Shown: positions 1 through 41,403 of the stretch, one piece after another | How the letters are laid out: each line of letters begins with the position of its first letter | Position numbering within the stretch: the first letter of the stretch is position 1 | DNA from: Myxococcales bacterium | Lineage (GTDB): Bacteria > Myxococcota_A > UBA9042 | Assembly: GCA_037441385.1 (NCBI GenBank) | Contig: JBBISH010000049.1 | Location: 1-41,403, forward strand | Direction of reading: 5' to 3' | Length of the DNA: 41,403 bases | Translations under genes and position numbers: made by a program | The notes under the pieces: model-generated | Told to the model about the DNA's origin: nothing | Seen by the model: only the letters and a program-made list of their open reading frames with translations | Databases searched by the model: none

Positions 1-835
1 CAGTGGCTTTGTCGCAGCTGTCGGTAGTGCACGGCTTACCATCGTCGCAAGTTCCGTTGAGTCCAGCGCATTTTCCGTCCTTGCACACATCGCCGGTCGT
101 GCACGGGTTGCCGTCGTCGCAGGTCGTGCCGGCCGGGGTGTGGACGCAGCCCGACTTGCTGTCGCACGAGTCGGCCGTGCACGGGTTCTTGTCGTCGCAA
201 TCCGGCTTGCCGGCGCCGCCCACGCACTTGAGGCCCTGGCACGCGTCGCCCTGGGTGCACGCGTTGCCGTCGTCGCAGAGCAGGCCCGCCTGGGTTGACC
301 AACTGCACTGACCGGCGCTGCAACTGTCCACGGTGCAAGGGTTGCCGTCATCGCACGAGACGCCACCGCAGATCACACCCACGTCGGGAGTCGTCGCGTC
401 GGCTGTGGTGGTGTCGGGGGCCACGGTGTCGGGCGCAGCGGTGTCGGGAGGGGTGGCATCGGGAGCGGCGGTGTCGGGCATGGCCGTGTCTGGCGCCGTG
501 TCGGCGGGCGCGGTGTCGGGCGTCGCCAACGTGTCCTCGGTGAGCGTATCTTCGCCGCCGCCGACGTCAGTGGCGCCATTGCTGTCGTTGCCTGCGCCGG
601 TGTCCGTACCCTGCGCCGTGTCGTCCGTGCGCGGCTGGGCGTCCGCGTTGCCGGTCGCGTCGTCGGTGCCGCTGGCATCCTCGCCCGTGCTCAGGTCTTG
701 GCCAAGCCCGGTGTCGCTGCCGCCAGCGTTGAAAATGCCGGACCCGGTCGTGTTGCTGGGGTCGTTGCCGCAAGCAGCCAGCGCCAACGCGGCCCAGACA
801 GCGCCAGCCAAAGTCCAATTGAATTGCCCTTTCAT
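1..835 (-). CDS. Cys-rich repeat (CDDGNPCT, Dicty_CTDC-like) lipoprotein; 5' part only, runs off the window
   Basis: Not in the ORF track because it has no stop in the window. ATG at 835 gives MKGQFNWTLAGAVWAALALAAC (lipobox LAAC), then an Asp/Thr/Ala-rich linker and tandem CDDGNPCTxDxC repeats. SD-like AGGTGGGG upstream. Confidence 0.85.
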   Translation of the reverse strand, partial: MKGQFNWTLAGAVWAALALAACGNDPSNTTGSGIFNAGGSDTGLGQDLSTGEDASGTDDATGNADAQPRTDDTAQGTDTGAGNDSNGATDVGGGEDTLTEDTLATPDTAPADTAPDTAMPDTAAPDATPPDTAAPDTVAPDTTTADATTPDVGVICGGVSCDDGNPCTVDSCSAGQCSWSTQAGLLCDDGNACTQGDACQGLKCVGGAGKPDCDDKNPCTADSCDSKSGCVHTPAGTTCDDGNPCTTGDVCKDGKCAGLNGTCDDGKPCTTDSCDKAT

Positions 836-960
836 ACGCACCCCACCTGATTCACGCCTATACGCTTCTTCTGACCCGTTGGGCAACTGGCGAGAATCAG
901 GCGGGGACCCCGGTTCGGGCCGTGAGAATTGCCCGAGTTTTCGATCCGATTCGGACGGAA
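834..960. repeat. 127-bp structured intergenic repeat, copy 1
   Basis: Ungapped alignment to 17202-17328 (14 mismatches by hand count) and to the reverse complement of 26563-26689 (28 mismatches). Internal inverted repeats CTGATTC/GAATCAG, TCGGG/CCCGA, TCCG/CGGA. Confidence 0.95.
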
Positions 961-1050
961 CTGATATCATTTGCGCTCCCGCGCCACGCTGTCCGCGCAC
1001 GCCGATTTCACACCTTATCCAGCCCGCCCAAGTGGCGCAAGCCGAAGTCC

Positions 1051-2094
1051 CTAGCGACATGCGGAGATGGCCTGATCCATGTCCGCGCGCTGCCGCCCGA
1101 TTTGCCGCGCCAGCTGCCATTGATTGCGTGCGCGCACCAAGTTGTGCTCGCCGCGACTGGCAAAACGGCTGGCGTCCCAGCCAAAGTAGCTTTCATTCAG
1201 CGCATCGCAGGCAAAGCGCGCGGCGAGCTCCAGCGCAATGCGCTGCACCGCCGGGACCAAGGCGGCCGTTTCGGCTGGCTGCAGCCACGACGCCACCGCG
1301 GGCAAGTAGCCCTGCATCGCCGACGCAAACAGCCCCTCGTCGAATTGCGGGTTGGGGTCGTCTTCGCGGCCAGGGTTGCACCACGAGCGCATCGCGTCGC
1401 CCAACTCGATGTCCAGACTGGCCCAGCCCATGGTGTCCAGATCGATGACGCCGCACACCGTGTCGCCGGAAAAGAGCAAGTTCGAGACCTTGAGGTCGCC
1501 GTGAATCAGCCGGCGTGGCAACTGCGGCGGGCGGCCCCACGCCTGCCACATCGGCTGTAGATCACGGGCAATCTCAGACACTTCACGGTAGTAGCGGTGA
1601 TCCGCGTGCCGGTCCAGCGCCGCCGCGAGTTTCGCCAAGTGGGCGTCGGTGTCGTGCGCCCCGGGGCGACTGAAGGCAAATTGGTGGCGGCTGTCGCGAA
1701 CGGCGCTGTGGAAGCGGCCAATCATTGCGCCGGCGTGGCGGGCCTGCTCGGCATTCTCTAGGCGGTGGAGCGTCTTGCCGGGCAGCCGCGTCATCACCCG
1801 CCACGCCTCGCCGTCGACCACCAGGCCAGGCTCGCCGGTGTGGGTGGCCACCAACTGGGGCACAGGCACGCCACCTGCGCGCAATTCGGGCAAAAGCGCC
1901 GCGATGTCGGCGTTGACGGCGGGGGCAAAGATAGGATGCAGACGCTGCAGGATGAAGCGGCGTCCCAGGGCATAGGTGGCATTGATGAGTCCACCGGCCA
2001 GGGGCTCCACACGGAGAGTTGTCGCAGGCGCGTGCCCGTCGCCGTCGTCAAGTGGATCGTAGCCGCCCAGAATCTTCAGAAAATCGGTGGACAT
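1051..2094 (-). CDS. Aminoglycoside phosphotransferase (APH) superfamily kinase, N-acetylhexosamine kinase-like
   Basis: GGLINATY N-lobe motif, Brenner motif HGDLKVSN, VIDLDT metal-binding motif; ATG at 2094. Confidence 0.8.
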   Translation of the reverse strand: MSTDFLKILGGYDPLDDGDGHAPATTLRVEPLAGGLINATYALGRRFILQRLHPIFAPAVNADIAALLPELRAGGVPVPQLVATHTGEPGLVVDGEAWRVMTRLPGKTLHRLENAEQARHAGAMIGRFHSAVRDSRHQFAFSRPGAHDTDAHLAKLAAALDRHADHRYYREVSEIARDLQPMWQAWGRPPQLPRRLIHGDLKVSNLLFSGDTVCGVIDLDTMGWASLDIELGDAMRSWCNPGREDDPNPQFDEGLFASAMQGYLPAVASWLQPAETAALVPAVQRIALELAARFACDALNESYFGWDASRFASRGEHNLVRARNQWQLARQIGRQRADMDQAISACR

Positions 2095-2207
2095 GCCGCG
2101 ATCGTACACCGGCCAAGGCCGCGACGGCAATTCGTCCGCGCGGTCGGCGGCTGGATTTTGCAGCCACGTCCTCTACGATCCGGGGCCACTTGGGGGCGAG
2201 GTAGCGC

Positions 2208-2522
2208 ATGCTGTCGGTGATTTTGAGTAGTTGTCCGCCGGACGTGGCCGCCACGCTGGCGCGTGCGCTGATCGAGCGGCGGGTGGCGGCGTGCGTGTCG
2301 GTGCTGGCGGGCGCGCAGTCAACCTACCGATGGCAAGGCGAGGTCCATTGCGACCCCGAGGCGTTGCTCCTGGTCAAAACGCCCAGCGAGCACGTAGAGG
2401 CTTGCATGGCCGCGCTGCGCGACCTGCACCCGTACAGCGTCCCCGAATTGGTCGAGATTCCGGCCGGACGCGTGGGGGCCGACTATTTGGCCTGGGCGCT
2501 CGCCACGACACGCTCAGCGTAG
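2208..2522 (+). CDS. cutA: Divalent-cation tolerance protein CutA
   Basis: LIERRVAACV, STYRWQG, LLLVKT and HPYSVPE motifs; 104 aa; GAGG SD. Confidence 0.93.
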   Translation: MLSVILSSCPPDVAATLARALIERRVAACVSVLAGAQSTYRWQGEVHCDPEALLLVKTPSEHVEACMAALRDLHPYSVPELVEIPAGRVGADYLAWALATTRSA

Positions 2523-2544
2523 GGGCCGGCGCGGGTCGCCGCAG

Positions 2545-4200
2545 CTACGACGCGGGACGCTGCAACACGGTGTCGTGTAGGCAGGTTTCGTCGTCGGTTT
2601 CGGGATAATCCGTTGAGTAGTGCAACCCGCGGCTCTCGCGCCGGGCCAGCGCCGACTCGACGATCAGCAACGCCACCGCCGTAATATTGCGCAGTTCGAT
2701 GAGGTCGGGCGTCAGCAAGAAACGCCAATAGTCTTCGCGCACTTCTTGCTCGATGAGCTGCAGACGCCGCTGGGCGCGCAGCAGGCGCCGATTGCTGCGG
2801 ACGATGCCGACGTAGTTCCACATCAGCCGGCGGATCTCGTCCCAACTCTGTGTAATCACCACCTGTTCGTCGGGATCGCCAGCGGCGCCCGTGTCCCACT
2901 CGGGCACGCGGAGCACGTCGGGGCTGCCCCCCGCGTCGCCCATGCGCTGTTTGGACACGCCGATCGCGGCCGCGGCGGCGCGCTTGCCGAACACCACCGC
3001 TTCCAGCAGCGAGTTCGACGCCAGACGATTGGCGCCGTGCAGGCCCGTGCAACTGACCTCGCCCACGGCAAAAAGCCCGGCAAGGCTGGTCTGGCCCTCG
3101 TGATTGACCAGCACGCCGCCGCACTGGTAGTGGGCCGCAGGTACCACCGGGATCGGCTGCATGCGCATGTCGATGCCCAGCTCCAGGCAGCGGGCGTGGA
3201 TGGTGGGGAAGTGGGCTTCCAGGAACGGCGCCGGCAAGTGCGTCATGTCCAAGAACACGCAGTCGTCGCCTGAGCTTTTGAGCTCGGAGTCGATGGCGCG
3301 GGCCACGACATCGCGCGGCGCCAGCTCTTTGCGCGGGTCGTAGCGGACCATGAAGGCTTCGCCACGGCGGTTGCGCAAGATCCCGCCCTCGCCGCGAAGC
3401 GCCTCAGAGATCAAGAAGTTGCGCTCTGTCGGATGATAGAGACAGGTGGGGTGAAATTGGAAGAACTCCATGTTGGCGATGCGGGCGCCGGCTCGCCACG
3501 CCATCGCCAACCCGTCGCCCGTCGCCACATCGGGGTTGGTCGTGTACAGGTAGGTCTTGCCGGCGCCACCCGTCGCCAGGACCACGGCGTTGGCGGCCAC
3601 GGCCAGAACGCGATTATTCACAATATCCAGAGCATACACGCCCAACACGCGGTCGTTGCGCCCGCCCGGGGTGCCGCGCCCGGTGCCGCGCGCCAACCGG
3701 GCCCGCGTGATGAGGTCGATCGCCTGGCAGTGCTCCAGGACGCGGATGTTGGGATGCGCGCGCACCCGCGCCGCCACGGCTTGCTCGATCGAGGCGCCGG
3801 TGGCGTCGGCGTGGTGGGCGACCCGCCGCGTGGAATGGCCGCCTTCACGCGTCAAGTGCAGCAGCCCGTGGCCATCGCGATCAAAGTGCACGCCCTGAGC
3901 CACCAACCAGTCGATCGCCGCGGGGCCTTCGCGCACCACCAGCTCTACGGTATCGCGACGGCACAGGCCACCGCCAGCGACCAGCGTGTCGCCCAAGTGC
4001 TGATCGAAGGTGTCGTGGCGCGGATCCAGCACCGCCGCGATGCCGCCCTGGGCCCACACGGTGTTGCTCTCGGTCAGGCCGCGCTTGGTCAGCAGCGTCA
4101 CAGAGGCGTGCTCTGCCGCCTCCAGGGCCACGCACAGGCCGCCAATGCCGCTGCCCAGCACGACAATTTCGCTGGTCAGCTGGTTCGACTCGCTCATCAT
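2545..4200 (-). CDS. nadB: L-aspartate oxidase
   Basis: GSGIGG FAD loop, AQGGIAAV, REGGHS, QFHPT, LISEALRGEG, PAAHYQCGG, GLHGANRLASNSLLE, RRESRGLHY; ATG at 4200. Confidence 0.95.
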   Translation of the reverse strand: MMSESNQLTSEIVVLGSGIGGLCVALEAAEHASVTLLTKRGLTESNTVWAQGGIAAVLDPRHDTFDQHLGDTLVAGGGLCRRDTVELVVREGPAAIDWLVAQGVHFDRDGHGLLHLTREGGHSTRRVAHHADATGASIEQAVAARVRAHPNIRVLEHCQAIDLITRARLARGTGRGTPGGRNDRVLGVYALDIVNNRVLAVAANAVVLATGGAGKTYLYTTNPDVATGDGLAMAWRAGARIANMEFFQFHPTCLYHPTERNFLISEALRGEGGILRNRRGEAFMVRYDPRKELAPRDVVARAIDSELKSSGDDCVFLDMTHLPAPFLEAHFPTIHARCLELGIDMRMQPIPVVPAAHYQCGGVLVNHEGQTSLAGLFAVGEVSCTGLHGANRLASNSLLEAVVFGKRAAAAAIGVSKQRMGDAGGSPDVLRVPEWDTGAAGDPDEQVVITQSWDEIRRLMWNYVGIVRSNRRLLRAQRRLQLIEQEVREDYWRFLLTPDLIELRNITAVALLIVESALARRESRGLHYSTDYPETDDETCLHDTVLQRPAS

Positions 4201-4225
4201 GGGGTAACTCTCTGGCTGCCGGCAG

Positions 4226-5047
4226 TCAATTGAGCTGGATCTCGACGCGGAACAGCATGGAACCGCACAGGATCTCGTCGCCTTGCTGTAGCCGGTGCGG
4301 CAGGCGATGCACGCGCACAAAGGTGCCGTTCAAGCTGCCGCTGTCGATCACCTGCAGCAGGCCGCCGTGGCCGATCTCGATGCGCGCGTGGCGCCCACTC
4401 ATGAAACGGTCTTGCGGGAAGCTGAGATCGGCGCCCTCGCGACCGATGGTGATAACGTCGCGGTCCGTGGTGAACACCCTGCCAGGCAGCCCGCCCGCGA
4501 GCAGTTGCGTCACTTGCAGGCGCGGCGGCGGCAACGGAGTGCCAAACGTTTCGCTGGGCTGCTCGCCGGGCGGCCACGGCTCCGAGGCGATGTCCTCGGC
4601 CAGACGGGCCAGGAGGTACTGCTCGCCAGCGAACACGACTTCGCCCGAACGGATCAGGGTAGGCTCGCGCGAGCGGCGGAAGACACCGGTTTCGCCTGGA
4701 ATGTCGACAATGTCCAGCGTTTCCGGGCTGCGGTCGAAAATCACGTGGCGGGCCGCCAGCTGCGGATCCCCGGCAAAGCTCAGGTCGGCCTGGCGCCCCA
4801 AGGTCGAGGTGCCAAACGGCACTTCGCAGGTTGCGCCCTCGGCGCCCGGACCGCGCAACACAACTAGCCGAATTTTAGCCGGTTCTAGCGGGCCAAGCGG
4901 TGCGGGCCCACTGGGGGGCGGCGGGATCGACGGCAAGCCAAGCACCGCCGACGCGCTGGCCGAGCCAAGCACGCCGCCGCATTTGCCGCAAAACTGGAAG
5001 GCCTGTGGCCACGACGCGCCACAAGTGCCGCAGACGATGTTGCCCAT
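4226..5047 (-). CDS. Zinc-ribbon plus tandem FHA domain protein
   Basis: N-terminal CGTC...CGKC. The C-terminal FHA has GR, SGRH and SLNGTF; the first FHA is degenerate (GR...AARH). ATG at 5047. Confidence 0.85.
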   Translation of the reverse strand: MGNIVCGTCGASWPQAFQFCGKCGGVLGSASASAVLGLPSIPPPPSGPAPLGPLEPAKIRLVVLRGPGAEGATCEVPFGTSTLGRQADLSFAGDPQLAARHVIFDRSPETLDIVDIPGETGVFRRSREPTLIRSGEVVFAGEQYLLARLAEDIASEPWPPGEQPSETFGTPLPPPRLQVTQLLAGGLPGRVFTTDRDVITIGREGADLSFPQDRFMSGRHARIEIGHGGLLQVIDSGSLNGTFVRVHRLPHRLQQGDEILCGSMLFRVEIQLN

Positions 5048-5186
5048 CTTGGCCTCGCGCGGGCAGGCGGCCCGCGGCGTGCCGATGGTTCCACAGCCGG
5101 CGAGCCGGTGCAACGCTTTGCCGCGGCCCACCGGCCAAGGTGCAGGGAAATCGTGTTTGGCCCAAGTTGCGGTACACTGCCCGCCC

Positions 5187-7613
5187 ATGGGTGCCGACGG
5201 AGCCAAATCCCCAAGCAAATCCGAGCAGCGAGCGGCGGCCGCCAAGGTGGCGCAGAACGTCCGCAACCCCAGTCGCGGCGCCGAGCCCAAGCGCGGCTGC
5301 CTGAAGCGGCTGCTCGTGTTGATGCTGGGCCTGGCCCTGGGCGGCGCCGGGATCGCCACGGCGGGCTGGCTATGGGTCGACGCGACCTTGCCCGACGTGT
5401 TCTCGCTAGAGGCCTACCGCGGCCTGGCCAAAGAAAGCACGCGCGTCTATGCCGCCGGGGGCGAAGTCGTCGCGCGTTTTGGCGACGAAATTCGCACCGT
5501 AATCGGGCCCGAGCGCATTCCACCCACCGTGCGCTACGCCATGGTCTGCGCCGAGGACTCGGCCTTCTACTCGCACCCAGGCCTGGACGTAGCGGGCATT
5601 GCCCGGGCGCTGTGGGTCGATCTCACGCAAGGCCGCTACGCGCAAGGCGCTTCTACCTTGACGCAGCAGTTCGCCAAGACGCGCTTCCTGGGCCGCGAAA
5701 AGACGTTTACGCGCAAGCTGAAGGAACTGGTGCTGGCCCGCAAGCTGGAAACCCATCTGACCAAAGACGAAATCCTGACGCTCTACCTGAACGAGGTCTA
5801 TTTTGGCCACGGCCGCTACGGCATCGAAGAGGCCGCGCGCTTCTTCTTCGGCCGCTCGGCCAGCGAGCTGGATCTGGCCCAAGCCGCCCTGCTGACTGGA
5901 CTGGTGAACAGCCCATCGCGATTGTCGCCGCTGCAGCACCCCGATCGCGCCAAAGCCCGCCGGACCTACGTGCTGCGGCAAATGCTGGGCCACGGCTACA
6001 TCGCCCAGGCCGACTTTGACCGCGCCGACGCCGCGCCGCTGCCCAGCGTGCCCGCCGAGTCGCTGGGCGTGGGCGGCGACTGGTACCTGGAAGCAGTGCG
6101 CCGGCAGGCCCTGGAGAAGATCGACAAGGCCCAGCTCTACGGCGGCGGCCTGCGCATCGAGATCGCCATGGACGTGGGCCTACAGCAAGCCGCCGAGCAG
6201 GCGGTGCGGCGCGGGCTGCAGAGTATCGACGCGCGCTACAAGGTCGCAACGCCGCTCAAGCACTACGATGATCCGGCCTCGCTGCAGGCGGGTCTGGCCA
6301 AGCTGACGGCGCAACAGGGCGACCACCCCGCGGCTGGGCGCGTGCTGCTGGGGGTCGTGCAAGAATTCGACGCCACCGCCAAGGCGTACGACATCAATTT
6401 GGGCAGTCTTACCGGCACGTTGGCGGCGTCCGATCTCGAGCGGTACCGCGCGGTGGCCGATGCCGCCAAGGGCGAGTCGCAGGGGGCGGCGGTGAGCCTG
6501 AAGGCGGGCGACCTGATCCGCGTGTCGTTGCGCGAGAACACCCCCAAAGGTTGGACGCTGTCGCCGGAATTTGGCCCGCAGGCGGCCCTGGTGGCGATCG
6601 ATCCCAAGACGCGGCTGGTGCGAGCGCTGGTGGGCGGCGACGACTTTGATCTGCACCCCTACGATCGCACGCGAGCGCTGAGGCAGCCGGGATCGACCTT
6701 CAAGACCTTTACCTATGGCGCCGCCATCGAAGCGGGCCTGGTCACGCCCGATACCGAGCGCGTCGACGCCGCGGTCGCCTATCCCGTGGGCAGCAAGAGC
6801 TGGACACCTCGCAACTTTTCCGGTTCGTACGACGGCAAGTCCCACACCCTGCGCGATGCCCTGGCCCAGTCGATCAACTCGATCGCCGTAGCGGTGGCCC
6901 AGCAGGTTGGCCCCGAGCAGGTGGCCAAGTTCGCGGAGCGCATGGGAATTCACAGCCCGCTCACCCCGGGGCTGCCGCTGGCGCTGGGCGCAAGCTCGGT
7001 GACGCTGCTCGAGCTGACCAACGCCTATGCCACCATCGCCGCCGACGGCCGCCTCGCCGAGCCGATCCTGATCACCCGCATCGTCGACCGAACTGGCAAA
7101 GATCTGGTCCTGGCGCCGCGCGAGCCCGGCCAGATCGTTGCCGGCGAAAACGTGATGCGGCAACTGACCGACATGCTGGGCGAAGTGGTGCGGCGCGGTT
7201 CGGGCAAAGAGGCGCAGAACGCGGGCCGACCGGTGGTGGGCAAGACTGGCACCAGCAACGCCAGCCGCGATACCTGGTTTGTGGGATTTTCTGCGGACTT
7301 GTGCGCCGGCGTGTGGGTCGGCTACGACGATCGCAAAGAGATGCCCAAAGCCACGGGCGGCATGCTGGCCGTGCCCATCTGGACGCAATTCTTCAAGCAG
7401 GGGCTGGCGGCTGTGCCGGTGCACCCGCTGCCGCGCTTGCCGCACATCATGGCGGGCGCGGTGGCCAACTTGCCTGGCCCGGCGGTGGATGCAGAGGCGG
7501 GGGCCGCGGACTTGGACGACGCGGAACTAGCGCCCGATCAGCCGCTGGCGGCGCCCGCCGATTTGCCCAAGCGTCGCGGTGAAGTGCCCGTCGACGACGA
7601 GGCCATCCAGTAG
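5187..7613 (+). CDS. mrcA: Penicillin-binding protein 1A (transglycosylase/transpeptidase)
   Basis: TM anchor; GT motifs EDSAFYSHPG, GASTLTQQ, RKLKE; TP motifs STFK, SIN, KTG. Start placed at ATG 5187 because the upstream extension overlaps the FHA gene. Confidence 0.92.
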   Translation: MGADGAKSPSKSEQRAAAAKVAQNVRNPSRGAEPKRGCLKRLLVLMLGLALGGAGIATAGWLWVDATLPDVFSLEAYRGLAKESTRVYAAGGEVVARFGDEIRTVIGPERIPPTVRYAMVCAEDSAFYSHPGLDVAGIARALWVDLTQGRYAQGASTLTQQFAKTRFLGREKTFTRKLKELVLARKLETHLTKDEILTLYLNEVYFGHGRYGIEEAARFFFGRSASELDLAQAALLTGLVNSPSRLSPLQHPDRAKARRTYVLRQMLGHGYIAQADFDRADAAPLPSVPAESLGVGGDWYLEAVRRQALEKIDKAQLYGGGLRIEIAMDVGLQQAAEQAVRRGLQSIDARYKVATPLKHYDDPASLQAGLAKLTAQQGDHPAAGRVLLGVVQEFDATAKAYDINLGSLTGTLAASDLERYRAVADAAKGESQGAAVSLKAGDLIRVSLRENTPKGWTLSPEFGPQAALVAIDPKTRLVRALVGGDDFDLHPYDRTRALRQPGSTFKTFTYGAAIEAGLVTPDTERVDAAVAYPVGSKSWTPRNFSGSYDGKSHTLRDALAQSINSIAVAVAQQVGPEQVAKFAERMGIHSPLTPGLPLALGASSVTLLELTNAYATIAADGRLAEPILITRIVDRTGKDLVLAPREPGQIVAGENVMRQLTDMLGEVVRRGSGKEAQNAGRPVVGKTGTSNASRDTWFVGFSADLCAGVWVGYDDRKEMPKATGGMLAVPIWTQFFKQGLAAVPVHPLPRLPHIMAGAVANLPGPAVDAEAGAADLDDAELAPDQPLAAPADLPKRRGEVPVDDEAIQ

Positions 7614-7665
7614 GCGAGCGCCGTGGGCTTCAGGTGATCAGCACAAATAGGCCTTCGTGCTTACC

Positions 7666-7704
7666 GCCGCGATTCGTCCGCCCCAAAGGCGGCGAATTTG
7701 CGGC
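7666..7704. terminator. GC-rich hairpin between convergent mrcA and mrp; possible bidirectional terminator
   Basis: GCCGC-GATTCG-T-CCGCC [CCAAA] GGCGG-CGAATT-T-GCGGC; no clear U-tract. Confidence 0.4.
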
Positions 7705-7751
7705 CCACCCAGCAGGAGAGGCGAGGCGGAAACACATTTCCGCTGATCGCC

Positions 7752-8648
7752 TCAACCCTTGGGCGGCTCGTACTCGGTCACGGCGTCGCTGAAGAAATCC
7801 TTGCCGAACTCGGGCATGGCGTCCGCGGCGGCGCGCTTGGCCTCTAGCTTGGCGGCAACGGCTGCGGCGAGCTGGATGTACAGCCCAGTGAGTTGCGAGT
7901 CCGGCTCGGCGATGACGATGGGCCGGCCCTTGTCGGCGTTGGGCGAGACGCCCAACTCGATCGGCAGCGCAGCCAAGAACGGCAGACCGTGCTCGGCGCA
8001 GTGACGATCGCTGTTGGAAGGACCAAAGATCGCGTAATCTTTGCCGTTATCCGGGCAGTGAAAGTAACTCATGTTCTCGATCAAGCCCAGCACTTCCACC
8101 TGCAACATGCCGAACATCTTGACCGCCCGGAGCACGTCGGCAAACGCCACGTCTTGCGGCGTCGACACGACCAACGCCCCGTCGAGCGGCACCGTCTGGC
8201 CCAGGCTCAGGATGATGTCGCCGGTGCCGGGCGGCAGGTCAACGAGCAGGTAGTCCAGCTCGCCCCATTCGACATCGCGAATGAACTGCGTCACGGCCTG
8301 CCCAACCATCGGCCCGCGCCACGCCACGGCCATGTCGTCCTGGATCATGAAGCCGATCGAGATCGCTTTGATCCCATACGCTTCTGCGGGCACGATTCGG
8401 CTGTTGGCGTTCACGGTCGGCTTGGCGCCTTTGAGGCCCAGCATGATTGGCACGCTGGGGCCGTACAAGTCCGCATCCAACAGGCCAACGCGCGCACCGG
8501 TCTTGGCCAGCGCGATCGCCAGGTTGGCGGCCACGGTCGACTTGCCAACACCGCCCTTGCCGGCGCCTACGCCAAGGATGTTGCGGATATGCGGCAGACG
8601 GGCCGGCGAGGGTCGCGGCGCGCCGCCGTGCGGGTGGGTGTGTGCCAT
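7752..8648 (-). CDS. mrp: Mrp/NBP35 family Fe-S cluster carrier ATPase (ApbC)
   Basis: GKGGVGKST deviant Walker A, DADLYGPS, WRGPM, DLPPGTGD, ENMS motifs. Confidence 0.93.
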   Translation of the reverse strand: MAHTHPHGGAPRPSPARLPHIRNILGVGAGKGGVGKSTVAANLAIALAKTGARVGLLDADLYGPSVPIMLGLKGAKPTVNANSRIVPAEAYGIKAISIGFMIQDDMAVAWRGPMVGQAVTQFIRDVEWGELDYLLVDLPPGTGDIILSLGQTVPLDGALVVSTPQDVAFADVLRAVKMFGMLQVEVLGLIENMSYFHCPDNGKDYAIFGPSNSDRHCAEHGLPFLAALPIELGVSPNADKGRPIVIAEPDSQLTGLYIQLAAAVAAKLEAKRAAADAMPEFGKDFFSDAVTEYEPPKG

Positions 8649-8711
8649 CGGGTCTCCAGGTCTGGCCGGTGGGCCAGCGGCGAGGCCTTGTAGGCAGCCT
8701 GCAAAGCGCTG

Positions 8712-8972
8712 TCAACGCGTCGGCGCCACGTGCGCAAAAGCATTGTCGGATTCTAGGGTAGCGGGGTCGAGTGGGACCACAGCGTCGGCCGCAACCTCGG
8801 CCTGGCCCAGGTGACCCAGCGCAAGTACCGACACTGCCAGCAGAACCAGCGCCGCCACCAGCGCCGCAAACACCCAAGGCGTCTGGGCTTGGCGCGCCAG
8901 TTGCATGTGGCAAATCCAATTCCTCTGGTCCTCTGGACTCAGGCCCAACGGCGGGGCGGGTGGCAGCGACAT
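8712..8972 (-). CDS. Small single-pass membrane protein, hypothetical
   Basis: Strong GGAGGAG SD before ATG 8972; one hydrophobic helix (WVFAALVAALVLLAVSVLAL). Confidence 0.6.
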   Translation of the reverse strand: MSLPPAPPLGLSPEDQRNWICHMQLARQAQTPWVFAALVAALVLLAVSVLALGHLGQAEVAADAVVPLDPATLESDNAFAHVAPTR

Positions 8973-9159
8973 CGACTCCTCCGCGGTGGGGATCGGCGGC
9001 ACGGTTCGCCCGGCCACAGGTGTGGACGCACAAGGAGGCGCCGCGATCTGTGTCGGTTTGTGGGTGGGCCCCCATCGACCGGCAGACGACCATTCTTGAA
9101 AGTCTTGGTCGGGCGTGACACTCTGATTCTGGGCGACAGGAGGAGGCGGGGCGACGGCA

Positions 9160-10245
9160 ATGGCGGCAGACCGCGCATTCTTGGCGTACCAGGGCGTTGG
9201 CGGCGGTGCCTGGCAAGGCTGCGGCACGCGGACCGGTTGGCGATGGCCCCAGACGGCCGTGCGCTGGCTCGCGGCGTGGGCGCTGGTTTGGGGCACTTGC
9301 GCCTGTGGCGACGGCAGCGATCGCGGGCTGCTGAGCAATGGCCGCAGCTATCCAGACGACCCGCCCATGGGTCAAGAACTCCGCCTGCTGCCTACTGATC
9401 TGCCCGATGGGGTGACCCGGCTCAGGCTGGGCGTGACGCCCTACACCACCCGCGAGCGCGCCGCGAGCGACATGGCCGGCGTGATCGCGTACATGCAAGA
9501 ACGCCTGGGAATGCCCGTGGATCTGGTGGCGGCGTCGAGCTACCAAGAACTCGTCGGCATCACGCAGCGCCGCGAAGTCGACGTGGCCCTGCTCGCACCC
9601 ACCTCGTATGTCGAGGCCAAGGCTCTGGACCCAAACTTGCAGTTGGTCGCGCGCACCTTGACCCACGGCGCGCCAGAGTACGCATCCTACTTAGTGGTGC
9701 GGGTCGACGACCCGGCGCGCGCCGTGTCGGACCTGCGCGGCCGGCGGGTGGCGTGGGTGGATCCGCTGTCGGCGTCGGGGTACTTGTACCCTAAGCAGGC
9801 GCTGCACGAGCTGGGCATTGATCCGGCAAAGTTCTTTGGTGGTCAGACTTTCTACGGCACGCACGAAGATGCGGTCGCTGCGGTCATCGACGGTCGCGCC
9901 GATGTGGCCGCCGTCGCGTCGGGAATCTTCGAGCGGATTAGCCGGGTGGGCGGCGGCGACGTAGACCGCGGCAGCCTGCGCGTCTTGCACAAGGCCGGCC
10001 GAATCCCCTACGACGCCCTGGTGGTTCGGCCCGATATCCGTCCATCGGGGGCGCAGAAGATCGGCTGGGTCTTTGTCGGCCTGTCGACGCGGACTCCCCA
10101 AGGGCGGCGCATCTTGCGCCCCACCTGGTCGATCACCGGCTGGATCCCGGCCGAGGACACGGTCTACGAAAGTGCCCGCGCCACGCTGAAGCAAGCCTTG
10201 CCACCGGTCGCGGCGACCGCCACGGGGGCCAGCGATGGCCAATAG
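9160..10245 (+). CDS. PhnD/PtxB-like phosphate/phosphonate substrate-binding protein
   Basis: LRLGVTPY, VDPLSASGYLYP, GTHEDAVAAV..GRADVAAV and IPYD motifs. Start uncertain; alternative GTG at 9259 precedes a lipobox-like TCAC. Confidence 0.85.
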   Translation: MAADRAFLAYQGVGGGAWQGCGTRTGWRWPQTAVRWLAAWALVWGTCACGDGSDRGLLSNGRSYPDDPPMGQELRLLPTDLPDGVTRLRLGVTPYTTRERAASDMAGVIAYMQERLGMPVDLVAASSYQELVGITQRREVDVALLAPTSYVEAKALDPNLQLVARTLTHGAPEYASYLVVRVDDPARAVSDLRGRRVAWVDPLSASGYLYPKQALHELGIDPAKFFGGQTFYGTHEDAVAAVIDGRADVAAVASGIFERISRVGGGDVDRGSLRVLHKAGRIPYDALVVRPDIRPSGAQKIGWVFVGLSTRTPQGRRILRPTWSITGWIPAEDTVYESARATLKQALPPVAATATGASDGQ

Positions 10246-11722
10246 TCCCGTGCCACCGCGCCACTCGGGCGCCCAGCTGTCGGGGCGCATGGGCCTGACC
10301 TTGGCCTTGACCGTGCTGCTGACCCTGGGACCGGTGGGTGCCGTGGGCATGGCGGCGGTGGGTCAGGGCCTGCGCGAAGAGGCCCGCGATCGGGCCGGCG
10401 CCGTGCTGCTGACGCTGTCGGCCCCCACCGCGCTGACGCTGGCCGACTATGCCATGGACCGGCTGGACTCGTACCTGGCCGAGGCCGCGCGCCCGACGAC
10501 GCAAGATGTGATGGTGCGCGTGTTGGTGGTGCTCAATACCGAAGGGCAGATCGTAGCCGCCTCGACTGCGGCGCTGCAGCCACCGGCTGTCGCGGGCCTG
10601 TCCTTGGCCAACGCCAGCGAATTCCTCGCCCGCGCGGCCAGTTCGCGCTACCCCATCTGGCAGCGGTTCGAGCCGACCGACGACCATGCCCTGCTGCTGG
10701 TGTCGATGCCGGCGGTGTCGGGGCTGCGCTGGGGAACCTTGGTGGGCCTGTTCGATTTGTTCCCGATCGAGCAGCGCATCCGGACTTCGCAGATTTGGGT
10801 GACCTTTGCGCTGCTGACCTTGGCGCTGCTGGTGGGTGCGACGTCGTACGCCGCGTTCCGCCGCATCATGGTGACGCCGCTCGAACGGCTGAGCGCGGCC
10901 GCGGCGGCGTTGCAGGCCGGCAAGCGCCATGTGCGGCTGGACTGGCAGCGCAACGACGAATTGGGCATGGTGGCCGACAGCTTTGACCACATGGCCGGCG
11001 AGATCGAGCGGTATACCGAGAGCTTGGAGCAAAAAGTCGCCGAGCGCTCGGCCGAAGTCGAGGCCAAGAACACGGCGCTGCAGGCGGTCAACCAGCAACT
11101 GCAGAAGGCGAACGCCGAGCTGGAGCGCCTGGCCCACGTGGATCCGCTGACGCTGGTGCCTAACCGCCGGTCGTTCGACCAAGCCTTTGAGCGCGGGGTG
11201 GGCCAAGATGCCGGCCCGTGGACGATCTTGATGTGCGATATTGACCACTTCAAGCAGGTCAACGACCGCTTTGGCCACCGAGTCGGCGATGTGGTGTTGC
11301 GCGAAGTGGCCGCGATGCTGCGCGAGGGTGTGCGCGGAGGCGACGTGCTGGCCCGCTACGGTGGCGAAGAATTCGTTGCCATTTTGCGCGGCACGGACCT
11401 GGCGCGCGCGCGCGAGGTGGCCGAACGCCTGCGCCGCGACGTGGACCAACACGACTTTGAACCGGCGGTGGGCGTCGCAGTCGGGCACTTGAGCATCAGC
11501 ATTGGCCTGTGGGAAGGCGGTGATCCCGACGTATCGCGCGAAGTGGTGTTGGAGCGGGCCGATCAAGCGCTGTATGCCGCCAAGAAGGCGGGCCGCAACC
11601 GCGTCGTCGGCTGGTCGCCCACCATTGCGGCGGCGGCGCTGCGCGGCCCTTCGACCGTGCGCATGGGCAAGCCAGGACGCGGCCCCACACCGTCAAATAC
11701 CGAAAAGGACAAGACTTCTTAG
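10235..11722 (+). CDS. Membrane-bound HAMP-GGDEF diguanylate cyclase
   Basis: Two TM helices flanking a periplasmic domain, HAMP (RNDELGMVADSFDHM), coiled coil, DPLT, DIDHFKQVND, I-site RGGD, active site GGEEF. Confidence 0.93.
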   Translation: MANSPVPPRHSGAQLSGRMGLTLALTVLLTLGPVGAVGMAAVGQGLREEARDRAGAVLLTLSAPTALTLADYAMDRLDSYLAEAARPTTQDVMVRVLVVLNTEGQIVAASTAALQPPAVAGLSLANASEFLARAASSRYPIWQRFEPTDDHALLLVSMPAVSGLRWGTLVGLFDLFPIEQRIRTSQIWVTFALLTLALLVGATSYAAFRRIMVTPLERLSAAAAALQAGKRHVRLDWQRNDELGMVADSFDHMAGEIERYTESLEQKVAERSAEVEAKNTALQAVNQQLQKANAELERLAHVDPLTLVPNRRSFDQAFERGVGQDAGPWTILMCDIDHFKQVNDRFGHRVGDVVLREVAAMLREGVRGGDVLARYGGEEFVAILRGTDLARAREVAERLRRDVDQHDFEPAVGVAVGHLSISIGLWEGGDPDVSREVVLERADQALYAAKKAGRNRVVGWSPTIAAAALRGPSTVRMGKPGRGPTPSNTEKDKTS

Positions 11723-11869
11723 CGTGTCAACTTGCACGAAAGGGCCGAGGTGCATACCTTGACCGCGCGTCGAATCGGACTAACTTGGTCCGCGACGCTG
11801 GCACTAGCGCCGCCCCTATCAGCCTGCCCCATCGCGAATCACTGGGCGGGCCCCTAACCTGGAGAGATC

Positions 11870-12454
11870 ATGGCCTTCGTTCAACCCGCCCTTCCCTACG
11901 CCAAGAATGCCCTCGCCCCCTACCTGAGCGAAGAGCAGATCGAGTTCCACTACGGCAAGCATCACGCGGCCTACTTCACCAACCTGAACAACCTGACGGC
12001 CGGCAAGCCGGAAGAGAGCAAGTCGCTTGAGGATTTGATCCTGACCGGCGCTGGCGGCATCTTCAACAACGCCGCCCAGGCCTGGAACCACACGTTCTAC
12101 TGGCACTGCATGGCCCCCGGCGCGGGCGGTGCCCCCACGGGCGCGCTGGCCGCGGCCATCGACCGCGATTTTGGCAGCTTCGACGCCTTCAAGGACACCT
12201 TCAGCAAGTCCGCGGTGGGCGTGTTCGGCTCGGGCTGGTGCTGGCTGGCCAAGAACGCCGAGGGCAAGCTGGTGATCCACCCGTCGCAGGGCCCTGCGGA
12301 CCTGCCGATGAAGCACGGCCTGACAGCGATCCTGACCGTCGACGTGTGGGAGCACGCCTACTACATCGACTACAAGAACCTGCGCGCCAAGTTCGTCGAG
12401 GGCTTCTGGGGCGTGGTGAACTGGGACTTCGCCAACCGCAACTTTGGCGGCTAG
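11870..12454 (+). CDS. sodB: Superoxide dismutase, Fe/Mn family (Fe-type signature)
   Basis: HYGKHH, NAAQAWNH (AAQ is typical of Fe-SOD), FGSGW, DVWEHAYY; GGAGA SD. Confidence 0.93.
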   Translation: MAFVQPALPYAKNALAPYLSEEQIEFHYGKHHAAYFTNLNNLTAGKPEESKSLEDLILTGAGGIFNNAAQAWNHTFYWHCMAPGAGGAPTGALAAAIDRDFGSFDAFKDTFSKSAVGVFGSGWCWLAKNAEGKLVIHPSQGPADLPMKHGLTAILTVDVWEHAYYIDYKNLRAKFVEGFWGVVNWDFANRNFGG

Positions 12455-12455
12455 G

Positions 12456-13760
12456 GTGAGGCTAGCCCCGCAGGGCGCCCACGGGCGAGCGTCGGCTTGG
12501 CTGCAAACGGGACTGCTGCCCCTGCTGCTGGTGCCGGCGCTGGCATGGGCAGCAGGTCGGCCGACCAAGGCCAAGTCCCATCGTCCGGCTGCGACTGCGC
12601 GGGCCGCGCCGGCGCACCCTTTGGCAGCGGCGGCGGCGGTCGGGGTGGCCGAGCCCCTATTTGACCCGTCTGGCAAAGCCCTGGCGGCGTGGCGGGCGGC
12701 CCTGGTCCGCGCCAAGGCAGACAAAGGCCAGGCGCGAGTCGCTTTCTACGGGGCTTCGCACACGGCGGCCGACCTGTGGACCGGCGAGCTACGGCGCATG
12801 TGGCAGGCCGAGTACGGCGAGGCTGGCCACGGCTTTGTGCTGCCGGCCAAGTGGAACCTGGGCTACCGGCAGCAGGATCTGGTGGTCGACGCGTCGCCCG
12901 GCTGGCAAATCCTGCGCCACAAGCGCGAGATGGGCGCCGCCGTGGGCGAGTACGGCCTGCTCGGCGTCGCCATGCAGAGCAGCGATCCCAATGACTTCGC
13001 CGAGGTTCGCACCACCCACGACAACCCAATCGGCCGCAAGTTCAGCCAGTTGGAAGTGTGGGTGCAGCCCCAGGCCGGTGGCGGCGGCTTGCGGGTCCTG
13101 ATCGACGGGCAAGAGACCCTGGTGGCGACTTCGGAGAAAGCCGAACCGTACGCGACCTTCAAGCTGGCCGACGCGCCGCACACGGTGCGACTGCAGCCCT
13201 TGGGCGACGGTCCGGTGCGGCTGTATGGCGTCACGGTCGATCGCGCGGTGCCCGGTGTGCTCCTGGACCAACTGGGCATCCCGGGGATGCGCGCCGAGAT
13301 CCTGCTGCACTGGAGTGAAGCGCGCTGGGCCGAACAGCTGCGCCGCCGCCACCCGGATCTCGTGGTGCTGGCCTACGGCACCAACGACGTCACCGAAGAG
13401 GGCGAAACGATCGAGCGCTACCTGGCCGATTGGCAGCGCGTGCTGGCGATGGTCAAGCGCGCCGCGCCCGACGCCGCGTGCTTGATCGTGGGTCCGACCG
13501 ATCGCTTGGTGGGCAAGGGCAAGGACCGCCAGGCCGCCCCGCGCACCCCGCAGATCATCGCCGCGCAACGGCAGATCGCCAGCGCAAGCGGTTGTGCCCA
13601 TTGGGATCCGCAGCGGGCCATGGGCGGCCCTGGGTCGATGCTGCGCTGGCAAGAACAGGGCCTTGGCCAGCCCGATGGCGTCCACTTGAACCGCGCCGGA
13701 TACAAACGTATGGCGGAACTTTTTGCGGCAGCCCTGGCCGCGCAAACCGCGCCGCCCTAA
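12456..13760 (+). CDS. Exported SGNH/GDSL hydrolase (peptidoglycan O-acetyl esterase/transferase-like)
   Basis: Signal-like segment; block I YGASH, block II GIPG, block III GTND, block V DGVH. GTG at 12456 follows the sodB stop. Confidence 0.8.
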   Translation: MRLAPQGAHGRASAWLQTGLLPLLLVPALAWAAGRPTKAKSHRPAATARAAPAHPLAAAAAVGVAEPLFDPSGKALAAWRAALVRAKADKGQARVAFYGASHTAADLWTGELRRMWQAEYGEAGHGFVLPAKWNLGYRQQDLVVDASPGWQILRHKREMGAAVGEYGLLGVAMQSSDPNDFAEVRTTHDNPIGRKFSQLEVWVQPQAGGGGLRVLIDGQETLVATSEKAEPYATFKLADAPHTVRLQPLGDGPVRLYGVTVDRAVPGVLLDQLGIPGMRAEILLHWSEARWAEQLRRRHPDLVVLAYGTNDVTEEGETIERYLADWQRVLAMVKRAAPDAACLIVGPTDRLVGKGKDRQAAPRTPQIIAAQRQIASASGCAHWDPQRAMGGPGSMLRWQEQGLGQPDGVHLNRAGYKRMAELFAAALAAQTAPP

Positions 13761-13890
13761 TGTTTTGGGAAGAAGCACCTTGACGGAATGGCGGCAACGT
13801 GTTTCGACTTAGGGTGGGTGGCGGCAGTAGCGTCGCCATCGCCGGCCGGGGGCCCGGACGTTTGTTCCCCAACCTCACTGGAGGTCCAGC

Positions 13891-14235
13891 ATGGATATCA
13901 CCGTTGTCCTGAAGCTTTCGCCCGCGAATCGAGTCGAAGCGACCGAGGCGTATGTGCGCCGTCACCTCGAAGCCAAGCTCTCGAAGATCGAGACGCGGTG
14001 GGGCAAGCCGATCACAGCGCGCCTGGTCGCCGAGGAGCAACCCTCGGGGTTCGCGACGACCCTGGCGCTCCTTGGCGAGACCGAGATGGTCGCCAAGGCC
14101 TTTGACCTGAAGCTGCCCAAAGCCGTGGACCTGACGGTGAACAAGATGGTGCGCCAGTTCGAGATCGCGTCGGAGATGCGCGAAGGCCGCGAGCGCCAAC
14201 GCCGCACGACGCTGGCCAAGCCGGCCGAATTCTAG
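13891..14235 (+). CDS. Divergent ribosome hibernation promoting factor (HPF/RaiA family)
   Basis: GGAGG SD. YVRRHLEAKLSKIE and AKAFDLKLPKAVDLTVNKMVRQ resemble the HPF helices. Confidence 0.6.
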   Translation: MDITVVLKLSPANRVEATEAYVRRHLEAKLSKIETRWGKPITARLVAEEQPSGFATTLALLGETEMVAKAFDLKLPKAVDLTVNKMVRQFEIASEMREGRERQRRTTLAKPAEF

Positions 14236-14290
14236 CTTCCCTGCAAATTTGTCCCCGCGCATGGCACAGGTCCACAGATTGACGTAGGAT

Positions 14291-16156
14291 GTGCCCTGCG
14301 CGGGGGCAGCGATCGCCCACCGGGAGTTCAGCGTGGCCAACGCTAGGAAGCAACCCGGTTTGCACGGCAAATTCCGTATCATTCTTGCCTTGTTGCTCGC
14401 TGTGGCAGCGTCTGCCTGCACCGACTGGAACAGCGAAGGCGGGACATCGCCGTTTGTCCAGACCACTGGACCCGCGGGTTACGCCTACGATGGCAACGGC
14501 CAGGGCGACGGTGCGCTGCTGCATTGGGATACCTGGCAAGCCCCGCCGGCCGACGCGGTGGCAAGCGCCGATGCCGCCACGGCCGACACCGAACCGGTCT
14601 ACGACTGGGACGCCCTGCCCGCGGATGCCACGGCAGACACGGCCGATGCGGCAGCAGCGGATGCGCCGCAAGTCTACAGTTTTGATGGCAAAGGCGATTT
14701 CGTCGGCTGGCCGGACATTCCGCCGCCGCCCGATGTCGAGTTGGACGCCCAGGATGGCGCGGACGACGCCACCGCCACCGACGCCGACGACGCGGGCGCG
14801 GATGCGGCGGACGCCATCGAGCCCGCCGACGCGATCACGGCCGACGACGCCTGGCCGACCGATTCCATCGAACCTGGCGATGCCGTCGTGCCCGCCGACA
14901 CTGTGATCCCGGCCGATTCGTACCAGCCGAGCGACCCCTGCCCCGGCTCGTTCGCCTGCCCGTGCGCGCAAGACACCGAATGCCAGAGCGGGTTGTGCAC
15001 GAACCTGGGCGGCGGAACCCTGCAGTGCACCAAGGTGTGCGGCAGCGACGGCTGCCCCGCGGGCCTGGAATGTACGCAAGTCTTTGGTGCTTCAGGGGAT
15101 ACCCTGATGGTCTGCATGCTGCCCGTGCTAGACGCGGGCCCGACCGACGGCGGGGCGGGCGATGCCGACGACGCCAGCACGACCGATGTCAGCATCCAGG
15201 ATGGGCTGGTCGACGCGATCGAGAGCGATGTCTGGGACAACGAGTTGCCGATCGACGACAGCTGGCAGACCGACAGCAGTTTGCCCGACGTCGACCCCGG
15301 CGACGGGTTCGTCAGCGACGGCACCGGCGTGCCCGATAGCGTCGACGACAGCGTACAAGACCAAAGCACCGGCGAGGTCACGCTTTTGCCCGACGGCGCC
15401 GCCGCCCCCGACTGGCAAGGCTACGGGGACCTGAGCTGGCCGACCGACGCGGACATCTACGCTGGCGCCATCGGCTCGTGCCTGTCCATGTACCTGTACC
15501 AGAACGAGAGTTGCGGCGACACCCACCCCAGCGCCGCCTGCATCGACGGCATCGTCGCGGACGGCAGCCTGTACACGCAGGCGATGTTCGACCCGCTGCG
15601 CCAGTGCGAGAAGGCCGCCTGCGTGGACCTGTGCGCCAGCGCCACCGACAAGACCTGCATGGAAAAGTGCATCGCCAAATACTGCGCGCCGCAGTTCTTC
15701 GCCTGCACCTCGAACGCGATGATCGGCACCAGCACGTGCGCCGACGCGTGGAAGTGCTCGCAAGACTACCCGGGCAAGTTCCTGACCATCAGCGCCAAGT
15801 GCTACGCTGCGGCCAACGCCACCGGGCAGCAACAGTTCTCGGCGGTGATCAGCTGCGCCACCCAGCCACAGACGGCTTCGTGCGTGCCGCAAATCGCCAC
15901 CTGCTTTGGCGCCAGCCCCGCCGGCACCGAAAACTGCGGCAATACCTCGGCTTGTATGAACGCCTGCAACGGCGACCAGTCCTGTTCGTGGTCGTGCTTG
16001 GGCAAGGCCTCGCCGCAGGCCGTGCAGCTCGTCGACGACGTGTGGACCTGCTCGGTGCAGCAGTGCCAGCCCAAGTGCGCTGGCGCCGAGCCGTGCCAGA
16101 CCGACTGCCTGAAGTCAGCCTGCCAACAGCAGCTGGTCAAGTGCCTGACGAATTAG
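14291..16156 (+). CDS. Cys-rich exported lipoprotein, hypothetical
   Basis: Lipobox LLAVAASAC, two acidic Asp/Ala-rich linkers, an EGF-like Cys module and a C-terminal repeated Cys-helical region. The true start is probably near 14360. Confidence 0.75.
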   Translation: MPCAGAAIAHREFSVANARKQPGLHGKFRIILALLLAVAASACTDWNSEGGTSPFVQTTGPAGYAYDGNGQGDGALLHWDTWQAPPADAVASADAATADTEPVYDWDALPADATADTADAAAADAPQVYSFDGKGDFVGWPDIPPPPDVELDAQDGADDATATDADDAGADAADAIEPADAITADDAWPTDSIEPGDAVVPADTVIPADSYQPSDPCPGSFACPCAQDTECQSGLCTNLGGGTLQCTKVCGSDGCPAGLECTQVFGASGDTLMVCMLPVLDAGPTDGGAGDADDASTTDVSIQDGLVDAIESDVWDNELPIDDSWQTDSSLPDVDPGDGFVSDGTGVPDSVDDSVQDQSTGEVTLLPDGAAAPDWQGYGDLSWPTDADIYAGAIGSCLSMYLYQNESCGDTHPSAACIDGIVADGSLYTQAMFDPLRQCEKAACVDLCASATDKTCMEKCIAKYCAPQFFACTSNAMIGTSTCADAWKCSQDYPGKFLTISAKCYAAANATGQQQFSAVISCATQPQTASCVPQIATCFGASPAGTENCGNTSACMNACNGDQSCSWSCLGKASPQAVQLVDDVWTCSVQQCQPKCAGAEPCQTDCLKSACQQQLVKCLTN

Positions 16157-16163
16157 AGAAAGC

Positions 16164-17114
16164 TCAAGGTTCTACCGGCCGCGGCGGCACCGCCGGCTGC
16201 CCCGCCGGTCGGCGCTGAACGTTCGCCGACTTGTTCAAGGCCTCTTCGACCTGGCTGCGCACCTTCTCGCGCTTGGCCGTGGCCAGATCCTCTTCGATCG
16301 TGACCCGCACGTCGCCGAGCTGCAGGGCTTCGTTGACGCGCACGTCGACCAGCTGCACCAGCCAAAACCGGTGGTTCGGACCGCGGATCAGGTCGGACGT
16401 CTCGCCAGGCTTCAGGCGGGGCAACACTTCGCGCCATTGGGGCGGCATCTGGTGGAATTTCAGGTAGCCCAAGTCCCACGGACGCGCTTCGCCCAGCGCA
16501 GGCGCCTTGGTCAGCTTGACGTAGACCGGACCCACGGCCTCGCCGCGCTTGAGGGCCGCCTGAGCTTCGAGCATCGGCGCTTCCTCGCGACCAAAGAGCT
16601 GCAGCACGTGGTACTCGGTACGGATCTGCTTTTGCTCCCGCTCCCAATACTCTTGGACTTCCGCCTCGGTCGGACGGGTTGGATCCAGCACCTGGCGGCG
16701 GAAGTATAGGTCGGCCAACCGTTCGCGACGCAGCGAATTGCGCTGCACTTCGATCTCGGCCAAGTCCTTGACGACCGCCGCATCGGTGTCCAACCCCTGC
16801 CGCACCGCCTGCTGAGCGGCAAGCTCGCGCTGGATGATCTGCTCCAGGGCGGCCGCCTCTTGCTCTTGGGTCAGTTGCACGTTGTTGCGCGTGCGGTTGC
16901 GCAGCGAAAAGCGCACGTCGTCGGTCGTGATGAGCACGCCGTTGACGGTCGCCAGCACGTCGCCGGCCACGGAAGTCGCCGGCTTGGGCAGCTCGGCGGC
17001 GCACGCGGGACAGGCCGGGCAGGCAGGTTGCACCGTGGCGGCGGAATCCGGGGTGGCACGGCTGCAACCGGCCGCCCAGACCATCAACAACGCTAGAGGG
17101 ATATGTGCTCGCAT
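16164..17114 (-). CDS. SurA/PrsA-like parvulin (PpiC-type) foldase lipoprotein
   Basis: MRAHIPLALLMVWAAGC lipobox, LATVNGVLIT, ALEQIIQRELAAQQA, DLGYL and LKPGETSDLI parvulin motifs. Confidence 0.85.
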   Translation of the reverse strand: MRAHIPLALLMVWAAGCSRATPDSAATVQPACPACPACAAELPKPATSVAGDVLATVNGVLITTDDVRFSLRNRTRNNVQLTQEQEAAALEQIIQRELAAQQAVRQGLDTDAAVVKDLAEIEVQRNSLRRERLADLYFRRQVLDPTRPTEAEVQEYWEREQKQIRTEYHVLQLFGREEAPMLEAQAALKRGEAVGPVYVKLTKAPALGEARPWDLGYLKFHQMPPQWREVLPRLKPGETSDLIRGPNHRFWLVQLVDVRVNEALQLGDVRVTIEEDLATAKREKVRSQVEEALNKSANVQRRPAGQPAVPPRPVEP

Positions 17115-17201
17115 GGGTTCCAAGGGCGGGTCTCGCCGGCAAATGGTGCGCCAAGAGGGCAGAGGGCCCGATCGCAGCCGCGATCGAGCCCCCCACAGGT
17201 A

Positions 17202-17328
17202 ATACGAACCCCATCTGATTCGCGCCTGTACGGCTTTTCTGACCCGTTGTGCAACTGGCGAGAATCAGGCGGGGACCCCGGTTCGGGCCCGAGGAATTAC
17301 CCGAGTTTTCGATCCGACTCGGACGGAA
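17202..17328. repeat. 127-bp structured intergenic repeat, copy 2
   Basis: About 89% identical to copy 1, same orientation; ends 6 bp before the decaheme gene stop codon. Confidence 0.95.
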
Positions 17329-17334
17329 TTGGCG

Positions 17335-20300
17335 TCACTTATGGCAAGTCACGCAGCTCTCGGCCTCGTCGCCGCTCCAGGGGTCGGCGGGCGTGGGATC
17401 GTAGGTCTGCGCGGCAAAGTGCGCCTGCGCGGACAGCGAATCGTGGCAGCCCCAGCAGGCCAGGCGGTTGGGCTTGTTTGCCCAGGTGCCGCTGGTGGTG
17501 TTGGCGGTGTGACACAGCTCGCAAGTGCGCACGTCAGCAGGCAGTTTGATGTCCCAATTGCGGCCGGCGTCGGGATCGCCGTTCGCATACCACACCGTCT
17601 GCAGCGGGAAGTTCAGCGCCGAGCCGTTGTGGATGGCGTGGACACGCCGCGAAATCGGGTGGCTGCCCTGCCAACCCTGGTTCAGCACGGTGTTGCTCAG
17701 ATCCTTTGGATTCTGCGGTTGGTAGTCGTGGCACGCGCCGCACTGATCCAAGGCCTGGTCGCGCAAGATCTTGTTGTGGCGGGCTGGGTCGAGAACCAGG
17801 CCCACGCCGTTGCCATTCTGGTGGCAGGTCTGGCAGTTGCGGGCAACCGGCAGCTCTTCGGTGCTCTGCTTCACCGTGAAGTTGAAGAACGCGACGCTGG
17901 GGGTGACGTAGTTGTCGCCGTCGACGCGATAGCGGTCGCCGATTTCGACGCTGACGGTGTAGGTGCCGGCCGGCAGATCGTCGACGGGGTCGAGTTGGTA
18001 GGTGACCTTGTCGGCGGTGCGGGTGACCTTGGGGTCGTCGATGGCGCCTGCGGCGGTGCGCTTGGCCAACACGTTCGAGGCTGTGCTGGAGTTGGTGCCC
18101 GTCGCGGTCACGTTGCCACCGAACACCAGGGTATTGAACGTGCTGGCAGCGAACTGCACCGAGAACACCCGGCCCAGGTTGCGGCTGCGGATCGCGAACT
18201 TGCCCGTCGCCTCGTCGATGTAGGCGATACCGCGCGCCTTGAAGGCGGCGTTGGCGTTGAAGGCCGCGACCAATTCCGCAGCCGTGACGGCAGCTTTGTT
18301 GGCATACGCCGAAGCAGCCAGGGCGACCGTGGCCACACCGGCGACCGGCTTGTCGCCACCGGTGGCGTCAAAGGCCACGAGCGGCTGGCCCGCGTCGAAC
18401 GTGACGGTCAGGGTCGGCGCCGAGTCGGAGGTCAGGTCCCACGGGCCGACGGTGTTCGACAGGATCTTGGCCCGGGCGGCCATGGTCAGAGCCGGCGAGC
18501 GGTAGGCGCGCGGGCCATGGACAAAGAAGCCCGAGTCGCCGAACTTGCCGTTGGGCGTCTGACAGGTGGCCGGCGGCAGGGTCGTGGGCGCGGTGCCCGT
18601 CCAGCAACCCTCGGCCGCGCCTTCGATCATGGTGGTGTGGTCGATGGCTTTGCCGGTCTTGGCGTCCTTGAGAACGACGGTGACGACGGGCGCGTCGCCC
18701 GCCTCGTAGTAGGTCTTACCGCTCTTGGGCGCCGACATCGACAGTTCGATGTTGAACTCGGGAACGTTGCGCGGGTCTTTGCCTTCGATGGCGTGGGCTT
18801 CGATCACGCCCAGGCCAAAGCCACCTTCGTCGTGGCAAACCATGCACTTGTTGTCGGTGGCCTGAGCGCCGCCCTTGTGGCCCACGCCGGTGGCGAAATC
18901 GACGGTGTCGTGGCAAGAGCCGCAAGCGGCGCGCGACGGAACTTTCCACGCGTCGACGTTGGCGCCGCTGCCGCTGTGGCACTTGGTGCAATTGCCCAAC
19001 TCCGCCGGGAAGCCGGCCTTGTACCAGCTCACCTTGGCATTGCCGTAGCCCCACAGCGCATAGGCGCTGGCGAGCGGGCCGTTGTCCTTGCTCTCGTCCG
19101 CGGCGGTGCCGGTGTTGTTCCAGAACTGGCGGTCGGGGCCGCCGATGCTGGGAAGCTGACCACCGGCGTGGATCTTGTGGATCATCACCTTGGCGTCCAG
19201 GCTCTGCTTGCTCTGCGCGTCGAATGTCGACGGGTTGTGGCAGGTGACGCAGTTCTCGATCGACAGGCGATCGCCGCCATGGCCCTTGAACTGCGGGCCG
19301 TGGCAGGCCTGGCATGCCGCGGTGTTCACGATGTTCTTGGTGGCGGGCAGCTTGGTGATCGTGGTGTCGGGCACAAAGTCAAAGACGGCGTCGGCGGTGG
19401 GGCCGGCGTGTCCGCCCGTCATGATGCTGACGCGGTGGGTCAACTTGCGGTCGTAGCCGACCAACGCGCTGCCGGCCTTGCCGTCAACGGTGGCCTTGGC
19501 CAGATTGGTCACGAATTCATAGGTGTAGGTGCCATCGTTGTTGTTGGTGAGGAGGCCGGTGGTGGTGCTGCTGCCGCTGGACTCGCGGTAGGCCTGCACC
19601 GCCGTGTCGCCGTCTTTGGCCGGCCAGGGATCCTTGGCTGTCGCCGAGCCGGACACGGTCTCGATGCGGTAGATGTAGTTGACCCACTTGGTGAACGCTT
19701 CGCCCGCGGTGGCGTCGGGGCCGGCCAGCTTGGCGATGTTGGCCGTGACGGCCGCGACCGTCTTGACCGGCTTGCCGGCGGTGTCGTCGACCTTGAACTT
19801 GACGGTGACCTTGCCGGCTTCGTCGGCGGTGGCGGCGGTGATGGTCATGACCGCGTCGCTCTTGCCGGCGGTGGCGTATTCGCCGCTGGTCTGCAGGTGG
19901 GCCAGACCGTGGAAATTGGTGATGCCCGCGCCGCTGCCGTTGGCGCCGGCGGGACCCACGGGGCCGGTGGGACCCGTGGCGCCGTCTTTGACGGTGACCG
20001 TGGTGCCATCGGTGCAGGTGATCGTCTTGCTGCCGTTGCCATTGTCCTTGACGGTGCAGCTGTTGCCGTCTTTGCCCGGCGCGCCCGTGTCGCCGGTGGT
20101 GCCGGTCGCGCCTTGCGGGCCCGGTTCGCCGGTGGCGCCCGTGGCACCCTGCGGTCCGGCCACGCCTTGGTCGCCCTGGTTGCCGGTGGCGCCATCCTTG
20201 ATGACGACCGAGGTGCCGTCGCTGCACGAAACCGTCTTGGTGCCGTCGGTATTGTCCTTGACCGTGCAGGTAGTGCCGTCTTTGCCAGCGGCGCCGTCCT

Positions 20301-20637
20301 TGCCGTCTTTGCCGTCTTTGCCGGCCGTGCCGTTCTGGCCGTTCTGGACCGTCACGGCGGTGCCGTCGGGGCAGGTGATGGTCTTGGTGCCGTCGCCATT
20401 GTCCTTGGCGGTGCAGTCCGAGCCGTCTTTGCCGGCCTTGCCGTCCGCGATCTTGACCTCGGTGGTGCCACAGGTGATGGTCTTGGTGCCATCGCCGTTG
20501 TCTTTGATCGAGCAAGTCGCGCCCGAAGCGCCCGCGGCGCCTTTTTCGCCTTGAGCGCCCTCGCAAGCCAGCATCATGCTGCCCGCGGCGAGCAGGAGGA
20601 GGGTACGCGAATTCACCGCGCGCAGAATCTGTTGCAT
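17335..20637 (-). CDS. OmcA/MtrC-family decaheme c-type cytochrome lipoprotein with N-terminal collagen-like stalk
   Basis: Lipobox MMLAC; GAGGTG SD. Ten CxxCH motifs (CQACH, CVTCH, CTKCH, CGSCH, CMVCH, CQTCH, CGACH, CELCH, CWGCH, CVTCH) in two groups of five separated by a beta-rich domain. MIHKIH and DGTYTYEF motifs. Confidence 0.92.
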   Translation of the reverse strand: MQQILRAVNSRTLLLLAAGSMMLACEGAQGEKGAAGASGATCSIKDNGDGTKTITCGTTEVKIADGKAGKDGSDCTAKDNGDGTKTITCPDGTAVTVQNGQNGTAGKDGKDGKDGAAGKDGTTCTVKDNTDGTKTVSCSDGTSVVIKDGATGNQGDQGVAGPQGATGATGEPGPQGATGTTGDTGAPGKDGNSCTVKDNGNGSKTITCTDGTTVTVKDGATGPTGPVGPAGANGSGAGITNFHGLAHLQTSGEYATAGKSDAVMTITAATADEAGKVTVKFKVDDTAGKPVKTVAAVTANIAKLAGPDATAGEAFTKWVNYIYRIETVSGSATAKDPWPAKDGDTAVQAYRESSGSSTTTGLLTNNNDGTYTYEFVTNLAKATVDGKAGSALVGYDRKLTHRVSIMTGGHAGPTADAVFDFVPDTTITKLPATKNIVNTAACQACHGPQFKGHGGDRLSIENCVTCHNPSTFDAQSKQSLDAKVMIHKIHAGGQLPSIGGPDRQFWNNTGTAADESKDNGPLASAYALWGYGNAKVSWYKAGFPAELGNCTKCHSGSGANVDAWKVPSRAACGSCHDTVDFATGVGHKGGAQATDNKCMVCHDEGGFGLGVIEAHAIEGKDPRNVPEFNIELSMSAPKSGKTYYEAGDAPVVTVVLKDAKTGKAIDHTTMIEGAAEGCWTGTAPTTLPPATCQTPNGKFGDSGFFVHGPRAYRSPALTMAARAKILSNTVGPWDLTSDSAPTLTVTFDAGQPLVAFDATGGDKPVAGVATVALAASAYANKAAVTAAELVAAFNANAAFKARGIAYIDEATGKFAIRSRNLGRVFSVQFAASTFNTLVFGGNVTATGTNSSTASNVLAKRTAAGAIDDPKVTRTADKVTYQLDPVDDLPAGTYTVSVEIGDRYRVDGDNYVTPSVAFFNFTVKQSTEELPVARNCQTCHQNGNGVGLVLDPARHNKILRDQALDQCGACHDYQPQNPKDLSNTVLNQGWQGSHPISRRVHAIHNGSALNFPLQTVWYANGDPDAGRNWDIKLPADVRTCELCHTANTTSGTWANKPNRLACWGCHDSLSAQAHFAAQTYDPTPADPWSGDEAESCVTCHK

Positions 20638-20896
20638 GAGGTCACCTCGTGGTTTTCGCCCGATAGTCCGCAGCGGGCGGTGCGGCGTTGGCGGCACGAC
20701 ACGGGGCAGAAGTGCTCGTTTGGCAAGCGTCGGCCACCCCGTAGGCGTAGCATAACTGGCGGTGGGCGCTCGAGACAGCCAAGGCGTTGCGGGGAACGGC
20801 CAGAATAGCGCTGCTATATTGAGGTGTTTTACTATTCAGCCAGCTGTCCGATTGCAATGGCGTGACCGCCGTTGCACTTCGGTGACGAAGCAGGGC

Positions 20897-23800
20897 CTAG
20901 CGAGCGCGGCGCACCGCGGGCGAAAGGAGCGCCTGCGTGCTGCGAATTTGCGCGGGCTGGCCACCCTGGGGCGCCGTGCGCACCGTGATCTCGGGGATGG
21001 TCACCGAGCACCACTCGGCAGGGTCGTGCACGTGGCGGATCGCCACCACGCCCGGCGCGTGACCGCCCGTCAAGCCCTCGATCCACAGCGTCATGGTGCG
21101 GCTGCCACGGAAGGGCACGGCGATGATCTGCATCTTGGCGCTGCCCATGGACTGTTGGCCGTAGATGAGCTGGCCCTTGTAGTCCGACAGGGCGTCTTCG
21201 GTCTGGCGGATCGCCACCGTAGCCGGCACGGCCACTAGCGCGTAGTACTCGAGCGGGTCCTTGTCGGCGTCGAGCTCGATGCGCAGCTGCGATTGCTGCC
21301 CTACAGCCAATTCGGCGTGTTCCACAGCGACCTTGGCAAAGCGCTTTTCGCTGGCGGCGCGCAGGTCCACGGTGCCCGGGCGGTCGATGCGGGCCATGCC
21401 GCCGCGGGGCAACGCTAGGTCCGCCGCCTGCGAAATCGCCACTACTTCGCCCAGTTTCACCACCACGGTCTTGCCGCCCATGTTCAGCTTGACGGTGCCC
21501 TGCTCGGCCGGGCGGGCGCCCATCATGAGCAGCAGATCGATGAAGCGCGGCAACGCGGCCGGTTGGCTGTACACGCCCCCCAGGAGCGCCGGCCCCTGCA
21601 ACATCCCAGGCTCTTGGCTCAGCACCATGCCGCGCGCGATGACGGCAAACAGCTTGTCAAAGGTGGGCTTGCCCGCCTCGCCCGCCGCCCAAGCCGCCTT
21701 GGCCTGGCCCATGAGCCACTGCAGCTTGCCCACGCGCTCAAAGGCACGCAGGAAGCGGAAGGTATCCAGGGCCTTGCCCAACGCCACCGGGTCGCCGCCG
21801 TCCAGATCACCCAGTGCGGGCCCCAATTTGTCCACGGCAAAGCGCTGCACGGCATCGTCGGTCACCGTGCGGAAGAGGACGTGGCCGTCCACCTCGACCT
21901 CGACGACCTCGAGTCCGTCCTGGGTCTCGTCGTAGCCGGCGACTTCGCTTGGCTTCTGCTTGCGGGCGGCAAAGCCCTGATCCAAGTGCTTGGCCAACGC
22001 GTCCAAGCGCTTGCAGGCATCGGGAGCCTGATTGCACAGGCCGGGCGCGTACTTGACTGCCCTGCGCGCGATCTGCAGGTTGCTCGCGACCCACGCCGTC
22101 CAGCGCGGGCTGGGCGCCATGTTGGTCCACGGCCGCATTTGTTGGCTGCCAGCGTCGTACAAGGCGTCGAGCTGAGTCATCGCGTGATCGAAGCCGCTCG
22201 AGAGCTGTTGACGATAGCCGTCGTCTTTCAGCAGGTTGCGATCGATGGCCGCCATGAGGGTGACGCGCGTGGCCACCTGGGCCGACAGAGCCTCGGCGTG
22301 CGGGAACCACGACTCCATGGTGGTGACGACGTTGCTGACGATCCCTTGCATGAGCGGCCCAGGCCCGCCGTAAACAACCAACTTTTCGCCAGGTTGTACG
22401 CTGATGCGGCCACTGCCGCCCACTTCGAGCCGCGACCAGGTCACCGGCTGCCGCGCCACGTCGGCCACGGACAGCTTGCGCCGGTCATGGGTCTGCCCTG
22501 CATCGTCGACCAGTGCGAGGTCGATGGTGCCGGGCACCGCCGGCCAGGCAATCAGCTGCGTCTGAACACCAGAGGCCACGGGCCGTTGCACCGGGGCCGC
22601 GAAGCCCGCGCCCGACAGGTGCAAGAACATCGGCCGCTGCTGCTGATTGTGCGTCACCACGCGCAGTTCCAGCTCGCCGCCCGCGACGATCGCCCGCGGG
22701 GCCTGCGCCTCGACCCACGCCTGCCGCGCCAGGTCCGTCTGCGCCTCTGCCGTGACCCAAGCCATGTCACGCACGGGTGTCCAGCGCAGCCCCAGGCGAC
22801 CGGTCTGCGGCGGCGTGGGCACTTGCACGCTGACCTTGCCGTTGGCATCGGTGCGAACCACCGCCACAAACGTGACCTTGATCTCGCCCTCGCGCACCAC
22901 TTCGCCCTCTTCCTCGCCCGCGTCCTCGTCGCTTCCATTGGGCGGCGGCGGGGCAGCGGACGGGCGCGCCATCCGCGGCGAAGCGGCCTTCATTTCCATG
23001 GCCATCGCCTTGGGCGCGCCCCCCCCGCTCGCATAGCCATAGCCACGCCCGTAGCCAGCGGAAGCGCCATCTTTCTTGGCCTTGGCCGCGTCGCGGGCCG
23101 CCTGCCGTTCGGCCTCGCGCTCGCGCTTTTCTTCTTCGCGGGCGCGACGTTCTTCTTCCTTGCGCTGACGCTCCAGCTCCGCTGGGTCCACCCAGCCGTC
23201 CAAGTGGCGCCCGGCGTTGCGCAGGCTGTCGCCCACGGCGGAATTCAGAGGCCCAGCCGGGTCTTTGGCGGCGACGCGGATGTCGTACGCCTCTAGGATG
23301 CCTGCCACCGCCAGGGGCCGGCCGGCGCGGTCCTGCGCTTGCAGTTGCACGGTCACTTCGCTGTTGGGGCGCGCCTTTTCGGGCACCAAGATCTTGGCCT
23401 GCACGTCGGGCGGCGGGAACGCGAAGGCATAGCCCTCGACAAAGTGCCCTTTGCTGGGGCCGTTCTGCGCCACACCGCCCACACTGACCAGCGCCGGAGC
23501 GTTGCCGACCCCAATCTGCAGCACCGTACCTGCAGAGGCCTTGCTAGCGATTTCTACATGTTGCGCCACGTAGCCGCCGTTCTTGTCGGCCTTCCAAACC
23601 ATCGCCACGGCATGATGCAGGTCGTGCCGCACGGTCACGGCCAACTGCCCGCCATCGGCCACCAAGCTCGCGACCTCAAAGGAGTCTTGCTCCGAAGTGC
23701 CGCCCGACCGCACGGTCCACAGCGCCCGACCGGGCAGTTGCTGGGTACCCTCGTAGGGGGCCAGGGTGACTTGGTGCGCGTAACGCACGCCCTTGCTGAC

Positions 23801-24685
23801 CGGAATGAGCTCGCGCTCGACGTGCCCCGAGCCTTCGAACTGATAGCGCAAGCTACCTTGCGGGGTGATGACCTCGATCTGGAACGGGCCCGAGTGGCCG
23901 CCGATCGAAATGGTGCCGGCCAATTCGCCACCGCGCACTTGCAGCTTTTGCCGCGGCCCGGCGACCACGCCATTGCAGCCCGACAGCATGCAACGCGGGA
24001 TCACCTCGACCTCGCCGTCGTACGGCTGGTTGTCGACGCGCAGTTGGTTCTTGAACGACAGCCCGTTGCCCCAGCGCTGGCCCACGCCCGCGGCGTTGCC
24101 CAGGAACCAACCAGCCTTGACCTTTTCGAGCTGTTCGGCCGCGGTCAGGCGCTCAAAGCTGTAGGCAAACGACAGGGCGCCCAGCTGGCCTTCGACCACC
24201 GCAAAAGTGGTCGAAGTCTTGATTTTGCCGTCAGCAGTCGCCAGGTCGACGCGGTACTCGCCCAGGTCCAGCTTTTGCGCGCGGCCGTCTTGCAGCTGCA
24301 CCACCGCCAAACCGGCATCGTCCAAGACCACGTCGACGTCGCGGGGTGTACCGTCGCGCTTGGCCCAACTGAGTTTGCACTTGGAGCCACCGCGGCCGGG
24401 CAGCAGCAGGCGCGCGCGCACAACTTCGTCGGGCCAGAACTGCGGCTGATCCATCGTCAACGAGGCGAGTTGCAGCGCCATGTGCGGCGCAAGGTGGCTA
24501 GCCACCCCCAAGACGTGGTCCGACTTGTCGACCTGGAACAGGCGCGTGTCGCGGGCATCGGGTGCCGCGCTGCCGCCGTCGCGGCCGACCAGGGCGACGA
24601 GCAGGCCCAGCGCCGCGGTCAAAAGCGTCAGGGCAGTGGGGCGAGAACGGCGCGGCGCAGCGGAAAGAGCCAGAGCGGATTGCAT
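20897..24685 (-). CDS. Alpha-2-macroglobulin-like exported protein
   Basis: MG2-like MDQPQFWPDEVV, A2M-like RTDANGKVSVQVPTP and APRAIVAGG motifs, low-complexity bait-like region; GAGG SD before ATG 24685. Confidence 0.7.
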   Translation of the reverse strand: MQSALALSAAPRRSRPTALTLLTAALGLLVALVGRDGGSAAPDARDTRLFQVDKSDHVLGVASHLAPHMALQLASLTMDQPQFWPDEVVRARLLLPGRGGSKCKLSWAKRDGTPRDVDVVLDDAGLAVVQLQDGRAQKLDLGEYRVDLATADGKIKTSTTFAVVEGQLGALSFAYSFERLTAAEQLEKVKAGWFLGNAAGVGQRWGNGLSFKNQLRVDNQPYDGEVEVIPRCMLSGCNGVVAGPRQKLQVRGGELAGTISIGGHSGPFQIEVITPQGSLRYQFEGSGHVERELIPVSKGVRYAHQVTLAPYEGTQQLPGRALWTVRSGGTSEQDSFEVASLVADGGQLAVTVRHDLHHAVAMVWKADKNGGYVAQHVEIASKASAGTVLQIGVGNAPALVSVGGVAQNGPSKGHFVEGYAFAFPPPDVQAKILVPEKARPNSEVTVQLQAQDRAGRPLAVAGILEAYDIRVAAKDPAGPLNSAVGDSLRNAGRHLDGWVDPAELERQRKEEERRAREEEKREREAERQAARDAAKAKKDGASAGYGRGYGYASGGGAPKAMAMEMKAASPRMARPSAAPPPPNGSDEDAGEEEGEVVREGEIKVTFVAVVRTDANGKVSVQVPTPPQTGRLGLRWTPVRDMAWVTAEAQTDLARQAWVEAQAPRAIVAGGELELRVVTHNQQQRPMFLHLSGAGFAAPVQRPVASGVQTQLIAWPAVPGTIDLALVDDAGQTHDRRKLSVADVARQPVTWSRLEVGGSGRISVQPGEKLVVYGGPGPLMQGIVSNVVTTMESWFPHAEALSAQVATRVTLMAAIDRNLLKDDGYRQQLSSGFDHAMTQLDALYDAGSQQMRPWTNMAPSPRWTAWVASNLQIARRAVKYAPGLCNQAPDACKRLDALAKHLDQGFAARKQKPSEVAGYDETQDGLEVVEVEVDGHVLFRTVTDDAVQRFAVDKLGPALGDLDGGDPVALGKALDTFRFLRAFERVGKLQWLMGQAKAAWAAGEAGKPTFDKLFAVIARGMVLSQEPGMLQGPALLGGVYSQPAALPRFIDLLLMMGARPAEQGTVKLNMGGKTVVVKLGEVVAISQAADLALPRGGMARIDRPGTVDLRAASEKRFAKVAVEHAELAVGQQSQLRIELDADKDPLEYYALVAVPATVAIRQTEDALSDYKGQLIYGQQSMGSAKMQIIAVPFRGSRTMTLWIEGLTGGHAPGVVAIRHVHDPAEWCSVTIPEITVRTAPQGGQPAQIRSTQALLSPAVRRAR

Positions 24686-24741
24686 GGTGACCTCGCAGAA
24701 AGACAACGACAGACCTTGGACGGGCAGCAGCCGCGGACGAT

Positions 24742-25086
24742 CTACTCGGAGGGCCCGCGGGGCTTGTCCTCGGTGACGGCGATGACCCGCTCGACGACGT
24801 GGCCCACTTGGCGCTTGCCGCCTGCGGCTGGCCGAATTCCGACCAGCTCCGGGCCCAGCGCCCCCTTGCCGGCGGCGGCGCGGCCCATGGCGCGCATGAC
24901 CTCGTAAGCCTCTGTCCGGTCAACGCATTCTTGGCAACTCAACACTTGACTGGCCGGCGCACTGTAGACCAAGTTGCCGTCCTTGAACAGGCGAACCGCG
25001 GCGGCGTCGCGCTGCAGCTCGTCGGCGTCGACCCCGCAGACGGTCGCGGAAAATCGCTGGCGAACTCGAAGAACCCACACCGGCAT
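24742..25086 (-). CDS. Hypothetical protein
   Basis: Fills the gap between co-directional genes; protein-like composition. Confidence 0.55.
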   Translation of the reverse strand: MPVWVLRVRQRFSATVCGVDADELQRDAAAVRLFKDGNLVYSAPASQVLSCQECVDRTEAYEVMRAMGRAAAGKGALGPELVGIRPAAGGKRQVGHVVERVIAVTEDKPRGPSE

Positions 25087-25107
25087 GGCGGCCTGCTTGG
25101 TTGGGGT

Positions 25108-25482
25108 CTACTTGTCGTGCGCAACGGGCAACCCCGCCGCCGTCCAAGCCTTCCAGCCGCCGTCCAGCGAGATCACCGCGGTGTAGCCCATCCTTTGCAG
25201 CGAGTCGGCGGCCAGGGCCGAGCGATAGCCGCCGCCGCAATAGAGCACCAAAGTGGCCGTCTTGTCTGGGAAACGCCCGATCGCGTCGCGCTCGATCACC
25301 CCGCGACCCAAGTGCTGGGCGCCGGGGATGTGGCCGTCCAGCCACTCGCGGTCCTCGCGGACGTCGACCACCTGAACCGGTTTGCCGCTTGCCTGCAGGG
25401 CCTGCAATCCGGCCAAGTCGATCTCGGTGACCTGGGCCTTGCTGGCTTGAACGAGCGCCAGAAACTCGGGCGAGTGCTGCAC
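25108..25482 (-). CDS. Single-domain rhodanese (sulfurtransferase)
   Basis: AAGGAG SD before GTG 25482; DVRE, GHIPGA, CGGGYRS, LDGGWKAW. Confidence 0.92.
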   Translation of the reverse strand: MQHSPEFLALVQASKAQVTEIDLAGLQALQASGKPVQVVDVREDREWLDGHIPGAQHLGRGVIERDAIGRFPDKTATLVLYCGGGYRSALAADSLQRMGYTAVISLDGGWKAWTAAGLPVAHDK

Positions 25483-25523
25483 GGGAACTCCTTGCGGCTC
25501 CGGTCGGGGCCGCTGCCACGGAT

Positions 25524-25718
25524 CTAGAAGCGCATGCCCCACTTGGCGCGGAACATGAACCACCGCCACGTGAGCCACGAGGCCACGCCCGCGGCCACCA
25601 GCGTGAGCAGCAGTGAGTGCACCAGAAAGAACGCTGCGCCACCGCCGGCCCAACCCAGCACCGCCATCCAGCCCAGGCGGGCAGCCTCGGCCCGCTGTTT
25701 TGGCAACAACTCTCCCAT
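25524..25718 (-). CDS. Small two-TM membrane protein
   Basis: AAGGAG SD; starts 2 bp after the upstream stop; two hydrophobic helices and a basic C-terminus (RAKWGMRF). Confidence 0.7.
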   Translation of the reverse strand: MGELLPKQRAEAARLGWMAVLGWAGGGAAFFLVHSLLLTLVAAGVASWLTWRWFMFRAKWGMRF

Positions 25719-25720
25719 CG

Positions 25721-26557
25721 CTACTTCTCCTTGGCAGGCCCGTCGGTGATCGACAACTCCAACCGATACTGCCCTGGTTCTGTGGTGGCCGGCAAGCGCA
25801 GCTTCTGCACCACGGCCAACCAGCAGGCGGTCCAGGGCGTGTGGGACAACGGCAACAGCAGGCGCGGCACGCCCACGATTCGGCCTGCCTTGATGTCGAC
25901 GGCAAATGCCGCCTGCAAGTCTTCGCCCTCCTTGGCCAATTCAATACAGCGCCGCAGCTTGGACTGGGCGCGCCCAAGGGCCGCGTCGACCTCGGGCGGT
26001 ACGTGCGGCAGCTCGGGCTCGGCTGGCGGCGTCGGCGCGACCGATGGCGGCGCCACCGGCTCGGGGGGCGGCACGGGCTGCGGAGTCGGCGCGACCCGGC
26101 CGGGCGGCGCTGGCCGGCGCGGTGGACTGCCCGGCAGCAGTTCGTCCTCGGTCACGAACTCGCGCAACACCTGGTTGATCGCGTCGCGCGCCGGCAGGGG
26201 CAATTCAGAGGCCAGATCAAAGGCCGCCCGCCGCATCGGGCCCAGCGCGCCGCTGTTGGCCACAGCCGAGATGACCACGGTCCAAAACAGCAGGCTCCAG
26301 AAACAGCCAAAGCCGCCTTTGGTTTTCTTACCTTGCACGGCCATAGCCGCGGGTCGCTGGGCGCGGCGGTTGGGGGCACTGGGCCCGGCGGCCACTGGGG
26401 GAACGGTTACGCTGCCGCCAGCCGCGCGGGCCATTTGGTCAAAGTCGATCGGATCGACGCCCAGCAGCACGGCGCCGCATTGCTCGCAGTTGGTGCGGGC
26501 GCGCGCGTTGCGTGCCTGACAGCGCGGACAGCGGCGGTCGCCTTGGTTTGCCATCAT
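25721..26557 (-). CDS. Zinc-ribbon/TM/Pro-rich protein with AgmX/PglI (TonB-C-like) C-terminal domain
   Basis: CPRC...CEQC, one TM helix, Pro-rich linker, LRRC...TAC...LRLP C-terminal pattern. Start at 26557 or 26554; 26713 is possible. Confidence 0.7.
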   Translation of the reverse strand: MMANQGDRRCPRCQARNARARTNCEQCGAVLLGVDPIDFDQMARAAGGSVTVPPVAAGPSAPNRRAQRPAAMAVQGKKTKGGFGCFWSLLFWTVVISAVANSGALGPMRRAAFDLASELPLPARDAINQVLREFVTEDELLPGSPPRRPAPPGRVAPTPQPVPPPEPVAPPSVAPTPPAEPELPHVPPEVDAALGRAQSKLRRCIELAKEGEDLQAAFAVDIKAGRIVGVPRLLLPLSHTPWTACWLAVVQKLRLPATTEPGQYRLELSITDGPAKEK

Positions 26558-26562
26558 CCAAA

Positions 26563-26689
26563 TTCCGTCCGAGCCGGATCGAGGGCTCGGGCCATTCTTC
26601 GAGCCCGAACCGGGATCCCCGCCTGATTCTGGCTGGTTGCATACCGGGCCAGAGGAAATGTACCGGCGCGAATCAGCTAGGGTGCATGT
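26563..26689. repeat. 127-bp structured intergenic repeat, copy 3 (inverted)
   Basis: Reverse complement aligns without gaps to copies 1 and 2 (28 and 26 mismatches). Confidence 0.93.
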
Positions 26690-26801
26690 CAGCCCCCCTT
26701 TCTGCGCACCCATCTGCTGCGCTCATGATCGGACGGCCGGTTTGGATTGGCAACTGGGGCGAATTTCGGTGGTGGACCCTGACTCGGGTGGCGAGCGGGA
26801 A

Positions 26802-29726
26802 TCAGGGCGCCGGCAAGTAGTCGTGCGCGCAGCGGACGCCGAAGGCAGGATCGATCGTCGCAGGCGGCGTATCTTCGCGGAAGAACACGGCCATCACGCC
26901 AGCGATGGTCCAGGCCGAACCGCCGCGCAAAATGCCGACGCCGGTGGGGCCGGGGCCCTTGGGGTTGTCCGCGGCAACGGTCTTGTAGTCGGGGACATAG
27001 TCGTCGCTCACCCACTCGGACACGTTGCCGGCCAGGCCCATGAGGCCCGACGGAGCGTGCCAGCCGGCGCCCACGGCCCAGGTGCCGCCCGCGCCGCAGC
27101 CCACGCCGTTGTTGTTGAAAATCGCTTGGCTGCACGTCACCGCCCCACCGCCCCATGGGTAGACTTGGCTGCCGGCCTGGCAAACGCCGCCCACGACCGC
27201 GCAATCGGTGCCGCGGGCGGCGCGCTCCCATTCGTGTTCGGTCGGCAGGCGTTTCCCAACGTATTTACAGTATTTCGCCGCCATGTCGCGGTTCAAACAG
27301 TTGACCGGGTGATCGCTGGTACCCGCCAGCTTGCTGTTGCAGGTCGCCCCGGTGATGGCGGTGCAGGCGCCAGCGGTGACGCACTTGGCGTAGTCGCTGA
27401 CCCGCACCTCGGAAATGTCCACGAAAAACGCACTGGTGGTCGCTACATGCAGCGGGCGGGCGTCGTCGGGGCACATCAAGCCCACCGCTTGCGGATCGCA
27501 ACCATACTCGGCCTTGGCGCCCGGAACGAACACCGACCCTTTGGACAACAGCGCGTGGGTACAGGTGCCCCCGGTACTACAAATCATGTTGGGATACGTG
27601 GCATCGCAGGCCGTCCACTCGGGCGCGGCGCTGTGCCCGCAGCCCTTGCTGGGGCTGCACGTGTCCAAGGTGCAGCCGTTGCCGTCGTCGCAGTTGAGCG
27701 GGACCTTGCCGGCCTGGCAGGCGCCGCTGGCGCAAGTGTCTTGGATCGTGCACGGGTTGCCGTCGTCGCACGGGTCCGACGTGGCCTGGTAGACGCAGCC
27801 GTTCTGCACCACGATCGAGCAATAGTCCTTGGTGCACGGGTTGTTGTCGTTGCAGACCTTGGCCTTGCCAAGGCAGGTGTTCGTGGCCGTGCAGACCGAG
27901 TCCACCACGCACGGATTGCTGTCGGTGCACGGTTTGCCGACCTGGCTGGCATGGCTGCACCCCGTGCTGGGGACGCAGCTATCCGCGGTGCACTCGACGC
28001 CGTCGTCGCAGTTGATGGCGGTGTGCGTGCAAGCGCCGCCCTTGTTCAGGTCGCACGAGTCCTGGGTGCACACGTCGCTGTCATTGCAGGGGTTGCCAGC
28101 GCCCGTGCAGGTCCCCGTCTTGCCACAGGCGTCGCCCGCGGTGCAGGGGTTGCCGTCATCGCAAAATAGGCCGGCCAACACAACGTGGCTGCAGGTTCCG
28201 CTCGCGCTTTCGCAGGCGTCGCTGGTGCACGGGTTGTTGTCGTTGCACAAGACGGGCTTGCCGATTTGGCATTTGCTGCCGGCGCACTGGTCGCCCGACG
28301 TGCACGGATTGCCGTCGTCGCAGGAGACGAAGTTTTCGGCGTGCTGGCACTTCGTGATGGGGTCGCAGCTGTCGTCGGTACAGGGGTTGTCGTCGCTGCA
28401 ATTCATCGGATCCAGGCCCTTGCACTTGCCCTGGCTGCAGTAATCGAACAAGGTGCAGACGTTGCTGTCGTCGCAGTCCGCGCTTGAGAACTTGTGCACA
28501 CAGCCGTCCAGTGGACTGCACGAGTCAAATGTGCAGACATCGCCATCCCAACACGACAGCGCGGTCGTGCTGGCGCAGGCGCCAGTCTCGGCGTGACAAT
28601 AGTCCCCCACTGTGCACAAGTTACCGTCGTCGCAGGGCAAGTTGACCAGCACCTGATGAATGCAGCCGGCGGTGGCCAGGCACATGTCCGTGGTGCAGGC
28701 GTTCAGATCGTCGCAGTTCACGTCGGGGTTGCCGCTGCACACGCCGCCCTCGCAGGTGTCGCCGCTGGTGCAGGCGTTGCCGTCGTTGCAGGCGCCGGTC
28801 TTGATGGTGAACACGCAACCCAGGTCGGGCGCGCAACTATCGGCCGTGCACGGATTGCCGTCGCTGCAAATGACCGGCGATCCCTGGCACTTGCCGCCCT
28901 GGCAGTGTTGGTCCTCGCTGCAGGCGTCGCCGTCCTTGCAGGCCGTGTTGTCGGCCACCTGGGCGAACTGGCAGCCGCTGCTCGCCGTGCAAGTATCGGT
29001 GGTACAAGGGTTGCTGTCCGAACAGGTGACTGCCGTGCCCTTGCAGCCCCCCGCTGCGCACGCGTCGTCTTTGGTGCAGGCATCGGCGTCGTCGCAGCTG
29101 CCCGCCGCCAGCTGGTGGTTGCAGCCGAGCTGCTTGTCGCAGCCGTCGCTGGTGCAAGGGTTGCCATCGTCGCAATTCGCAGCTTTGCCGGCACATTGGC
29201 CGCTTTGGCAGAGATCGCCGGCGGTGCAGGCGTCGCCGTCGCTGCAGGGGACTTGGCCGGCGCTGGCGTGGCTGCAGCCGGTCTTGGTGTCGCAGCCATC
29301 CACGGTGCACGGGTTGCCGTCGTCGCAGCCTACCGCTTCGAGCGAGGTGCAAACTCCCTGCACGCACAGGTCATTCTTGGTGCAGGCACTGCCGTCGTCG
29401 CAGGCACCGGCGGTGGCCGTGTGCTGGCAGCCCAGTCCCACGGCGCAACTGTCGTGGGTGCAGACGTTGTGGTCGTCGCAGTCTAGCGCGGGACCGCCCT
29501 TGCACGTTCCGGCCGCACACGCGTCGTCTTGGGTGCACGGGTCGCCATCCTGGCAGGCAGTGCCGGTCAGGGACGTGTGCTGGCAGCCTTTGGCGGCCAC
29601 GCATTGGTCTTGGGTACAGGGGTTGCCGTCGTTGCAGCCGTTGCTTTCGCACAAAATCGGCGTCTCGTTGGTGCAGCCCAGTCCGGCCACCAGCAGCGCC
29701 AAGAAGAAGACAACCCAATTGCGCAT
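26802..29726 (-). CDS. Lipoprotein with about 26 CDDGNPCT-type repeats and a C-terminal FGE-sulfatase (SUMF1/EgtB/PvdO) domain
   Basis: MRNWVVFFLALLVAGLGC lipobox; HPVNC, KRLPTEHEWERAARG, YPWG, LAGNVSEW, RGGS, GVRC. Confidence 0.9.
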   Translation of the reverse strand: MRNWVVFFLALLVAGLGCTNETPILCESNGCNDGNPCTQDQCVAAKGCQHTSLTGTACQDGDPCTQDDACAAGTCKGGPALDCDDHNVCTHDSCAVGLGCQHTATAGACDDGSACTKNDLCVQGVCTSLEAVGCDDGNPCTVDGCDTKTGCSHASAGQVPCSDGDACTAGDLCQSGQCAGKAANCDDGNPCTSDGCDKQLGCNHQLAAGSCDDADACTKDDACAAGGCKGTAVTCSDSNPCTTDTCTASSGCQFAQVADNTACKDGDACSEDQHCQGGKCQGSPVICSDGNPCTADSCAPDLGCVFTIKTGACNDGNACTSGDTCEGGVCSGNPDVNCDDLNACTTDMCLATAGCIHQVLVNLPCDDGNLCTVGDYCHAETGACASTTALSCWDGDVCTFDSCSPLDGCVHKFSSADCDDSNVCTLFDYCSQGKCKGLDPMNCSDDNPCTDDSCDPITKCQHAENFVSCDDGNPCTSGDQCAGSKCQIGKPVLCNDNNPCTSDACESASGTCSHVVLAGLFCDDGNPCTAGDACGKTGTCTGAGNPCNDSDVCTQDSCDLNKGGACTHTAINCDDGVECTADSCVPSTGCSHASQVGKPCTDSNPCVVDSVCTATNTCLGKAKVCNDNNPCTKDYCSIVVQNGCVYQATSDPCDDGNPCTIQDTCASGACQAGKVPLNCDDGNGCTLDTCSPSKGCGHSAAPEWTACDATYPNMICSTGGTCTHALLSKGSVFVPGAKAEYGCDPQAVGLMCPDDARPLHVATTSAFFVDISEVRVSDYAKCVTAGACTAITGATCNSKLAGTSDHPVNCLNRDMAAKYCKYVGKRLPTEHEWERAARGTDCAVVGGVCQAGSQVYPWGGGAVTCSQAIFNNNGVGCGAGGTWAVGAGWHAPSGLMGLAGNVSEWVSDDYVPDYKTVAADNPKGPGPTGVGILRGGSAWTIAGVMAVFFREDTPPATIDPAFGVRCAHDYLPAP

Positions 29727-29839
29727 GCAGCCCCCCGCGTCGGGCCATGCAGGCCCGATCGTCCTGAAACAGGCGACCGCCGGGGTTCGATCGCGATACC
29801 AGGGGAGCTTGGCACAGGTGCGGACGGCTCGGCAAGCCG

Positions 29840-31312
29840 CTACGGGCGCAGGGGCACAAAGCTGGCATTGCCGTCGCGCCACACGAGCAGCATCGCCATG
29901 TGGCCGGGCTGCAGCATCTGCGCCAAGTCGGTGGGCGCGCTGACGGGTTTGCGGTCAACCTCTAGAATCAAGTCGCCACGTTGCAGGCCGGCCCGCGCTG
30001 CGGCGCCGTCCGCCTCGACCTCGGCCACCACCACCCCGGCCAGCCCCGGCGGCAGGTCGTGGGCGCGCTGCAGCTCGCTGGTGAGCGGCTCGACCAGCAG
30101 CCCGGCTTGGGCCGTGCCCGGCGCGACCGAATTCTGGCGGGTGCGGCGCGGATCCGGCGCCTCGGCCAGGGTCGCCTGGAGCACCAGGTTTTTACCCTCG
30201 CGGATGACCTCGACCTCGACTTTGGCACCCACGCCGGCCTGTGCGACGGCATTGCGCATTCGCAAGGGAGCTTCGGTGGTAGTGGCGCCGATGCGCACCA
30301 GCACGTCGCCACGCCGCACCCCGGCCCGGTCGGCCGGCGAGTCGCGCTGCACGTCGGTGATGAGGATGCCGCCGCGGTCGCCCACCGCAAAGGCCTCGCG
30401 AAGTTCGGCACTTAGGTCCTGTACGCCCACGCCAAGCCAGCCACGCACCACGCGTCCCTTTTCGAGCAGACTTTGCATCAGCGGCCGGACCATGTTGGCC
30501 GGAATGGCAAAGCCGATGCCCACGCTGCCGCCCGAGGCGCTGGCAATGGCGGTGGCGATACCGACCAGTTCGCCGCGCAAATTCACCAGCGCGCCGCCCG
30601 AGTTGCCGGGGTTGATCGCCGCGTCGGTCTGCACAAAGTCTTCGTAGTCGGCGATGTGGACGTTGGCGCGGCCCTTGGCGCTGACGATGCCGTGGCTGAC
30701 GCTTTGGCCCAGGCCAAACGGGCTGCCGATGGCCAACACCACCTCGCCCAGGCGCAGTTTGTCCGAGTCAGCAAACTTCATGGCCGTTAGGCCACTTACG
30801 TTACCCTGCAGGCGCAGCACGGCCAGGTCCGAGCGCGCATCGCCGCCGACCAACTCGGCGGTTAGATCGCGGCCGTCGGCCAGACGCACATGGATGAATT
30901 GTGCGCCCTCGATGACGTGGTTGCTGGTGACGACAATGCCCTTGTCGTCGACGATGACACCGGAACCGAGCGAGTGGCTCTGCGTTTCGTCGTGGTCGCC
31001 ACCGCGCAGGCCCCAGAAGCGCCGGAAAAGACGCTCTTCTTGTGTGGGCGCCCGCCGCTGGATGCGCGTGGTCGAGATATTGACCACCGACTGCACGGCC
31101 ATCTCGGCCGCGTCGGCCATTTGGTCGCTATCATGCTGATGCCCTTCGCCGGCGGTTCCGGTGGCGGCGGTGGGTGGCGCCGCGGGCGCCGGGGTACTCG
31201 CCGGCCTGGTGGTCTTGATCTCCGCGCCTTGCGGTGTCGGCCGGCACGCCAGCGCCAGCAGAACCGCCAGCGCGAGCAGGGGCCCCAGCCGGGTGAGGTG
31301 GACCGTCGCCAT
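29840..31312 (-). CDS. degP: Do/DegP-family serine endoprotease with two PDZ domains
   Basis: Lipobox LALAC; SLGSGVI, SNHV (His), SDLAV (Asp), INPGNSGG (Ser); two PDZ domains. Confidence 0.92.
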   Translation of the reverse strand: MATVHLTRLGPLLALAVLLALACRPTPQGAEIKTTRPASTPAPAAPPTAATGTAGEGHQHDSDQMADAAEMAVQSVVNISTTRIQRRAPTQEERLFRRFWGLRGGDHDETQSHSLGSGVIVDDKGIVVTSNHVIEGAQFIHVRLADGRDLTAELVGGDARSDLAVLRLQGNVSGLTAMKFADSDKLRLGEVVLAIGSPFGLGQSVSHGIVSAKGRANVHIADYEDFVQTDAAINPGNSGGALVNLRGELVGIATAIASASGGSVGIGFAIPANMVRPLMQSLLEKGRVVRGWLGVGVQDLSAELREAFAVGDRGGILITDVQRDSPADRAGVRRGDVLVRIGATTTEAPLRMRNAVAQAGVGAKVEVEVIREGKNLVLQATLAEAPDPRRTRQNSVAPGTAQAGLLVEPLTSELQRAHDLPPGLAGVVVAEVEADGAAARAGLQRGDLILEVDRKPVSAPTDLAQMLQPGHMAMLLVWRDGNASFVPLRP

Positions 31313-31314
31313 GA

Positions 31315-32370
31315 TCAGGGCTGCTGCGCCGCGAGGGCGCGGACGGCAGCGGCGATGCCGTCGGGCTGGGGAATGCTGTGCTTCTCGTAACCCCACGCCA
31401 AGCCCACACCCGGCACGTCCACGCCGGCCAGCAGCCGTGGCGGCGCCAGCAGCTCATAGAAGCACTGGTCGACCACTTTGCGGATCACATGCTCGCCAAA
31501 ATTGGTCACCTCGGTGTCTTCATTGACGACCAGCAGCCGCCCTGTCTTCTTCACCGAGTCAACAACGGCCTGCTCATCAAAGGGATATAGCGTGCGCAGA
31601 TCGATGACCTCGACGCTCAGGCCTTGCTTGGCCAGATCGTCGGCGACGTGGGCGCACATGACCAAGCCGCGACCGTAGCTGACCACGGTCACGTGCTCGC
31701 CTTCGCGGGCCAGGCGGGCTTTGCCAAACGGCACGCGGTAGTCCTCGACCTTGGGCCAGTGCGGCACCCAGCCGGTACGGTCGCCCACGGGCGCATCGAT
31801 CGCATGGTGCAAGGCTTTTTCGTCGGCGGGCTCGCCGGGGATCAGTTCGTCCCCCTTGGCGCGCATCAGACCCTTGGGCGCCATGAACAGCACCGGGTTG
31901 GGATCGGCGATCGCCGAAAGCATGAGGCCGTAGGCGTCTTTGGCGTTGCTGGGCATCACCACCGTCCAGCCCTGGATGTGGGTGGCCATGCTCTCGAAGC
32001 TGTGCGAGTGGTACATCGAGCCGTGGATGCCGGCGCCAACCGGGGTCATCACCACCAGCGGCACGTGGTACTCGCCGGCGCTGGACCAATGGGCGTTGCC
32101 GCAGAGCTTGAGCAAGTCGATGCAATTGAAGATGTAATCGCAGAACTGGATCTCGGCCACCGGCTTGCCGCCGCCATAGGCAATGCCCAGGGCCATGCCG
32201 ATGATGCCGCGCTCGTCCAGGGGCGAATTCCACGCCGTTTTCAGGCCTTGGGTACAGGTGAACACGCCGCCCAGCGGGGCGCCCACGTCCTCGCCAAAGA
32301 TGTCGGTCACGCCCAGGTGCTCTTCGCCGTAGTGCAGCGCGAGCCGAATGGCTTGGGCCATGTTGGCCAT
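31315..32370 (-). CDS. 2-oxoacid dehydrogenase E1 beta subunit (probably branched-chain, myxobacterial esg/bkd type)
   Basis: FGEDVG, GGVF, SPLDERG, VAEIQFCDY, HSHS, EVIDLRTLYP, VKKTGR. Confidence 0.88.
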   Translation of the reverse strand: MANMAQAIRLALHYGEEHLGVTDIFGEDVGAPLGGVFTCTQGLKTAWNSPLDERGIIGMALGIAYGGGKPVAEIQFCDYIFNCIDLLKLCGNAHWSSAGEYHVPLVVMTPVGAGIHGSMYHSHSFESMATHIQGWTVVMPSNAKDAYGLMLSAIADPNPVLFMAPKGLMRAKGDELIPGEPADEKALHHAIDAPVGDRTGWVPHWPKVEDYRVPFGKARLAREGEHVTVVSYGRGLVMCAHVADDLAKQGLSVEVIDLRTLYPFDEQAVVDSVKKTGRLLVVNEDTEVTNFGEHVIRKVVDQCFYELLAPPRLLAGVDVPGVGLAWGYEKHSIPQPDGIAAAVRALAAQQP

Positions 32371-32391
32371 GAGAAACCTCTGGATTATTGT

Positions 32392-33390
32392 CTAGTTGCC
32401 CGCCGGTCCGCGGTAAAAAACGTGCTGGAGGACGTGGTGCTGGTCCGGCATCGGCTCCTTCTCTACGGCCGCAAAGGCGTCGTGCAAAGCACTGTGCCAG
32501 CGGTCCCAGACCACCTTCAACTCCGCTTGCGTGGTCAGGTTTTCTTGCAACAGGCGCGCTTCGTAGCGGGTCAAGCAATCTTCTTCGTCGTGCAGCGCCG
32601 CGCCCGAGCTAGACGAGTGGCCGTACAGACGCGAGACATTGCCCTGCAAGATGAATGGCTTGCGCTCGTTGCGCACGTAGTCCATCGCCTCGGCAATCGC
32701 GGTCCAGGCGGCGATCGGGTCGTTGCCGTCCACGCAGGCGTTCCGGATGCCAAAGCCGTCGCCGCGGCGGTTCAGCTCTTTGAAATTCTGCACGGTTTTG
32801 GAAGGCGTCGAGATGCCCCAGCCGTTGTGGGCGATGCAGAACAGCACCGGCAGCTCGCCGCCCGGACGGGTCGACCAGTTCATGCCGCTGTAGAAGTCGC
32901 CTTCGGCCGAACCGGCGTCGCCGCCCGTGACGATCGAGATGCCCACGCCACCGTGGCGGCGCTGCAAGTGCGCGGTGCCCGGCGCCACGGCGTACTGGGT
33001 CTCGATGGTCGGCGTGACGGGCACGATGTTCCAGGCCTTGATCGCAAAGTGATTCACAAAGTTGCGGCCCTTGCTAAAGGGATCGGTCGCCGTGCCGCGC
33101 ATCTGCCGCAGCACGTCGATCGGCTCGCCGCCCATCGCCAGCACCGTGGGCGAACTACGGTAGTGCAAGTGCAGATAATCAAAGGCGGGGCCGTGGCCCT
33201 TGTGGACCAGCATGCCCAGCGGCACGCCAAAGCCCTCTTCGCCGGGCGCGCCGATCCAGAAGTAGCCGTGGCCGGTCCGCATCATGCGGATCAGCATCTC
33301 TTCGGTGGCGCGCGCCTTGACCATCAGGTCGTGGATGCGCAGCTTGGTGGCCTCGTCCAAGGCGGGCGGGGTCCAGCGCGTAGCAGTCAT
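32392..33390 (-). CDS. 2-oxoacid dehydrogenase E1 alpha subunit (TPP-dependent)
   Basis: HYR, GDAGSAEGDF TPP motif, NGWGIST, VDGND, RLYGHSSS. Confidence 0.88.
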   Translation of the reverse strand: MTATRWTPPALDEATKLRIHDLMVKARATEEMLIRMMRTGHGYFWIGAPGEEGFGVPLGMLVHKGHGPAFDYLHLHYRSSPTVLAMGGEPIDVLRQMRGTATDPFSKGRNFVNHFAIKAWNIVPVTPTIETQYAVAPGTAHLQRRHGGVGISIVTGGDAGSAEGDFYSGMNWSTRPGGELPVLFCIAHNGWGISTPSKTVQNFKELNRRGDGFGIRNACVDGNDPIAAWTAIAEAMDYVRNERKPFILQGNVSRLYGHSSSSGAALHDEEDCLTRYEARLLQENLTTQAELKVVWDRWHSALHDAFAAVEKEPMPDQHHVLQHVFYRGPAGN

Positions 33391-33435
33391 CGGGGCTCCG
33401 TGGCGCGGCGGCGACTCCGCGCGGGGCCGGGGATT

Positions 33436-34329
33436 TTAGCACATCGCGACCGGCGGTGCACCATCCACCAGCAGCCGCCCATCCAGGAGCGCGCGCGCCA
33501 GAGCAAGGGCAACCGCGACCTGGGTCGAGTCATTCCACTGCGCCAGCTCGGGGCGGCGGCGAATCGGCCTGGATGCGGCAGGCGGCACATAGGCGGTCAT
33601 CAAATTCAAGAAACTCCCCGCCGGCAGGCGCGCCGCCAGTTCGTGCAACAACGGCCGCGTGCAGCACTCCAAGTGCCCGGGCATCAGCAGGTGCCGCACG
33701 ACCAAGGTCGGCAGTCCCGACTGCATGGGCGTTTGGCCGGCAAGTTGAAACGAACGTTCGACCAATTCGGCGTAGTCGAAGCCGCGCACCCCCGCCAGTC
33801 GCGCCGCGCAGGCCGGATTGCCGAACTTGTGGTCGATGACCCAGGTCGCCACCAGCCCATCCAGCAGCTCTGCCGCCTGCGGACTCAACAACCCATTGCA
33901 ATTCCAAACGATTGGCAGAGGATCGCGGCACTCCTGCAGTGCGGCCAGCACCGCCGGCAGGCTGGGCGTGGGATCGCCGCCCACAAAGGAAAGCGTACGG
34001 GCGCCTTGGGTTTTTCGCTTGGCGATGCGTGCCGCCAACCAGGCCCCGCTCAGCTCCACCGCGCCGTGCCGCTCGGGCTGGACCACGTGCTCCCACTCGC
34101 TGCAGAACAGGCAGCGCAGCGAGCAGCCGCCCAGATCCACGAGCATGGTCGGCGAGATCGCCGGCTCTTCGCCCAGCGACAGCAACTCCTTGTAGACCCA
34201 AGCCCGGCCGTCGAGGCGACAAAAGGCACCGCTGCGACCTTGGTTGCGATCGACGCGGCAGTCGCGCGGGCACAGCCGGCAGTCGCGCAGCGCCGTTTGG
34301 GCCAGTTCCGCGCGTTGGGCGATGTCCAC
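33436..34329 (-). CDS. Radical SAM protein, PflX-like
   Basis: CRLCPRDCRVDR N-terminal cluster, GEE, CSLRCLFC (CX3CX2C), VGGDPTP, VRHLLMPG. Confidence 0.88.
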   Translation of the reverse strand: MDIAQRAELAQTALRDCRLCPRDCRVDRNQGRSGAFCRLDGRAWVYKELLSLGEEPAISPTMLVDLGGCSLRCLFCSEWEHVVQPERHGAVELSGAWLAARIAKRKTQGARTLSFVGGDPTPSLPAVLAALQECRDPLPIVWNCNGLLSPQAAELLDGLVATWVIDHKFGNPACAARLAGVRGFDYAELVERSFQLAGQTPMQSGLPTLVVRHLLMPGHLECCTRPLLHELAARLPAGSFLNLMTAYVPPAASRPIRRRPELAQWNDSTQVAVALALARALLDGRLLVDGAPPVAMC

Positions 34330-34330
34330 T

Positions 34331-36271
34331 TTACACGCGGTGATGCTTGGGCTTTTCGGCCGCGACGTCGTGCTCGTGGTTCAGGGCGTGCTGGGCCCGG
34401 TCCGACTTGGCGGCCGCTTCGATGGCGGTGGCAAAGCCCATCTCGGCCAAATGCAGCGTGCACGAACTTAGCTCGTTCAAGGCGTTGCGCAGCGGATCGA
34501 CCTGGCCGGTGGCGATGGCGGCGCGCACGCTGGCGATCGCCGCTTCGATGTCGGCCGCCTCGTCGGGGTCCAGGCGCTGGCCGGCGGGGCCCTGCAGCTG
34601 GCGGCGGGTCGCGGCCATCACTTGCTCGGCCTCGACTTTTTGGTCGACGAAGCTGCGCTCCTCGATGTCCTTCTCGGCGTTGTCAAAGGCCGACTCCAGC
34701 ATCGCCTCGACCTCGGCATCGGTCAGGCCGTAACTTGGCTTGACTTCAACCGTTTTTTCGCGGCCGGTGCGCATGTCGCGGGCAGTGACGTGCAAGATGC
34801 CGTTGGCATCGACCAGGAACTGCACGTCCAGGCGCGGCAGGCCGGCCGGCATCGGCTCGATCGGGATGACGAAGCGGGCCAAGCTGCGGCAATCGCGGAC
34901 CAATTCGCGCTCACCCTGCACGACGTGGATGACCACACCGGTCTGGTTGTCGGTCGAAGTGGTGAACTCGTCGCTGGCCGTGGCGGGGATCGACGAGTTG
35001 CGCACGATGATCTTGGCCACCGCGCCGCCCATGGTCTCGATGCCCAAGGATAGCGGGATCACGTCCAAGAGCAGCTGGTCGCGCCGCCCCGTGGTCATGA
35101 TGTCGGCTTGCACTGCGGCACCCAGGGCCACCACCTGATCCGGGTCGATCTCGGTGTGGGGCGGCCGACCAAAAAGCTCGGCAACCCGCTGGCGCACCAG
35201 GGGAATCCGCGTGGAACCGCCCACCAGCACCACCTCGTCCAGGTCGCTGGCCTGCAGCCCGGCATCGGCCAGGGCGCGCTGACACGGGGCGACGGTGCGC
35301 TCGACGATCGGGGCGATCAGGGCCTCGAAGTCCGCGCGCGTCCAGGTCAATTCCAGCGGCTGCGCCCGCAGCGGCTGCAGGTCCACGCTGACCGTGGCGG
35401 TCTCTTGGCTGGACAAGGCGATCTTCAGCGCGATCGCGGCCTTGCGCAGGCGCTGCAGCAGCTCGGCCTGGCCCGCAGGCTCCAGGCCCGCTTGCCGCAG
35501 CGCCGCCACCACCGCGCCCACCATGGCCAGGTCGATGTCGTCGCCGCCCAGGTGGGTGTCGCCGCCGGTGGCCAACACTTCGGTCAGGCCCTCGTGCAGC
35601 TGCAGGATCGAGATGTCGAACGTGCCGCCGCCCAGATCGAACACCGCGACCTTGCTGCCCTGGCCTTTCGAATCTGGGCGCTTGTCCAGCCCATACGCCA
35701 GCGCCGCCGCCGTGGGCTCGTTGACGATGCGCAGCACTTCCAAGCCCGCCAGCCGACCGGCGTCTTTGGTGGCCTGGCGCTGGGCGTCGCCAAAGTAGGC
35801 CGGCACGGTGATGACCGCGCGCGCCACGGGCTTGCCCAAGGCCAACTCGGCACGACGCTTCAGCTCTTTGAGCACGAAGGCGCTCAGCTCGGGCGGCGTG
35901 TAACGGCGGTCGCCCACTTGGATGCGCACCGCCTTGGAGCCCGGCTCGGCGTGGACCTGATACGGCAAAAGCACAAGCTCGTCGGCCACTTCGGCGGCGT
36001 CGCGCCCCATCAGCCGCTTGACCGAGTAGATGGTGTGGCGCGGATCCAGGTGCACGCGCTGGTCGGCCGGCACGCCGGTCGCCAGCAATTCCCCTTGCTG
36101 ATCAAAGGCAATGACCGAGGGGACCAGGGGACCATTGGGCCCCGACAGCACTTGTGGCTGACCGTTCTCGTCCACCCAGGCGACTAGGCTGTTGGTCGTG
36201 CCCAGATCGATGCCGACCGCCAGCTCGCTCTGCGCTGGCGCAGCGGCCGGGCCGCCGATGAGGATCGCCAT
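34331..36271 (-). CDS. hscA: Fe-S protein assembly chaperone HscA (Hsp70)
   Basis: [59 protein letters not shown]; position in the isc operon. Confidence 0.93.
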
Positions 36272-36300
36272 GACGTTCTATCCTTTGGGGGCGCTGGGCG

Positions 36301-36981
36301 CTAGGCGCGCTCGGGCACCGTCTTTTCCAGCAGTTCCTTGCAGCGGGCGCGGAGCTTGTCCAAATAGGTCAGCCGACCCAGCGAAGTCCGCAGGCGCCGC
36401 CGCGCCGTGGCCTCACCAGCCGGGTCGCCGCCCGCGGCGTCCCAAAGCTCGGCATCTTCGCGCAGGATCTCGCGGATGTCGACGCGATCGCCCTCGAGCT
36501 CGCCCAAGAGCGACTGCAGCGCGCGGCGATTCTGCTGCGGCGCTTCGGCCAACTCGTCCAGGGTCTCGTTGCGCTCGAAGCTGAGGGCCAATTCCGCCGC
36601 GCTGGGCTTGTAGACCTCGTCGGGGCGCTCGCCGGCCAGCTCGACCACGTAGTGGCAGCGCTTCTCGAAGTCGCGCAGCACGCGCCAGGCATCGTTCAAG
36701 AGCGCCGTGTGCTTCTGGGCTTTTTCGACCATGGCCGCGCCGTCGCGCAGGTAGCGATCGGGATGCAGCTGGCGAATCAGCGCCTTGACCTTGGCGTCGG
36801 TCGCCGCTTCGTCCAGGCAGATTTGTGGCTTGAGGCCAAGAACTTCAAAGTGATTCGGCATGGCTTCGCCCGGCGCCGGCCAGCGGTTCAGCACCGCGCC
36901 GCCGTGGTCGCCAATGACGTAGGGGCGCAGCGCCGCGGTCAACGGGCCAGCCGGGGCAGTGCTCAGGAACATCTCATTCAT
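36301..36981 (-). CDS. hscB: Fe-S assembly co-chaperone HscB
   Basis: J-domain NHFEVLGL...LHPD...LNDAWRVL, located between iscA and hscA. Start may be further downstream. Confidence 0.85.
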   Translation of the reverse strand: MNEMFLSTAPAGPLTAALRPYVIGDHGGAVLNRWPAPGEAMPNHFEVLGLKPQICLDEAATDAKVKALIRQLHPDRYLRDGAAMVEKAQKHTALLNDAWRVLRDFEKRCHYVVELAGERPDEVYKPSAAELALSFERNETLDELAEAPQQNRRALQSLLGELEGDRVDIREILREDAELWDAAGGDPAGEATARRRLRTSLGRLTYLDKLRARCKELLEKTVPERA

Positions 36982-37104
36982 AGCCAACACTCCATCCGGG
37001 GGCGCGCCCACCTCTGCAACCTGGCCCGCGGGAGCCGGCTTGGACAGGGCGGTTGGGCGTCGCTTGGGGGTGCGGCGGCCAGAAGACTGCGCCGCCAGAA
37101 GGGA

Positions 37105-37494
37105 TTACACGCTGAACGAGGACCCGCAGCCGCAGGCGGCCTTGGCGTTCGGATTCTTGAACACGAAACCCTTGCCGTTCAATCCCCCTTCGAAGTCCAA
37201 AGTGGTGCCGCGCAAGAACACCAGCGACTTGCGGTCGACAAAAATGCGCGGCGCGTCGCCGAACACCGAGTCGCCGAGGCGCGGTTCCTTTTCAAAATCG
37301 AGCACGTACGACAGACCCGAACAGCCGCCGCCGGTCACACCCACGCGGACGCCCACCAACTCGACGCCCTGCTCCGAGGCGACAACCCGCAGGCGGTCGA
37401 TCGCTTCTTTGGTGATCTGCACTTGCGAGGCTAGCGGGGCCGGAGGCGGCGGCATGGGCGCGGCGGGGGCGGTGGCGGGAGTCTGGCTTTCCAT
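37105..37494 (-). CDS. iscA: A-type Fe-S carrier IscA
   Basis: GGCSGLSY, NPNAKAACGCGSSF. Confidence 0.95.
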   Translation of the reverse strand: MESQTPATAPAAPMPPPPAPLASQVQITKEAIDRLRVVASEQGVELVGVRVGVTGGGCSGLSYVLDFEKEPRLGDSVFGDAPRIFVDRKSLVFLRGTTLDFEGGLNGKGFVFKNPNAKAACGCGSSFSV

Positions 37495-37531
37495 GATGAT
37501 ACCTATGGTTGCGGGCCGCAGGGGCGCGAGT

Positions 37532-37924
37532 TTAGGCGTTCAGCTTGTCTTGCTTGGCCTTGTAGTCGGCCAGGGCGGCGCGGATGGCGTCCTCAGCCAG
37601 GACCGAGCAGTGGATCTTGATCGGCGGCAGGTTCAGCTCTTGCACGATGTCGGTGTTGCGGATCTGCGCCGCCTCTTCCAGGGTCTTGCCGCGCACCCAC
37701 TCAGTCGCCAGCGACGACGAGGCGATCGCCGAACCGCAGCCAAAAGTCTTGAACTTGGCCTCTTCGATCACGCCGCCGGCGCCCACGCGGATCTGCAGCT
37801 TCATCACGTCGCCGCACTCGGGCGCGCCGACCACGCCGGTGCCGACCGTGGGGTCGTCTTTGGGCAGGGCGCCCACGTTGCGCGGGTTGCTGTAGTGGTC
37901 GATGACCTTGTCAGAATACGCCAT
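37532..37924 (-). CDS. iscU: Fe-S scaffold IscU
   Basis: YSDKVIDHYSNPRNVG, APECGDVMKLQI, FGCGSAIASSS, LPPIKIHCSVLAEDA. Confidence 0.97.
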   Translation of the reverse strand: MAYSDKVIDHYSNPRNVGALPKDDPTVGTGVVGAPECGDVMKLQIRVGAGGVIEEAKFKTFGCGSAIASSSLATEWVRGKTLEEAAQIRNTDIVQELNLPPIKIHCSVLAEDAIRAALADYKAKQDKLNA

Positions 37925-37957
37925 AGCAAGTGCCTCGTTACCAAGTAGTTCTGTCGG

Positions 37958-39181
37958 TTAGTGTCCGGTCCACTGCACGGTGCGCAGGTCGATGCCCTCT
38001 TGCACCATCTCCCACAGCGGGCTCATGTCGCGCAGGCGGTTCACCACCTCGACCACCCGGCCGATGGTGTAGTCGATCTCTTCTTCGGTGTTGAACCGGC
38101 CGATGCCAAAGCGAATCGAGGTGTGCGCCAACTCGTCGCCCACGCCCAAGGCCTTCAGCACGTAGCTGGGCTCCAGCGACGCCGACGTGCAGGCCGAGCC
38201 CGACGACACCGCGATGTCGCTGATCCCCATCAACAAGCTCTCGCCCTCTACGTAGGCGAACGAGACGTTCAGGCTGCCCGGCGCGCGGTGCTCCCAGCTG
38301 CCGTTGAGGTGGATGTGCTCCAGCTTGTCTTGCAGACCCTTGAAAAGGCGGGTCCGCAGCGCCAGCAGTCGCGCGCTCTCGTCGGCCATTTCGCGCTGGG
38401 CGATCTCGGCGGCCTCGCCAAACGCCACGATCAGCGGCACCGCCAGCGTCCCCGACCGCAGACCGCGCTCGTGGCCACCGCCGTGCAACAGCGGTTCCAG
38501 GCGCACCCGCGGGGCCTTGCGCCGCACCCACAGCGCGCCAATCCCCTTGGGGCCGTACATCTTGTGGGCGGTGAAGGCCAGGATGTCGATGCCCAGCTCT
38601 TCCACATTCAGCGGGATCTTGCCCACCGCCTGGGCGCCGTCGCAGAAGAACAACACCCCGCGTTCCTTGCAGATTTTGCCGATCTCGGCCAGCGGCTGCA
38701 CCACACCGATCTCGTTGTTGACCGCCATCACCGACACCAGGATGGTCTGGTCGGTAATCGCCGCCTTCAGCTCGTCCAGGTCGACGAGGCCGTCGGGGCC
38801 CACGCCCAAGAACGTGGTGCGGAACCCCTCGCGCTCCAGCGCGTGGTGCGCGTCGAGCACCGCCTTGTGCTCGGTCGCCACGGTGATCAAGTGGTCGCCC
38901 TTGTCGCGGTACATGTGCGCCACGCCCTTGACGGCCAGGTTGTCCGACTCGGTGGCGCCCGAGGTAAAAACAATCTCTTTGTCGGTGGTGGCGCCAATCA
39001 GCGACGCCAGCTGCCGGCGAGCCTTGTCGACCGCGTCTTCGGCGATGCGGCCGAACACGTGGGTCTTGGAGGCGGCATTGCCATACTTCTCGGTGAAATA
39101 CGGCAGCATCGCCTGCACCACGCGCGGGTCGCAGCGGGTGGTGGCGTGGTTGTCCAGGTACAGCGGCAGTTGCACGGCCAT
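37958..39181 (-). CDS. iscS: Cysteine desulfurase IscS
   Basis: [45 protein letters not shown]. Confidence 0.97.
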
Positions 39182-39199
39182 GATAACTCCTAGCAGTTC

Positions 39200-39595
39200 C
39201 TACAGATTGGCCAAGGTCATGCGGTCCAGCACGTTCATCATCTCGCGCTGCAGGTTGTCCAGCGGGTTGCGCAGATCGCAGTCCGCGATGCGGTTGCACT
39301 CCAAGATGCCTTCGCGGCAGGGCGCCAGCGCCGGATCGCCGTCCAGGATGCGGACCACCTCGGCCACCGTGATGGTGTCGGCCTCGCGCGCCAGCCGATA
39401 GCCGCCCGCCTTGCCCAGCGTCGCTTGCACCAGCCCAGCTTGCGCCAGCCGCGCCAGCACCTTGGGCGTCAGGTCGACCGGCAGGCCAAAACGACTCGCC
39501 AGCTCGCGGGCCGACAAGGCGTCGCCGGGCTCCAGCGCCCGCAAGGCCTTGAGAGCCACGAGCGCGTAGTCGGATTTTCGCGAGAGGCGGAGCAT
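39200..39595 (-). CDS. iscR: Rrf2-family regulator IscR
   Basis: ATG 39595 gives MLRLSRKSDYAL; GKAGGYRLA; three Cys (CREGILECNRIADC); first gene of the isc operon. Confidence 0.85.
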   Translation of the reverse strand: MLRLSRKSDYALVALKALRALEPGDALSARELASRFGLPVDLTPKVLARLAQAGLVQATLGKAGGYRLAREADTITVAEVVRILDGDPALAPCREGILECNRIADCDLRNPLDNLQREMMNVLDRMTLANL

Positions 39596-39613
39596 CGGGA
39601 CCGTCGGCCGCAG

Positions 39614-39638
39614 AAAGGCGACCAATCTGGTCCGATAT
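39614..39638 (-). promoter_or_regulatory. Putative IscR type-1 operator
   Basis: ATATCGGACCAGATTGGTCGCCTTT: 25 bp with a GACCA-N3-TGGTC dyad. Resembles the ATA-N3-GACYR-N3-YRGTC-N3-TAT type-1 consensus and overlaps the -10. Confidence 0.65.
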
Positions 39639-39663
39639 TAGGGGTCCCGGTCAGCGCTGTCAA
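39635..39663 (-). promoter_or_regulatory. Sigma70-type promoter of the isc operon
   Basis: TTGACA-N17-TAATAT about 40 bp upstream of the iscR ATG. Confidence 0.75.
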
Positions 39664-39694
39664 CGAACATCTGTTAACTGCGCGACCGCAAAGG

Positions 39695-39814
39695 CCTTAC
39701 GGGAAACCCATGCCGCTGCCGCAGGTGCCGCCCGGCTTGCCCGAGATGCAGTTCATCATGGTGTTGCAGCTGTTGCCGCCAAGGCACATCGGGTCGGCCG
39801 GGGCCGAGCCGCCG
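39695..39814. repeat. Exact direct repeat A (at least 120 bp) of 41284-41403
   Basis: Base-for-base identical over the 120 bp visible; the second copy is cut by the window edge. Confidence 0.97.
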
Positions 39815-39885
39815 CCGCCAATCAGGCCGCCCAGGCAGTCCATGGGGTTGCCGCTGCCGCCACCGCCGCTGGAACCCCTGGCCAC
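39697..39885 (-). pseudogene. Orphan duplicate 3' end of the gene entering at the right edge (Gly/Cys/Met-rich C-terminus)
   Basis: Encodes ...GGGSAPADPMCLGGNSCNTMMNCISGKPGGTCGSGMGFP*. An in-frame TAG lies two codons upstream of the GTG and there is no SD. Confidence 0.6.
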
Positions 39886-40110
39886 TTTCTACTGTAGACG
39901 GCCCCCAGGACCCGCCATCCTCCGATGAAAGCCGCACCCACCGCCAGCTTCACCACGCCGTCAGAATGGCCAGCGAACATCAGGACGCCCAATCCATGCG
40001 CCCGTAGTTGCAGCCCCCGCGTCAGCGAAGCGAGCCCGCATGGGTGGCGGCGCGGCAAAGCGTCGCCACCGCCGGGAGCAGGAAGCCCCGACTCCGCCAG
40101 CCCCAACTTC

Positions 40111-40228
40111 GACCGGTGGCCGCGGCGCGACGGCCCGGCGTAGACACCTCGGCACCCTGCCCGACCGCCGTTCGCCGGGCCGGGACGCCCAAAGTCCTGT
40201 GAAAACGACCAGTAGAAATTGCCCCCCA
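40111..40228. repeat. 118-bp repeat R, copy 2, ending in the 18-bp site AGTAGAAATTGCCCCCCA
   Basis: Ungapped alignment to 40973-41090 with 29 mismatches by hand count. Confidence 0.88.
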
Positions 40229-40368
40229 ACGCGACGGCAGAGCGCGACCGTGGACTTCGCGGGCGTGGCGGACGCCTCGGGCTGTCGGTACTTCCAGTTC
40301 TAGGCCGGCAGCCTTGGTCGCCCCGAAGCTGAGCCGGCAAGATGGGGGGCATTTTCTACCCCTTGAAA

Positions 40369-40944
40369 TCAGTGCGGATAGCTGGCTACCAGAAACCAGT
40401 TGCCGCGTTTCGAACACGCTGCAACTTTGGCGTCGAACCACGCGCGGGTCACAAGCCAGGTGCTGGTGCCCACCTCGGCGTCAGCCGCAACTACGCCGTC
40501 GCCAGGGCGCCAGGTGCGGCGACCAGCTCCCAGGTGTCGAATTTCGGGGTCCTTGCTGTCGAAGAAGCGGTCGAGCGACTGCAGCGTATTCTCCTGGGGC
40601 CACCAGGCGAATAGGTCTTCTTGCGCTAGGTCGAAGACATCGAACTCAGCAACCACGCACACTCGATGTCGTTGCTTTCGAAACAGATGCCGAGAAAACA
40701 TCTCGGCTTCGAGCGCATGCAGGTCCGCCGAGACGTCGGGGCAGTTCAAGAGGTTGGGTTGCCTGTGCCAGTAGTGCGCGCCAGCGAATCCAGGGATGAG
40801 CCCTTCGAGACGGCAGATGGCGCCGCATTCGGCATCCCAGAGCCAGACCAAGTCGGCAACACGGCATCCGCTAGAGAACACTGCAAGAGCGGCGAGCATT
40901 GCCGCCGCGCTCCAAACCCGCCTGCTCGACGACCGCGCCTGCAT
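40369..40944 (-). CDS. Hypothetical lipoprotein
   Basis: MQARSSSRRVWSAAAMLAALAVFSSGC signal peptide/lipobox; more A/T at third codon positions than neighbouring genes. Confidence 0.7.
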   Translation of the reverse strand: MQARSSSRRVWSAAAMLAALAVFSSGCRVADLVWLWDAECGAICRLEGLIPGFAGAHYWHRQPNLLNCPDVSADLHALEAEMFSRHLFRKQRHRVCVVAEFDVFDLAQEDLFAWWPQENTLQSLDRFFDSKDPEIRHLGAGRRTWRPGDGVVAADAEVGTSTWLVTRAWFDAKVAACSKRGNWFLVASYPH

Positions 40945-40972
40945 GGTCAACTCTCGCCGCGGAAACCTTTGT

Positions 40973-41090
40973 CACCGGCGGCCGCAGCGCGACGGACCGG
41001 CGCAGATCGCCTGGCGCCCTGCCCGTTCCTGACTGGCCGGGCTGGGACGCCCAAAGTCCTTTGGTTTCGCACGGTAGAAAATGCCCCCCA
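40973..41090. repeat. 118-bp repeat R, copy 1
   Basis: Aligns with 40111-40228; shared core CCGGGCYGGGACGCCCAAAGTCCT. Confidence 0.88.
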
Positions 41091-41101
41091 CCCTTCTTTC
41101 T

Positions 41102-41145
41102 GGGATCCCGGTCGGCGATATCAACGGACATCTGTCAACTGCGCG
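41102..41145. repeat. Diverged copy of the iscR upstream/promoter region (39641-39684)
   Basis: 38/44 ungapped identities; the -35 is changed to TTGATA, and the -10 and operator are absent. Confidence 0.85.
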
Positions 41146-41285
41146 CAACCAGGGAGCTTAGAATCCAGGCAATGGCAAGTCGATCATGATAGCGGAGCGG
41201 TGCGACGCCCAGCAGGGGCGCGCACGTGCGACCCGCCCAGCACCAGGCAAGGGCCCGCCACAATCGACTAGGTTTTGCACAGCCC

Positions 41286-41403
41286 TTACGGGAAACCCAT
41301 GCCGCTGCCGCAGGTGCCGCCCGGCTTGCCCGAGATGCAGTTCATCATGGTGTTGCAGCTGTTGCCGCCAAGGCACATCGGGTCGGCCGGGGCCGAGCCG
41401 CCG
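41286..41403 (-). CDS. 3' end of an unknown Gly/Cys-rich protein entering from beyond the window (direct repeat B)
   Basis: Open frame to TAA at 41288-41286 with GC-rich third codon positions; identical to the peptide at 39697-39814. Confidence 0.6.
   Translation of the reverse strand, partial: GGSAPADPMCLGGNSCNTMMNCISGKPGGTCGSGMGFP

Follow-up and report, generated by a model that had tools for sequence, protein, structure and literature searches.

Among described bacterial repeats, RUP of Streptococcus pneumoniae (with IS630-Spn1), the Correia/NEMIS repeats of Neisseria and ERIC/RU-1 resemble the element reported here: they are intergenic, 100-200 bp long and present in high copy number, and they have terminal inverted repeats (TIRs), a target duplication, stable hairpins and occasional in-frame fusions (PMC2229807). 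RUP has been tied to an IS630 enzyme in the same source (PMC2229807). The three families are described as carrying TA at their termini, whereas our element is GC-rich and duplicates TNA, so that the TA duplication typical of canonical IS630 MITEs (RUP/Correia) was not found; nor was any sequence shared with those families that were compared. REPINs and TIRtrons, also hairpin-rich, multi-copy and intergenic, have been linked to HUH tyrosine transposases (PMC3733652). Finally, Bru-RS1 of Brucella is a palindromic repeat of ~100 bp described as a place where IS711 of the IS5 family putatively inserts (PMC3163539), a role that has a parallel in the present element.

The window is a stretch of 41,403 bp from a Myxococcales bacterium (host genome, G000). 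An earlier note on this DNA described three copies of a 127-bp unit. The three stretches indeed align without gaps over 127 bases, with exactly 14, 28 and 26 mismatches; the conserved unit is in fact 132 bp long, its left limit lying one base to the right and its right limit six bases to the right of those first proposed, and its true ends, its TIRs and its TNA duplication had been missed. This non-coding unit reads TAC...GTA, with imperfect TIRs of ~19 bp, and a profile of the left end also detects right ends. In 173 ungapped copies the ends are sharp and the flanks random. For the 100 copies whose ends are intact, the left and right flanking TNA agree at the middle base in 85 cases and carry complementary bases there in 2 (shuffled control for agreement: mean 28, maximum 45), and the whole flanking triplet is exact in 63 (shuffle maximum 35). 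An exact duplication is retained in only 126 of all 286 full copies of the genome. The TIRs, the TNA duplication and the true ends settle the class of the element, a MITE.

Copy 1 lies at 835-966 on the plus strand, with its right end one base off the consensus. Its target duplication, TCA, occupies 832-834 and 967-969 (plus strand); read on the minus strand, the former triplet shares bases with the start codon called for the gene at 2-835, and the A of that codon is the terminal base of the element. The imperfect left TIR (835-853, plus strand) doubles as the left arm of a long internal inverted repeat, stem 1 (841-906, plus strand), which is bracketed by two short direct repeats, and the right TIR occupies 948-966 on the minus strand. 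The copies had been described as adjoining genes for surface or secreted proteins; copy 1 also adjoins a gene for an APH-family phosphotransferase. Copy 2 (17203-17334, plus strand) has no exact duplication because its flanks, TAA at 17200-17202 on the left and TCA at 17335-17337 on the right, differ; on the minus strand, the right triplet is the TGA stop codon of a gene for an MtrC/OmcA-like multiheme cytochrome (17335-20637, minus strand). Copy 3, which is more diverged, lies on the minus strand at 26557-26688, and its exact TGA duplication, read on that strand, is found at 26689-26691 (left) and 26554-26556 (right), the latter at the start codon or codons of the gene ending at 25721. Independent gene calls agree with the earlier description that each copy is located between two co-directional minus-strand genes; both orientations occur. 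Genome-wide, 133 of 240 copies have a co-directional setting versus 142 expected, and the setting is therefore not special.

The orthologous empty sites whose search had been proposed were found for all three window copies in the sister genome G007. The site of copy 1 is empty, that of copy 3 appears as a 135-bp gap, and at that of copy 2 both triplets are present, 5 bases apart, with no element. In the reverse comparison, an orthologous site was found in G000 for 11 of 17 copies from relatives; six of the 11 differ by 134-135 bp, and two show a clean single TGA. Paralogous empty sites were also found, and empty sites carry a single TNA. Among the joints listed from assembled contigs of three DNA runs, none skips copy 1 or 2, a result that is uninformative on rare empty alleles.

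The three copies had suggested a lineage-specific, MITE-like element with many more copies in the genome, and both expectations hold. The host genome contains 286 full copies, of which 219 are exactly 132 bp long, together with 35 copies of a 65-bp form produced by a 67-bp deletion between the two short direct repeats around stem 1. A profile search of 107 genomes gave matches in G000, in G007 and, for one copy, in G001, while the TIR pattern was found in G000 only among the same 107 genomes, and the right-end pattern in no genome besides G000 in a search of genome contigs. A core pattern matched seven loci of one MAG, which is not counted as a further genome. Within G000, TNA-TAC...GTA-TNA pairs 50-3,000 bp apart comprise only the 132-bp form, the 65-bp form and pairs of copies, and lone MITE ends around an ORF were absent among the matches listed.

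The hairpins had led to the proposal of a structured RNA; the element might also be, or have been co-opted as, an mRNA-processing element acting on neighbouring genes. Folding of the window copies as RNA gives z values of -1.3 to -2.9, MITE hairpins are described as affecting mRNAs in Neisseria (PMC2229807), and in co-directional gaps there is a mild orientation bias (79 versus 54, p 0.04). Conservation was said to be highest in the stems; this holds for stem 1, which is better conserved than the loops, and fails for stems 2 and 3. Indeed, over 202 distinct copies the mean number of mismatches per column is 8.6 in stem 1, 20.3 in stem 2, 17.2 in stem 3 and 23.8 in unpaired positions, and common variants of the family break stems 2 and 3, the subterminal hairpins. 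Two-sided pair changes were found at 0 of 20 predicted pairs in 27 copies; among 202 copies, no single pair out of 30 has such a change in more than 3. The change from GG:TT to GG:CC noticed earlier in copy 3 is a rare variant rather than covariation, C being present in 5% of 173 copies at each of the two positions. In agreement with the earlier impression that no Rfam family is recognisable, the window has no Rfam match at E<=1; copy 1 searched separately gave two chance-level matches, far below the cut-off. Moreover, insertion sites are not common to different genomes, and no promoter-like or terminator-like site was found around copy 2. A function as structured RNA is thus very unlikely. 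The hairpins probably arose as a side effect of a TIR copy inside the element, not through selection for an RNA fold.

A REP/REPIN-like element had also been envisaged; such a repeat, or a PATE or TIRtron, would depend on a Y1 tyrosine transposase acting on its hairpins. As DNA, the element folds more strongly than its shuffled versions (z -4.3 and -4.5), and Y1 transposases are present, with 6 in G000 and 10 in G007. PATEs, equally hairpin-rich, multi-copy and intergenic, are likewise tied to HUH tyrosine transposases, and HUH insertion is not known to make a target duplication. The element has TIRs and a 3-bp duplication, its common variants disrupt the subterminal hairpins, and none of the 12 Y1 loci examined, out of 16 matches, is flanked by a copy. 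The single TNA of the empty sites largely refutes movement of this kind, which we regard as very improbable. The empty sites in G007, the lack of an Rfam match and of covariation, and the target duplication therefore identify the element as a MITE rather than a structured RNA or a REPIN.

The transposase that mobilises the MITE could be sought in a resident IS5 element of G000, which is represented by about 8-9 nearly identical insertions and has recently multiplied. The matches place it in the IS5 family only (NF033580 and PF13586, below cut-off on a 57-aa fragment), and we take it to belong to the IS1031 group. Movement of the MITE by this IS1031-like enzyme, or by a lost relative of it, would agree with the shared TNA target in the same genome (the IS5 ends are followed by TNA in 16 of 16 cases), with the 6 of 16 IS5 ends that abut a MITE right end, and with the occurrence of both elements at a single TGA hotspot within a third repeat. 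The ends speak against it: the TIR of the resident element starts with GAG and agrees with a MITE end at no more than 4 of the first 12 positions, and among 79 related IS5 loci all 38 with a detectable TIR pair start with GAG and none with TAC. The element was also not found in G007 (81% complete), which has the MITE. A similar half-site profile (9 of 10 sites) is confounded, because many of the half-sites probably belong to the outer flanks of the MITE itself. We thus consider this origin unlikely; the resident IS5 behaves like a neighbour that inserts next to the MITE rather than like its parent.

The MITE's arrangement of ends and target duplication is also seen in IS630 elements. Since the duplication described for IS630 is TA (PMC13565253), the link rests on a subgroup, made up of ISAli3 from Azospirillum and unnamed elements from Acaryochloris and Microvirga. 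Like the MITE, members of this ISAli3-like subgroup have TAC...GTA ends, often TACCA, and duplicate 3 bp of the form TNA, in which the middle base can be any; the MITE differs from them in having no transposase gene and less perfect TIRs. Among eight annotated plasmid records, four (ISAli3 twice, with TGA and TTA, Acaryochloris and Microvirga) have the layout TNA-TAC...GTA-TNA with identical left and right triplets, three end otherwise than in TAC, and one shows the right end only. A 1,153-bp element (L213) reads TCA-TAC...GTA-TCA and has ORFs matching HTH_33 and DDE_3, and in two related loci (L209 and L230) OrfB scores above the NCBIfam IS630 cut-off. Another locus (L224) holds an 89-bp MITE with ISAli3-like TAC...GTA ends. 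IS630 relics in the host's own family (G021 and G023) match a MITE end at 8-10 of the first 12 bases and fall on one branch with these IS630 elements (11 rows, support 91/90), while a TAC-only clade was rejected in the tree test (p-AU 0.03). MITE and IS630 ends agree over no more than the first 7-10 of 12 bases; the best TIR match, 10 of the first 12, is the G021 relic, and no parent with full identity was found. Neither G000 (91% complete, with multi-copy insertion sequences collapsing at contig ends) nor G007 (81%) yielded an IS630 transposase, and hence no element with both full MITE TIRs. Searches of G000 gave no match for DDE_3 and none for ISAzo13, the latter being uninformative because control genomes gave none either. 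Two DDE_Tnp_1 elements of G000 were considered as candidates and have ends that differ from those of the MITE.

Taken together, the element is a 132-bp non-autonomous MITE with imperfect TIRs starting in TAC that duplicates TNA; a DDE transposase from the ISAli3-like subgroup of IS630 probably mobilised it in trans. Such a transposase would bind both TIRs, excise the element and insert it at a TNA target cut with a stagger of 3 bases, repair of the gaps giving the duplication; repair of the donor site could raise the copy number. Copies would persist where harm is small, as in convergent gaps, at TGA or TAA stop codons, and at ATGA starts, which the terminal A of the element would rebuild. Since 135 bp correspond to 45 codons, rare copies may also survive in frame.

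As assembled, the right end of the MITE took 6 of about 8-9 resident IS5 insertions, although it supplies ~1.5% of non-coding TNA sites. In the Bru-RS1 region IS711 has been reported to duplicate TA, at YTAR (PMC3163539), whereas the IS5 of G000 takes as its target the duplicated TNA that directly adjoins the MITE right end. In related IS5 elements elsewhere, 22 of 103 junctions abut TNA-TAC versus 1.4% expected, and this adjacency recurs in unrelated metagenomes. It is conceivable, if somewhat short of probable, that IS1031-like IS5 elements home in on TAC-type IS630 or MITE ends as a landing pad, the IS5 enzyme reading an extended target or DNA shape and the MITE serving as a dispersed sink that spares genes. 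No report of this MITE family, of TNA-duplicating IS630 elements or of IS1031-IS630 adjacency was found in the literature searched, largely open-access papers without their supplements; supplementary MITE catalogues may list the family.

The MITE itself is ordinary selfish DNA, neither a new RNA nor a new REP family. It provides a rule for similar repeats: a TNA duplication alone misleads, and TNA repeats with TAC ends likely belong to the IS630 subgroup rather than to IS5/IS1031. The preference of IS5 for one end of the MITE represents a simple, testable target choice between transposon families, and would bear on how insertion sequences avoid genes.

Over 127 bases the three window stretches align without gaps, and the hand counts of 14, 28 and 26 mismatches in the earlier note are exact. 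Run at E<=0.01 against the assembly containing the window (G000; 6.6 Mb, 67% GC), a profile of these copies gave 411 hits. After refinement it gave 437 non-overlapping hits, of which 286 span the whole element and 219 measure exactly 132 bp, bearing out the guess that many more copies exist genome-wide. In one DNA run, which may be the source sample, contig depth sums to about 7,000 over the element vs about 15 beside it, in rough agreement with this copy number. Across 173 ungapped copies, the conserved block starts with T-N-A-T-A-C and finishes with G-T-A-T-N-A, with random sequence beyond. Both TAC and GTA are intact in 100 copies. In these, the left and right N are equal in 85 cases and complementary in 2, and the flank triplet is identical in 63; 10,000 shuffles gave means of 28 (maximum 45) for equal N and 20 (maximum 35) for identical triplets. 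The conserved boundaries and the agreement of the flanks thus define a non-autonomous element (MITE) of 132 bp with a 3-bp TNA target duplication, and the 127-bp unit first described is too short. Its terminal inverted repeats (TIRs) are imperfect, about 19 bp long, and match more closely in an older subfamily. In the window, target duplications are exact for copies 1 (835-966) and 3 (26557-26688, minus strand), and copy 2 (17203-17334) is flanked by TAA and TCA.

Single strands of a consensus-like copy fold better than shuffles (z about -2.9 as RNA and -4.4 as DNA); the RNA z of the three window copies lies between -1.3 and -2.9. The covariation check proposed for a structured RNA went against that reading, since none of 20 predicted pairs covaried among 27 copies, and in a set of 202 copies no more than 3 showed a two-sided Watson-Crick change at any one of 30 pairs. 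A search of Rfam gave no match to the MITE, as anticipated. Paired columns carry fewer mismatches than unpaired ones (13.6 vs 23.8 per column, p 2e-4) because of stem 1, in which the TIR forms the left arm; the statement that conservation is highest in the stems therefore holds for stem 1 only, and pairs in stems 2 and 3 are broken in 38-49 copies. Stem 1 is bracketed by two short direct repeats, and a 65-bp short form (35 copies) lacks the 67 bp that separate them. As the nearest neighbour of a short copy is usually a long one (20 vs 7 short, 8 tied), sequence comparison indicates that this form likely arose through repeated in-place deletion.

The MITE has moved. In the sister genome of the same genus (G007) the element is absent from each of the three window sites, copy 3 corresponding to a 135-bp gap, so that the empty-site comparison suggested earlier was positive for all three, and none of 16 relatives' loci around copies 1 and 2 contains a copy. 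In the reverse comparison, 11 of 17 distinct copies from relatives have an orthologous site in G000; the length difference is 134-135 bp at 6, with a clean single TGA at 2 of these G000 sites, and -15 to 153 bp at 5. Within G000, 29 of 126 copies with exact duplications have paralogous sequence spanning the junction, some of it representing clean empty sites within other repeats and some matching the element itself. The family is also narrow in distribution: among 107 searched genomes of the class it is found in G000, G007 and, as one copy, G001, consistent with the label lineage-specific.

By our own gene caller (4,638 G000 genes), 201 of the 286 full copies fall between genes. In 62, a flanking triplet serves as a called stop codon, against 0-4 when the offset is shifted; another 19 overlap one end of a gene, and 4 are contained in a called gene. 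TGA or TAA stops at the flank (53/286) are more frequent than expected (10.9%, p 9e-5). The last A of the element rebuilds an ATG in 11 copies. Convergent gaps are over-represented (64 vs 31 expected) and divergent gaps under-represented (43 vs 67). We infer that this placement is the residue of purifying selection acting on random TNA insertions. The four in-gene copies (C145:6269, C67:9663, C17:40524, C10:47743) are all read in one shared open frame on the minus strand of the element, which would add 45 residues to each predicted product.

Further families of short multi-copy repeats, at least four in number, occur in G000, and their members often lie within one another (for example C1:75568-75925, C14:60976-61325 and C111:16825-17350). 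One of these families, ending in CTAG, is similar to the ends of an IS1182-like element on C209. A TGA inside a CTAG-ended repeat (C36:22032, C179:8253, C193:3037, C34:21890, C5:14642, C13:2353) is a hotspot, where the MITE inserted several times independently and the resident IS5 element once. Minus-strand window genes encode an MtrC/OmcA-like multiheme cytochrome that carries a collagen-like repeat region at its N terminus (17335-20637), cysteine-rich Dictyostelium-type repeat proteins (26802-29726 and 2-835), the longer ending in an FGE-sulfatase-like domain, and Fe-S cluster assembly proteins (31315-39595; Rrf2, IscS, IscU, IscA, DnaJ-domain, Hsp70); after the Fe-S genes this interval contains a radical SAM gene and genes for E1 dehydrogenase subunits. 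A 127-bp duplication with 98% identity (39688-39814 and 41277-41403) reaches the contig end, and two diverged repeats of about 117 bp (40112-40228 and 40974-41090) end in a common motif present at several contig ends.

Which enzyme mobilised the MITE? HUH elements are not known to make a target duplication. The resident IS5-family element, which we take to belong to the IS1031 group, is collapsed at contig ends in G000 (8 left and 8 right ends), with TNA after all 16. This element is disfavoured as mobiliser by its TIR, which starts with GAG and matches 4 of the first 12 bases of the MITE end; a TIR pair was found in 38 of 79 related metagenome loci, all 38 starting with GAG. Neighbours of these loci often begin with TNA-TAC, which led us to IS630. 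Among these neighbours is a complete element of 1,153 bp (TCA-TAC...GTA-TCA) with ORFs matching HTH_33 and DDE_3, and OrfB proteins related to its own score above the NCBIfam IS630 cut-off. Annotated plasmid records of relatives have the TNA-TAC...GTA-TNA layout with equal triplets in 4 of 8 cases, namely Acaryochloris and Microvirga elements and two copies of ISAli3 (one with TGA, the other with TTA), a named element that has the TAC...GTA ends and TNA duplication in common with the MITE; the remaining four show the right end only (1) or other ends (3). In a tree of 29 rows, omitting 12 short or partial class matches, a single branch of 11 proteins, with support 91/90, takes in all eight that are TAC-ended. 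Three other-ended elements nest within this branch, so that a clade of TAC-ended proteins alone is rejected (p-AU 0.03). The host's class contributed 30 IS630 loci, of which only those of G021 and G023, from the host's family, share this branch, and their TAC ends match 8-10 of the first 12 bases of the MITE end. No IS630 was found in the G000 and G007 assemblies, so that the parent would be lost or unassembled, and assignment of the MITE to TAC-type IS630 is therefore no more than likely. A literature search, with ISfinder outside its scope, returned no description of the 132-bp family, of TNA-duplicating IS630 elements or of IS5-IS630 adjacency; related literature comprises PMC2229807, PMC10969869, PMC3733652, PMC3163539, PMC3542288 and PMC13565253.

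The resident IS5 element in turn lies against the MITE. Six of its 16 ends abut a MITE right end, sharing the TNA, and none abuts a left end (6 vs 0, p 0.03); these junctions (contig ends C84, C98, C146, C149, C156 and C216; loci L056, L075 and L106-L109) are known from the assembly alone. The six MITE copies are mutually different, with four different triplets among them. Pairing ends by triplet gives about 8-9 IS5 insertions, and with MITE right ends making up about 1.5% of non-coding TNA sites, p for enrichment is about 1e-9 to 1e-7. As the IS copies are nearly uniform and one host MITE copy is old, the IS5 element likely arrived second. In metagenome loci, which are not independent species and come in many cases from IS-rich genomes, 22 of the 103 distinct junctions lie against TNA-TAC, where the background is 1.4%; 19 distinct neighbours are involved. 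An IS630 motif is present in the available sequence for 7 of these 22, and some belong to other families. In two further genomes, G003 and G008, IS5 ends adjoin other repeats of about 130 bp. An extended sequence preference would explain the adjacency as well as recognition of shape or protein would. Insertion of IS711 at Bru-RS1 is a known analogue (PMC3163539). Defective IS5 copies in G008 (L110, 2789-3632) and G003 (L111, 541-1849) have repeats of about 130-140 bp on both sides, with other ends and TAA/TTA flanks, and on an unrelated metagenome contig (L224) an 89-bp MITE with TAC-type IS630 ends is wedged between two IS5 ends.

The MITE is real and ordinary, and belongs to a known kind of element; what is new here is its attribution to IS630, at the likelihood stated, and the landing-pad pattern of the IS5 element.
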